Positions 1-64,000 of a DNA stretch of 64,000 nucleotides are shown here, piece by piece (within the stretch, counting starts at the first letter, position 1; each line of letters starts with the position of its first letter). Below the pieces are notes generated by a model. It was given only the letters and a program-made list of their open reading frames with translations, was not told the origin of the DNA and did not search any database. The position numbers and the translations under genes are program-made. The DNA comes from Haliotis rufescens (taxonomy: Eukaryota): NCBI RefSeq assembly GCF_023055435.1, contig NW_025964223.1, positions 5,022,001-5,086,000 of the forward strand, given 5' to 3'.

Positions 1-459
1 AGACTACCGTCATAATGCCAAAATCAACAATTTTCCCTGTCCGTCGAGATCTCCAGATCTCAACCAAATCGAACATCTCTGGGATGAACTCGATCGACGT
101 GTACGTAAGCGTCAAAACACGCCACAGACACTCCCACAACTGGCCAACGCGTTACAAGCAGAATGGCGCAGAATTCCGCAGGACAGAATTCGTACACTTA
201 TCCAGTCAGTGCCGAGGAGATGCAGAGCCGTGATTGCTGCCCGGGGTGGTCACACGAGATACTGAGTTCAGCGCAACCTTGTTACCTTATGTGACATGAC
301 AATGAACAGTTTTCAATGCCTTTGTAGAGCGACAATATGTGACTATCGAGCTCCAAAAATGCATATTTGTATCTATGATATTAAATTAAATATATCGACT
401 TTATTAGGTTCAATAAATTTACTACAAATCTACGTGTGCGTTTCCTTTTTTGAAGAGTG
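1..459 (+). mobile_element. Tc1/mariner DNA transposon, 3' end (transposase C-terminus and right terminal inverted repeat)
   Basis: Frame 2 (2-265) reads ...PSRSPDLNQIEHLWDELDRRVRKR...LQAEWRRIPQDRIRTLIQSVPRRCRAVIAARGGHTRY*, with the SPDLNxIE and GGxTxY Tc1 motifs. AATAAA at ~412. The terminal-like sequence ends ...GAAGAGTG followed by TA at 460-461. Confidence 0.9.
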
Positions 460-939
460 TATATATCATTTCATGTCAATGAGAAAGTAATTCGTGTGTA
501 CAGTCTCTCTGCTTATACAGTGTTAGAAATGTACTGTTGGCCTGTGGCCTGTGGCCTGTATTGAGATAAAAAAAAGAAGATTGATTGATTGATTGCTGAT
601 ATCTATTGTTGACTTTGTGATATTGGTTTTCTCATCTTCCTTCACATTAAATATAAACTATAAGTGCGGTCATTCTATTGCTCTGTCGTATTCTGTTACC
701 AGCACAATACCTGGGAAATGAACGGCTGATACTGAATGTTGTCACTGTAAGGCGGAGCAGCCCTCTTTCAACACGACAGCTGATGTTGTCAAAAGCTAGA
801 ATGATTGATTTCTTCAAATGCTTGCGCTGATTAATGTGATCGTGGTGTCTGTACAATACAGTGCCATACTGCATACAGCAACAGCCTGTCAGCGCTTGAC
901 GTCAGTTCAGACCAATAGAGTTAATTCTGCTTTGTGTGT

Positions 940-990
940 CATGTGTGTGAGTGTGCCTGTAAGCGCGCGTGTGTGCCTGCGCGTGTACAT

Positions 991-1021
<31 letters not shown>

Positions 1022-1032
1022 GGGGGGGGGGT
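940..1032. repeat. (TG)n microsatellite and poly-G run
   Basis: Seen directly; it accounts for the spurious Pro/His/Gly-rich ORFs here. Confidence 0.9.
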
Positions 1033-2929
1033 GACATATGGATTGGTTTGTTGAGTGCCTCTGTGTGTACGTCAAAACTTGCAATTGAGAACATGACCAT
1101 AACGACACAGCAACAACAGCATTTCAAACGAAACACCTAACAAAATTCCTCAGTTGCAAAAATAGTATTGAAAGGTCTATTATGGTTCATCTTTAACAAT
1201 GTACAACTAAATGTAGTACTGGTCTACAGTGGCGGCACTCTTCTGCACAGTGTGGATATATAACATATTATTGAATTATACTCACGCAGTACCAATGTGT
1301 GGAATAAAACGCAGAAGTTACAACCGGACACTGTAACAGTGAACCATTGAGGAAGTTGGGTTTCATACTTTACTTGGGCGTGGAATCTCAACAAACGGTT
1401 GGCAATTCCAAATCCCGATTTCATGTAAAGCGATGCTATACAGCGTGTAGCTGTTCCTCAATAATTTAAATAAACGTGGAAATATATTTTAAACAACCAA
1501 CCAGATGAACAACTATAAATACAATTTGTGAAATTCAGCAGCGTCAACACAACATGGCATTTGGTACTACTCTGTGACGTCATATAGCTGTGTGACTTAA
1601 GAACTAACGTTGCATGGCTCGATTCATTGCCGTAGGATGTCCGTTTGAAGAATGCTGACGTAGTCTCTGTGTTTGATTGAATTAATATTCTATACAGTAT
1701 TGCTAGAAATATACAAACAGGGATCAAACCGATCATTGATCCTACCTCAAAAATAATACAGATCTCTTAACCTTTCGAAAATATTACTCTCGACCAATCA
1801 CATGGTCGCTGATTCCGTGTTATCTGTGTCACTGTCATGGCAGAATAGAACCAACTGTAATCAAATGAGATTCGACCTACGATCTGAATCCTGTAACCAT
1901 TTCTATCATGGAAACGAATCGCATCCACGATCGAAACGTCTAAATTGAAGACACTGTAGGATTATCGTCAATATGACTGTGTTTGTGGTTGTAGAATATA
2001 ATATGTTTCTGCTAGCAGAATTACTAACAGTTCATCATGATATTTCCATAAAATTAGTATGCAACCAATTTATGTTTCATTAAAATAAGCAATCTAGAAT
2101 AAATCAATTGTTCCGTTTTACAAGAAAGAAATGGCATAAGGGAGAGAATTTGATGTCAACTTGTTTACCTGATCAAGGAGTAAGTATATAGTCTGAAACG
2201 TTGTGTTCCTCATAATAAAGAACGTGACATCCATAAATTCTCTTCCTCGTGTGTATCACTTCATAATGCCTTTCAAAGACTTGAGAAATGACAACTGTTT
2301 TAACCTGAGTACTATCCTAAATACTCGCAAATATTTAAGCTTGCTACTAAAGAAGATAAAAAGTAAACAGCTTGTAAGTAAGGATAAGATATATGGATGA
2401 ACAACATCTACTTCTAAATGCCTCTCAATGAAATAGCTGGTAGTTAAAAGTACAACAAACAACACATGTTCCTATTTTCAATTTTTGCAGCTAAATTAGA
2501 ACACTCTTTATTCTTCTGCAGCAGCTTAAAGCAGGATTTATGCTCTGCTTGCCCTAATCATCTTGATTGGTTCATTGAAAATGTGTAATATGTGGCGAAA
2601 AATTGCTTTATATTGACACCATTCTGAACGTTCTGACGTTTTGGAACCCGTATGTGGATGTTCTCACAGAATATGAAATACATGGACAATGACATATTAT
2701 TTAAACCGTAACAATATCTCACGCGTAGTTTGTCATTGCGATACTATTTCCATGTCGTGATTCGTCCTTTTCAATTGTCTAGAAGTAACAAAAACAGAAC
2801 TATGAGCGGAACGAAGCCAATGCATCTTTATTCATCGCTATATCGCTGATGGTTACTGCAACAACTATGCATCATTATGTATAGTTAAAACATGTCATAC
2901 ATAGTTAAAATTATATATTTTTTTATTTC

Positions 2930-3856
2930 GAAGTTTACACGACATAAGGCTATTCCATTGGACGAGAGGTCGGTCACATGACCGCGAAATTGTCGTTCAC
3001 AAATGTGTGAACGACACAATTTGACGTTCATACGTTTTTTACGAGACCGTGTTCTTGAAATGACGTAAACACTGACGGACTACTTCCACATTCCCGGGGA
3101 AACCCCTGGGAATTCCCTAGCACAAATACACACATAAGCGTTCTTTCTGATCATTTAGACCCTTTAATCTTGAACTCAGCGTTTCGGTATACATTGAGAA
3201 ATGTCAGAGAACATGACTGTTTATTGTTCACGAATATCCTCGCTACGACCAATCCTAATGAATAAAACGAAGAAATGCACTTCCAAACTATCGTAGAATC
3301 GAGTCAAGGCTGACATTGACGGTCTACAGCAATCTAAGATTTTACCTTAGTCTCTACTTGACACATCTTTAATCACCTTCCAATGATCGACCAGTTGATC
3401 AATGATGACTAAAACATGTAACTGCCACAGGCTCATTTACAACTTCCGAAATCTCTGCCGTCACGTTTATGGCGTAGGCCTTGTCTTGTACTTGATGTAA
3501 ATGTATTACGACGCGCTGTCATTGTGACTAACTTACTGAGGAAGCTCTTAACAGACCTTTCTCATCTAATAGGGATATTATTTGAGTACATTAGTTTACA
3601 GAAACTACAAAAGTTGTCCCTGTTGAGCATATACATACGCTCATGTCACTTCTCGTTTTGAAGAAACTATTTTATTCCGCTATACAGCTGTCAGTGTAAA
3701 CATGAAGTCACACGTACTAAATATAATATTGTCTATAGATCAAGGTCTACGTCCCTTGAGGTAAAAATAGTGATATAGAAATTAGCTCCGACGTTCATAC
3801 AGTTTGGCCCTCAGTCTATGATCGAGGGTTCATACTTCAATGAACTCACACAAAGT
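2930..3856. mobile_element. Non-coding interspersed repeat, homologous to 21140-22041
   Basis: Collinear similarity with the copy in A1 intron 2 (e.g. GGTCACATG.CCGCG, TGACGTAAACACTGACGG, GTCAGTGTAAACATGAAGTCACACGTACT). Family not identified. Confidence 0.7.
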
Positions 3857-5631
3857 AAAAGTCAGTTCTTACATATATTGTTAAGATATAATTATGAGTT
3901 GATATATTAAACCACAATGCATTAACAAACTATGCGTAGTTGGCCAGTACGAGTTTATCTTCGTGTTGTATTCGAATTTTCGGCCGTACGCCAAACATCA
4001 TAAGTATACCGAGGCTTATTTTGAAACAAGACATTGATTGGTTACATAAATATTTACTTTGAGCAGAATATTGCTTGAATTTTGTTGCCCCGAATCCAAA
4101 ATCAAGGAGGCCTTTGGTGGCGTTTTATTCAAATGATAGAGCACGCTGAAGGGTTAGCTTTCTGCGCAAAGGCGATTTAATGCTGAATTTGACAAACATA
4201 GAACTCAATGTAAGTTTCATGACGATATGGGTAGCAGTTTTGATAACAGAGTGTATGTTTACAGGTTGAAGTGGAGTAGAGTCGAATCTGGTGTAAAGAA
4301 AATATTTTAAGTTAATACTGTACAGTGTCCACCTTCCTAAGAAATGTTGACAGGGCTTTTCTACCTGTGCACACAACTGTTGAATGGACTTCTCAGCCTG
4401 TGTCTATTGGTCACGTGTCAGCTCAACAGTATAGTACACATGCCCTCTTACCTGTATATTATTCAAGCCCAATTCATCTTCAAACTATCAACACTGCCAT
4501 CTCATCGATTGTTGAGGTCGTATAATCATACTCAGTAATATCTCATGATTATATTTGAAAGCTGATTTCTTTTAGTAAAAGAAACGTTCATCAATCTCTG
4601 GTTTTTACGACATATCATTGATCTTGGAACATATGGATTTTTAACGAAGAAGATGGGCTTCATTGTAGTTGAATGATAGGATTAAACGTGTATTATATTT
4701 CCAATCTGCCCCTGATGAGAAGCCGGCCTTTTGATGCTGATGGGTTTCTACCCGCCAATACTCTGCCCTCCAGTGGGAACTACTAACCGTCACCATATTT
4801 CCGGTAACGTAAAGAGCGATCCATCAATTAGGCAGCCACCGGCAACTTAGGAGGGCCTTGCATGGGGAATAACAGTTCATAATCTCGGGAGGGACAATTA
4901 TGCATTGTTACTACGCTTGGTCGTGGCATAATATGAAATTGTCAGTGCCCTGAACATGTATACCATCGTCGGCGTCGTGACAGTAGCGACTTCAAGCACC
5001 ACCTCAGCACGTGTACGTCTTTGTGGGTGATCAGGTCTACATCAATCAAGTCGCGCTGGTTGATGGCAAGCAATAAGTCGTTAACTTCAATAAAGGAAAT
5101 TTGAACGCGGCGACCTTTATTTATATACCTGTTCCGGGTGATTGGTATTATTTTCCAGGCCCTAATCGAGTGTTTACAGAATTTCAACACGCAAGCGAAC
5201 AGGTAATAATTCTATTTTCACAAGCCCTAATAACGGATTTTGTAATAACATTTGATCAAGAGATATTTAGCAGTGGCCATGTAACTATGTGCGTTTCTCA
5301 GTTTTAACCTCTTAGTGTTGACTGGTCATACTGTATCTACTCCAAGTCTTACAACAAGACTGTGAAATTCATGGCCACCCACGCAACCCTCCCTGCACGG
5401 GTATTTCATTTGAAGACGCTAAGACACGAACAAGGACAATACACTGCTCTATGGGCGTTTAGAGTACACGTTCAATAATTCAAGTGAAAGATTTTTCAGG
5501 GGTGAGGACTACCGTTACATACTAGGTTTCAAGTTCATATTTTTTAAAATCTACATCTGGAGAATGTCACCAAGACTCATATAACTAGGTCAAGGCGTGA
5601 CGGCGGCCCGGTGAATGTCGTCATCTACATC

Positions 5632-8600
5632 ATGGAACACGACGTGAACATCCTGTTGGTGGTCAGTACATTGTCTGGTAAGTCGTCATGCGGTGTTCCC
5701 AACCGTCTATGAATTTATCTACAATTACCTGTACATCACGCGTCCTTCTATTGATTATCCATCTATCTTCGTCCTTTCTTCCTTCCGTTTGTCAGTCCAT
5801 CTTCCATCCATTCATCGTCAATCGATCCATCAATTCAATCATGTATCACAATAGCCGTTGATTCATTCATCAAGTTTCCCGTCCGTCTTCCCTTCAACAA
5901 CCCTTCCATTCATTCATCCATATTTCCGTCCATCAATTACGCCTGTTCCATGCACGCAATGTCCGTGTATAATTACACATGCATACATTTCCATGTCCAT
6001 CTATTCCCTCCAGAGGTCCGTGTTGATATACAGCGGTATGCGGTTTTGATATACATATTTGTGTGATGCTGAGATATAATATTATTATTTGATATAAAGA
6101 AGTAGTAGTTGTAGAATTATACACATGTACATGCGCAGAGGTATCTATTGTTAGTATATATGGGTTATATAGATATTTCTACACGAGTGCTTTCCAGATG
6201 TCATGTAACTGACAACGAGCTATTTCAAAAAGTATCTAACGAGCGAACGCGAGTTAGTTACGTGTTGAAACAACGAGTTGTAATATTAAATGATATCTGA
6301 CAGACACGAGTGCAGTAATCTGATCCTAACGCACCCTAAACTCGCACCATTTTAGCATCGAATCGATGCATATGTTGTCAATTATCATGATCACTGTGAT
6401 GCATTAATGCATAACGCAACGGTCTTTGTGACGTCATCCGGCCTCGTACTGCTCATACCTTGTGTGACCCTCTACAATAACAGCTTCCGCTATATCTGTA
6501 GGTTATCAAGGTGATGATAATGCAAACTAGACAAGACCAAAGAGCATTTATTGACTCTCTAAAACCAACGACCGTTGACACTGACGTATCAGTACTAGGT
6601 AAGGATAAGATACTACATCGCTTGCTTGATAACGGTTAGAACCTACACCGAAACGTCGCTCTTAGTTGTAAGAAAGAAGATATACATGGGTATATGTTGC
6701 TGCTTTCAGTATTTCAGATGTCCGACTTGGCCTCAGTTGACATCCGGGTCCAGGCGCCTACCGTCGCCAACAGCACATACACCACCCTCCAGTGTGTCAT
6801 TAGTCTCCAACCTGGTGAACGACTTGAGGGAATTCTCTTCACCAGGAAAACATCAAAGTGGGAATTCTTTCTACAAATCGGAGCATTTTCTCCATCTTTC
6901 AATTCTATCGTGACAGACTTCGAGTTGAAGGACTTTGTTTCACTGATGTACCAGAATGGCGCGGCTTACCTGAAGATTAAAAACTTCGACCAATCTTTCG
7001 AGGGCTTATACAACTGCTCGTTGTCGTATTGGAGAGGAGATAACGTTTCCGTGCGGACTGACGACGTCATTTATGTGTCTGCTACAGGTAGGTTTTACAA
7101 ACATCCAGAACGTACACCCCAATAGATCAGTTCATTCAGTACACACGGACATAATACACCCCTTCCGTACACCCATCAGTACATCCCTTTAGAACCCACC
7201 GCCAGTACATGCACACATAACCTGTTCATACCAATACCGCAAGTGATCCCGTGAGTCGCCCCACCAGTACACCTATCAGTACATCCCTTGAGAACCCATC
7301 GCCAGTACATGCACACATGACCTGTTCATACCAATACCGCAAGTGATCCCGTCACTCGCCCCACCAATGCTCATGATGTCAATCACTGGATTTTCTGGTC
7401 CAGACACGATTATTTACATATAGCTGATTGCGGCGTTAAACAACAAACAAAGAAAACCTAGCATAGGTAGCATTCCACCCGTATATCGATTAAGATTTTG
7501 TTGTATCAGAGAGATCAAAGGCGATGTCTCATTGCTCCATAAAAGGTAATACCGTGAGCTGTTGTGTGAATAAAGCCTAGAAGTCAAACGTTTGCAAGCA
7601 CCATAAAGGGTTCGGATTCAATGGTTCGATTACTCGAGCAATATTGCGTTATTATTGCTAAACCGACGCAACCCTCATAAATATGTGATCCTGCTATGAC
7701 GTGTCATTGAAATTGTATTCATATTTGCTTCACCGATAACTCCTTAACTCTCACTCCTACTGCCACACACTCAAACATTCACCCCATCACTCTATCTGCC
7801 CCAGGGGGCACGGGTGGCCCAGTCGTCTAAGGCGCCGCGATTCGCTGTGCAGAGTTGCGTCCCTTGGGCACGCCAGAAACCTATGATTGTGGGTTCGAAT
7901 CCCGGTTCGCCCTGATTATGTTTCTAGGTTTGTCAGCACCATACCCGTGCTCGTGGGTTTCACCGAAGTGGTAAACGTCTGCATCACTTCGGGCTTTCCT
8001 CCCACATTAAGCTGACACGCCGCGATATAACTGTAATACTGTTAAAAGCGGCGTTAAACCAAACTCACACACTCACTCACTCACTCACTATCTGCCCCAT
8101 CATCTATTCTTTCACTTACTCAATCACCCACTCTTTCTCTCACTCATTCATTCACCTCATCCCTTACTTGCTGAGTCGATAACTCACTCACTCCCCGCTT
8201 TTTCTTTCACCCAATTATGTTTTGTGTACTTATAGAATTTTTTTTGTTTTCATTCAACAGATCCATATCCTGTGTCATCAACGTCACCCACGGCATCGAT
8301 GTCTCACAGTACAACATCTACGTCAGTGGAGCGATCATCAACTATTACCTTAAGTTCATCAACAACATCAGCATCAGCATCGTTATTATCGTTACAAACA
8401 CAAACGTCTACGCGAAGATCATCGGAAGGGACAACAATGCCGTTGCCAACTTCAGGTTCCACGTCGTTAGCTTCCAGAACAACACAAACCACGGTGCAGA
8501 CATCACCAACAACACAATGGAGCTCCGGTGGCGTGGACGACACATCACAAATTACATCTACCGGAACAACATTCACAGCGACGGCGGTAAAAACGGATGT

Positions 8601-11600
8601 ACGCACACCAACATCATCACAGAGGGTTTCGCCAAGTACAGTTGTACCATTTACAGCAACGTTATCTACACGTGCATCAGCGATGACTTTAGAAACAACA
8701 GCAGAAACCTCAACAGATACAATCATCACAGTAACATCACTGGGGTCAATAGCTGCGTCATCGGGAACGTCTCTAGTACCTATGGAGATCTCATCATTAC
8801 AGACACCGACGGGCACTTCATCATCTCAAGAACAAGTCGACATCTCAACATTACAAGTTCCAGGGGACATCTCAACATCACAAGTGGTAGGGGACATCTC
8901 AACATCACAAGTGATAGGAGACATCTCAACATTACAAGTTCCAGGGGACATCTCAACATCACAAGTGGTAGGGGACATCTCAACATCACAAGTGATAGGA
9001 GACATCTCAACATTACAAGTTCCAGGGGACATCTCAACATCACAAATGGTAGGGGACATCTCAACATCACAAGTGGTAGGAGACATCTCAACATTACAAG
9101 TTCCAGGGGACATCTCAACATCACAAGTGGTAGGGGACATCTCAACATCACAAGTGATAGGAGACATCTCAACATCACAAGTGGTAGGAGACATCTCAAC
9201 ATCACAAGTGGTAGGAGACATCTCAACATCACAAGTGATAGGAGACATCTCAACATCAAAAGTGGTAGGAGACATCTCAACATCACAAGTGATAGGAGAC
9301 ATCTCAACATTACAAGTTCCAGGGGACATCTCAACATCACAAGTGGTAGGGGACATCTCAACATCACAAGTGATAGGAGACATCTCAAAATCACAAGTGA
9401 TAGGAGACATCTCAACATCACAAGTATTAGGGGACATGTCAACATCACAAGTGTTAGGGGACATCTCAACATCACAAGTATTAGGGGACATGTCAACATC
9501 ACAAGTGTTAGGGGACATCTCAACATCACAAGTGTTAGGGGACATCTCAACATCACAAGTGTTAGGGGACATCTCAACATCACAAGTATTAGGGGACATG
9601 TCAACATCACAAGTGTTAGGGGACATGTCAACATCACAAGTGTTAGGGGACATCTCAACATCACAAGTGTTAGGGGACATCTCAACATCACAAGTGATAG
9701 GAGACATCTCAACATCACAAGTGATAGGAGACATCTCAACATCACAAGTGTTAGGGGACATGTCAACATCACAAGTGATAGGAGACATCTCAACATCACA
9801 AGTGTTAGGGGACATGTCAACATCACAAGTGTTAGGGGACATGTCAACATCACAAGTACCAGTGGGCATCTCAACATCACAAGTGTTAGGGGACATCTCA
9901 ACATCACAAGTGTTAGGGGACATGTCAACATCACAAGTGTTAGGGGACATGTCAACATCACAAGTGTTAGGGGACATCTCAACATCACAAGTGTTAGGGG
10001 ACATGTCAACATCACAAATACCAGTGGGCATCTCAACATCACAAACACCAGTGGACATCTCAACATCACAAGTGTTAGGGGACATCTCAACATCACAAGT
10101 ACCAGTGGACATCTCAACATCACAAGTACCAGTGGACATCTCAACATCACAAGTGTTAGCGGACATCTCAACATCACAAGTCTTAGGGGGCATCTCAACA
10201 TCTCAAGTACCGGGGGACATCACAACATCACAAGTATTCGTGGACATTTCAACATCACAAGTACTCGCGGACGTCTCAACATCACAAGTATTACTGGACA
10301 TCTCAACATCACAAGTACCGACGGACATCTCAACATCACAAGTGTTAGCGGACATCTCAACATCACAAGTCTTAGGGGGCATCTCAACATCACAAGTGTT
10401 AGGGGAAATGTCAACATCACAAGTACCAGTGGACATCTCAACATCACAAGTACCGATGGACATCTCAACATCAAAAGTATTAGCGGATATCTCAACATCA
10501 CGAATACCGACGGAGATGTCAACTTTACAAGTACTAGTGAACATCTCAACATCACAAGTGTTAGCGAACATCTCAACATCACAAGTACCGGTGGACATCA
10601 CAACCTCACAAGTACCGGTGGACATTTTACTATCACAAGTAATGACGACCTCCAAAACTGATAAAAGCGTTGTATCGGCAGTTGAAATATCAACATCATC
10701 TTCTGATTCACCAACTTTTGATGTGACAGCGCCTTCTACATCATCAGTTAGATATGTAATTTCTCATTCTTCTACATCAGCTACTGCTTTGGCATCAGCT
10801 TTTACATCATTAACACCCTCTGTATCCAATACAGATTCTACACCTTCCACATCCTCATCCATAAAAGTGACATTACTCTATTCATCATCAAATATGGATG
10901 TGGCCAGAGCTTCTACATCATCAACACCAGATGGGAAAGTGTCTTCTATATCCACTTCAGTTGTGACAGCGGCTTCTACGCCATCAACAATATACGTGAC
11001 GTCACCTTCTTCATCATCAATTTCAGATGTGACATCGTCTTCTATATCACGTTCACGTATTGCATCGCCAACCACATTGCCAACAAAATATGTGAAATGC
11101 CCTTCTACGTCCCCGGAAGATGTAACGTCGTCTCCAACATCATCAACTGAAGAAATGATGCCATATTCTATATCACCAAATACAGCTGTGACGTCACCTT
11201 CACCATCATCTACATATGTGACATCACCTTCCACATCAACTGCGGATGTGACATCGCCTTCAAACTCATCGACTACGGATATTATTTCGCCTTCTATGTC
11301 AGCAACAACAGATAAGACATCATATTTTACAATATCGACTATGGATGTGACACCGCCTTCATCAACAACTCCAAAATTGACATCACCCTCAACATCAATA
11401 AGCTCTTTTGCGACACCAGGTGTGTCCCCGACGTCTTCAACGTTCTATTCTACTTCTGAATCGACAAGTACAGGAACAAGTCCATCAACTAATGTAACAC
11501 TTATATCAACCGCCACCACTTCTCCTGTGACATTGGCGACCATACGTTTCACGTCATCAACGTCACCGAGGACGACGTCACCTACACCAACAGCAAACAG

Positions 11601-14600
11601 CCAATCAGTCACGCCTCAAGTTCATGCCTCAGCTACAGGTAGGATGTAGCCACTGTAGGCATATCAACAATCCCTAGAGTGATGTGAATAGTTTTCATAG
11701 TCACAATCATAGTTAGTAAAGTGATTGGTACAAATTAGATATTTATTGATAGCTATTGCGGTGATGTGACACATATAGTTATTTTGGTACTTGGGATATT
11801 CAAAAATATCCACCGTGTAGCTCTTGTTAATGTCAATATTGAAAACAACTATTTTAGTGACACATCATTATTCACTTTTTTTTGTTGGAAAGTGTTTTTT
11901 TCTTGGTTCCGTGAACTTAACGGAGGGTTACATCTTCAGAAATGTTTCAAAAATGTCAATTTATCAATATTTTAGTGCCTGTGATGAAGTGGGTGCTGGT
12001 CGCTGTTGGTTGCGTGATTGGTATCGGCATCGTCGTCGTAGGAGTGGTCATCTGGTACAGAAAAACACGTACGTATCACAGCATGATAAATAGCGTAACC
12101 TATATCAGAGCATATGTGTAAACTACAACCGCGACAGACGTCCCTCCATATAAGTTTTTGACCACCTAAGTTACAACATATATCAACAGTATTGATGTAT
12201 TTGTCTCATCAACAGGAGGCCACCCATTAATACTCCGTTGGCGGTATGAGTTTTACCCAAACGGAGACCTGAGGCCTTCGTCTTCAGAGATACAGGTATG
12301 CTATCGGCCCCTTTGTGCACATAAACTTTATTACATTATGCACCTCCGATGCACATATTGAAAAAGCACAACAACAAAAATTACGAAATACAGTTAAATT
12401 CGTTGGTATAAATGGCATTGAGTTCTCAGAAGCCAACTCTTGCTGTGCAGAGTTGCATGCCTTAGTCGTTGCTAAGATGCGCATGCCAGAGTCAGTCATT
12501 ACTGATCATTGGTCTATCAACCTTGTGGGTCTTGCAATAGTGTCAGAGAGCTCGATCCGCATTCCTTTAGCCAAATAGTGAGATGATATAACTGTAAAGC
12601 TGTTCACGAAGTCGTTAAGCCAAACTCAATGACACCGTATTAATGTTAAACTATCCACGATTGATCGCGGATACTAGGGAGGACGACCGGTCCGCATTAT
12701 CCTATGTTTATCAGCTGACCAATGAAGATCGGTTGGTACGGTTCGGTTACTTTGTTCCCTTTGTCGCATCGACGCATGCTGCCACTGGTTTGACTGACCC
12801 ACATTATATTAATGACAGGCCGCCGGGCAAAAGAAAATTGTATTTGACCAAGCAATTACAAAGGTTATGAAAATGTTACGAGGCTAAAAACATTCGCTGA
12901 AAAACTGAAAATGTAAGCTTCAAAACACAAATATATGATACCCATTTCGATCTTCCCAATATAATAAACATTTCTTTTTTTCTTTTAAGCTAACATCAAA
13001 CATGGGTGGGTACTTTCTTTTGCCCGGTAGTTTACTGAGAATATTGCTGACTTTGGTGCACATAATAACGCTTTGTTAGACCACCCACGACAAAAAATAT
13101 GGCTGTGATGTAATCCATGGGAGACTTGAGTTGTGGGAAATGGCCCTGGCCTATGCTGGAAGGACAGTATAGGTTCTTTCCTGGTAGTCGTATGCCAAAA
13201 CATGTACGATTTCTTGCTTTATCTACAAATGATCCTCATTGCCATCGTAAATATCTCATGTTCATAATAATAACAAAAATGATGATAACATTAATAATGT
13301 AAAATAAAATGTTGATTGATGTGGATGCTCTTGGTGACAGAATTTATTGTGCGCTTTGGCACACATCTATTTGTCTGTTGGTGTTCTTGCGAAGCATGTC
13401 AAGACGAAATGATGAAAACAAGGCTTTCCACAGTTTTCTTAAACGAGTCAGTGTTGTAGGACATGATCTCAATATTTATTTTGAGTTTTTTGATGGGTCT
13501 GTATTGCTGTACGGTACAGAAATGTGTGTCATCCAAGCGAAGTGCCATATTTAATTGCAGCAGGCTTGGTTTTTCATGGGAAGGCTCTCTGTACGACCAC
13601 TGCATTGAGTTAATGTGCAGTGTGTTCAGAAGTTCAGCACCCTGCAGTCCTTCGCTTAGATGTAAAACAGAAGGCTTTCTGTTTGCTGCTCAGGACCAGT
13701 CACTTCCCATTCGAAACTCTAAATGTGTGATTTTGCATCAAAATATGAAAATGAATACACATTATGCAATGAATTTAACGAGACTGTCCAACACATTGTC
13801 AGTGGATGCCCTGCTTTGGCACAAACACATTGTCTTATGCGACATGATTGCATGACTCGATCCTTTTATTACCGTCTTCGCTATGCTTGGGATTTTGAAA
13901 CAGAGGTCGATCCATGGTACGAGTCAGAATATATAGAACTATAAATTTCTTTAGAATAGGCCCGTATACAGCCTCAGACATATCCAGGCCAACAAACCTG
14001 ATCCTGTCCTTTTTGATAAATCCAATGAAATCTTCGATGTCATTGAATTGTCTGTCCCTTTTGACACTAACGTGATCGACAAGATTCAGGGAAAACGTGG
14101 CAAATGTGCTGACTTCGCTTTCGAACTGTCTCAGTTGCATCCCAAGTATCAAGTTGTCCGACTCATCATTGTTCTCGGTGCCTCAGGTTTGTTAATTCCC
14201 AATCTGTTGACTGACATAGGGAGAGTACCCGGGTTTGCTGCCAGGAATACAGCCCCTTTAACAATCTGGGTAATGCAGAAGGCTGCAGTGTTTGGGAGTC
14301 TTCACATTCTCCGAAAAGTCCTGGGTGGGTTCGACTGGGCAGGTTTTCCTGGGAGAAGTCCCATTCGCTGTCTAGGCTGCGTGTAGAGGGAGCACGGGCC
14401 CCGAGCTGATGATGAGCCTAACCAGACTGACTGTGCCAGGATCATCCAAACCCAGCTTTGCACCATTTTTATTGTAATATGTACATAATAATAATCATAA
14501 TCATAAGAGGATGTTAAAGATAACAGCAAAAATACTCATTGGCAATTTAATCTTCTTAGGTAAATATATGTTAAGTGTATTTCGCTAAAATGTACTTCTT

Positions 14601-14618
14601 TTTTTATTTTAGACTTGA
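5632..14618 (+). CDS. Type I transmembrane Ig-domain mucin-like protein (signal peptide, Ig-like domain, ~1,126-aa Ser/Thr stalk, TM, short tail)
   Basis: Manual model with GT-AG introns. Exons: 5632-5677 (MEHDVNILLVVSTLS); 6710-7087 (Ig-like: TLQC...AYLKIKNFDQSFEGLYNC); 8261-11638 (S/T-rich, 9-aa repeats); 11976-12068 (TM WVLVAVGCVIGIGIVVVGVVIWY then RKT); 12216-12295; terminal exon from 14613 (ACT TGA); AATAAA 14995-15000. The first three introns are phase 1 and join in frame. The cytoplasmic-tail exons are less certain because an alternative donor nearby gives RKTRTRPPINTPLAV*. Confidence 0.8.
7167..7367. repeat. Two-copy ~100-bp tandem duplication in an intron
   Basis: GTACACC.ATCAGTACATCCC...CCGCAAGTGATCCCGT...CGCCCCACCA occurs twice head-to-tail. 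Confidence 0.85.
7804..8087 (+). mobile_element. tRNA-derived SINE with (ACTC)n tail
   Basis: A-box-like GTGGCCCAGTCG, B-box GGTTCGAATCC, 3' end GCGGCGTTAAACCAAACTCAC(ACTC)n; 12-bp target-site duplication (TSD) CTATCTGCCCCA at 7792-7803 and 8088-8099. Confidence 0.9.
8839..10641 (+). repeat. Coding minisatellite, 27-bp unit (GACATCTCAACATCACAAGTGTTAGGG; DISTSQVLG), about 67 copies
   Basis: First unit starts at 8839 and last unit at 10621, exactly 66 x 27 bp apart, with no frame-breaking indels. Confidence 0.95.
13300..14505 (+). mobile_element. Degenerate non-LTR retrotransposon 3' end with CCHC knuckle and restriction-like endonuclease (R4/Dong/NeSL-like)
   Basis: Fragments EGFLFAAQDQSL, LCNEFNETVQHIVSGCPALAQTHCLMRHD, ANKPD, IELSVPFDTNV...KRGK...IIVLGASGLL, broken by frameshifts and flanked by ATA/TAA-rich repeats. 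It lies in the last intron of the mucin gene. Confidence 0.8.
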
Positions 14619-15002
14619 CTGAAGAATTCATTGATTATTTTGGAATCTTGGATTCTCTGGCCTGAGGTTCAGGCTGAGGCTCCATTGCGTGTCCGTCTTT
14701 TAGGCGGGATGTGATTCTATACCACAGCACAAAGACGCCTCTCTTGCTGCAAAATATGCCTTTGGAAGAACAGTTAAGCCTGTGGAATGAGATATACTGG
14801 ATAGTAGCATGGTGTGTTGCAGCCATTTTCATTTTAATAGAATGGGGTGGTCCTGACGTCACGAACACATGCTATTTGGGATTATGTGTTGGCATTTCAC
14901 TCTGGTTTCGTCACGTCAGTACAGCAGTGGAGAGTGTAGTGGCCCCTGTCATTCTGTTGCTGTATTGCGGGGTATAAATGTGCCGATAAGTGCCAATAAA
15001 GT

Positions 15003-15781
15003 TACACCTGTATAGTTAACGTGGTACACCTGAACAGATAACAGAAAACACCTGAATGGTGATGTATCTGTAAAGTTAACCGGAAACCCCCATTTATCGT
15101 TAACCAGAAACACCTGTACAGTTAACCTGATACACCTGTAAAGTTAACCGGATACATCTTTATAGTTAACCGGAAACACCTGTATATTTAACCTGATACA
15201 CCTCTATAGTTAACATAATACACCTGTATAGTAAACATGGTAGACCTGTATAGTTAACCGGATACGCCTGTATAGTTAAACGGATACATCTATATAGTTA
15301 ACATGGTAGACCTGTATAGTTAACCGGATACGCCTGTATAGTTAACCGGATACGCCTGTAAAGTTAACCGGTTACACCTGTATAGTTAATGGGATACAAC
15401 CTTAGTTTTAACCGGATACACCTGTATAGTTAACCGGATCCATCTGTATTGTTAACCGGAAACACCTGTGTAGTTAATCCGATACACCTGTATAGTTAAC
15501 GAATACACCTGTATAGTAAACCGTATACACCTCTTTAGTAAACCGGATACATCTGTATAGTAATCCGGATACACCTGTATAGTAAGCATAATAGACCTGT
15601 ATAGTTGACCGGATACACCTGTATAGTTAACATGATACACCTGTATAGTTAACATGATACACCTGTATAGTTAACATGATACACTTGTATAATTGACCGA
15701 ATACACCTGTATAGTTAACATGATACACCTGTATAGTCAACATGATACACTTGTATAGTTGACTGGATATACCTGTATAGT
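15003..15781. repeat. 22-bp tandem minisatellite (ACACCTGTATAGTTAACCGGAT), about 35 copies
   Basis: Seen directly, starting immediately after the putative poly(A) signal of the mucin gene. Confidence 0.9.
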
Positions 15782-15980
15782 ACCAGACCAACATCAGTGT
15801 GTGCTGTATATGGTCTGACTGAGTCAAATTGAAGCTGTGTTGATTCAAGAAAAATCAACATTCCATTTCTCTTCTATTTAAATCGAACAAATAAAGCATC
15901 TGACAATGCAATAAACACGTAGTTTGTTTGTTGTTTAGCGCTATTCCGACTATACGATGGCGTTCTGTAAATAATCTAGA

Positions 15981-16146
15981 GTGAGTGAGTGAGTTTGGTT
16001 TTACGCCGCTTTTAGCAATATTCCAGCAACATCACGGCGGGGGATACCAGAAATGGGCTTCACGCATTGTACCCATGTCGGTATTCGAACCCGGGTCTTC
16101 GGCGTGACGAGCGAACGCTTTAACCACAAGGCTACCCGAACGCCCC
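15981..16146 (-). mobile_element. tRNA-derived SINE, full length
   Basis: Reverse strand reads GGGGCGTTCGGGTAGCCTTGTGGTTAAAGCG...GGGTTCGAATACC...GCGGCGTAAAACCAAACTCACTCAC; 13-bp TSD TAAATAATCTAGA at 15968-15980 and 16147-16159. Confidence 0.9.
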
Positions 16147-19100
16147 TAAATAATCTAGAAAAGACAATACAGTGATTGACATCACACAACTGGGTTATGA
16201 CATGCAATCAACCAAGTCAGCTACCCTGGTCATCCTGAACATTTAATACCAGGTTACCCGGAATCCCCAAGGGTATAAAATGTATTATTTATTATAAAAG
16301 TTCTTTTTTATAAGGCGCATTCATTCTTGTCAGTTTGATGTTGGAGGAAAACCCGAAGTATTGTACAAGTACGTTTGACATTTACCACTTTGGTGAAAAC
16401 CCGAGAGCATTGTTTTTGTGATGACAGACCATAGAAACATATTCGGGTCGAACCCGGGATTCGAACCCATTATCATAGACTTCTGGCAGGCCTATGTCTT
16501 TATAACAAAGTAGGCGGCGGGGTGATTTGAACAAATAGTTGATATGATATCGCTTGAGAAGAATTCACAAATTCGCTTTCAGGGCAATTACATCTGTGCT
16601 CCAACCCGCAAACAGGTTATTGGGTGCTTTCAACCCTCCCTAGACGAATGTCCATTGTATTATGCGTACAGAGAAATCCCATCAATCAGGAGGCTACCAT
16701 GTTCAGTAAAATCATTAACATAGAAACATTTCCGGATCAACCATTGACTGTTACAGAGTAATATCCTTAATAAAACATTCAAAAAGCTTTGTGGTAGACA
16801 TGGGGACGACATTTCCAAATTAGACGCATCAGTGACCAAAATGATATCCAAGGCAATTCCCTATTTGAACTTGTAACATATGTGTTGCCGTGTGTTTTTT
16901 AGGTATATAGGTAAACAGTTGACTTGCCCTTGCAAGTATTTGTGACGCTGCCACTTTTTCGAGAATTTGATAGTGATTCATAAACACATGCTCAAGTTAT
17001 AATCTGCCAAAATATCACACAAATCTACAACGTTTGTCTGAGAACCATTTGTGGTGCAGTTTGACATGTAAGGCACAATAGGGACAGCAATCAGGTTATG
17101 TTTACACTATATAATGTTTTATTATTTTACCGGGTAAGTGCGTCCCAAACCCGCTATTGTGTAGTCGTTTTTGTGACTTTTTGGTGAACCTTTATGGACA
17201 GACCTAGATATGAAGCAGATGAGGCGGTCTCACTGGTCTCCTTTATTTGTAGCGCAGGTGATAGAACAGTGGAAGTGAATTCTCGGTCAGAATATTATTA
17301 AAAGGTTTCTGATAACCGATATGCGTTTTGATTATGCCAGTTTGAGCTGAAATGTCCTTTCATGTGCATGATGACACAGATCAGTAAGGCGGAGAGCAAA
17401 GTTAGGCCCAATGGGGATGCCTACCTCTTGCCGACATGTCCTAGATGTTCTCTATGAGGAATTCAATATAATGTTTACTCAGGAAACATTATTGAACCTG
17501 GTTCTTTCTGAGATTGCAAAAAATCAAGCAAATCCCGATGGTAAAAATTTCACTTTTTTCATATACCTTCTGTGAATATGAAGAAATATAAAACATCACC
17601 AGAGAATAATCAGTCACGGTTATTAACCTCGAATAATGAAATTCCATTGGGCATAAGAGCTAAAACAACTGTGAAAAATAAATACATTGACCACTGAAAG
17701 TCAGCGATGACATCAGGTGCTCGCGAAAAGGACAATCTAGTTCTGCCCTGTAGGTAGCACCACTCATTCAATTTGGCTGACACCGAGCAGCAGCACTCCT
17801 ACCATACGACGGCAGGCTTTACACAATCGATTCTTGACCTGACAATCCAGTGACACCACAGCGCATTTACTGATTGTGCTGAAACTAGAAACGATATGTT
17901 AATTTTGAATTACGTCTGCTGTATACAAGTGCGGTGAAAGGCCTTCCTTTATTTGATAAAGAAATATGGTTCATCTTTGAGAGTTGTGCATTTGCTGGAC
18001 CGAGTAATATATATCTCACTTTGTAGGAAATGTTAAAGAACTTTGACAGTACAACAAAGCAACGGACACGTCCCAAGGAACCTCCCTATTTCTATCAAAG
18101 TAATGGATCTTTACACGCCAGATTAAGATTAGTTTTGTTCAGATCAGAACGATGATGGACGATCAAACGAACATTCACCCGGATCTGCCTTTTCTATTTG
18201 GACACCAATTTAAAGATACTAATATTATATTCAAAGTACATAAAGTACATTATTTCAAATTTTCTAATAATTACTTTGATCAGGCGTTTTTTCATTGATG
18301 ATGCCCTTATAAATTACAAATTAATCATTTCTTGCGACTTTCTTAGTTCACTTTTAACATTTATATGGAACTCTAAGAGATTTGTGATTAAACAAGACGA
18401 TCATAGATATAATTACCGTGGCTAGATTTGGAAATTAAAACACAACTCGAAGGTTACACATCAGCATTGTTTGTTAAACACGTTTGTGTGTTAAAACGTC
18501 TCTTTATATATTGGGAGAGGTGCAAATATGTTTTATTAGATCTAATCTTTCCTGAATATAAATTTGTCTAAATCACGGATGTGAAAGTAGTCAAACTATA
18601 TGTATTCATTATATCACCAGGGCATGTCCTGAGTAGAACAAATACGAAATGTGAAATGTCATATCATTATTCACACCGAATTTCACACGCACCATTGTTG
18701 TGTCCTGTGAAAAACCATTCATCACCACTTGGTGCCTGTCAAATCAGAGAATACACATCCGTGACCTTCAGCTATACTTACACTACCCTGGTGTCTATGA
18801 TAGCTTGCAGCTATCATCTGTCGACCACACTTGGCATAGTCCACAATGGAGATGGATTTGTGTAGCAGGTAACTTCCAAGATATAATTGATAAAATAAAT
18901 TGAAACGATTAACAAATGATTAATTATTACAAAAGCTTACTGATAGATTTAATGCACATGTTATTGTTAATCAACAGTTGGTGCCTGTCAAGTCACAGAA
19001 CAGGCATCCGTGACCTTCGGCTATACTTACACTACCCTGGTGTCTACGATAGCTTGAAGGTATCTTCTGTCAACGAAATGAATCATCGCACCCAATGTGG

Positions 19101-19479
19101 AAGGATTTGTAACTCTGATAATGTCCATCAATATAATTGATAGAAAAAAATTGAATCAATTAACATCTGCTCAATAATCACAAATAGTCGTTGAATATTT
19201 ATTGAAATGGACACGGCGTTATGCAACAAACAGTTACTTTTATGCACATTGTCTTAGTAGCTGTCCCACCGGTAGAGCAGGATGTGCTCATCCTCTTGTG
19301 AACTCCTGGTGTCATTTCTGATCCATTCAGCGATCCATTCATGTAATAGTCGTTACTAGTTTGTTTATACTAATTGAATCTGTTTTGACTGATACCCAAG
19401 GCTTGTTATTCTCTGCCGTTGACTTTTTATATCTGTGAGTTTAAGAACCTGCACTTTCTACGAAAAGCGCCATACGGCT

Positions 19480-19710
19480 CTTGGTTAATATTATATCTAT
19501 ACATAAAGATGCGAACTGTATCACATGAGGGGTGACTTTAACTTTACAATAGTCAACTATGTAATTTTAATGTGAAATTAAGCCCCATTTCACCTCACGT
19601 CACACTTATGTCGAGTAATATTCCAGCTGCTCCAGCCTTTGGTGTCTACATTTCACAGCTTTTGAGGTACAAAGGCCGTGATTTGACCTCACATGTGTTT
19701 GTGACGGATG
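19480..19710 (+). mobile_element. Penelope-like retroelement remnant (RT C-terminal region)
   Basis: DFNFTIVNY and SSNIPAAPAFGVYISQLLRY motifs; related degenerate pieces at ~16600-16950, 30790-31160, 50030-50400 and, on the - strand, ~35030-35210. Confidence 0.6.
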
Positions 19711-19906
19711 GAAACGGTTTTACGAGATTTACGATTCTGTCAAATAAATTCGGAATATATCTCAATGACACATGTACAACAAACTATCAGTTCCACTTGT
19801 GAATGTTTCAAAAATAACTAATTGAGTTGTCAAGTGGCTGGCGAGATAATGTCAGAAAGATCATTGCATCCGGATTTGGTGCGTGTAACCATCGACACAT
19901 CCATGC

Positions 19907-19970
19907 TATATATACCCGACATGTACCAGTCCATCCACAACATTGTCCACTGATATCCAGAACTGCAAAG
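19907..19970 (+). promoter_or_regulatory. TATA box and non-coding exon 1 of peptide gene A1
   Basis: GCTATATATACCC (TATA at 19907), then a short exon ending GCAAAG|GTAGGT at 19970/19971. The same TATA motif and a near-identical donor lie upstream of A2, A3 and B2. Confidence 0.75.
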
Positions 19971-20189
19971 GTAGGTGTCTTTTTTATGAACGTGTATAAT
20001 ATCTATCCTAATAGTCCTCTGCTGTTTCGGTGTGATGCGAAAATTAATATTTGTATGTCCAATCAGGTAGTCGTGTTAAACCAATAAATATTGTATTTTC
20101 TGTTATGGTTATAATGTTGCTGTATTTAACAGCGGCGGTATAAATTAAATTACTGACAAACTGCGATCATAGTGATCCTCTATTTAGTG

Positions 20190-20546
20190 AGGTGAGGTGA
20201 GGTGAAATTGGGTTTAACGTCGCGTCCAAGATTATTGCACTTATATAGCGACGTGCATGCACGTGTATGTGTGTGTTTTGCTGCTTGTACTAGTCCGGAC
20301 TGATGCCGATTTATAGTGCTAGCTCACTGAGATACCATGCCGCAGTTTAACATGAATACCCCACTCAGACACAGTATACTGACTCCGAGCCGACCAGTCC
20401 TTGTTTTATCCCCTTAATGACGAGCGCCAGACAGGGTAACAACAAGTACAATCTTTTAACGTCTTTTTGTATGACGCGGCCCGGGCCGAACCCTGGACCT
20501 TCCGCTCTCCGGGCGGACGCTCTACCACAAGACCACGGAGGCGGTC
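20190..20546 (-). mobile_element. tRNA-derived SINE in intron 1 of A1, (CACCT)n tail
   Basis: Reverse strand begins GACCGCCTCCGTGGTCTTGTGGTAGAGCG...GGTTCGGCCC; 14-bp TSD TCCTCTATTTAGTG at 20176-20189 and 20547-20560; the empty site is visible in the paralogous segment near 31950-31970. Confidence 0.9.
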
Positions 20547-20785
20547 TCCTCTATTTAGTGGCCATTTACAATTTAGATCCAAATGCTGTAATGTATCTGT
20601 GCATATTACATATTGTGTTTAACTTGACAGGATAATCTGATTTTGAAGGATTGGTCCTAATCATAAAAAAAAGTTATTTTAAAAGCGAGTATTAGTCGTT
20701 CTCATGACGTGTTGTTAAATTGCTGGGACAAAGTGCTCACAACAACTTTTAAATGGATCACTCAAACTATCTTATATGTACCTAG

Positions 20786-23124
20786 ATGAAGATTGCCCTC
20801 GTCCTCCTGTTCCTGACTGCCATGGTGGCCCTGCCCGGAACCGATTCCTGGGGTATTCGTTTGCCACGTTTCAGGAGTATTGTACGTGCGGTTGGAGGTG
20901 CCGTCAGGCGCGTCGCTTCGACAGTAGTCAATGCCGGGAAGAAAGTTGTCTCAACTGTCAAAAAGGTTGGAGAAGCAATTAAATCTGGTGAGCGCATTTC
21001 TCTTGACAACAAGTGGTACTTTTGTGAAGGTTCTTAAGAGCAGGACATTTGTTATGAACGTAAATATGTTTGTCTGGCTAGTGATAGAATAAGGAGTATC
21101 CCCATTTTCTAATGTATTCCATAAGTATATTTTAATGTGAAGTTTACAAGATATACGGCATTTCCTTTGGATGTGAGGCCGGTCACATGGCCGCGTAACT
21201 GATGTTCATAAGTCTATGAACGAGACAATTGGACGTCCATACGTGTTTAACGAGATTGTATCTTGAATGACGTAAACACTGACGGAAACTCATTGGGAAT
21301 CTAAAGCGCAAATAAACACAGAAGCATTGTTTCTGATCATTTTGACCTTTCAATCTTGAAATCTGCATTTCGGCATACATTGGGCAGAGAGTTTGACTGC
21401 ATAATCGTTCACAAATACCCTCGCAGCGACCAATCAAAGTAAAACTAAACGAAAAAATGCACTTCTCAACCGTCACAGTATCGCCTCGATCCGTGTCAAG
21501 ACAGGCAGATACAGTCAGGTGCAATCTATGACTTTCCCTTAGTATCCATTTACAATCAACTTTCAAAGATCGGACCAATTGATCAATGATGACTAACACT
21601 TGTAATTGCCACAGGTTCATCAACAAATGCGGACATCTTTTCCGTCACGTTTATCGTGTCGTCCACGTACTGAATGTATATGTATTACAACGCGCTGTCA
21701 TTGTGACTTACGTACAAACCTATCTCATCTAATGATGACTCAAAGATATTTGAAGATGTTTGTTGTAAACAACCACAAACGATGTCACTGTAGAACAATG
21801 TAAGGATACATGAGCTCGTGCCACGTCTCCTGTCGAAGAACTGCTTCATTCCGTAAAACTTGTAGTTGTATGGATGTCAGTGTAAACATGAAGTCACACG
21901 TACTACATAAAAATCGTATATAGCTCGACATCCTTCGTCTTGAAAAATAGTGATATAAAAAATCATAACTGCCTTTCACTTTGAGTGAGTTCATTGGAGT
22001 ATAAACATTCATAGAGTGAGGATCAAACATTGTATGAACGTCTTCACAAGCTCCATTCCGTGCAAGCAGTTCATTATAAACTCACGTTGTTTTACCAAAA
22101 GAGATGTCTAGCGGCATCCAGGTGATAATAATATATAATCTATATATTTTCCGATAAGTGACAATGTATGGTTAGATTGAAACGGATGAATATCCACAAA
22201 AATGTCGAGCGCGTCCAGGTGAATGAGTCTTGTGTGGGTAGCTATCTATCTACATGAATACCTTGGATGATAAGAGCAATTATTTGAGAACTAAATATTA
22301 TCAATTAGAAGAGCTTTCAACACCGTCGTTAGAAACGTACATAATTTGGGATAGGTCGCAACTTATGCTTCGAAAGATAGGATAAGTAAGAACTTCCAAA
22401 GTGTGTTGCATGGTCTAGCTACCTGACATCTCATCCCAACTGTAGACCACACTTGTCGGGAGGTTATAAAATAGACTTGTACTTATTTCCATCACCAGGT
22501 AAACGAGACGTGAGCGAGTTTGATGTGGACGGCGACGGTCAAGTCAGTGACGACGAGATCATGATGGTGCTGGCAACCAGAGACGTGGATGACCTTGTCC
22601 AGGATGGTTACATCACAGGTAAGGGAGATAACCACTCTAGTGTAGAAGAGACTTCAAGTACCACTTTGAGTAGAAATATATAGAAATGTCATCATCAACG
22701 TCATCAACGTCGACATACTTAATTTCCACAATGGGCCCATCTATTCCTGGCATACATAGCAATAAGACCTTCTTGTGTTTCAAGAAGCAGACAAGGAAGA
22801 CATCAGCCTCTACCAGCGCCAAGTCCGGGAAGCTGAAGACCTCGATCTGGGTGAGACGTTAAACCCCAACATTAAAGTTGCAGAATACATATGCACATGC
22901 AAAGTGCATATGACTCAACTCACACACACCTCACCTCACATCTCCTTTTAATCTACACTATTTGTACATTCCTGATGATAGGCCATACCAATGATTTAGC
23001 AACTGATAATTTGGGTCAGGCGCTGAGGTGGAATTGAAATCCTCAATAGCTGTTGTGTAGTCACCCTAAATTCTCAATTAAATTGTAAACTCTTCTACAC
23101 ACCAACACACACCGATACACAATT

Positions 23125-23160
<36 letters not shown>

Positions 23161-23291
23161 GCACGCACGCACGCACGCAAGCACGTATGCACGCACGCAC
23201 GCATGCGCGCGCACACTGTGTAATAGACGATTTGTGTACATTCTCATATGATCGTTCTTTAATTTTATATTTATTTTCGCTTTCAGAATAA
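20786..23291 (+). CDS. Peptide gene A1: secreted cationic amphipathic peptide precursor with GKR site and acidic EF-hand propeptide (130 aa)
   Basis: Coding exons 20786-20987, 22499-22618, 22785-22850, 23287-23291 (GT-AG, all phase 1); AATAAA 23363-23368. Protein: MKIALVLLFLTAMVALPGTDS / WGIRLPRFRSIVRAVGGAVRRVASTVVNAGKKVVSTVKKVGEAIKS / GKR / DVSEFDVDGDGQVSDDEIMMVLATRDVDDLVQDGYITEADKEDISLYQRQVREAEDLDLE*. Confidence 0.88.
21140..22041. mobile_element. Non-coding interspersed repeat in intron 2 of A1, homologous to 2930-3856
   Basis: Long collinear similarity; it accounts for much of the 1.5-kb intron 2 of A1 versus 195 bp in A2 and A3. Confidence 0.7.
23128..23214. repeat. (CA)n/(CACG)n microsatellite in the last intron of A1
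   Basis: Seen directly. Confidence 0.9.
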
Positions 23292-23862
23292 CCGTGCTGA
23301 CAAGCGGAACTCAAGATGCCCAACTCATCTGTTATCCATGTAACAAGTAGAGTATGGACATAAATAAAGTCGTAAATAACAAATGTGTGTTTGTAATACT
23401 GGAAGTACTTCAAATGTAGTTAGGACCGCTGGTGTAGCACAGTGGCATAAGAGTTCATTCCTCGCGAATGGTCCGGTTTCGATTCCACACATGGCATGGG
23501 TACAGTGTGTGTAGCCAATGTCTGGTAGAATCCTACAAAAACGGCGTAAAAACATGCAACCTCACTCAAATTTGTTGTTTTGCTAACGAGTTAAAAAAAG
23601 AACCCTGAAGGTGAGTCTGAAGTGATGAACGCTGAAACCTGAAAACTTAAAATTCCCTTCCACTCACACCCTGATGTAACCGAAATACTGTTAAAATCGA
23701 AGTTAAACCAAACTCGCTCACCTCACCATCTTTTATTGAGTTTGTAATAGTGCTTTTCTCAACTTCCTTCCTATGTCTAATAAGTCTCTAAAGGAGTCAG
23801 TCAGCTTCTCTGGCTTCTCATGTTACCTGCACAGTGCCCTGGACAGTAACGCTGAACTGGTA

Positions 23863-24076
23863 NNNNNNNNNNNNNNNNNNNNNNNNNNNNNNNNNNNNNN
23901 NNNNNNNNNNNNNNNNNNNNNNNNNNNNNNNNNNNNNNNNNNNNNNNNNNNNNNNNNNNNNNNNNNNNNNNNNNNNNNNNNNNNNNNNNNNNNNNNNNNN
24001 NNNNNNNNNNNNNNNNNNNNNNNNNNNNNNNNNNNNNNNNNNNNNNNNNNNNNNNNNNNNNNNNNNNNNNNNNNNN
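23863..24076. other. Assembly gap (N run)
   Basis: Run of N. Confidence 1.
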
Positions 24077-25345
24077 ACAGCTGTTGAGGATTTGAATTCC
24101 ACCTCAGCGCCTTGTCGAAGTTATCAGTTGCCAAAATATCAGCATGGCCTATCATTAGTAATGTGCAAATAGTGCAGGTTAAAAGGTGAGTCATGATGGC
24201 ATTCCAAGCAAAATATGTTACTATAAACAAGTGTATGATATATTATATTGACACAGTACCTAGCTGTGAAATATAACCCAGGTCTTGGGAGCGATAACCG
24301 GTCGCCTTAACAGTTAGCCATTGAGTGTAAAGAATTATCGGCCTGTTTCACAAACATTCCAGCAACATCACGACGGGGACACCCTAGAAATGGGCTTCAC
24401 TGAGAAGCTGACGCTTCAACCATAATGCTACCTCACCGTCACTTATAAAAAAAGAAGATACATGAGAGTGAGTAAGCGGTGTCTGAAACCAGCAATACCC
24501 TAGTCACGATAGCTGACACCTAGAATAGGTACCACATAATGTATCAAAGTGAAAATCGAACCCTAATTATTCGGGTTGCCGAGAAAACGCTTTATATACT
24601 ATGTTACCACACCACTCTAAGTGGAAATATCAGCAACGGATGATTCAGACATCTGCCGGATGATTGGGATTGGTTCATTGAATATCTGTAACATGTCGCA
24701 ACAAAGAGCGTTTTACTTCCAGACGTTTTATAAGCGGACGTTCTCTACAGAATACGATATGCATTGACTATAACATATAAACGGACCATTAATAATATCT
24801 AATGTGCAATTTCCCAGTACGATATATGTCCGTGTCGTGGTTCATCGTTTTCATTGTTTTTATAGAGATAAGAAGTACACGAACAACTATGCGCTACACA
24901 AAGCAAAAGCTGCATAATTAAGTCAATCAGTATTTATTCAAGCGTCCGTAGACCTGTAGTACATATGACAGTGGGGTTGCACACAATTTAGCTATTATTT
25001 ACAAATTTGGTTCTATATAACAGTGCTTGGAATATATACACAGCCAAGTTTTGCATTGTTAATGTATTTAGCCTGTTTAACAGTTGCCGGAATTCCGCAA
25101 TATTCGGATCATTAAAGTAGTATACAGGAATATAGTTTTTCTCTCAGTGTAGTAAATGGACATACAGGTAAACAGTGGTATTAATTCTCTATGTCTTGGG
25201 TATTACACATTTAACATACTCGTTCTGACCTTGGGTTTTTTGTACATGGCCCACTCTCGATGCATAACTTATGAGATGAACATCGAAATCTTATCAATGA
25301 ATTACGATATTTCTTTATATTTACATAAAACAGATACTGTTCAGT

Positions 25346-25578
25346 GAAGATCCGGGATAAAATAGAATAGGTCTTCAACAACCCATGCTTGTCGTAAAAG
25401 GCGACTATTCTTGTCAGGCTCGCTGACTTGATTGATGCACGTCATCGATCCCAATTGCGTGGATCGATGCTCATGATGTCAATCACTGGATTGTCTGGTC
25501 CAGACTCGACTATTTACAGACCGCCGTCATATAGCTGGAATAGTGCTGAGTGCGGCGTTAATCAACAAACAAACAAAC
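25346..25578 (+). mobile_element. SINE-like repeat with (CAAA)n tail
   Basis: CCCATGCTTGTCGTAA.AGGCGACTA core and ...GCTGGAATA.TGCTGAGTGCGGCGTTAATCAACAAACAAAC end; copies at 45048-45314 and 62768-63024, plus fragments elsewhere (7370-7450, 44210-44250, 61820-61900). Confidence 0.75.
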
Positions 25579-25589
25579 TGTTCAGTGTG

Positions 25590-26790
25590 TATATGAGTTT
25601 TCAACATTCTATAATATACAGTTTGGTCGATAATGTCAAGGAAAACGACCACGATTGCAGATAAATATCATTTAGTCTCTGTAGAAAAGAACTGATATAT
25701 ACACTTTCAGTTCTTACAGATTGTGCATACCAAACATTTCCAAAACCATTCATATATAAATAGAGGAAATCTACCACATTCTCTCCATAAACCATTGCGT
25801 GAGATGTATTGGTTTTTACACCAAGAAATGTTTTACATGCATACAAATTTTTCGATATTATTAAATTGTTTTATTCCCCAAATTTCAGCACCGTTAAGTA
25901 AAATTGGTTTAATTTTAACATAACAAATCTTAAAGAACTTGTATGACATGCAACGTTTATAACCAAGGACTTTTATATTCTTCAAAATACCAAATAAAAT
26001 CTTGTTGACGTGGACTGATGCTTCCCTTGGATGTATAGACCAATTTAGATTTTTACTTCAAAATACTCAAATATTTATAGTATGTAGTTACATTCTTTAA
26101 CGATTTAACTGTTCACATTCAGTATGAAACCATTCATTATTGTATTTACTTCTTCCAGCTGGCTTCTTCGTGTCATTTGCCGCGGCACATAATGCATCTG
26201 TATTAAACTCTATACTTCCATCAATGTCACTAAATCTCATATCAACTGATTTATCAAGTAATTCTTGTATATGATCGGATAAAATGTTTTCTCTAAAACA
26301 TTCAAACCTTTTGAAGTCCAGTTTAGATCTGCATGAGTTCTGATTGTTGCCAGTGTTATTTACAATTTCACAGGCTTCACACGTTCTTGGCTTCAGGGTG
26401 AGCGGAAGATGAGGTCACTCTGCGCGTGGTTCGAAAAGCCATTGGCAAGCTAAAATAGTGCTGCAAATGCAATATTATTATCTAATACGCCTGCACCGTT
26501 TTTCACAATGAATGTATACTCCCAATTTCACCGTCAGTTTCTGATCTTCCGTTCATGACATGAATGTTGCATCACGAGCACAACACTAACAATCATTTAC
26601 CAAAGTTCTTAACATTTTTATCACTTATGAAACGATTTCAACTCAAAATTGCGCACATAAAATCCCAGCTTGAGTTGCCTTGCCACAGCCCTTCTATATA
26701 TTTTATAATGTCATCTTCTACAAAATCAGACCTCGTTCCTGTTCTGGCGTTTTAGTCTCCACCACAAATAACAATAGCATCTCTTCATTT
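25590..26790 (-). mobile_element. Degenerate LINE (non-LTR) ORF2 fragments
   Basis: The - strand gives KPILL.GAEIWG...YACK.FLGVKTNTSHAMVYGE and NARTG-type endonuclease remnants; copies at ~45330-46620 and 63035-64000. Confidence 0.75.
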
Positions 26791-27599
26791 TGATGATATG
26801 TCCAACAAACTTTTTTGAAACATAGTGATGCCAGATAAAATGTTTTTAATACCATTCCTCAGGATGGATATATACACATGCATATAATATGTCAGCAAGG
26901 CTTTATGTTCATAGACTTTTTTATATACAAAATATAGTCCGTGTAAGTGACTTTCACATCCTCTACATCATCCAACCAAAATTCTGTGAACTGTGGCTGT
27001 GGTGTTTCAAAGAAAAATCTTTATTTCAAATGCCGACTGATGTGGGTACATATTTAGAGTAAAGTGATATGTGTCTGCATGGGATACACACCAATGCTTG
27101 TCTGTCTTTTTGTGTTAGTAAAAGCGACAAAACCCTTTCCATATTCATAAGACACATTTGTTATTTCCAAAAGGACATGTCTTTGTATATTTTATCAGAT
27201 ATATATTGTCTCTTCGCCAATCCATTTCTTGTAACTAATCTTTCCTGAATATAATATTGTTTAAATCACGTATGTGAAAATGTAGTGAAAACTATTAATT
27301 ATATCAGCAGGTCATTTTCCTGAGTAGAACGAATAAAATGTGAAATATCATGTCATAATTCACACTGAATCTCACACGCACCATTGTCAGTCCCTATGAA
27401 AATCCATTCATCACCACTTGGTGCCTGTCAAATCAGAGAATACACGTCCGTGACCTTCAGCTATACTTACACTACCCTGGTGTTTATGATAGCTTGCAGC
27501 TATCATCTGTCGACCACACTTGGCATAGTCCACAATGGAGATGGATTTATGTAGCTGGTAACTTCAAAGATATAATCGATGCAATAAATTGAAACAATT

Positions 27600-28553
27600 T
27601 AGCAACTGGTTAGATATAAACTGCAAACTTGGTGATATAAATATAACAACCTCTGACTCTGTCATGTATGGTGGCATACTACTAACACATAACCTGTCAT
27701 GTAAATCAAGTATTGAAAAATGATGTCAAAAAGCAAGACAAAGTATTAATTCGCTTAAATCTGTGGGACTCAACAGTTCTGAGCTATATCCAGCTACCAG
27801 TGGACAAATCCGGTTAAGAATTATATTAAAGACAAGTTTTTACGGCTGCGAACTGCCCTTTGATATTAAGGGTCAAAACATTAATGTCATTGAAAATACT
27901 CAACGCTATTTCGCACGAACTGTACAAGGACTTGATAAAAGATCTCCATCAGAATCCACTATTGCTAATCTTGGGCTTTGGACAATGATCGGCGATATCG
28001 ACAAGTGTAAACTTCAGGTGCTTGGCCGCTTATGTAACTTAACCTGTAACAATTTTGCTAAACATCTTTTTTGTGCACACATTGCAAATCCAAATAATCC
28101 TAAATCTGTATGTGGAGATTTATTATCAGTTCTTAACAAGTATAACCTACGAAACAACCTTTGTACATATGTAAGCCGTGGTGTATTTCCTACAAAGAGA
28201 AACTGGAAGCAACTGGTAAATAAAAACATTTATGAATATGAAGAAAATATGTGGCGCAGAAAAGTTTCCGTCAATACAGGTCTTTCACGCTTCATGCTAA
28301 TCCACACAAAGCTTACTCACCATATATTATGGCAACTAGCATATCTGTACCCAGGTCAGAGGTCTAGTTTAAAATTTTGTGTTAGAGTTTCATCACGATA
28401 CAAAACTTCCAGGGACTGTTTATTGTGTAACAAGCATGCCTTTGATTATGATAATCACATCATATTACATTGTGAAGCTCTACTGCGGGAAAGAAATGAA
28501 CTGTTTTCAACTTTTATTGATCTGCTTGATGTTGAAACATAAAGAATCTCTCT
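27600..28553 (+). mobile_element. LINE RT C-terminal fragment, present only in unit X
   Basis: ORF 27763-28542 contains FYGCEL...IENTQRYFARTVQGLDKRS...LGLWT...CLLCNK...HIILHC; it is absent from the homologous position in unit Y (~47880-47985). Confidence 0.75.
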
Positions 28554-29996
28554 TTGAGTGGTGGGTGCTACCTGTAGAGCAGGACAAGCTTAGCCTTTTC
28601 GCGAACTCCTGGTGTCATCACTGACTTTCAGTGATCCATTCATGTCATATTCACCGTTTTGCCTTTCACGACCAATGGAATCCGTTTCGACAAATATTAG
28701 AGACTGATTAGTCTCTGGCATTAACATTCTATTTTAAGAGTTTAACAGCATGCTCCTTCAACTAAGTTTTCAAAGACCGTACGACTCTTGCTTCATATTA
28801 CATGTAGATCTATGCAGAAACATTTAAACTATATGACTTTACACTTACACGTAGATGCTTTAAGAATAGCTTTGCTGTTGTTTGCTTAGGACGTTGTGAT
28901 GAGTTCGAGGATTACAAAGTCACATAAAAATGCTAGAACAATATCATGCAAAATCTTGTTAAAGTGTTAGCACAAAAACGAGGGTATTTGAAAACGGATG
29001 TATTTCTGCGAATCGAGAGCTGGTTAAACAAAGACAAGGCCATGGGTGTAGTTATAAGCTGGGTCGAGTAAACTATCCTTGCATTTTCTTCCAATACAAG
29101 CTAAAACACAAGCCCAAACACATGCTTGTTGAGATACTAAAGAACTTCAGATTTACCGACAGAGTACACTTCAACGTGCGCTTTAAAATCTTTCACACAA
29201 AATTATTTCCATTTCTTGTATATGGAGCAGAGGTATTTACATGGGTCAGACATTATCAACAGAGTACATTTATCTAAGAAATATACGACACGCGGGAGTT
29301 GTTTATCAAACAATAAAACACTGCGCAGCCCCGAGTGGTTTATTCTCCCTGCAGTGTTTTACTGTACGCTAAACAACGACCTACATTCGTTTGTTTCTAA
29401 TATGAGATCATATCAACATTTATTTACAGCCTCTTTAAGGATGATGATAAAATGTACAAGCTGTAAAAATATTTACCACAATTTTAGTAATGATGACTCC
29501 CTCAATAGAATACGACCAATTGTCCGAATAAGTCTATTGTATGCCCAGGTTGATATTTCCCGCATACTCTCACAATCATCACGTCGACTACAGTACCTGT
29601 ACCTTTTTTCCCAATAGCGATTGCCATATCTCTCCCGCTTTAGGATGTGATCGTTCGGCCATCTGTTTATCTGCGTTGCCTAGACACATCGATGGGAAAC
29701 AACTCACTTGGAACTCCATACTCAAAAATAACATCGTCCGATATACGACTTCATCAAGTTTCGAGCGCATGTTCTAATCTCAAGAAATGACGTCAATGTT
29801 TTATCTTGAAATAAATACATCATTGTGTCTTTGCGATGTATCGCGTAGCTATCTTATATAAAAGAGTATAAGTTCAGTTATATATCCATCAGTGTTATGA
29901 TATGGGGTTTTTTTGTTTAAAGAAAATGGAAAGAAAAACTGCGTTTCGTCTGATTAAATGTTGGTCAACAAGTAAGATTCAGGATATGCACGGCAT

Positions 29997-30365
29997 AGCC
30001 AAAATGTAGATTGACAAGACATATACCATATAGATATATAAATATATTAATATATTCAATAATATTTATATTAATATCTGTAAGCCTAAGCCAAAATGTA
30101 GATTGTCCAGAAATATGACATATGAATATATAAATATATTAATATATACAATAATATTTATATTAATATCTGTAGGCCAAAGCAAAAATATAGATTGTCC
30201 AGAAATATGCTATATAAATATATAAATATATAAATATATCAATATATACAATAACATTTATATTAATATCTGTAAGCTAAAGCCAAAATGTAGATTGTCC
30301 AGAAATATGCTATAAAAACATATAAATATATTAATATATACAATAATATTTATATTAATATCTGT
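29997..30365. repeat. AT-rich ~90-bp tandem repeat (4 copies; 3 copies at 49355-49607)
   Basis: Unit AGCCAAAATGTAGATTGTCCAGAAATAT...ATATTAATATCTGTA is repeated. Confidence 0.85.
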
Positions 30366-30675
30366 ACTCACAAACATGACACACTTCATGAGGGCTATCT
30401 ACAAACTGTCATTATTTTGTCTCCAATATGTCAACGTTAGTTAAATTCGTCTGCAAATATCAATGTGTTAATGCCCTTAACAGTTTATATATTTCATGCA
30501 ATGAAGTTAAGAAATAAATGGACATTTGACGTAAACAATAAAGCATTATTTCAGTAAATCCACACATATTCATACTGTATGCCTGTGACCTTTCAGTATT
30601 TCTGCAATAAAAACTTTACTTGACCTCCAACCGTCAACTTTCCTTTGATAACGAAAAACGTGATGTTAAACCCAT

Positions 30676-30791
30676 TTCACCTCACCTCACCTCACCTTCA
30701 CGCCTCATCTTACCTCCACACCTCACCTCCACACCTCACCTCACCTCACCCCACCTCACCCCACCTCACCCCACCTCACCTCACCTCACCT
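30676..30791. repeat. (CACCT)n pentamer repeat (SINE-tail-like; paralogue at 49925-50020)
   Basis: Follows GTTAAACCCATTT, like the tail of the 20190-20546 SINE. Confidence 0.8.
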
Positions 30792-31335
30792 GTCGAGTAA
30801 TATGCTAGCAGCTCAAACCTTTGGTTTCTACATATCACAACTTTGAGGAACAATTACGTATGGTCTTTCTACCACGATTTTACAGATCGGCATACAACTA
30901 TTGCTCAATTTTTTATCAGTATTCAGGGCCTTACTAAAGCTTTTAAACAGTTTTATCGAAGATATCTTGAGGACATTTCCAGATTTAATGCATCAGTGAC
31001 ATAAAATATGTCCGATGCAATTACCTTTTATGACTTGTACCATATGTTCCTGTGGGTTTTGTTCAGGTGGGCCCTTGCCTTTTCATGCGTTTGTGACGGG
31101 TGACACCGGCCGGGGTAGGATAGGCTCACATTTTCGCGAGCATCTGGCCTCATCACCATTAGATAGTGATTCATAAACAAATTAATTCAGGGTTCATCTC
31201 GGTGACACATATGAATCACACTGCCAGTCCCACGCTATGAAGACTATTAACTGAGTTGTCAGATGGCTGGCGAGATAATGTCAGAAAGATCATAGCATCC
31301 AGATTTGGTGCGTGTGACCATCAGCACATCCATGC

Positions 31336-31401
31336 TATATATACCCAACATGTACCAGTCAATCCCCAACATTGTCCACTGATATCCAGAACTATCCAAA
31401 G
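31336..31401 (+). promoter_or_regulatory. TATA box and non-coding exon 1 of A2
   Basis: GCTATATATACCC; donor CAAAG|GTAGGT at 31401/31402. Confidence 0.75.
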
Positions 31402-32189
31402 GTAGGTGTCTTTTTTTATGAACGTGTATAATATTTATCCTGTTCGTCCTCTGCTATTTCAGTCCAATGCAAACATGAAATGTACTTCAAGAAAATAATT
31501 ATGTGTATGTCCAAATTGGTACCTACAGTCGGTCGTGATTTACCAATATATATTACAATGGCTGTAGTTGGCAGAGTTGTGATGTAATAAACTGAATCAA
31601 ATCAGTGTTATTTACAAGAGTCGGTGTCAACGGAATTTCATTAAGTTATTGTCAAAATGATATCATAGTGATCCACTGTCAAGTGTTCATTAACAATTAG
31701 GCCTAGACGGTGTAATTACTGGTCTCTGAGTAAATTACATATTGTGTTTTGAGATGTCAGGATAATCTGGTTTTGTTGGATTCGTCCTAATCATAAACTG
31801 GTAATTTGGGGACGTGTCATTTTAATGACGTGTTGTTAAATTGCTCGGACAAAGTGCTCACAACTCTTAAATGGATCATTCCAAAATGATTCCATGTACT
31901 CGTACCTAGATGAAGATCGCCCTCGTCCTCCTGTTCCTGAAATCATAGTGATCCTCTGTTCAATGGCCATTCACAATTTAGACCCAAACGCTGTAATTTA
32001 TCTATGCATTTATCATATTGTGTTTAACTTGACAGGATAATCTGGGTTTGAAGGATTGGTCCTAATCATAAAAAAGTTATTTTAAAGGCGAGTATTATTC
32101 ATTCTAATGACGTGTTGTTAAATTGCTGGGACAAAGTGCTCACAACAACTCTTAAATGGATCATTCCAAACTATCTTATATGTACCTAG

Positions 32190-33546
32190 ATGAAGATCGC
32201 CCTCGTCCTCCTGTTCCTGACTGCCATGGTGGCCCTGCCCGGAACCGATTCCTGGGGTATTCGTTTGCCTCGTTTCAGGAGTATTGTACGTACAGTTGGA
32301 GGTGCCGTCAGACGCGTCGCTTCGAAGGTAGTCTCCACTGTCAAAAAGGTTGGAGATGCAATTAAATCCGGTAAGCGCATTTCTCGTGACAAGGGGTATA
32401 TTGTGAAATTGTTTGAGAGAACGCCATTTGTTATAAAGGTAAATATTTTGGGATAGGTGACAACCGAAGTTCATCTCATAGTCCTAGTCAGGCTAGCTAA
32501 AATCTAACCACGCTGTGCTTTGTTGGGAAGCCAAAAAATAAAAACGTAACTATTTTCATGAACAGGTAAACGAGACGTGAGTGAGTTTGACGTGGACGGC
32601 GACGGTCAAGTCAGTGACGACGAGATCATGATGGTGCTGGCAACCAGAGATGTGGATGACCTTGTCCAGGATGGTTACGTAACAGGTAAGGGAGATAACC
32701 ACTCTCGCGTAGAAGAGTCACGAGCCTTCTTACTTTAAGTACTACTCAAATTTAGGGAGGAGTAATTTAAATATATTTTTTTCATCTATGTGAAAGGAAG
32801 ATATTTTATTTGCATAATAGGCGCAACTGTTTGAATTCCATGGCATACAAAGCTATAAAGTCGTCTCGTTGTGGTTCCAGAATCAGACAAGGAAGACATC
32901 AGCCTCTACCAGCGTCACGTCCGTGAAGATGCAGACCTCGAGATGGGTGAGACGTTTAGCCCTACATGATAGTTGTAGAGTCAATATACATACGTTAACA
33001 TTCAACAGGATGGAACATGGTTTCAGTTAAATATCACATATTTAGGCATTAACTACTAGTATCTGATTTGAAAATGGGATTGATGTCCATTTACATATAT
33101 GCATATAACATTTCATTGATCTTTTCGTAAAATGTAAACACGTGACAGTATGTCTTAAACACGTGAACATGGAGTGTTACTGATTTTAAGATAAGTCCAT
33201 TAAAATTATATCAAACGTATGGACAACATTCCATAACCTTATATTTTCACAACAATTTCTAAATGTTTGCTCATTTCTTAAACTGGGCCGATCCTGTGGA
33301 CAAAATGAATATACCTAAATAATGCTAAATGCTTTTTAGTCTTGTTTTGTTATGTTCCTCAAAGATTGTAAATGTTCCAAACGTTGCCTGCAGGTATCAG
33401 AAATTCTTTTTCAACCCATATAAATACAGTGTCAATCAATACACATTCGCACACTGGTTTATCTCATTAATATCTGTGTAAACTTGATGATGTGTGTACA
33501 TCCTTTACATAGTATTGACAAATATCTATTATCGGTTTCAGAATAA
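32190..33546 (+). CDS. Peptide gene A2 precursor (123 aa)
   Basis: Exons 32190-32370, 32566-32685, 32881-32946, 33542-33546; AATAAA 33615-33620. Mature peptide WGIRLPRFRSIVRTVGGAVRRVASKVVSTVKKVGDAIKS, then GKR, then DVSEFDVDGDGQVSDDEIMMVLATRDVDDLVQDGYVTESDKEDISLYQRHVREDADLEME*. Confidence 0.85.
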
Positions 33547-36399
33547 TCGTGTGGACAAGCGGAACCCAATATGCTCAACTCCTCTATCTGTGTAACGAGA
33601 AGAGTATGAACATAAATAAAGTCACAAATAGCGAATGTTATTTTTTTGTATTGATAATACTTAAAATGTAATACTTAGAATGTGTGAAGCCACTTCCTGG
33701 TACCCCCAGCCGCTGGAATACTGGAATGTTCCTGAAAGTGGCGAAAACACATACATCCTCACGGAAATGTTCTGACGAGCTTGAGGCATGACGTGTTGAT
33801 GATAACGCTTGCCAGGGATAGTCATCGAAACTTCACTTACTTCAGTAATTGAAACATGTGAAGAGAAAGCAGTAGTTGACTGAACACGTGTCAGAGTGAG
33901 TGAGTGTCACTGTGTATGGGTGTATATGACTGTATGAACAAATAATGCCTTTTAGAAATCAGTCACTTGTAACAAATGGTTTTTTGTTACACTTTCTGAG
34001 TAAAGTACAAATTGTAGTTGGGATTCCATCTAGGCTTCGAACCCAAACTCAGAGTGAGGCACCTAATCGGAGTCTTACACAGTAGAATCTATTTCTAAGG
34101 TTAACATAATGGCATTATTTAATATGTCACTTACACTAACTTTTTTTTATTAATTTAAACAATTGATGTAATCATGCTTACCTATGTTAGGTATAACGCA
34201 CGTGTAACTAGACATTCCTTACAATCGACTCTGCTTTATGTAGATACTTGGATATGGAATGTTACATTAACATCCATCAATGATTACTCTTTTCCTTTGG
34301 ATTCTCCACCAACTACCGAAGAGCCTAAATTTTGGCTCAATTGTGTCACTAAGAGCATGGAGATACACGTCAAATACACCATAGAAGCACAGGGTGTAGT
34401 TATTGCAAGAAGTATATAAAAGCATAGGGGACACTTGAGTTATGAATTGGCAGATAGGCTATTACAGATATGCAGTACTGCAATGTGACTATCAGTGTAC
34501 CAGGATGCTAACACATAATGGGGAGAGAAATCACCGTTTCGCATTGTGGTCCGAAAGCATCACACATTAACCTCAGGAATAGTTTCTACTGTGTAAGAGT
34601 CCACATGTCACTATGTATTATATCAACTGATCCTAACAAGATTAGCTCTCTTTAGTAAAGATACCCCTCTATTCTCTGGGACACTCCTTTCTCCGATCAC
34701 ATAAAATGGAAATACTTGTAAATAAAGCAATCCACAGGGTAGAAACTGATATTTGAACGCTAAAGTGACCTGTGAACCTGACCTGCGCATTCCGTCTTGA
34801 GATCATATACATAATGGGCTTGTGTAAAAGACAATCCTCAACTGTAGAGAGGTATTGCCTTCATCAGCAACAAATATAACATATGTCTTAATTTATAATG
34901 CGATTTGGTATTTTCTATTTGCTACTGATAAAGCAAATTCCGTGATTTCATGTGGTGCGATAACATGCAACCCCTGCCTCCTGTCGTGCAACCCCTGCAT
35001 CCAGGCATGCACCCCACTGATAGTGGTGATACCAGCTGTTCACGAAAAGGTTAGCAATTCCTGCCCAACCGGTGTCACCCATCACAAACACGTGCAAAAG
35101 CAAGTCAATTGTTCATCTGAAATAGACTCGAGAACATACGGTACAAGTCAAAACAGAAATTGCCAAGGATAAGACTTTTCAATAGTTTTACTGAGGCCTT
35201 GAATGTTTTAAACTTGATCCGACAAATTTTTATTCTTTCTACTATCTAAATATGCTATATAATTGTCCATATACAATACACTGGTATTCGTCAGTGTCAC
35301 TTCTTGCATTATGTCGTGCATAATCCACACTATCGTATCGTACATTGGGATATTTGGTATCAGGTACAATAAGACGCGAGCACCATGCCTCACACAAAAA
35401 CACAGTGTGCATTATCATAATGTTCATCATGATCAGTGGCATATACGTGACACTTGGTGTATATATTTTATTGTGATAGATAATGCCTTTCTGCAATGAT
35501 CAATGAAACAGGTGGATGACAAATCGTGTCAATTTCCATTTACAAAAGCGTGACCTTCGGCTGTTATAACACCACTGCAACAAAGATCAGTACTGTCCGC
35601 TGACCACATGATTCGTCGTTTTTGTCAGCATAAAACACATGTACCGAATGAGAACCTTACTGGTGGGTTTCGTATTTTGCATCAGTCGGGGTTAAATTAA
35701 AAGTCTCATTGTGTGAATGATCTCATTATACTAAAACTACGACTATATCGGTATTACGTGTGTCATGGTATAGGACAACCTTTGCCTTAACGAACAAAGG
35801 CTTATTACCTTGTAGCCATGACGCTTATATGTCTGGAGTCATCTAATTGCATTGCTCGTTGTTTTATGTGAATAATGCTGTGATAAAACTTCATTTCCAC
35901 ACGAACCTGACCACAAGGAACATTCTAGCTGTTACAGCACAAGTTAAGGAGAAATACGTTTTGAATAAATTCTCATATTGTGATAGTGCTACAGAAGAGT
36001 TTTCAAAAGGAAATATATGTTATGTTCACAAATTTGATGTGGCTACAAAGCATTTATTTGAATAAATAATGGTCCTAACATCACACCATAGCAGCGTGCT
36101 ACAAGTGGAAGAATCCAACCTGTTCCAGATGAATACATTAACCATATGTTGAGGAAATGTGTTGAAGGAATATGACCGAGGAGTAAGAACGGTTACACTG
36201 CAATGATAAGTATCTATAATGCTTAACTACATAACACTGAAATCACATTAGATTGTTCACTTGTGACATGCCGTCGGGATATACTACACATCCAATAACT
36301 TTGGAATACTTTAGCTATCCTCACTATAAAGAATTTGAAATATACCAGTTGCTTGAATTATGAGAGTAAGAGAGTGTTTTGTATCCAATCATGATCGTA

Positions 36400-37843
36400 C
36401 GGCTACATACCATCAAGATGAACACCCATGGAGAGGGGATTGTCAAGCATAGGAAATGCCTCCAACATCATCAGCCACAAACAGCAAGCCGATATTGACA
36501 CCTACTTCACAAGTTCCACCTCTCAGTACTCTACTAAGAGCCAAAGGCAGGAACACAACAAAACCTCAAGGGCCTAAAGGTGTAGTTTATACAATTGACT
36601 GTCCCTCTGTCTGTTTTGGAAGTTTAACGACCGCTTCTACCACTGACAATTTCGCAGACGGGGTAGGTGGGGAAAATAAAAGAATAAATAATGAGTGAGT
36701 GAGTGAGTGAGTTTGGTTTTACGCCGCTTTTAGCAATATTCCAGCAATATCACGGCGGGGGACACCACAAATGGGCTTCATACATTGTACCCATGTCGGG
36801 AATCGAACCCGGGTCTTCGGCGTGGAATAAATAATGTTTTAATACAGGTAAACAACATACCCAAAAAACTGTAAAAGAAAGGGGCATTAACCTTATCCTA
36901 TACAACTACGGCTATAATGTACAACAAGTGTATTAAGATATAAATGAAAAGTAACGTTAAATGGTAATATATTAAGAGAGGTAAATTTCGAATTAAGGAT
37001 TTAGGGCCTGAAAAGAATAGAAAGTGCTATATAATCTATCCTAGTAATTCTAAGCTATATATGACGAAAAGCTAAAGCATAATTGGGTAAATATGTTTGC
37101 AGTTAAGCTGCAGTGTAGAATATTGGGTTATAGTGAAGAAAGAAAAAGGGTATGGGAGCCTAATATAAGTCTAAACTGGCTGGGGTGGGGTATTGATTGA
37201 TATAGGGGTGCGCATAAGCCGTGTGATTGTTGCATGCGAGGAGATGTTAGGTGGCCTTGGCCTTGAGAGGTTGGCTGGTTAAGTGGGGTTGTTATTCAGC
37301 AGTGTGGGTAATATAAATTTAGCGCGGACGTCGGAGAAGCCAGTCAGCACAATGAATTTGGATCCCGATCCGAGTAAACGTTTGTTTACATTTAGCAGAT
37401 AATGAAGATTTCATGTGAGAAGGTCTAAAGCATGGTGTTAATATAAGTTAAACAGGCAGTATACCAGATTGCGTACTAGGGACGTGCCGAAGGCGGTTTT
37501 TGGAGTTAGGGCAAGATGTTGGGGTTTTCAGGTGCATGTGGCGAGAGACCCGGAGAGGAGGGTTCTAGCCAGATTGAAGTCGAAGACAGTGACATTGTTT
37601 TTTAATAAAGTGAGCTGAGGTGTTCATGGGTGTTCAAGGGTTCTTGTTTTAGTAGAGGGAAGAGTGGTTGGTGTTTGTTGGGTCTGAGTGGATTGGGCTT
37701 GAGAAGGTAAGATAGTAGGGGTACTTTGCTGAGTGTGTGTTGACCGGTCCGAATGGGGTGGGTGGGTGGGTGTGCTTAGCTGAGCATGCTTGCGCTTGCG
37801 CTTCGGTGATAGTCTGTGTGTGTGGGTGTGTGGGTGTGTGTGT

Positions 37844-37874
<31 letters not shown>

Positions 37875-38660
37875 GGGTGATCGGTAGCTGTGCCTGAGGG
37901 TAGGTTGACGGGCTCTGAGTGTAGAGACGTGGTCCGAACTTTGGGATTCTTGGGGTTGTTGGTGTCGAAGGAGATTTGGATGTACCTTAATCCACCTGAT
38001 AGATCGGCCGTGGGGGTGTAACTGGCCACCGTGTATGACAACAGGGGTAGAATGACCTCGACAAAGACACTGGGTAAGGATTTGTTTATGCTTCGAACTT
38101 TTACAGACATGGTAATGAAGTTGAAGCAGCGTGAGTAATATCCAAATCCGATTGAATGAACGAACGTAACGAATAACCAATGAATGAATCAATTAACTGC
38201 AACTGTGGACAATCCTACGTAGGTGAAACATCCCGCCCCATCAACACCAGAATCAAAGAGCACAAAACCTCAACTATCAAATCAGACAGCCAATCAGCAA
38301 TCTCGGACCATATCAGCAACTGCCCTAATCACAACCCCAAGATGATTGGTAAATACCGCTCAAGAAACAAACTTATATTTATCAAGAAATATTGATACGT
38401 CTTGGTTAATATATATACATACATAATACTAATATAAACTACACCTTTAGGCTTGAACCTCAACTATCAAATCAGACAGTAAATCAGCCATCTTGGACCA
38501 TATCAGCAACTGCCCTAATCACAACATCAACTGGGACAACGTCCAAATCCTCTCCAACAACCTCCATTATTTCACTAAAAGAAAACTAACAGAAGCAGTC
38601 CACATTAGCCGCCACCAGCCATCAATCAACAGACATCAAGGCTATTTCATCCCTATGATT
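36400..38660 (+). mobile_element. Penelope-like element GIY-YIG endonuclease remnant, split by a nested insertion
   Basis: ...PKGVVYTIDC (to ~36601) [insert] NCGQSYVGETSRPINTRIKEH...SAISDH...INWDNVQIL...KRKLTEAVHI...PSINRHQGY; paralogue at ~54440-56300. Confidence 0.8.
36694..36824 (-). mobile_element. 5'-truncated tRNA-SINE (same family as 15981-16146), unit X only
   Basis: TSD GAATAAATAATG at 36682-36693 and 36825-36836; empty site in unit Y near 54724. Confidence 0.88.
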
Positions 38661-41384
38661 TGGTCGTTTTGTTTGTTTAACGCCGCACTCAGCAATATTA
38701 CAGCTATATGACGGCGGCCGCCCACTATGAACTCATTAAGCAATAATCGCTACACCTACACAAACTTATTCTGTTTAGTCCCATTGGCTTCCACCTGTGT
38801 GTTCTCTGTCCATCATACCGTGACAGTATTATCCTTCTGTTGTCATTACTTACTCATGTTATCCCACTCATGTATGCAATTGTTGTTACTGTTAATCCTC
38901 CACCTAATATATATATTCTGTACCATGGTCTTCATTCAGTCTTGCTTGACAACGGTATAAGGATCTATACGGAAACGTCGCCTTTACAGTATTAAAAACG
39001 TTGTTATCCATAAATTGTGTCTACTTTGCCATCCGTCAACTTCTATGTAATACCGATCAAACAATTGATTGTCAATCTGTTAGCATGTCAAACCACATCA
39101 AGTTAAACATATCATTACTGCGATGTCATCAATTAATGTCATGTATTTTACGTTGATCACTATTGTGCAAGCCACTAGCATGGCTGCGTTTCTCACAAAC
39201 CTAAAACAATAATAGGGGTGAATCTGGGATTCAAACGCACGAGCATGGTTCCTGGGAAGCAACTCCACACAACGTACTGTTGCACCTCCCGACAATGTGG
39301 CCACCCGTGTCGCAAAATAGATACTAGAATCAGCTTAGAAAGTGCAAAGATCGAAGATGAAGAGCACTAAGTTCATTCATATCCTGAATTGTCTGTCATA
39401 CTCTGTGAACTACGTGTGTGTGCATATATATATTCGTGCTACACTTGATCTTTTTATAATTTTAGTAGTAGTAGTAGTAGTAGTTGTTGTTGTTGTTGTT
39501 GTTGTTATTGTTTGTTGTTTAACGACGCACTCAGCAATATACTAGCTATATGAAGGATGTAAATAACTGAGTGGTTGATATCGTGAACAACGCCCCACGA
39601 CGTTGATTATGACACGGTTATGAACCAAGTCACCGAGTCTGACCATCCGGGATCAACTTGTCGCCTGTTACAACCAGCAGATCATTTGAAATTGGGAATC
39701 AATAAAGCTAAGCAGACAGTTCACAATAACGTGTCAAAGGAACATAGGATTTGCTTGGACAAAAATAGAATTGTTAATTAGTTTCTTAATTTGTAATCAC
39801 TTAATAGTCAAATTACCTCAAGATTAATCTTTCAGCGCTGTTAAATCCCTGAACATTAAATCCTCAAAACAGCAAGGAGTTTACAGCAATCTGCTCAAGA
39901 ACATAACAACAGGTAATGGCACTTTTGTGTATCGTGTCAACGACAATTACTGGTGATGAAGATATTCATTTGCACATTTAAGTCAACTGCATGTGTTAGA
40001 GAAACGTGTTTAGATTACAAAAAAGGTTTTTATGGCTGCAACTGGTACGCTTATTGACATCCGGTCACGACTTCCACCATGACGTTCGTCATACACAGCC
40101 AGAAGCCTCATCATAAAAGTGTTTATGGTACATTACAGTGTTATTTAGCTTTTGGTGCTTGTAGAGAACAACATGTGCATCCTTCATTAGACAAAAAATG
40201 ACACAACAATACGACACACGATCGCGACAAATCATGTACGTGTTTTATTATAATGGATAATATCACCGAAGGCATATCTTCAAGGGTTAACACGTGGTAA
40301 GTGGATCATAAATCACTTGTAAAACCAAAATCTTTGACCTTTGGCTACAGCATCAGCCGCTGATCGCCACCATCTGGAGCCCACATGATTCATCTCCCAC
40401 GTAGAATAAATTACAGAATCAATACTTAAGCATCAACACCAATTCAAAAAAATATTAATATATTCTTTGAATATCTAAAAGTCAAGAAATCGTTATTAAG
40501 TTTAATTTATTGTCGCATGAACCAGCACAATAAGTACACAAATAAAAGTGACAAAATCATTTCCATAATCTTAAGAAATGAGTCCTCTTCCTGTCTCTGT
40601 TCACCCAGCACAAAATGGGTACTCAGTAGGGTATGAGATGGTAATGTAATTGCAAACCTGCTACAGCCTCATATATCAACTTGGGTGGTATACTTAACAC
40701 AGGTGCGTTACAAATATTCTGAACATTGTTAATAATATTTACAGATTAAAATCTATAAATGCCGCAAAGACAGTTCGGGTGATCCTGGCGCAGTCAGGCT
40801 GCCTAGTCAAACCTAACAAGAAGACTTCAGAGAATTGAGGACTTCCCAACACTGCAGCCTTTTGCATTACCCAGATTGCCATAGGGCTTTGTTCCTGGTC
40901 GCAGACCCGGGTACTCTCCCAATGTCAAACAACGGATGGAGAGGTACCAATCCTAAGGCACAGAGAACAATGGAGAGTCGGACTACCTGGTACATGGGAT
41001 TCAAGCGTGAAATTTCGCAAGCGACGTCCGCATATTGGACACGTTTTCCTGAATCATGTCCATCACATTAGTGACGAAAAAGGACACATAATTCTATGAT
41101 ATAAATGATTTAAGGTCAGGTTTGTTGGTCTGGATGTCTATAATTATCATGTTCCATGATGCCCTCTATATATTCTGGATCTTACCATGGATGGACCTCG
41201 GAGTCAAAACCACAAGCTTGGCGAAGACGGTGATAAAAGGATCGAGCCGCCACTCCATTATGTCACTTAAGATACCGTGTTTGTGCCAAAGCTGGGCATC
41301 CACTGACAATGTGTTGGACAGTCTCATTAAATTCATTGCATAATCAACATTTCATATTTAGATGCAAAAACACACATTGACGGA

Positions 41385-41625
41385 TTTTAGCTGGTGCCTG
41401 GTCCTGAGCAGCAAAAAGAAAGCTTCCTGTTTCAAAATCAACATTGACATTGAGATTATGTCCAACGCCCTGGCTCGTTTAAGAAAACTGTGGAATGCCT
41501 TGTTTTCACCACGAGTCTTGACATGCTTCACAAGAGTATAATCAGACAAAGACACGTATGCAAATGTGAACAATAAAATTCTGCCATGAACAGCATCCAC
41601 TTTAATCAATCGACGCCCTCTCATT
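41385..41625 (-). mobile_element. Fragment of the same R4/Dong-like element as 13300-14505
   Basis: The reverse complement matches ~13310-13470 and ~13665-13700 (GAAAACAAGGC.TTCCACAGTTTTCTTAAACGAG; TTTGCTGCTCAGGACCAG). Confidence 0.75.
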
Positions 41626-41965
41626 ATGAATGGTAAATATATTACAAAGACAATAACAATCTTGAATTGTTCTTAAGCACAACTGACCCATATAACATTT
41701 ATTTACTTATATACTATAATGTACACATATGCGCTGTTTATAACTTATTGTTCTATATTTCTATGAATTTGGAACATATTATACACACATGTAGAAAGCA
41801 TTAAACTAGTATTGTATTCTTAATATGTGATCAAAAAGTCGATCTAATAATGTCATGATAATGAATAATATTTGAGGAAAAACATGAAAAAGCAACTACA
41901 TTGAATCATCAGTGTTTGTAATAATTTTCCTAATCATGAAATATTTTCTACTCGGTTCTACACAG

Positions 41966-43921
41966 ATGAAGATCGCACTCGTCCTCCTGGTCTTGTCTGT
42001 CGTGGTGGCCCTGCCCGGAGCAGATTCCTGGCGAGTAAGAAGAATAGTTCGTGCTGTGGCTAGAACGGCGACAAGGGTTGCCCGTACTGTAGGCAGGGCT
42101 GTTGTTCGTGTCGTCGGTGAGTAGGTTGTTTCATACCATATAACATCAACACAATGTTGGCTAACCGTGCCCACGATAGTCCCCCATTACTCGTCCCCGG
42201 ATGATGCGTTCTGCGCTCATAATTTCAGTCACCGTTTGCCTGGTTCAAACAAGATTATTTACAGGCAGTCCTTATAAAGCTGGAATAATACACACTGGGG
42301 AATTAAACAACATTCAGTTTCACACTGAAGCGGAATCATGTCGTGTCGGGTAGAAATGGTGGTGTAGGAAAGTTGTTTTCTAAAGTCTGTTTTAAAATTA
42401 ATTAGCTACAAATATAATGAAGAAACGATCTCAGGTACAGCTGATGTTGCAGGCATTGTCTCAGGGCTCTCTAGTTTCTAGTTTTTTTCAGCAAGTATCT
42501 TTGAATTATATAAAGTTTGTACATACCTAGGTAAGCGAGATATGACTGTGGGCGACATTGATGATGACGTTGATGTCAGTGACAAGGAGATACTGGAGGC
42601 ATTGGCAACCAGAGACGTGGAGGACCTCATCGAGAACGGCTTCATCTCAGGTAAAGGATGCCAATACCTTCTGGGGGTTACTGTCTCGTTTTGGCGCATA
42701 CACGGGAAAGCGTGGACCAAGCTGTGATAAACTGTCGAATTGGAGTAATATTCAGTTCAGTCAATCATCTCCTCCTGCCATCCATGGCAGACACTTAATT
42801 AATCAGGTGTAAATTCGTCAAGCAATGGTAATACCGTGAATGGTTCTCACTCAATTGGGTTCCAAGAACATATGTCACCCTCATTAAATTTCTTGATTGT
42901 ATTTGTCGAAACAGGAAATGGTATCAACTTTAGCTGTTTGACTGTAATACTTTTAATTTAAAGCCATATATGTTATATCATTTCTGTATTTAAGTTCCTT
43001 AAAGTTAAATTGTTGTAGTCAATGCTTGTAAAACATCACTTCACCTGCCTGATCATATGTTTTTAAAATGTTATTGTTATTATTGTTCATTTTGACCGCA
43101 AAATCGTGAAAACCATGAAATCACATGTAGTCTTCTCCTTTTGTTTAAAGGGGCAGACAATGATGACTTCAGTCTCCACCAACGTCAACGCAGAGAGGAT
43201 TTGGATCACGAGGGAGGTAATGATACAATGATTCAAAGTTTTGAACGAGTCCTCCAAGTACATTAGGATCTTCCGTAAGAGAAGCAGTCTATGCATTCCT
43301 GGTCTAAACTACCTGAACTGAATACTAAGAAAGCCATGGCATGGTACTTAAATATCACAGGTGGTTACATCTACTCAGCCCAACGGTTGCTAGGCATATG
43401 CATTGGAAGGAATCGCATTCTTTTCAGTACAGTAGTGGCATTGATCATGCAGTCAAACACACGGTACATTGGCTTTTGGCGTGTTGAACGTACATGACTC
43501 CTCTGCTGACCTACGATATGGACTACGTATGCTGAGGGCATTCTCGATTGTCCAGTGTATGTCTCCTTTCTACTGGACCAATTTCCCATCCACTGATTCG
43601 TGTCGGAAGTGACGTCACCAACCCCATCGTGTCAATAACCAAGTTTATTCTCTCATTTGTGTCATTGGGTTGGACGACTATTTCTAGAATCGTGTCATTC
43701 TAATTGTTCTGATGATGATATGGAACGTGGCGTATTGGCCAAGAGTATTTATCAAATAATCGACACTCGAGGATGATCTGAGAGGTAAGGGATTGGTATT
43801 TAACTGTGTAGTCAGCAATGTTCCAGCTATATCACGGGGCAACTGGGGATGATAATACGCGACAAACAGGCGGAGATGACATTCATGGATACAGTTCTTA
43901 TCTCCCTTTTTTCCAGAGTGA
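41966..43921 (+). CDS. Peptide gene B1 precursor (113 aa); ORF intact but promoter/exon 1 deleted, possibly silent
   Basis: Exons 41966-42116, 42531-42650, 43151-43216, 43917-43921; AATAAA 43993-43998. Protein: MKIALVLLVLSVVVALPGADS / WRVRRIVRAVARTATRVARTVGRAVVRVV / GKR / DMTVGDIDDDVDVSDKEILEALATRDVEDLIENGFISGADNDDFSLHQRQRREDLDHEGE*. Confidence 0.8.
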
Positions 43922-44351
43922 AGCGTTTCTGAAGACTCCTTGGCACCACCCCATACCCCGGATCCTGTTCGAAATGTGGAATTGATAACATGAATAAAGT
44001 CAGGGCATTATAAACAATGAATTTGTAATTTGTGGTTAATTACCAATGTCGACGTACATTGTACGCAGAGCATCTAAGCAGACTTAGCCACGCGCTGACA
44101 AGAACAAGTGCTCCAGCGTTCACTCCACTGTCAGCGTATTGACGGACGCCTGAGGTTTCCAGTTGACTGCTTCACAATTGAGTAATCTGATTTCTTGGCT
44201 TTTATTCTTATTGTTTAACGCCGCACTCAGCAATATTCCAGCTATACGACAGCTTTCTGTACTAGAATCAGCTTGGAAAGTGCACAGATCGAAGATAAAG
44301 AGCAATAAGTTCATTCTTATCCTGAAATTGTCATACTCTGTGAGCTACGGG

Positions 44352-44358
<7 letters not shown>

Positions 44359-44412
<54 letters not shown>
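44359..44412. repeat. (AT)n microsatellite
   Basis: Seen directly; much shorter at the paralogous sites (~39424, ~62079). Confidence 0.95.
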
Positions 44413-44414
<2 letters not shown>

Positions 44415-47400
44415 GTGCTACGTGTATTAACGTCATTCGGGACAAAATGACAAAAAGGTTAAATGTACCACATAACCTTACAGTATGAGGAACACAAAAG
44501 GACAAAAATGGACATGAGTGATTGAGTGAATGCTTACTGAAAACGTCAACAAAGATTCCACAAGACATAAAGGGCAAAGTAGTGATGGACATTTACGAAT
44601 GGATCACTAAACATCATTGATGTCGATGTTAAAACAAGAAGCGGTGTCGTCACTGATTTTAAGTGATCCATTCATATAATTTGCACCGCTAGTTTGCCTT
44701 TGTCGCCCCATGGAATATGTTTTGGTGGATAATCGAGAATGGTTATTCTCTGGTGTTGACGGGGTTTTTTAATGTAGTCGTCAACTAGTGATGACATTGC
44801 CTTTTTCGCTGATGTTACTCTTTCGGTGTGGGTAATAAAATCTATCGTGTAGAAATAAGAAATTAAGAAAATAATAAGAAATAAATGTTTGCAATGTAGA
44901 GCTAGGTCAACTGTCGATTTAACCGAACTAAATTGAATTTGGAACGGAAAGGGTAGCGTTGGAATCTACTCAGTTCTCGTTTGTCAGTCAGCGGTTTTCC
45001 AATCATTATAACCACATGTGACTAAAACATCTGATTTGACTGCGACCCGTGAAGACTCGGATTAGAATAGGTCTTCAGCAACCCATGCTTGCCGTAAAAG
45101 GCGACTATGCTTGTCGTAAGAGGCGACTAACGGGATCGGGTGGTCAGGCTCGCTGACTTGGTTTGATGCATGTCATCGTATCCCAATTGCATGGATGGAT
45201 GCTCATGATGTCAATCACTGGATTGTCTGGTCGAGACTCGATTATCTACAGACCGCCGTCATATAGCTGGAATATTGCTGAGTGTGGCGTAAATCAACAA
45301 ACAAACAAACAAACTGTTCTGTGTGTATATGAGTTTTCAACATTCTATAATATACAGTTTGGTCGAAAATGTCAAGGAAAACGACCACGATTGCAGATAA
45401 ATATCATTTAGTCTCTGTAGAAAAGAACTGATAAATACACTTTCAGTTGGTACAGATTGTGCATACCAAACATTTCCAAAACCATTATTGGACACAATTT
45501 TTCACATCTGTTATCAGTTTTTCTTTCCATTCGTATCTTAATCATGTTATTTGTCACATTTCTTTGGATATCTCAATGAATTCATTTTCAGGAGTTTCAG
45601 CCAGTACTTTATGACTTTAAGTCTGTGAATATATAAATAGAGGAAATCTACCACATTCTCCATAAACCATTGCGTGAGATGTATTGGTTTTTACACCAAG
45701 AAATCTTTTACATGCATACAATTTTTCGATATAACTAAATTGTTTTATTCCCCATATTTCAGCACCGTAAAGTAAAATTGGTTTAATTTTAACATAACAA
45801 ATCTTAAAGAACTTGTATGACATGCAACGTTTATAACCAAGGACTTTCATATTCTTCAAAATACCAAATAAAATCTTGTTGACGTGGACTGATGCTTCCC
45901 TTGGATGTATAGACCAATTTAGATTTTTACTTCAAAATACTCAAATATTTATAGTATGTAGTTACATTCTTTAACGATTCAACTGTTCACATTCAGTATG
46001 AAACCATTCATTATTGTATTTACTTCTTCCAGCTGGCTTCTTCGTGTCATTTGCCGCGGCACATAATGCATCTGTATTAAACTCTATACTTCTATCAATG
46101 TCACTAAATCTCATATCAACTGTTTCATCAAGTAATCCTTGTATATGATCGGTAATGTTTTCCCTAAATAATTCAAACTTTTTGAAGTACAGTTTTGATC
46201 TGCATGAGTTTTGATTGTTGCCAGTGTTATTTACACGGAAGATGAGGTGACTCTACACGTGGTTAGAAAAGTCATTGGCAAGCTAAAACAGTGCTGCAAA
46301 TGCAATCTTATTATCTAACACCCCTGGGCCGTTTTTCCAAATGAATGTATAATCCCCAATTTCACCGTCAGTTTCTGACCATCCGTTCATGACATGAATG
46401 TTGCATAACGAGCACAACTCTAACAATCATTTACCAAAGTTCTTAACATTTTTATCACTTGTGAAACGATTTCAACTCAAAATTGCGCACATAAAATCCC
46501 AACTTGAGTTGCCTTGCCACAGCCCTTCTATATATTCTATAATGTCATCTTCTACAAAATCAGACCTCGTTCCGGTTCTGGCGTTTTAGTCTCCGCCACA
46601 AATAACGATAGCATCTCTTCATTTTGATGATATGTCCAACAAACTGTTTTGAAACATAGTGATGCCAGACAAAATGTTTTTAATACCATCCCTCGGGATG
46701 GATATATACACATGCATATAATATGTCAAATTGGCGGCCGAGCAAGGCTTTATATTCATGGACTATTTTATATACAAAATATAGTTCGTGTAAGTGACTT
46801 TCACATCCTCTACATCATCAAACCAAGATTCTGTGAACTGTGACTGTGGTGTTTCAAAGAAAAATCTTGATTTCAAATGCCGACTGATGTGGGTACATAT
46901 TTAGAGTAAAGTGATATGTGTCTGCATGGGTTTTCTTTTCCATATGATGCGAACGAATAAAGCATATATGCCTATACAATACACATCTTGTATTTACGAT
47001 CAACCTATATATTACATTTTGCAATATTGCGTCACTGGTTAGATAGCCAACTTCTAAATGTCACTAAAAGATCTTAATCTATAGTTTAATATTATATATA
47101 GGGGCACGTATGTCGGTGAAATTATTCTTTTCATATATTTGCTTTAAGGTACTTTAGTCCAATTGTTACAATGTTTTTATTGTTTACCTGATCAATGTAA
47201 AGTCGTATTATTTATCTTTTACTTAATGATATCAATTACAATCATCTCTTGTGAAATTGTTAGTTTGCCTTTTACAATTACCAATAGTACTCTTTGTTAT
47301 TTCATAAGATTATAAAAGTTTGTGAAATAGTTATGTAACGTGGCTAAATTTGCAAATTTATAAACATGCTTTTCGCTCGAAGGGTACACACCAAAGCTTG

Positions 47401-50400
47401 TCTGTCTTTTTGTGTTAATAAAAGCAACAAAACCCTTTCCATATTCATAAGGCACATTTGTAATTTCAAAAAGGACATGTCTTTGTATATTTTATCAGAT
47501 ATACATTGTCTCTTCACCAATCCATTTCTTGTAAGTAATCTTTCCTGAATATAATATTGTTTAAATCACGTAATTATATCAGCAGGTCATTGGCCTGAGT
47601 AGAACAAATAAAATTTGAAATATCATATTATAATTCACACTGAATCTCACACGCACCATTGTCAGTCCTGTGAAAATCTATTCATCACCACTTGGTGCCT
47701 GTCAAATCAGAGAATACACATCCGTGACCTTCAGCTATACTTACACTACCTTGGTGTCTATGATAGCTTGCAGCTATCATCTGTCGACCACACTTGGCAT
47801 AGTCCACAATGGAGATGGATTTGTGTAGCAGGTAACGTCCAAGATATAATTGATAATATAAATTGAAACAATTAACAAATGATTAATTATTACAAAAGCT
47901 TATTGATAGATTTAATGCAGCTAAAACAGCTTAAATGCAGATGTTAGGCAGCAATCAAACTGTACTGTGTTATGCAAATTGTCTGAGTGGCGGGTGCTAC
48001 TGGTAGAGCAGGTCATGCTTAGCCTTTTCGCGAACTCCTGGTGTCATCACTGACTTTCAGTGATCCATTCATGTCATAATCACCGTTTTGCCATTCACAG
48101 CCAATCAAATCCGTTTTGACAGATATTAGAGACTGATTATTCTCTGGGATTAACATTCTATTTTAAGAGTCTAAGAGCATGTAGATCTATGTAGAAACAT
48201 TTAAACTATGTCTTTACACTTACACCTAGATACTTTTAGAATAGCTTTGCTGTTATTTGCTGATGACGTTGTAATGAGTTCGAGGATTACAAAGTCACAT
48301 AAATTTGCTAGAACAATATCATGCAAAATCGTGTTAAAGTGTTAGCACAAAAACGAGGGTATTTGAAAACGGATGTACTTCAGCAAATCGAGAGCTGGTT
48401 AAACAAAGACAGGGCCATGGGTGTAGTTATAAGCTGGGTCGAGTAAACTGTCCTTGCATTTTCTTTCAATACTATCTAGAACCCTAGCCAATCCAAATAC
48501 TTGTTTGGATACTAAAGAACTTCAGATTTATCGACAGTGTACACTTCAACGTGCTCTTCAAAATCTTTCATCAAAATTTCCAGTTCTTTTATATGGAGCA
48601 GAGGTATTGGGTTTACATTGGTCAGACTTTATCGACAGAGTACATTTATTTAAGAAATAAACGACGAGTTATCGTTTATCGAGTGGTTTATTCTCCCTGC
48701 AGTGTTTAATTGTACGCTAAATAACGACCACCAGTTGTTTGTTTCTAATATGAGGTCATATCAACATTATTTACAGCCTCTTTAAGGATGATGATAAAAT
48801 GTACATTAAATATGTACCCGCATTTTAATAATGATGACTCCCTCAATAGAATCCGACCTCGACAATGTCGGACAAGTCTACTACATGCACAGGTGGATAT
48901 TTCCCGCATACTCTCACAATCACCACGTCGATTACCTGTATCTTTTCTCCCAATACCGATTGCCATATCTCTCCCGCTTTAGGATGTGATCGTCGGGCAT
49001 CTGTTTACCTGCGTTGCCTAGACACATCGATGGGAAACAACTCACTTGGAACTCCCCACTCAAAAATAACCTCGTTCGATATACGATTTCATCAAGTTGC
49101 GAGCGCATGTTCTAATCTGAAGAAATGACGTCATGATAGAACAATGTTTTATCTTGAAATAAACCACACTTCGGTCTTCATTGTGTCTTTGCGATTTATC
49201 GCGTAGCTATCTAATACAAAAGAGTATAAGTTCAGTTATATAGCCATCAGTGTTATGATATGGTTTTTTTTTGTTTAAAGAAAATGGAACGCAAACCTGC
49301 GTTTCGTCTGTTTAAATGTTGGTCAACAAGTAAGATTCGGGATATGCACGGCATAGCCAAACTGTAGATTGTCCAGAAATATACTATATAAATATATTAA
49401 TATATACAATAATATTTATATTAATATCTGTAGGCCAAAGTCAAAATGTAGATTGTCCAGAAATATACTATATAAATATATTAATATATACAATAATATT
49501 TATATTAATATCTGTAAGCCAAAGCCAAAATGTAGATTGTCCAGAAATATGCTATAAAAATATGTAAATATATTAATATGTTCAATTATATTTATATTAA
49601 TATCTGTACTCACAAACATAACACACTTCATGAGGCTATCTACAAAATGTCATTATTTTGTCTCCAATATGTCAACGTTAATTAAATTCGTCTGCAAATA
49701 TCAATGTGTTAATGCACTTAACAGTTTATATATTTCGTGCAATGAAGTTAAGAAATAAGTGGACGTTTGACATAAACAACTAAGCATCATTTCAGTAAAT
49801 CTACTATCCACACATATTTATACTGTATGCCTGTGACCTTTCAGTATTTCTGCAATAAAAACTTTACTTGACATCCAACCGTCAACTTTCCTTTGATAAC
49901 GAAAAACGCGATGTTAAACCCTTTTCACCTCACCTCATCTCACCTCGCCTCACTTCACCTCACCTCACCTCACCTCACCTCACCTTCGCACCTCACCTTA
50001 CCTCCACACCTCACCTCATCTATAATACTAGTAATATAGCAGCAGCTCAAACCTTTGGTTTCTACATATGGCAACTTTGAGGAACAATTAAGTATGTTCT
50101 TTCTACCACGATTTCAAAGATCGTCATACAACTATTGTTCATTTTTTTATCAGTATTCAGGGCCTTACTAAAGCTTTTGAACAGTATTATCGAAGATATC
50201 TTGAGGACATTTCCAGATTTAATGCATCAGTGACATAAAATATGTCCGATGCAATTACCTATTATGACTTGTACCATATGTTCCCTTGGGTTTTGTTCAG
50301 GTGGGCCCCTGCGTTTTCATGTGTTTGTGACGGGTGACACCGGCCGGTTAGGATAGGCTCACATTTTCGCGAGCATCTGGCCTCATCACCATTGGATAGT

Positions 50401-50567
50401 GATTCATAAACAAATTAATTCAGGGTTCATCTCGGTGACACATATGAATCACACTGCCTGTCCCACGCTATGAAGGTATTAACTGAGTCGTCAGATGGCT
50501 TCCCAGATAATGTCAGAAAGATCATTGCATCCGGATATGGTGCGTGTTTCCATCAACACATCCATGC

Positions 50568-50631
50568 TATATATACCCGACATGTACCAGTTCATCCACA
50601 ACATTGTCCACTGATATCCAGAACAGCAAAG
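50568..50631 (+). promoter_or_regulatory. TATA box and non-coding exon 1 of A3
   Basis: GCTATATATACCC; donor GCAAAG|GTAGGT at 50631/50632. Confidence 0.75.
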
Positions 50632-51144
50632 GTAGGTGTCTTTTTATATGAACGTGTATAATATTTATCCTGTTCGTCCTCTGCTATTTCAGTCCAATGC
50701 AAACATGAAATGTACTTCAAGAAAATAATTATGTGTATGTCCAAATTGGTACCTACAGTTGGTCGTGTTTTACCAATATATATTACTGTATATGGCTGTA
50801 GTTGGCTGAGTTGTGGTGTAATAAACTGACATCAAATCAGTGTTATTTACAAGAGTCGGTGTCAACGGAATTTCATTAACTTATTGTCAAAATGATATCA
50901 TAGTGATCCACTGTCAAGTGTTTAATAACAATTAGGCCTAGACGGTATAATTACTGGTCTCTGAGTAAATTACATATTGTGTTTGGAGATGTCAGGATAA
51001 TCTGGTTTTGTTGGATTCGTCCTAATCATAAACTGGTAATTTGGGGACGAGTCATTTTAATGACGTGTTGTTAAATTGCTGGGACAAAGAGCTCACAACT
51101 TTTTAATGGACCATTCCAAAATGATTCCATGTACTCGTACCTAG

Positions 51145-52503
51145 ATGAAGATCGCCCTCGTCCTCCTGTTCCTGACTGCCATGGTGGCCCTGCCCGGAAC
51201 CGATTCCTGGGGTATTCGTTTGCCTCGTTTCAGGAGTATTGTACGTGCAGTTGGAGGTGCCGTCAGACGCGTCGCTTCGAAAGTAGTCTCAACTGTCAAA
51301 AAGGTTGGAGCAGCAATTAAATCCGGTAAGCGCATTTCTCGTGACAAGGAGTATATTGAGAAATTGTTTGAGAGAACGCCATTTGTTATAAAGGTAAATA
51401 TTTGGGGATAGGTGACAACCGGAGTTTATCTCATAGTCCTAGTCAGGCTAGCTAAAATCTAACCACGGTGTGCTTTGTTGGGAAGCCAAAAAATACAAAC
51501 GTCACTATTTTCGTGAACAGGTAAACGAGACGTGAGTGAGTTTGACGTGGACGGCGACGGTCAAGTCAGTGACGACGAGATCATGATGATGCTGGCAACC
51601 AGAGATGTGGATGAGCTTGTCCAGGATGGTTACATCACAGGTAAGGGAGATAACCACTCTCGCGTAGAAGAGTCACGTGCCTTCTTACTTCAAGTACTAC
51701 TCAAATTTAGGGAGGAGTAATTTAAATATATTTTTTTCATCTATGTGAAAGGAAGATATTTTATTTGCATAATAGGCGCAACTGTTTGAATTCCATGGCA
51801 TACAAAGCTATTAGGTGGTCTCGTTGTGGTTCCAGCATCAGACAAGGAAGACATCAGCCTCTACCAGCGTCACGTCCGGGAAGATGCAGACCTCGAGATG
51901 GGTGAGACGTTAAGCCCTACATCATAGTTGTAGAGTCAATATACATACGTTAACATTCAACATGATGGAACATGGTTTCAGTTAAATGTCACATATTAAG
52001 CCATTAACTACTAGTATCTGATTTGAAAATGGGATTGATGTCCATTTACATATATGCATATAACATTTCATTGATCTGTTCGTAAAATGTAAACACGTAA
52101 TGGTATGTCTTAAACACGTGAACATGGAGTGTTACTGATTTTAAGATAAGTCCATTAAAAATGATATCAAACGTATTGACAACATTCCATAACCTTATAC
52201 TTTCACAACAATTTCTAAATGTTTGCTCATTTCTTAAACTGGGCCGATCCTGTGGGACAAAATGAATATACCTAGATAATGCTAAATGCTTTTGAGTCTT
52301 GTTTTGTTATGTTCCTCAAAGATTGTAAATGTTCCAAACGTTGCCTGCAAGTATCAGAAATTCTTTTTCAACCTATATAAATACAATGTCAATCAATACA
52401 CATACACACACTGGTTTATCTCATTAATATCTGTGTAAACTTGATGATTTGTGTACATCCTTTACATAGTATTGACAAATATCTATTATCGGTTTCAGAA
52501 TAA
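51145..52503 (+). CDS. Peptide gene A3 precursor (123 aa)
   Basis: Exons 51145-51325, 51521-51640, 51836-51901, 52499-52503; AATAAA 52572-52577. Mature peptide WGIRLPRFRSIVRAVGGAVRRVASKVVSTVKKVGAAIKS, then GKR, then DVSEFDVDGDGQVSDDEIMMMLATRDVDELVQDGYITASDKEDISLYQRHVREDADLEME*. Confidence 0.88.
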
Positions 52504-54439
52504 TCTTGTGGACAAGCGAAACCCAATGTGCTCAACTCCTCTATCTGTGTAACAAGAAGAGTATGAACATAAATAAAGTCACAAATAGCGAATGTGTATT
52601 TTTTGTATTGATAATACTTAAAATGTAATACTTAGAATTTGTGAAGCTACTTTCTGGTACCCCAGCCGCTGGAATACTGGAATGTTCCTGAAAGTGGCGA
52701 AAACACATACATCCTCACGGAAATGTTCTGACGAGCTTGAGGCATGACGTGTTGATGATAACGCTTGCCAGGGATAGTCATCGAAACTTCACTTACTTCA
52801 GTAATTGAAACATGTGAAGAGAAAGCAGTAGTTGACTGAACACGTGTCACCGTGAGTAAGTGTCACTGTATGGGTGTATATGACTGTATGAACAAATAAT
52901 GCCCTTTAGAAATCGGTCACTTGTAACAAATGGTTTTTTGTTACACTTTCTGAGTAAAGTACAAATTGTAGTTCTTTTGGGATTCCATCTAGGCTTCGAA
53001 CCCAAACTCAGATTGAGGCACCTAATCGGAGTCTTACACAGTAGAATCTATTTCTAAGGTTAACCTTTTGGCCTTATAAGTGCCATTATTTAATATGTCA
53101 CTTACACTAACTTTTTTTTATTAATTTAAACAATTGATGTAATCATGCTTACCTATGTTAGGTATAACGCACGTGTAACTAGACATTCCTTACAATCGAC
53201 TCTGCTTGATGTAGATATTTGGATATGGAATGTTACATTAACATCCATCAATGATTACTCTTTTCCTTTGGATTCTCCAACAACTACCGAAGAGCCTAAA
53301 TTTTGGCTCAATTGTGTCACTAAGAGCATGGAGATACACGTCAAATACACCATAGAAGCACAGGGTGTAGTTATTGCATGAAGTATATAAAAGCATAGGG
53401 GAGACTTGAGTTATGAATTGGCAGATAGGCTATTACAGATATGCAGTACTGCAATGTGACTATCAGTGTACCAGGATGCTAACACATAATGGGGAGAGAA
53501 ATCACTGTTTCGCATTGTGGTCCGAAAGCATCACACATTAACCTCAGGAATAGTTTCTACTGTGTAAGAGTCCACATGTCACTATGTATTATATCAACTG
53601 ATCCTAACAAGGTTATCTCTTTAGTAAAGATACCCCTCTATTCTCTAGGACATCCTTTCTCCAATCACATAACATGGAAATACTTGTAAAAAATGCAATC
53701 CACAGGGTAGAATCTGATATTTGAACGCTAAAGTGACCTGTGAACCTGACCTGCGCATTCAATCTTGAGATCATATACATAATGGGCTTGTGCAAAAGAC
53801 AATCCTGACCTGAAGAGAGGTATTGCCTTCATCAGCAACAAATATAACATATGTCTTTATTTATATTTCGACTTGGGGTCGTGATTTCATGTGGTGCGAT
53901 AACATGCAACCCCTGCCTCCTGTTGTGTAACCCCTGCATCCAGGCATGCACCCCACTGATAGTGGTGATACCAGCTGTTCACGAAAAGGTTAGCGAATCC
54001 TGCTCAACTGGTGTCACCCGTCACAAACACGTGCAAAGGCAAGTCAATTGTTCATCTGAAATAGACTCGAGAACATACGGTACAAGTCAAAACAGAGAAT
54101 TACATTTGATTGCATCATGTTTGACACTGTTGCGTCAAATTTTGAAATGCCCCCCACATGCCAAGGATAAGACTTTTCGATAGTTTTACTGAGGCCTTGA
54201 ATGTTTTAACCTTGATCAAACAATTTTGGAGTCTTTCTACTATCTAAATATGCTATATAATTGTCCATATATATATCAGATTTGTTAGAGGCGCATAAAT
54301 AGCGGCAACAATTAATGTACAATTAAATAACTTTGGAATACTTTAGCTATCCTCACTATAAAGAATTTGAAAGATACCAGTTGCTTGAATAATGAGAATA
54401 AGAGAGTGTTTCGTATCAAATCATGATCGCAGCATGGTA

Positions 54440-56300
54440 CGACCACATACCATCAAAATGAACACCCATGGACAGGGGATTGTCAAGCATAGGAAATGCC
54501 TCCAACATCATCAGCCACAAACAGCAAGCCAATATTGACACCTACTTCACAAGTTCCACCTCCCTCAGTACTCTACTAAGAGCCAAAGGCAGGAACACAA
54601 CCAAACCCCCAGGGCCTAAAGGTGTAGTTTATACAATTGACTGTCTCTCTGTCTGTTTTGGAAGTTTAACGAACGCTTCTACCACTGGCAATTTCACGAT
54701 CGGGGTAGGTGGGGAAAATAAAAGAATAAATAATGTTTTAATACAGGTAAACAACATACCCAAAAAACTGTAAATGAAAAGGGCACTAACCTAATCCTAT
54801 ACAACTACGGCTATAATGTACAACAAGTGTATTAAGGTATAAATGAAAAGAGATAAGTTAAATGGTAATATATTAAGAGAGGTAAATTTTGAATGAATAA
54901 TTTAAGGCCTGAAAAGAGTAGAAAGTGCTATATAATCTATCCTAGTAATTGTAAGCTATACTTGAAGAAAAGGTAAAGCATAATGGGGTTGATATATTTG
55001 CAGTTAAGCTGCAATGTAGAATATGAGGTTATAATAAAGAACGAAAAAGGGTATAAGAGCCTAATGTAAGCCTAAACTGGCTGGGGTGGGGTATTGATTC
55101 ATATGTTGGTTATTTTAGGTGCATGTGGCGAGAGAGCCGGATAGGAGGGTACTAGCCAGTTTGAAGTCGAAGACAGTGAGAGGGTGATATTGTTTTTTAA
55201 TAAAGTGAGCTGAGGTGTTCATGAGGTGTTCAAGGGTTTTTGTTTTAGTAGAGGGAAGAGTGGCTGGTGTTTGTTGGGTCTGAGTGGATTGGGCTTGAGA
55301 AGGTATGATAGTAGGTGTACTTTGTTGAGTCTGTGTTGACCGGTCCGAATGGGGTGGGTGGGTGTGCTTGTGTGCTTACCTGAGCATACTTGCGCTTGCG
55401 CCTCGGTAATGGTCTCTGTGTGTGTGTGGTGGGGGGGGGGGGGGGGGGGGGGGGGGGCGATGGGTGATCGGTAGCTGTGCCTGAGGGTAGGTTTACGGGC
55501 TCTGAGTGTAGAGACGTGGTCCGAACTTTGGGCTTCTTGGGGTTGTTGGTGTCGAAGGAGATTTGGATGTACCTTAATCCACCAGATACATCGGCCGTGG
55601 GGGTGTAACTGGCCACCGTGTATGACAAGAGGGGTAGGATGACCACGACAAAGACACTGGGTAAGGAAGTGTTTATGCGTCGAACTTTTACAGACATGGT
55701 AATGATGTTGAAGCAGTAAGGCGAGGAGCTAGCGTGACAAACCAGCAGAGTGGAGCGACGACAAACCAGCGTGAGTAATATCCAAACACGAATGAATGAA
55801 CGAAAGTAACGAATAACCAATGAATGAATCAATTAACTGCAACTGTGGAAATCCTACGTAGGTGAAACATCACGCCCCATCAACACCAGGATCAAAGAGC
55901 ACAAAACCTCAACTATCAAATCAGACAGCCAATAAGCAATCTCGGACCATATCAGCAACTGCACTAATCACAACTCCAAGATGATTGGTAAATACCGCTC
56001 AAGAAACAAACTTATATTTTTCAAGAAATATTGATACGTCTTGGTTAATATATATACATACATAATACTAATATAAACTACACCTTTAGGCTTGAACCTC
56101 AACTATCAAATCAGACAGTAAATCAGCCATCTCGGACCATATCAGCAACTGCCCTAATCACAACATCAACTGGGACAACGTCCAAATCCTCTCCAACAAC
56201 CTCCATGATTTCACTAAAAGAAAACTAACAGAAGCAGTCCACATTCGCCGCCACCAGCCATCAATCAACAGACATCAAGGCTATTTCATCCCATCCGCCT
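54440..56300 (+). mobile_element. Penelope-like GIY-YIG remnant with nested insertion (unit Y copy)
   Basis: KGVVYTIDC ... YVGETSRPINTRIKEH, paralogous to 36400-38660. Confidence 0.78.
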
Positions 56301-57187
56301 ACTATGATTTGGTTGGTTTGTTGTTTAACGCCGCATTCAGCAATATTACAGCTACATGACGGCGGCCGTATACTATGAACTCATTAAGCAATAATCACTA
56401 CACCTACACAAACTTATTCTGTTTAGTTCCATTGGCTTCCACCTGTGTGTTCTCTGTCCATCATGTTGTAACAGTATTAGCCTTCTGTTGTCATTACTTA
56501 CTCATATTATCCCACTCACGTATGCAATTGTTGTTACTGTTAATCCTCTACCAACTATATATATTCTGTACCATGGTCTTCATTCAGCCTTGCTTGACAA
56601 CAGTTAAAAGGATCTATACGGAAACGTCGCCTTTACAGTATTAAAAATGTTGTTATCCATAAATTGTGTCTACTGTGCCATCCGTCAACTTCTATGTAAT
56701 GCCGATCAAACAATTGATTGTCAATCTGTTAGTATGTCAAACCACCTCAAGTTAAACATATCATTACTGCGATGTCATTAATTAATGTCATGTCTTTTAC
56801 GTTGATCACTATTGTGCAAGCCACTAGCATGGCTGCGTTTCTCACAAACCTAAAACAATAATAGGGGTTGATTCTGGGATTCAAACGCACGAGGCTGGTT
56901 CCTGGGAACCTGTATTAACGTCGTTCGGGACAAAATGACCAAAAAGATTAAATTTAGCACGTAGCCTTACAGTATGAGGAACACAAAAGGCCAAAAGTGG
57001 ACATGAGTGAGTGAGTGAGTGCTAACCCAAAACCTCAACACAGATTCCACAAGACATAAAGGGCAAAGTAGTGATGGACATTTACGAATGGATCACTAAA
57101 GATCGTTGATGTTGATGCGGTGTCGTCACTGATTTTAAGTGATCCATTCATATATCTTTCACCGCTAGTTTGCCTTTGTCGCCTCAT

Positions 57188-57324
57188 NNNNNNNNNNNNN
57201 NNNNNNNNNNNNNNNNNNNNNNNNNNNNNNNNNNNNNNNNNNNNNNNNNNNNNNNNNNNNNNNNNNNNNNNNNNNNNNNNNNNNNNNNNNNNNNNNNNNN
57301 NNNNNNNNNNNNNNNNNNNNNNNN
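57188..57324. other. Assembly gap (N run)
   Basis: Run of N. Confidence 1.
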
Positions 57325-58834
57325 TTAATGACGCACTCAGCAATATACTAGCCATTTGAAGGGTGTCTGTAAGTAATTGAGTGGTTGATATCGTTTTGGA
57401 ATTTGGAATCAATAAAACTAAGCAGAGAGTTCACAATAACGTGTGAAAGGAACATAGGATTTGATTGGACAAAAATAGAATTGTGAATCAGTTTCTTAAT
57501 TTTGAATCACTTAATAGTCAAATAACCTCAAGATTAATCTTTCAGCGCTGTTAAATCCGTACACATTAAATCCTCAAAACAGTAAGGAGTTTACAGTAAT
57601 CTGCTCCAGAACTAACAACAGGTAATGGGACTGTTGTGTATCGGGTCAACGACAATCACTTATTTATTTGCACATTCAAGTCGACTGCATGTGTTAGAGA
57701 AACGTGTTTAGGTTATAAAAAGGTTTTTATGGCTGCAACTGGTACGCTTATTGACATCCGGTCACGACTTTCACCATGACGTTCGTCATACACAGCCAGA
57801 AGCCTCATCATAAAAGTGTTTATGGTACATTACAGTGTTATTTAGCTTTTGGTGCTTGTAGAGAACAACATGTGCATCCTTCATTAGACAAAAAAAATGA
57901 CACAACAATACGACACACGACAAATCGTGTACTCATTTTATTATAATGTATAATATCACCGAAGGCATATCTTCAAGGGTTAACACTTAGTAAGTGGATA
58001 ATAAATCACTTGTAAATCCAAAAATCTGGCTACAGCATCGGTAGCTGATCGCCTCCATATGGAGCCCACATGATTCATCTCCCACGTAGAAAGAATTACA
58101 GAATCAATAATTAAGCATAAACAGCCGTTCAATATTAGAAATATATTTTATGAATATCTAAAAGTCAAGATATCGTTGTTAAGTTTAATTTATTGTCGAA
58201 TGAACCAGCACAATAATTGCATAAATAAAAGCGACAAAATCATTTCCATAATCATAAGAAATCTGTGCTACAAGCAGAGTCCGATGAACGATTCGACCCG
58301 ATGTTGTTTACTCAACACAGGTGCGTAAAAAGTATTCTGAACATTGTAAATAATATTTACAGATTAAAATATAGAAATGCCGCAAAGGGAGTTCGGGTGA
58401 TCCTGGCGCAGTCAGGCTGCCTAGTCAAACCTAACAAGAAAAACTTCAGAGAATGTGAGGACTTACCAACACTGCAGCCTTCTGCATTACCCAGATTGCC
58501 AAAGGGCTTTGTTCCTGGTCGCAGACCCGGGTACTCTCCCAATGACAGACTTTGTTTGTATATTTCTTTGAATTAGGCTACCCGACCGCCCCTGGAAAAA
58601 CATGAAAAAGCATTTAATGTTCCTGTTCGGGTGGGATGGTAACACAACTTAAATTTGTTCAAATACCTAAATTGGCTAAATTATTGTTGGATATATTGTG
58701 TGAAATACTACACATGCATACCCCCAAGGAACGCCAACCCACACAGACCGGTGATTTTTCACCTTTGTAATATTGACATGTGAAAACACCTGAAGGTAAA
58801 CATGTCGTCAGGTGTCATGTAATTACTGGCACGC

Positions 58835-58899
58835 TATATATACCCCACTCGGAATTACATTTGTACAATCCTTCGTCATTTAGCATTCAACTTGCAAAG
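58835..58899 (+). promoter_or_regulatory. TATA box and non-coding exon 1 of B2
   Basis: GCTATATATACCC (shared with the A genes); donor GCAAAG|GTAAAT at 58899/58900. Confidence 0.72.
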
Positions 58900-59594
58900 G
58901 TAAATATGTTTTATACTAATGTGTCATTGATGACCAGGGTTAGAATCATACTTCCGCAGCATTTCATCATTGATCGTAAGAGGCGACTACTCTTCTTCGT
59001 ATGGTCAGACATTTCCCATGAATGTCATGGCGTGGGTCGTTGCTTATTTGTTTGTAGTACTGGTTTTCCTTAAAGAGATTCATTTAGACTCAAATAGACC
59101 GCCGGGATATAGCTGGAATATTGCTGACTGTGGCATTAAATAACATTCACTCATTCGATAGGGCTTCCCCCTCGACCACCCCTGTGGCCTAGTGGTAGAG
59201 CGTCCGCCCAGACAGCGGTAGGTTCGGGCTGTGATTTTGTATCAAGGCTAAATATTTTTTGTCACCTTCAGCTAAAATTCCAGATTATTTTTTAATTTAT
59301 AACTGGGATGTTGATTTATTAAGGTAAAAAACACTTTACAACAATGTCTTCATTTTTCAACAATCTAAAGTATAATTATTTTTTCAAACATTTTCGGGGA
59401 CAATATATTTTTTTTGTCAATGTCAAATCCATAACACAGAGCCGACATTCGACGTACAGTGTGTCGATGCAGGACACAGGATACGTACATCGTATTTCTT
59501 AACATATAAGACCCTGATCATCTACTACATTGAATCATCAGTGTTTGTAATTATTGTCCTAATCATGAAATATTTGCGACTCGGTTCTACACAG

Positions 59595-61533
59595 ATGAAG
59601 ATCGCACTCGTTCTCCTGGTCTTGTCTGTCGTGGTGGCCCTGCCCGGGGCAGATTCCTGGGGAATAAGAAGAATAGTTCGTGATGTGGCCAGAACGGCGA
59701 CAAGGGTTGCCCGTACTGTCACGAACACGGCTTCAAGGGTTGTACGTACCGTTGGCAGAAGGCTTGTTGTTGGTGAGTAGGTTGTTTCTTGTATACCATA
59801 TTACATCGACACAATCTTGGCTAACCGTGCCCACGATAGTCCCCCATTACTCGTCCCCGGATGACGTGGTCTGCGCTCACCGTTTGCCTGGTTCAAACAA
59901 GATTATTTACAGGCAGTCCTCATAAAGCTGGAATAATACAGACTGGGGAATTAAACAACATTCAGTTTCACACTGAAGCGGAATCATGTAGTGTCGGGTA
60001 GAAATGGTGGTGTAGGAAAGTTGTTTTCTAAATTCTGTTTTCAAATTAATTAGCTACAAATATAATGTGTCAGCTTGTTGTGCAGATGGAATGACCGGAA
60101 CAAGTGTTAGGGAACATCGTATTCAAAATAAGGAATATCAAAATATTAAAGCTTCAAGACGAACAGGAAATCTATGCATAGAAATCTACTCTTTTGTATT
60201 TATGCATAGGTAACTTTTTGAAAGGGAAGGGGCCCAAATAAGCAAAATGCTCTCTCAGTCAATTTTAGCGCCTACACCAACATACGTCTGTGTGAGGGGA
60301 TCGTGGATGTGTGTGTGTGTGTGGGTGTGGGGGTGGCCGGATCCCTTGAAGAAACGATCTCAAGTACAGCTGATGTTGCAGGCATTGTCTCAGGGCTCTC
60401 AAGTATCTTTGAATTATATAACGTTTGTACATACCTAGGTAAGCGAGATATGACTGCGGGCGACGTTGATGATGACGTTGATGTCAGTGACGAGGAGATA
60501 CTGCAGACACTGGCAACTAGAGACGTGGAGGACCTCATCGAGAACAGCTTCATCTCAGGTAAAGGATGCAAATACCTTCTTGGGGGTACTGTCTCGTTTT
60601 GGCGCATACACGGCAAAGCGTGGACCAAGCTGTGATAAACTGTCGAATTGGAGTAATATTCAGTTCAGTCAATCATCTCCTCCTCCTGCCATCCATGGCA
60701 GACACTTAATTCATCAGGTGTAAATTCGGCAAGCAATGGTAATACCGTGAATGGTTCTCACTCAATTGGGTTCCAAAAAACCATGACATCACATGTAGTC
60801 CTTTTGTTTAAAGGGGCAGACAATGATTACTTCAGTCTCCACCAACGTCAACGCAGAGAGGATTTGGATCACGAGGAAGGTAACGTATTTCCCTTGATGC
60901 AATGATGCATTCCTGGTCTAAACTACCTGAATACTAAGAAAGCCATGGCATGGTACTTATATATCACCGGTGGTTACATATACTCAGCCCAACGGTTGCT
61001 AGGCATATGCATTGGAAGGAATCGCATTCTTTTCAGTACAGTAGTGGCATTGATCATGCAGTCAAACACACGGTACATTGGCTTTTGGCGTGTTGAACGT
61101 ACATGACTCCTCTGTTGACCTACGATATGGACTACGTATACTGAGGGCATTCTCGATTGTCCAGTGTATGTCTCCATTCTATTGGACCAATTTGCCATAC
61201 ACTGATTCGTGTCGGAAGTGACGTCACCAACCCCATCGTGTCAATAACCAAGTTTATTCTCTCATTTGTGTCATTGGGTTGGACGACTATTTCTAGAATC
61301 GTGTCATTCTAATTGTTCTCAGAATGATGATATGGAACGTGGCGTATTGGCCAAGAGTATTTATCAAATAATCGATAATCGAGGATGATCTGAGAGGTAA
61401 GTGAATGGTTTTTGACTTTGAAGTCAGCAATGTTCCAGCTATATCACGGGGCAACTGGGTATGATAATACGCGACAAACAGGCGGAGATGACATTCATGG
61501 ATACAGTTCTTATCTCCCTTTTTTCCAGAGTGA
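59595..61533 (+). CDS. Peptide gene B2 precursor (122 aa)
   Basis: Exons 59595-59772, 60439-60558, 60814-60879, 61529-61533; AATAAA 61605-61610. Mature peptide WGIRRIVRDVARTATRVARTVTNTASRVVRTVGRRLVV, then GKR, then DMTAGDVDDDVDVSDEEILQTLATRDVEDLIENSFISGADNDYFSLHQRQRREDLDHEEE*. Confidence 0.87.
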
Positions 61534-62767
61534 AGCGTTTCTGAAGACTCCTTGTTACCATCCCATACCCCGGATCCTGTTCGAAATGTGAAATTGATAA
61601 CATGAATAAAGTCAGGGCATTATAAACAATGAATTTGTAATTTGTGGTTAATTACCAATGTCGACGTACATTGTACGCAGAGCATCTTAGCAGACTTAGC
61701 CACGCGCTGACAAGAACAAGTGCTCTGGCGTTCACTTCACTGTCAGCATATTGACGGACTTCTGAGGTTTCCGGTTAACTGCTTCACAATTGAGTAATCT
61801 GATTTCTTGGCTTGTATTCTTGTTGTTTAACGCCGCAATCAGCAATATTCCAGCTATATGACAGCTTTCTGTAGATAATTGAGTCTGGACCAGACAATCC
61901 TGTGATTCCTGGGAAGCAACTCTGCACAACGTATTGTTGCACCTTAGACAATGTGGCCACCCGCGTCGCAAAATAAATACTAGAATCAGCTTGGAAAGTG
62001 CAAAGATCGAAGATAAAGAGCAATAAGTTCATTCTTATCCTGAAATTGTCATACTCTGTGAGCTACGGGTGTGTGCAAATATATATATTCGTGCTACGTG
62101 TATTAACGTCATTCGGGACAAAATGACCAAAAAGGTTAAATTTAGCACATAACCTTACAGTATGAGGAACACAAAAGGCCAAAAATGGACATGAGTGATT
62201 GAGTGAATGCTTACTGAAAACGTCAACACAGATTCCACAAGACATAAAGGGCAAAGTAGTGATGGACATTTACGAATGGATCACTAAACATCATTGATGT
62301 CGATGTTAAAACAAGAAGCAGTGTCGTCACTGATTTTAAGTGATCCATTCATATAACTTTCACCGCTAGTTTGCCTTTGTCGCCTCATGGAAAAGGGGCA
62401 TGACAGTAGTAGTAGTAGTAGTCGCCCAATGGAATTTGTTTTGGTGGATAATCGAGACTGGTTATTCTCTGGTGTTGACGGGGTTTTTTTATATAGTCGT
62501 CAACTAGTGATGACGTTGCCTTTTTCGCTGATGTTACTCTTTCGGTGTGGGTAATAAAATCTATCGTGTAGAAATAAGAAATTAAGAAAATAATAAGAAA
62601 TAAATGTTTGCAATGTAGAGCTAGGTCAACTGTCGATTTAACCGAACTAAATTGAATTTGGAACGGAAAGGGTAGCGTTAGATTCTACTCAGTTCTCGTT
62701 TGTCAGTCACCGGTTTTCCAATCATTATAACCACATGTGACTAAAACATCTGATTTGACTGCGACCC

Positions 62768-64000
62768 GTGAAGACTCGGATTAGAATAGGTCTTCAGCAA
62801 CCCATGCTTGCCGTAAAAGGCGACTATGCTTGTCGTAAGAGGCGACTAACGGGATCGGGTGGTCAGGCTCGCTGACTTGGTTTGATGCATGTCATCGTAT
62901 CCCAATTGCATGGATGGATGTCAATCACTGGATTGTCTGGTCGAGACTCGATTATTTACAGACCGCCGTCATAAAGCTGGAATATTGCTGAGAGCGGCGT
63001 TAATCAACAAACAAACAAACAAACTGTGTGTATATGAGTTTTCAACATTCTATAATATACAGTTTGGTCGAAAATGTCAAGGAAAACGACCACGATTGCA
63101 GATAAATATCATTTAGTCTCTGTAGAAAAGAACTGATAAATACACTTTCAGTTGGTACAGATTGTGCATACCAAACATTTCCAAAACCATTATTGAACAC
63201 AATTTTTCACATCTGTTATCAGTTTTTCTTTCCATTCGTATCTTAATCATGTTATTTGTCACATTTCTTTTGATATCTCAATGAATTCATTTTCAGGGGT
63301 TTCAGCCAGTACTTTATGACTTTAAGCTGTGAATATATAAATAGAGGAAATCGACCACATTCTCCATAAACCATTGCGTGAGATGTATTGGTTTTTACAC
63401 CAAGAAATCTTTTACATGCATACAAATTTTTCGATATTACTTAATTGTTTTATTCCCCATATTTCAGCACCGTAAAGTAAAATTGGTTTAATTTCAACAT
63501 AACAAATCTTAAAGAACTTGTATGACATGCAACGTTTATAACCAAGGACTTTTATATTCTTCAAAATACCAAATAAAATCTTTTTGACGTGGACTGATGC
63601 TTCTCTGGCATGTATAGACCAATTTAGATTTTTACTGAAAAACACTCAAATAATTATAGTATGTAGTTACATTCTTTAAACGATTCAACTGTTCACGTTC
63701 AGCATGAAACCGTTCATTATTGTATTTACCTCTTCCAGCTGGCTTCTTCGTGTCATTTGCCGCGGCACATAATGCATCTGTATTAAACTCAATACTTCTA
63801 TCAATGTCACTAAATCTCATATCAACTGATTCATCAAGTAATTCTTGTATATGATCGGTAATGTTTTCCCTAAATAATTCAAACTTTTTGAAGTACAGTT
63901 TTGATCTACATGAGTTTTGATTGTTGCCAGTGTTATTTGCACGGAAGATGAGGTGACTCTACACGTGGTTAGAAAAGTCATTGGCAAGCTAAAACAGTGC
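62768..64000 (+). repeat. Start of a third segmental duplication unit (SINE plus LINE fragment)
   Basis: Near-identical to 45048-46295 and running off the window end. Confidence 0.85.

Follow-up and report, generated by a model that had tools for sequence, protein, structure and literature searches.

Molluscs have very few linear, cysteine-free host-defence peptides. One group of this kind has been described in mytilid mussels, the myticalins and modiocalins (PMC5577615; PMC12294457), the former being named as the sole linear Cys-free family in mussels (PMC12294457). Myticalin genes are split into three exons by two introns, the second of them in phase 1, and encode the dibasic site in exon 2 (PMC5577615). 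For abalone, molluscidin, macins and fragments of larger proteins are listed as antimicrobials (PMC11767717; PMC5577615). A second relevant system is that of the mytimycins of mussels, in which the use of an EF-hand is still unexplained (PMC8004829). Finally, the secreted HCS2/pleurin precursors of the gastropods Helix, Aplysia and Lottia, which are described from neurons, carry one to four short amidated peptides (PRXamides) each, together with an EF-hand motif at the C-terminus (PMC8398477; PMC7749107).

In the window (the whole 64-kb stretch of Haliotis rufescens DNA that was analysed), five plus-strand genes of common design follow one another in the order A1, A2, B1, A3, B2. The first-pass annotation had taken these five as the family, a count that proved too low: the full array holds 11 copies over ~140 kb and runs past both window ends, and additional related clusters occur in other parts of the genome. 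Each gene starts with a non-coding exon 1, and the ATG is the first base of exon 2, which encodes a signal peptide and a Cys-free cationic peptide. All coding-exon junctions in the five genes are formed by GT-AG introns in phase 1, one of which interrupts the Gly codon of a Gly-Lys-Arg motif (G/GT; slashes mark exon boundaries). The coding exons downstream of exon 2 invariably measure 120, 66 and 5 nt in the five genes, and length variation is confined to the peptide exon (202, 181, 151, 181 and 178 nt in A1, A2, B1, A3 and B2, respectively). The last exon (ag/AATAA or ag/AGTGA) adds Glu and then a stop, with AATAAA 73-76 nt farther downstream in all five. Upstream of A1, A2, A3 and B2 lies an identical 13-mer, GCTATATATACCC (TATA box), within an 88%-conserved block.

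In A1, this promoter block (19905-19917) is followed by the non-coding exon 1 (19935-19970), whose start is approximate because the transcription start was placed from the TATA spacing, and whose donor at 19970 is the conserved CAAAG/GTAGGT. Exon 2 (20786-20987, corresponding to P0006), with an acceptor AG immediately before the ATG and the donor G/GTGAGC, encodes the 21-aa signal peptide, the 46-aa cationic peptide and the first base of the Gly codon. The remainder of Gly, Lys-Arg and EF-hand loop 1 are encoded by the 120-nt exon 3 (22499-22618; Pfam EF-hand_1, E 2.2e-5, 24.1 bits), the acidic tail with a degenerate second loop/helix by the 66-nt exon 4 (22785-22850), and the end of the frame by the last exon (23287-23390, end approximate), which contains CDS 23287-23291 (Glu, TAA) and the 3'-UTR, with AATAAA at 23363. 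A conserved island around this last exon (23267-23418) matches A2. An intergenic assembly gap after A1 (23863-24076, unstranded) starts ~495 nt beyond its poly(A) signal. A2 comprises the TATA block and exon 1 (31334-31401, donor after 31401), exon 2 with a signal peptide and a 39-aa peptide (32190-32370, corresponding to P0003), exon 3 (32566-32685, 120 nt), exon 4 (32881-32946, 66 nt) and a last exon (33542-33640, end approximate) with CDS 33542-33546 (Glu, TAA) and AATAAA at 33615; its intron 1 additionally carries a duplicated fragment of the start of exon 2 (31910-31940), consisting of the first 10 codons followed by stops. A3 shows the same arrangement: TATA block and exon 1 at 50566-50631, exon 2 with a signal peptide and a 39-aa peptide at 51145-51325 (P0001, XP_046353979.1), exon 3 at 51521-51640 (120 nt), exon 4 at 51836-51901 (66 nt) and a last exon at 52499-52600 (end approximate) with CDS 52499-52503 (Glu, TAA) and AATAAA at 52572.

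The type B genes follow this layout from exon 2 onwards. B2 has its TATA block and exon 1 at 58833-58899 (donor CAAAG/GTAAAT), exon 2 with a signal peptide and a 38-aa peptide at 59595-59772, exon 3 at 60439-60558 (120 nt), exon 4 at 60814-60879 (66 nt) and a last exon at 61529-61630 (end approximate) with CDS 61529-61533 (Glu, TGA) and AATAAA at 61605. A second intergenic assembly gap (57188-57324, unstranded) ends ~1.5 kb before the B2 TATA box, and homology between B1 and B2 restarts at 57325, right after it. B1 encodes a signal peptide and a 29-aa Arg/Val-rich peptide in exon 2 (41966-42116), followed by exon 3 (42531-42650, 120 nt; its loop lacks Gly at position 6 and gives no Pfam match), exon 4 (43151-43216, 66 nt) and a last exon (43917-44020, end approximate) with CDS 43917-43921 (Glu, TGA) and AATAAA at 43993. 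In place of a promoter and exon 1, however, B1 is preceded by repeat-derived plus-strand DNA without a TATA block (40930-41895), which resembles window positions 13312-14209 in reverse (73-79% match). In B2, B3 and B4, unlike B1, the TATA block is retained and lies 730-770 nt upstream of the ATG, and B1 has probably been silenced through promoter loss.

The missing promoter of B1, together with a copy outside the window that lacks the signal peptide, could suggest that the array has no biological product and consists of non-functional duplicates or annotation artefacts. Such an explanation is extremely improbable, as 9 of the 11 copies have neither defect and the TATA block is present at 7 of these 9, the exceptions being A0 and A5, for which no exact match was found in the 1.5 kb searched upstream. 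Those of the nine that were examined have open frames and canonical splice sites. Further evidence against it comes from orthologues in three Haliotis species, from homologues with the same layout in Gigantopelta, and from purifying selection (see below). The H. rufescens RefSeq proteins P0001, P0003 and P0006 are identical at every residue, terminal Glu included, to the spliced models of A3, A2 and A1, respectively, an independent match to gene models whose exons, peptide lengths, charges and A1 tail counts, as given in the first-pass annotation, were confirmed by recomputation. The same identity means that the genes are already in the NCBI annotation, at odds with the earlier view that they are easy to miss. 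The window genes are real, intact, spliced genes.

The predicted mature peptides comprise 46, 39, 29, 39 and 38 aa (A1, A2, B1, A3 and B2), contain no Cys and carry a net charge of +9 or +10 in all five window genes. Type A and type B signal peptides are identical at 16 of 21 residues, and signal cleavage is inferred to occur before a conserved Trp, from the -3/-1 rule and conservation. Ahead of the Gly, the single long peptide of each precursor ends in IKS, VVV or LVV, and the order of signal peptide, peptide and Gly followed by a dibasic site is that of an amidated precursor; in support of the processing and amidation signal proposed earlier, G-K-R is invariant across all aligned Haliotis and Gigantopelta members. 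The proposal of an amphipathic helix was likewise supported by charge and periodicity: the hydrophobic moment has its maximum at 100 degrees in four of the peptides and at 95 degrees in B2, exceeds that of shuffled sequences (p 0.000-0.015) and reaches 0.795 over the whole B1 peptide. In line with these results, AlphaFold2 models residues 27-59 of P0001 as one long helix.

The reading that we favour, with a probability of roughly 60%, is that the genes form a secreted prepropeptide superfamily giving rise to amphipathic-helix host-defence peptides, antimicrobial or cytolytic, with the acidic EF-hand tail as their keeper. Signal peptidase would cut on the N-terminal side of the conserved Trp and a proprotein convertase after Lys-Arg; once a carboxypeptidase had removed the basic residues, peptidylglycine amidating monooxygenase would use the Gly to form a C-terminal amide. 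The released product would be an amphipathic helix of 29-46 aa that attacks membranes, and the tail would neutralise and hold the peptide through the calcium-rich secretory pathway.

Gly-Lys-Arg is also the classic neuropeptide amidation signal, and the conserved N-terminal Trp and a C-terminal amide could serve as receptor determinants. Because HCS2/pleurin provides a gastropod precedent for a precursor with both amidated peptides and an EF-hand motif at the C-terminus (PMC8398477; PMC7749107), processing of the precursors into signalling peptides (neuropeptides, hormones or pheromones) is a live alternative. Nevertheless, we consider this unlikely: the peptides are 29-46 aa long with charges of +9/+10, vary in length and sequence among recent tandem copies, and show neither a PRXamide ending nor repeated short peptides. 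Moreover, neuropeptide genes are as a rule conserved and single-copy, whereas here 11 copies form one array and further clusters lie elsewhere in the genome.

The tail of A1 spans 60 aa with 21 D/E versus 4 K/R. Tested against the canonical 12-residue EF-hand loop, D-x-D-x-D-G-x-I/V-x-x-x-E (Pfam PF00036/PF13499), the type A loop DVDGDGQVSDDE fits positions 1, 3, 5, 6, 8 and 12, and the type B loop, DIDDDVDVSDKE or DVDDDVDVSDEE, lacks the Gly at position 6. Pfam EF-hand scores for the type A genes of the window reach 24.1 bits for the exon and 22.4 bits for P0001, against a gathering cut-off of 25.4, and type B tails give no Pfam match; P0016, a homologue from Gigantopelta, exceeds the Pfam threshold with 39 bits over two stretches. 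The family profile A4 aligns with calmodulin lobes across both loops (positions 57/67 to 112/115, E 6.3e-8 to ~6e-6), the second-best PDB match being chain 8aht_A of calmodulin (E 6.3e-8). Gigantopelta has a canonical second loop and Haliotis a degenerate one. The EF-hand character claimed for the tail in the first-pass annotation is supported by the type A loop, the Gigantopelta scores and the calmodulin match, and profile comparison shows the 60-aa tail as a compact, predicted EF-hand pair.

As we read the calmodulin alignment, Gly-Lys-Arg would lie inside the entering helix of the first EF-hand. Since this helix would consist of the peptide C-terminus and the cleavage site, cleavage would uncouple peptide and tail. 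This bears on the possibility that the acidic EF-hand module is itself the functional secreted product, for example one that binds calcium in mucus, in the extrapallial space or during shell formation, with the cationic segment as a removable pro- or targeting piece. Although the tail is the part best conserved between Haliotis and Gigantopelta, is under purifying selection and is calmodulin-like by profile, this role is decidedly doubtful: on the same reading, the first EF-hand would be left without its entering helix once cleaved, the second loop of Haliotis is degenerate, type B lacks the loop Gly, and there would be no explanation for the helical, amphipathic periodicity of the cationic segment.

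Structural modelling weakly suggests that the tail may bind the peptide. The tail-peptide complex prediction scored 0.34, versus 0.12 for the best of three controls; this mark, which 51 of 78 solved complexes attained, along with 2 of 108 mismatched pairs, was attained at 0.60 or under by only 5 of the 78, but by all 4 passing mismatches. At least 72% of contacts agreed between the runs, and the partner pLDDT was at least 61. The AlphaFold2 model of P0001 itself has a mean pLDDT of 70.5; Foldseek returned no match to it at E <= 0.001, many of the weak rows being calmodulin-peptide complexes, and the best Z in VIA-align, 4.8, is at noise level. A tentative extension of the host-defence reading, which we rate as rather improbable as a whole, is that the tail could act as a calmodulin-like, calcium-dependent safety catch, clamping the helix in the calcium-rich secretory pathway and timing cleavage at the site, and that this module of peptide and EF-hand could be an old, greatly expanded effector system shared by vetigastropod and neomphaline snails, serving abalone as their chief stock of linear antimicrobials.

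The evolutionary pattern sets the parts of the precursor apart. Between types A and B, pS is 0.21 in the signal peptide, 0.57 in the tail and 0.81 in the peptide; the signal peptide is conserved far above the remaining precursor, and length changes only within the peptide. For exon 3, dN/dS is 0.13-0.32, except for 0.91 between the two B subtypes. Judged by these comparisons, the tail is under constraint, and purifying selection acts on both signal peptide and tail. In the peptide region dN/dS is 0.36-0.56, that is, below 1, and therefore does not demonstrate positive selection. Tandem copies with pseudogenes, a conserved signal and a variable peptide form a pattern typical of effector families. 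Abalone are also known for fast-evolving cationic sperm proteins, such as lysin and sp18, and a fast-diversifying, cationic, predicted membrane-active family in this genus could function in gamete interaction or fusion. There is only a very slim chance of such a reproductive role, considering that known reproductive proteins showed no similarity in any search made, that a distant vent snail has the family too, and that dN/dS is below 1.

Homologues were found in H. cracherodii, H. rubra and the vent snail Gigantopelta aegis. The tail, the W at +1, GKRD and the terminal Glu are kept as far as Gigantopelta, in some members of which the charge is only weakly cationic. These weakly cationic members, the sub-threshold Pfam scores, the type B loop without Gly or Pfam match, the fold searches without a significant match, the peptide-region dN/dS below 1 and the pleurin precedent count against the host-defence reading. 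Apart from generic EF-hand proteins, a profile search of 1.84 billion representatives retrieved only relatives from Haliotis and Gigantopelta. The family proteins bear no database name other than "uncharacterized protein LOC...", and literature searches by motif, locus ID and topic found no published description, in agreement with the earlier statement that no named family could be recognised. The genes look like an undescribed gastropod antimicrobial-peptide superfamily, as far as their sequences indicate. Abalone are farmed and prone to disease, and a large family in them that is conserved and yet diversifying would add a new set of immune effectors and markers, provide natural amphipathic peptide templates and offer a testable case of an EF-hand domain as the pro-region of a membrane-active peptide.

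Among known systems, piscidins, styelins/clavanins and nematode cecropins combine an amphipathic cationic helix, frequently amidated, with an acidic propiece after the mature peptide. To our knowledge, these propieces are not EF-hands, and no sequence relation to these families was found in the searches made. The calmodulin-melittin complex (PDB 8aht) likewise pairs acidic EF-hands with a basic amphipathic helix, but in abalone the parts are joined in one secreted chain with a single EF-hand pair, for which binding is weakly supported by modelling. Compared by description, the abalone precursors differ from pleurin in carrying one long variable cationic peptide without a PRX-amide ending and in being encoded by many tandem genes. 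Mytimycin precursors share with them a dibasic site followed by an anionic EF-hand C-terminal extension, as well as a non-coding exon 1 (PMC8004829), but the mature mytimycin is an antifungal peptide of 54 aa with 12 Cys, in contrast to the predicted Cys-free helix of abalone; in this comparison, made by description only, no mytimycin-like protein was recognised among the significant profile matches, which were not checked by name. Myticalins, for which the profile search of 1.84 billion representatives gave no similarity and which were otherwise compared by description, differ in that most are Pro/Arg-rich and not helical, that their extension is of low complexity rather than an EF-hand pair, and that their hosts are bivalves instead of gastropods; the abalone genes, moreover, have five exons, with a phase-1 intron splitting the Gly codon before Lys-Arg. 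[quoted passage not shown] In both, exon 1 is non-coding, exon 2 opens with the ATG and the peptide region is followed by a phase-1 intron, and both form multigene clusters with pseudogenes, one myticalin pseudogene having likewise lost its signal peptide.

A six-frame scan of the 64-kb window (G+C ~39%) yields five plus-strand copies of an acidic frame beginning Lys-Arg-Asp and six starts of one signal peptide, of which the one at 31910 extends for just 10 codons before stop codons appear. With exon borders placed by canonical splice signals, the same structure is found in all five genes (A1, A2 and A3 of type A, B1 and B2 of type B): the ATG is the first base past the acceptor AG; at the end of the peptide exon, G|GTRAG splits the Gly codon in phase 1; the 120-nt exon opens GT-AAR-CGA and completes Gly-Lys-Arg; the 66-nt exon that follows is also phase 1; the final exon supplies two bases and the stop (Glu-stop); and an AATAAA lies 73-76 nt farther 3'. 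The 13-mer GCTATATATACCC is identical 5' of A1, A2, A3 and B2, and together with a donor CAAAG|GTA ~65 nt downstream it marks out a TATA box and a short, non-coding first exon. Both assembly gaps (N runs at 23863-24076 and 57188-57324) are intergenic. For the lengths and charges of the peptides, the identity of the signal peptides and the composition of the tail, the values agree throughout with those of the first-pass annotation.

The A3 open frame, taken from its ATG into the intron (88 aa), retrieves nine database proteins of 123-137 aa from H. rufescens, H. cracherodii and H. rubra, all named "uncharacterized protein". Exons were searched singly, and full-length comparisons were made with the database proteins themselves (P0001 and others). 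The 67-aa exon alone returned no match in the protein search, a length-window effect, since the 88-aa frame did retrieve the RefSeq proteins. The spliced models proposed for A3, A2 and A1 proved identical, including the terminal Glu, to the H. rufescens RefSeq proteins P0001, P0003 and P0006, and this 100% identity marks the window as abalone DNA, most likely that of H. rufescens. RefSeq therefore already holds these gene models, and the genes, previously described as easy to miss, are not hidden. The predicted splice junctions rest on the RefSeq models and on conservation.

A search of the whole genome (1.33 Gb, 615 contigs), queried with the tail and peptide exons in turn, recovers 11 copies each time on one contig at 5.015-5.154 Mb, seven of type A and four of type B. 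Hence, the five-gene cluster first described stands for the window, but the full array is larger. Outside the window, a type A copy (L019 / L004, G000:C445 ~5143432) has lost its signal-peptide codons by deletion and keeps the rest of its frame; it is likely a pseudogene and resembles a myticalin pseudogene (PMC5577615). At the promoter/exon-1 site of B1, ~965 nt (40930-41895) are replaced by DNA resembling the repeat at 13312-14209 (73-79% identity, reverse orientation), a dispersed repeat, so that B1 is probably silent even though its frame is open. The TATA block is kept in B2 and in B3 and B4, two type B copies outside the window. That the abalone gene copies as a whole would be non-functional is a much less likely alternative to the host-defence reading given below.

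Repeats of other kinds also occur in the window. AT-rich tandem repeats of 84-92 nt lie 5' of A2 and A3 (29997-30366 and 49355-49573), a CA-type microsatellite lies 3' of A1 (~23100-23250), and a 22-nt repeat array and a 100-nt duplication are found at 15068-15781 and 7167-7366, respectively. A 27-nt tandem repeat at 8839-10613 (65.7 copies, 87% match) is covered by a minus-strand reading frame (~8300-11500), in which it translates into ~65 repeats of a nine-residue unit (type S-P-N-T-C-D-V-E-M) with additional acidic repeats on either side; the region probably represents one exon of a repetitive protein rich in Cys, Asp and Glu.

More distant relatives are present on other contigs and farther along the array contig. 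They combine a similar signal peptide with an Arg-rich peptide whose predicted mature N-terminus is Trp and, wherever the next exon fell inside the fetched locus, also have Gly-Lys-Arg and a canonical EF-hand exon. Paralogue clusters were seen at L027, L025/L026 (contigs C379, C585) and L012 (C445 ~38.8 Mb). In L027 and L025/L026 the signal peptide ends ...SDA and is followed by Trp and a poly-Arg peptide, and in L012, L027 and L026 the exon with Gly-Lys-Arg encodes a canonical loop, DKNKDGNIDQSE or DLNGDGQIDQSE. The locus L024 (G000:C51:48322-51507, minus strand) is a single open frame of 250 codons that begins with a signal peptide of this kind and Trp, after which a very long Lys/Arg/Pro-rich stretch leads to an acidic region where an EF-hand loop is not evident; L024, to which L033 on the same contig (C51) is related, may represent a diverged lineage within the superfamily.

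Beyond abalone, a profile searched against 1.84 billion representative proteins returns only four family clusters, namely Haliotis types A and B and two from Gigantopelta aegis; the remaining matches are ordinary EF-hand proteins. In this vent snail, one chromosome-sized contig carries five or more paralogues. Trp +1, Gly-Lys-Arg-Asp, the loop positions, a Thr-Arg-Asp motif and the C-terminal Glu are invariant or nearly so in Haliotis and Gigantopelta.

Divergence between types A and B is unevenly distributed along the gene. Their introns cannot be aligned, the signal-peptide codons retain 85-88% DNA identity and the tail exon ~72%, and synonymous difference rises from 0.21 for the signal peptide to 0.57 for the tail and 0.81 for the peptide. 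No amino-acid change separates the signal peptides of type A, and within this type dN/dS is 0.13-0.17 in tail exon 3 and 0.36-0.56 in the peptide region; the latter values, from non-independent pairwise comparisons, show no positive selection. Length varies in the peptide exon only. The abalone genes fit the conserved-signal, variable-effector pattern of secreted effector families; a reproductive role for the peptides is a much less likely explanation. Within intron 1 of A2, the segment 31682-31940 duplicates the region immediately 5' of exon 2, including the 10-codon signal-peptide fragment and its stops. The sequence 5' of A3 aligns with the first A2 copy and that 5' of A1 with the second, suggesting that A2 arose by unequal exchange.

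The peptides of the five window genes contain no Cys and have a net charge of +9 or +10. In four of the five, the hydrophobic moment has its maximum at 100 degrees per residue (in B2, at 95 degrees); at 100 degrees it exceeds that of shuffled versions (p 0.000-0.015); for B1 it is 0.795 over the whole 29-aa peptide. An AlphaFold2 model of P0001, of middling confidence, folds residues 27-59 into a single helix. The peptide exons gave only chance-level rows in Pfam, and a PDB sequence search with the peptide exon gave no match. The top score in the ESM Atlas (0.76) is under the level where a match is meaningful. With a probability of roughly 0.6, the abalone precursor would be a host-defence prepropeptide giving rise to a membrane-active amphipathic helix. 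From the sequence features we infer that it would be secreted and cleaved after Lys-Arg, that the released peptide would be trimmed and amidated to become the membrane-active helix, and that the acidic EF-hand tail would serve to neutralise, chaperone or sort it within the calcium-rich secretory pathway. The main competing explanation, that these are precursors of signalling peptides, draws on the gastropod HCS2/pleurin gene, which likewise couples amidated peptides with an EF-hand motif, a likeness of precursors drawn from published descriptions; however, the abalone peptides differ from neuropeptides in size, charge, variability and copy number.

In type A the tail carries a canonical EF-hand loop five residues past Lys-Arg, and its Pfam score (24.1 bits) falls slightly short of the 25.4-bit threshold; in type B the loop Gly is lost and there is no Pfam score. 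The homologous Gigantopelta tails are above the Pfam threshold with two loops, and a whole-family profile matches calmodulin lobes over both loops (E 6e-8 to ~6e-6). In our reading of this sequence alignment, the entering helix of the first EF-hand would correspond to the C-terminal residues of the cationic peptide plus Gly-Lys-Arg. Foldseek and VIA-align found no significant match to the whole predicted model, itself of middling confidence. A predicted complex of tail, peptide and calcium gives weak support for binding between the two halves. It scores 0.34, against 0.12 for the best of three controls; this mark was reached by 51 of the 78 solved complexes and by 2 of 108 mismatched pairs, and at <=0.60 by just 5 of those 78 and by all four passing mismatches. 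At least 72% of contacts agree across runs, with a partner pLDDT of at least 61. A much less likely alternative is that a calcium-binding tail would itself be the functional product.

A description of the abalone family was not found in the searchable literature (by motifs, RefSeq locus IDs and topics), outside which most subscription journals lie. The family, a gastropod linear cationic, putatively amidated peptide with an EF-hand pair as its anionic propiece, is annotated but uncharacterised. Mytimycins have a dibasic site and an EF-hand extension, as the abalone genes do, but are Cys-rich, and are set apart by description. Myticalins, likewise set apart by description, have no detectable similarity to the abalone family in the profile search and differ in their three exons and low-complexity tail, but share with it the precursor logic, a non-coding exon 1, an ATG opening exon 2 and an intron in phase 1 that follows the peptide region.

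Follow-up and report, generated by a model that had tools for sequence, protein, structure and literature searches.

A cell that produces membrane-active cationic peptides must hold them harmless until release, and the textbook solution for such peptides is an unstructured acidic pro-piece. The locus described here lies in a 64,000 nt window of the Haliotis rufescens genome. It encodes precursors whose acidic tail displays, directly after a Gly-Lys-Arg (GKR) site, a string that resembles the Ca2+-binding loop of an EF-hand. The question raised is whether this string represents a genuine Ca2+ site and, if so, what Ca2+ would do there. The original prediction, made from the DNA letters, pointed to a possible Ca2+-gated inhibitor or processing switch. 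The reading favoured here, and considered a little more apt to be right than wrong, is that the tail of gene A1 is a compact EF-hand-pair pro-domain of a secreted cationic precursor, with Ca2+ as a structural cofactor and not as a switch.

The features of gene A1, and exon 3 of the other A and B copies in the window, are as follows, with the basis of each assignment in parentheses.

19907..19970, forward strand: TATA-like box of A1 at 19907-19914, then exon 1, which is non-coding, ends at 19970 and is followed by GT (sequence).
20786..20987, forward strand: A1 exon 2, with a 21-aa signal peptide, a cationic peptide of 46 aa (+10) without Cys, and base 1 of the codon for the Gly of GKR (sequence, RNA joint).
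22499..22618, forward strand: A1 exon 3, with bases 2 and 3 of that Gly codon, KR, the DVSEF spacer, EF loop 1 and 17 residues (sequence, RNA joints, protein match); at its end, to 22618, the dead loop 2 starts with three residues, followed by base 1 of the codon for Glu108.
22522-22557, forward strand: EF loop 1 of A1, DVDGDGQVSDDE, residues 76-87 of P0001 (PS00018, Pfam EF-hand_1, conservation).
22591..22618, then EAD at 22785-22792, forward strand: "loop 2" of the original prediction, DLVQDGYIT, residues 99-107 (string present).
22609..22618, forward strand: exon 3 part of the remnant of the true second EF site, residues 105-108, of which YIT is complete and Glu108 has only its first codon base here (gapless alignment).
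22785..22850, forward strand: A1 exon 4, with EADKEDISL, which completes the dead loop 2 and runs to 22810, followed by the acidic C-terminal part (sequence, RNA joint).
23287..23367, forward strand: A1 exon 5, with the two bases that finish the last Glu codon, the TAA stop at 23289-23291, the 3′ UTR and an AATAAA near 23362 (sequence).
32566..32685, forward strand: A2 exon 3, with the same loop 1 and ...DGYVT (sequence; P0002).
51521..51640, forward strand: A3 exon 3, with the same loop 1 and ELVQDGYIT (sequence; P0007).
42531..42650, forward strand: B1 exon 3, with GKR, DMTVG, then DIDDDVDVSDKE, in which Gly6 is changed to Val (sequence).
60439..60558, forward strand: B2 exon 3, with GKR, DMTAG, then DVDDDVDVSDEE, in which Gly6 is changed to Val (sequence).

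Gene A1 is spliced and transcribed as modelled. The exon 2/3 joint (20986>22498 (+1), GT..AG) and the exon 3/4 joint (22616>22783 (+2), GT..AG) are both found in the RNA contigs of all four runs, in which exons 2-4 are represented; for exons 4/5, a joint at most 2 nt from the predicted junction is present in run X6 only. The gene model corresponds exactly to P0001 (130 aa, ending in ...DLDLE), which carries the RefSeq name "uncharacterized protein". Its signal peptide was called by eye, without a predictor. The 5′ part of the gene shows RNA contig depth in the bin 19921-20041 in runs X2 and X4, the exact transcript start being unmapped, and the upstream/exon 1 block is conserved with A2 positions 31248-31479. 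Contig depth is very high in runs X1 and X2 and is a poor measure of expression; as contigs were placed at a likeness of at least 90%, close paralogues may add to the depth, and it was not used to rank expression.

The motif strings and positions of the original prediction, those of the second stretch included, are all present in the window. The loop sequence DVDGDGQVSDDE is found again at 32589-32624 (A2) and 51544-51579 (A3), and the textbook EF loop is indeed identical in the three A copies, where only DVSEF separates it from the GKR site. Scans with PROSITE PS00018 and with Pfam had been proposed as checks. The PS00018 pattern, which asks for oxygen ligands at positions 1, 3, 5, 9 and 12, Gly at 6 and hydrophobic residues at 8 and 13, matches the loops of A1, A2 and A3, and these are its only three matches among the 127,996 six-frame residues of the window; B1 and B2 fail because position 6 is Val. 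The Pfam scan bears out the claim in part: EF-hand_1 aligns with exon 3 alone in all three A copies (E 1.4e-5 to 4.2e-5), but the scores, 23.2-24.7 bits, are below the gathering cut-off of 25.4, as are those of the full-length A-type proteins (21.0-22.4 bits). On exon 3, neither of the two B copies matches EF-hand_1. Among solved structures, the best matches to the A1 protein are calmodulins, at their fourth EF-hand, DIDGDGQVNYEEF; the whole-sequence E value of 5e-5 sums four hands, and single stretches are weak (best i-Evalue 0.78). Dockerin-type loops were also considered and were rejected, with matches to Dockerin_1 only at E 0.085-0.13 and in 2 of 9 proteins.

An EF-like string may arise by chance in an Asp-rich spacer that acts by negative charge only and has no specific Ca2+ site. 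The acidic composition does lift the probability of the pattern to 0.57-0.74% per propiece: PS00018 was matched by 2,844 of 500,000 shuffles (0.57%) of the 37 residues that follow KR in exon 3; when the 58 residues of exons 3 and 4 were shuffled, the figure was 3,719 of 500,000 (0.74%). Chance origin is also in line with A copies that score under the Pfam cut-off, with B proteins and the C-type proteins of other Haliotis loci that are without a canonical loop, and with the codon comparison. Between A and B the loop-1 codons have a pN/pS of 0.41 and the rest of exon 3 has 0.40-0.55, and the loop is not more constrained than its neighbours. For exon 3 as a whole, pN/pS is 0.46 in the A-B comparison and 0.17 within the A group, a sign of selection that favours the pro-domain reading. 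The identity of the loop among A1-A3 carries little information alone; A2 and A3 share 91-93% of their sequence over kilobases, introns included. Distant relatives tell more.

Such relatives are found in the vent snail Gigantopelta aegis. A profile made from Haliotis rows only finds Gigantopelta P0011 (E 6.6e-12) and P0018 (E 8.6e-4); 21 proteins match the family profile at E<=1. All six Gigantopelta proteins, which form groups G1 and G2, display GKR, five residues and then an EF loop. In the tail alignment of A, G1 and G2, 8 of 50 columns are identical; these comprise all five key EF positions (1, 5, 6, 8 and 12) and 3 of the 45 others (Fisher p=2.6e-5). At position 3 the residue is D or N, at position 9 S or D. 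Identity at every key position and ligand-competent residues at 3 and 9, against differences in 42 of the 45 other columns, speak against a chance string. So do the G2 proteins, all three of which have two pattern-matching loops, the second 29 residues downstream, at the spacing of the abalone paralogues, and which exceed Pfam cut-offs: P0023 scores 25.8 against 25.4 for EF-hand_1 and 25.1 against 25 for EF-hand_6, and P0020 scores 25.8 against 25 for EF-hand_6. EF-hand_1 is detected at E<=0.01 in 13 of 19 family proteins (A 7/7, G1 3/3, G2 3/3, B 0/1, C 0/5). By alignment, the loop-1 ligand positions and the five-residue distance from KR are kept between abalone and a snail of another gastropod subclass. 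These comparisons support loop 1 as a genuine conserved EF-type loop under selection, beyond chance, and the chance string is considered the least likely of the readings weighed here.

P0006 (137 aa, apparently mis-spliced and with a duplicated GKR) was omitted from alignments A1, A2 and A3, and P0003 from alignments A2 and A3. Several candidate members of the family were rejected. Styela clava P0013 (E 1.2e-4) matches in the signal and cationic part only and has no EF loop, and the similarity of P0014, P0016 and P0017, which are unrelated repeat proteins, is confined to the loop region.

A second, degenerate loop had been predicted in the register D99-D110. The strings are there, across the exon 3/4 junction (marked here by a slash): DLVQDGYIT/EAD in A1, DLVQDGYVT/ESD in A2, ELVQDGYIT/ASD in A3, DLIENGFIS/GAD in B1, and DLIENSFIS/GAD in B2, the last of which is absent from the prediction. 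This stretch begins 23 residues after loop 1, and the A1 string fails PS00018, position 3 being Val. A degenerate site does cross the junction, but the register is wrong: a gapless alignment with Gigantopelta and the intron position of the paralogues both place the true second site at Y105-L116 (YIT/EADKEDISL), with a start 29 residues beyond that of loop 1. The remnant in A1 aligns without gaps to loop 2 of Gigantopelta G2, DADGNNEVAVDE, and the intron of A1 follows loop-2 position 3, the same as in abalone paralogues with DEN/GDSNVSVEEF. The register D99-D110 lies six residues upstream of the homologous second loop, and D99-L100 belongs to the conserved stretch before the site. Read in the homologous register, the second site is dead in both A and B, with its ligands lost and Leu at position 12.

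The module is not a quirk of a single gene, as it is conserved across two gastropod subclasses and recurs at about 65 places in the abalone genome. A search of the Haliotis rufescens genome with P0020 gave 65 matches. Thirty loci were retrieved, of which five did not parse; all 25 parsed paralogue loci have the same exon length, phase and layout, i.e., two nt of the Gly codon, KR, five residues, loop 1, 17 residues, three residues of loop 2 and a phase 1 end. Exon 3 of A1 fits this layout. The second loop is completed in the next exon in 22 of the 25. The C-type Haliotis proteins, none of which is encoded in the window, have loop 1 deleted and both canonical loops gone, and alongside the loop loss their cleavage site is GR/AR in place of GKR. 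Through exon 3 alone the link of the A genes to other abalone clusters is weak (E 1.67 for locus L012; E 0.33-0.93 for P0020 against the A exons). On the family-wide comparison, the A and B genes are members of a large gastropod superfamily that combines a cationic peptide, GKR and a compact EF-hand pair. Recent capture of the exon from a calmodulin-like gene was considered and rejected, as the genome search with A1 exon 3 gave 11 cluster copies and one weak match (E 1.67), with no sign of a recent donor. No description of the superfamily was found in the main texts of the open-access papers searched; supplements may list such transcripts. Three peptide motifs of the family likewise appear in no paper of the open-access literature searched.

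The precursors have opposite charges at their two ends. In 20 of 20 family proteins the mature part is at +6 to +13 and the tail at -9 to -17, with 13-23 Asp and Glu residues in a tail of 50-72 residues. The mature peptide has 22-46 aa, is linear and ends in a Gly suited to amidation; it has no Cys in 17 of the 20 proteins and one in the three G1 proteins. The peptide is probably microbe-killing, and its antimicrobial activity, cleavage point and amidation are predicted from sequence. The family, annotated as "uncharacterized protein", may hold many linear amidated peptides that are still unexplored, and abalone is a farmed animal that suffers from bacterial disease. Electrostatic masking of the cationic peptide by the acidic piece, as first suggested, fits these charges. 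Defensin-type anionic pro-pieces likewise balance a cationic membrane-active peptide until proteolysis, although they are N-terminal to the peptide, and they are not known to carry a Ca2+-binding motif.

A pro-domain with structural Ca2+ would work as follows. The precursor would consist, in order, of the signal peptide, the linear Cys-free cationic peptide, Gly-Lys-Arg and the acidic tail. Loop 1 of the A genes would bind Ca2+ and would be loaded throughout the Ca2+-rich secretory pathway. The folded, strongly negative tail would neutralise the amphipathic cationic peptide, with charge as one means, and spare the producing cell; possibly it also clasps the basic helix, as calmodulin does melittin. 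A convertase would then cut after KR, a carboxypeptidase would remove KR, and the Gly would be used for C-terminal amidation. The whole secretory route, as well as sea water, is rich in Ca2+, which favours a constitutively loaded site and disfavours an on/off gate. The fold, however, may not be that of a standard EF-hand pair, since the gap between the loops is only 17 residues, about 9 fewer than in the Pfam pair profile (47 residues aligned to 56 profile positions). Structure modeling with AlphaFold2 gave a mean pLDDT of 52.5 for P0001 (16 rows) and 52.1 for P0020 (19 rows), with the loops below 50; a helix is predicted for the cationic peptide at low confidence. A search of the ESM Atlas gave no usable match.

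The processing or release switch of the original prediction would have the entering helix of loop 1 run through GKR, with Ca2+ ordering or exposing the site or setting the grip of the tail; Ca2+ and pH, in the granule or in sea water, would then decide cleavage or release. In favour of a switch, the spacing of five residues between KR and the loop is invariant in Haliotis A and B, G1, G2 and all 25 parsed paralogue loci, and GKR lies on the EF exon and not on the peptide exon. Residues 62-75 of P0001, which are the end of the peptide, GKR and DVSEF, are aligned by HMMER with the entering helix of the first hand of calmodulin, with identities at I, K, S, F and D. The loss of the loop in C-type proteins accompanies the change of GKR to GR/AR, but the two together count as one evolutionary event. 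Both AlphaFold2 models display, at low confidence, coil and not helix from GKR to loop position 9, the helix starting only at position 10-12. A helix through the site is further disfavoured by a Gly at position -8 and by Gly-Gly before KR in Gigantopelta G2. The B genes retain GKR despite their non-canonical loop. In general, moreover, the precursor meets no compartment low in Ca2+, and convertases themselves require Ca2+. A Ca2+ switch is considered unlikely.

The acidic tail may instead be a tag for sorting or condensation, which would make the precursor aggregate under trans-Golgi Ca2+ and pH and direct it into storage granules, with neutralisation as a secondary effect. Granins aggregate under these conditions, all 20 proteins have a strongly acidic tail, A1 is transcribed (4/4 RNA runs), and an amidation signal is typical of peptides processed in granules. 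Low-affinity, high-capacity binding of this kind needs no single specific loop, yet the ligand positions are what is conserved, and a sorting tag is thought distinctly unlikely.

Another reading takes the tail itself as the product, a small secreted Ca2+-binding peptide of, e.g., mucus or shell, with the cationic part as its partner or pro-part. Secreted mantle EF-hand proteins of similar size are tied to shell formation (PMC10741955, PMC3120837). Hdh-SMP5, a secreted mantle protein of 134 aa with three predicted EF regions from residue 36, is linked to shell formation (PMC10741955), as are PFMG1 and EFCBP, other secreted molluscan EF-hand proteins of the mantle (PMC3120837). All three are, like the tail, small, secreted and acidic EF-hand proteins, from the mantle of abalone or pearl oyster (PMC10741955, PMC3120837). 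Hdh-SMP5 is nevertheless built differently, and its paper describes neither a cationic peptide nor a dibasic cleavage site (PMC10741955); it was rejected as a published member of the family. In A and B, one of the sites is dead, and C-type proteins have neither canonical loop but retain a cationic part of +6 to +11. It is very unlikely that the tail is the product.

The structural pro-domain favoured here shares a design with the mytimycin precursors of Mytilida. These have a signal, a cationic antimicrobial peptide, a dibasic site and, directly after it, an anionic C-terminal extension that includes an EF-hand; the first exon is non-coding, the conserved EF part is described as having an unknown function, and one variant has neither the EF region nor the dibasic site (PMC8004829). 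An EF-hand-like domain of mytimycin is also named in PMC3210125. The A genes have the same order of parts, the anionic EF-hand extension directly after the dibasic site, and a non-coding exon 1 as well. Mytimycin is a published precedent for the design of a cationic peptide with an EF-hand tail. The differences are that mytimycin comes from bivalves and has an antifungal mature part of 54 aa with 12 Cys and an extension of 75 aa (PMC8004829), whereas the family of abalone and vent snail comes from gastropods and has a linear peptide of 22-46 aa with 0-1 Cys and an amidation Gly, and a tail of 50-72 aa; the likeness drawn here is one of architecture. No mytimycin is among the 10 protein-database matches at E<=0.001 to the Haliotis profile. 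In the abalone family and in mussel mytimycin, the pro-piece is a conserved module of Ca2+-binding type joined directly to the cleavage site. Other mussel antimicrobial extensions, unlike that of mytimycin, are described as having no defined structure (PMC8004829). Myticalins resemble the family in being multigene and in having a signal, a linear Cys-free cationic peptide, Gly plus a dibasic site, amidation and an anionic C-terminal pro-region (PMC5577615). No myticalin was found among the protein-search matches to the family sequences or profiles.

A bolder form of the pro-domain reading is possible, if doubtful. The Ca2+-loaded EF-hand pair would take a calmodulin-like grip on a lytic, basic and amphipathic helix and neutralise the tethered peptide, with the convertase and amidation site within the entering segment of the pair. 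The exon would be an ancient molluscan pro-domain cassette of "cleavage site plus EF-hand" that is shared by abalone and the vent snail and has spread to dozens of genes; mussels may carry this module too, on the unrelated Cys-rich mytimycin. If true, this would represent a general and undescribed means of keeping host-defence peptides safe.

Compared with the canonical EF-hand (PF00036, PF13405, PF13499; calmodulin), the family module shows D1, D/N3, D5, G6, a hydrophobic residue at 8, S/D9 and E12, a helix that starts near position 10 in the low-confidence models and, in G2 and most abalone paralogues, a second loop in each domain. It differs in being secreted and tethered to a cationic peptide, in having no clear entering helix and in lying five residues after a cleavage site; the A and B copies have a dead second site, and the A copies are under the Pfam cut-off. 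The family also contains natural "mutants" of the module, i.e., the Gly6 to Val change in B, the dead second site in A and B, and the deletion of loop 1 in C-type proteins. These natural variants thus provide a ready series for testing the role of Ca2+ in masking, sorting or processing. The B copies and the C-type proteins apparently manage without a canonical loop 1.

The window is animal DNA with a GC content of about 0.39 and two N runs, and carries five tandem genes of one family on the + strand: A1, A2, B1, A3 and B2, where A and B are two types of secreted precursor. The A1 gene was rebuilt from the sequence.

Exons of A1, rebuilt from the sequence
end 19970, + strand, exon 1, non-coding
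20786-20987, + strand, exon 2
22499-22618, + strand, exon 3
22785-22850, + strand, exon 4
from 23287, + strand, exon 5, two coding bases, then TAA

RNA-derived contigs of four public runs were placed on 19800-23420. All four runs support a joint of exons 2 and 3 (20986>22498, GT..AG, shiftable by 1) and one of exons 3 and 4 (22616>22783, shiftable by 2), and a single run has a joint no more than 2 nt away from the exon 4/5 junction. The contigs cover the exons and nearly none of the introns, with the exception of a tRNA-derived repeat in intron 1. Exon 3 alone, as part of an unspliced 97-aa open frame, was used in a protein search and found nine database proteins, each annotated only as "uncharacterized protein", in three abalone species (Haliotis rufescens, H. 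cracherodii and H. rubra). One of them, the 130-aa P0001 of H. rufescens, shows 100% identity over exon 3, and its full sequence is exactly that of the A1 exon model. The product of A1 thus consists of a signal-like start of 21 aa, a Cys-free cationic peptide of 46 aa (net +10), Gly-Lys-Arg (GKR) and an acidic tail of 60 aa (net -17). These data establish the precursor design, the expression and the splicing of A1. Whole precursors were analyzed as database proteins such as P0001, with no joined exons in any search.

The acidic tail has an EF-hand-type loop, termed loop 1 (22522-22557 in A1). As originally predicted, it is identical in A1, A2 and A3, where DVDGDGQVSDDE begins five residues after KR, and every string quoted in that prediction is present in its place. 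The counterparts are DIDDDVDVSDKE in B1 and DVDDDVDVSDEE in B2. Two scans had been proposed. The PROSITE EF-hand pattern has the A1-A3 loops as its sole matches among 127,996 six-frame residues of the window, and by chance is met by 2,844 of 500,000 shuffles (0.57%) of the Asp-rich residues of exon 3 itself. The Pfam scan agrees in part: EF-hand_1 matches exon 3 in all three A copies (E 1.4e-5 to 4.2e-5) with 23.2-24.7 bits, under the cut-off of 25.4, and matches neither of the two B copies. Among all solved structures the best matches to P0001 are calmodulins, with loop 1 aligned to the fourth hand (DIDGDGQVNYEEF); no single stretch scores strongly (best i-Evalue 0.78), and the E of 5e-5 for the whole sequence is a sum over four hands. 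The identity of the loop in A1-A3 is itself uninformative, because A2 and A3 are 91-93% identical across kilobases, including introns.

More distant copies are informative. The H. rufescens genome has 11 close exon 3 copies, seven of type A and four of type B, which together span about 140 kb, and loop 1 is invariant across the seven A copies, with synonymous differences. Purifying selection on exon 3 is moderate, with a pN/pS of 0.46 for A vs B, 0.17 among A copies and 0.98 among B copies, the last from very few changes. A Haliotis-only profile, built from 8 A proteins with B exons as separate rows and searched against 1.84 billion representatives, yields 10 proteins at E<=0.001, including B-type P0010 and H. 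asinina P0015. The profile finds P0011 (E 6.6e-12) and P0018 (8.6e-4) of Gigantopelta aegis, a member of the Neomphalina; Haliotis belongs to the Vetigastropoda, and the split between these subclasses is Palaeozoic. The profile also matches positions 1-63 only of P0013 (E 1.2e-4), a 180-aa protein of the tunicate Styela clava with a similar signal, an Arg/Lys-rich front and an acidic tail, without an EF loop; this likeness is likely a convergence of AMP-like precursors. A second search with a mixed alignment gave 21 proteins at E<=1. These form five groups, Haliotis A, B and C (C from loci outside the window) and Gigantopelta G1 and G2.

Loop 1 in three of the groups
Haliotis C: loop 1 deleted; GR/AR in place of GKR
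Gigantopelta G1: loop 1 is DLNKDGHVDL[KE]E
Gigantopelta G2: loop 1 is D[TI]NMDGV[VI]D[QE]AE

In 6/6 Gigantopelta proteins GKR is followed by exactly 5 residues and then the EF loop. Where the alignment has no gaps, A, G1 and G2 share the same residue at 8 of the 50 tail columns that follow GKRD. All five positions at which an EF loop is expected to be invariant (1, 5, 6, 8 and 12) are among these eight, vs 3/45 of the other columns (Fisher p=2.6e-5). Ligand-competent residues also occupy position 3 (D or N) and position 9 (S or D), and positions 2, 4, 7, 10 and 11 vary freely. Such fixed EF positions among free ones mark selection for an EF-type coordination sphere. That the EF-like loop is a product of pure chance is very unlikely, being poorly compatible with this distribution. 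At E<=0.01 Pfam EF-hand_1 matches 13/19 family proteins, comprising all A, G1 and G2 and no B or C, and two G2 proteins exceed Pfam's own cut-offs. On these sequence comparisons the reading of loop 1 as a putative EF hand is well supported.

The original prediction also placed a second, degenerate loop at D99-D110 of P0001, beginning 23 residues after loop 1 and spanning the exon 3/4 junction. A degenerate site is indeed found there, but the predicted register is 6 residues too early, as seen from the Gigantopelta alignment and from an intron in paralogues. In G2 proteins another loop that fits the pattern (DADGNNEVAVDEF in P0020) begins 29 residues downstream of the start of loop 1; in the gapless alignment it falls on A1 residues 105-117, YITEADKEDISLY, and not on D99-D110. 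At this true site A, B and C are without ligands, with Y, F or Q at position 1 and L or N at position 12; as read from its residues, the second loop is dead in the A/B cluster of the window. Only 17 residues separate the two loops, a compact pair, and the Pfam EF-hand pair model fits only with the loss of about 9 profile positions (47 residues aligned to 56).

With P0020 as query, the H. rufescens genome yields 65 matches, which cluster on five other contigs and at other places on the contig of the window; 30 of these loci were fetched and 25 parsed. All 25 exons display GKR, 5 residues, D.N.DG.ID.SE, 17 residues, 3 residues and a phase 1 end before GT, a layout that equals A1 exon 3 exactly in length and phase. 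In 22/25 an acceptor 159-185 nt downstream completes the second loop, e.g., DEN|GDSNVSVEEF. Thus, across the superfamily, the intron interrupts loop 2 between its residues 3 and 4; the A1 equivalent is YIT|E. Two paralogue exons, L017 and L023 (G000:C445:44210961-44231768), have the EF loop DLNEDGNIDQSEV in an open frame without a preceding GKR (...DIQNDLA[ST][AV]D...), and possibly represent family members whose processing site or exon boundary differs.

The distance from KR to loop 1 is fixed, and since GKR and the EF module are on one exon, the two are passed on together. The predicted opposition of charge between tail and peptide is found in 20/20 family proteins (mature part +6 to +13, tail -9 to -17). 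Loop 1 of the A genes would bind Ca2+. Ca2+ is abundant in the ER, Golgi and granules as well as in sea water, so the loop is probably loaded throughout, with Ca2+ as a structural cofactor. The folded acidic tail would then hold the cationic amphipathic peptide neutral and harmless, and possibly also grip it, much as Ca2+-calmodulin does with melittin or mastoparan. The peptide would then be freed by a cut after KR, followed by trimming and Gly-dependent amidation. A constitutively Ca2+-loaded pro-domain is, in our view, more likely than a Ca2+ switch that gates processing. Some coupling of site and loop is favored by the invariant 5-residue spacing and by Haliotis C, where loop 1 was lost and the site changed together, although the latter is a single evolutionary event. 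However, the secretory route has no low-Ca2+ compartment, and helix-unfriendly Gly residues precede KR. AlphaFold2 also models coil through GKR, which weighs little because the pLDDT is below 50. A role of the tail in granule sorting or condensation is unlikely, and that the tail is a product in its own right is slightly less likely still.

The closest published system is mussel mytimycin, whose precursor has a signal peptide, then a 54-aa peptide containing 12 cysteines, and a dibasic site that leads into an anionic EF-hand extension of 75 aa (PMC8004829; PMC3210125); the extension is described there as conserved, thought to be acquired as an exon, and of function not known (PMC8004829). The architecture is common to both. 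The hosts differ, gastropods here and mussels for mytimycin, and the gastropod peptide is linear with 0-1 Cys and predicted amidation, in contrast to the 12 cysteines reported for mytimycin. Myticalins share the linear-peptide design (PMC5577615) but not the EF-hand (PMC8004829). Secreted EF-hand proteins read as shell factors include abalone Hdh-SMP5, which differs in layout (PMC10741955), and oyster PFMG1 (PMC3120837). No description of a gastropod family with cationic peptide, GKR and EF-hand was found in the open-access articles searched. We class the tail as a mytimycin-type EF-hand extension in a large, apparently undescribed gastropod peptide family.

Several minor features were observed. 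A tRNA-derived SINE-like insertion in A1 intron 1 (20190-20550) is missing at the matching place in A2; RNA contigs over it reach a depth >1e5 with many variants, which indicates a very abundant transcribed repeat family. Another tRNA-like stretch is near 23420-23500. In A2 (31658-32220) and A3 (50893-51175) about 280 nt are tandemly duplicated upstream of the real exon 2 (79% identity); the duplicate takes in the acceptor together with about 30 nt from the beginning of exon 2 (ATGAAGATCGCCCTCGTCCTCCTGTTCCTG), so that intron 1 holds a decoy start exon. In B2 a CAG acceptor precedes AATGATGAT... (61320-61400), a possible extra 3′ exon, and a small deletion removes this acceptor from B1 (43700-43790); either way both reading frames end with Glu and a stop. 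The RefSeq model P0006 (H. cracherodii, 137 aa) has GKR twice with 14 residues between (ISLDKKGYFCE...), an insert that reads like retained intron 2 sequence after exon 2, probably from a mis-predicted splice. Approximately at 8649-10700 a 27-nt unit is repeated in a long tandem array; at least 66 copies are in register, with 63-94% identity to the reference, and the region has a strongly negative GC skew and an AT skew of 0.2. A second array, at 15017-15869, has at least 23 copies of a 22-nt unit and a 109-nt interruption.
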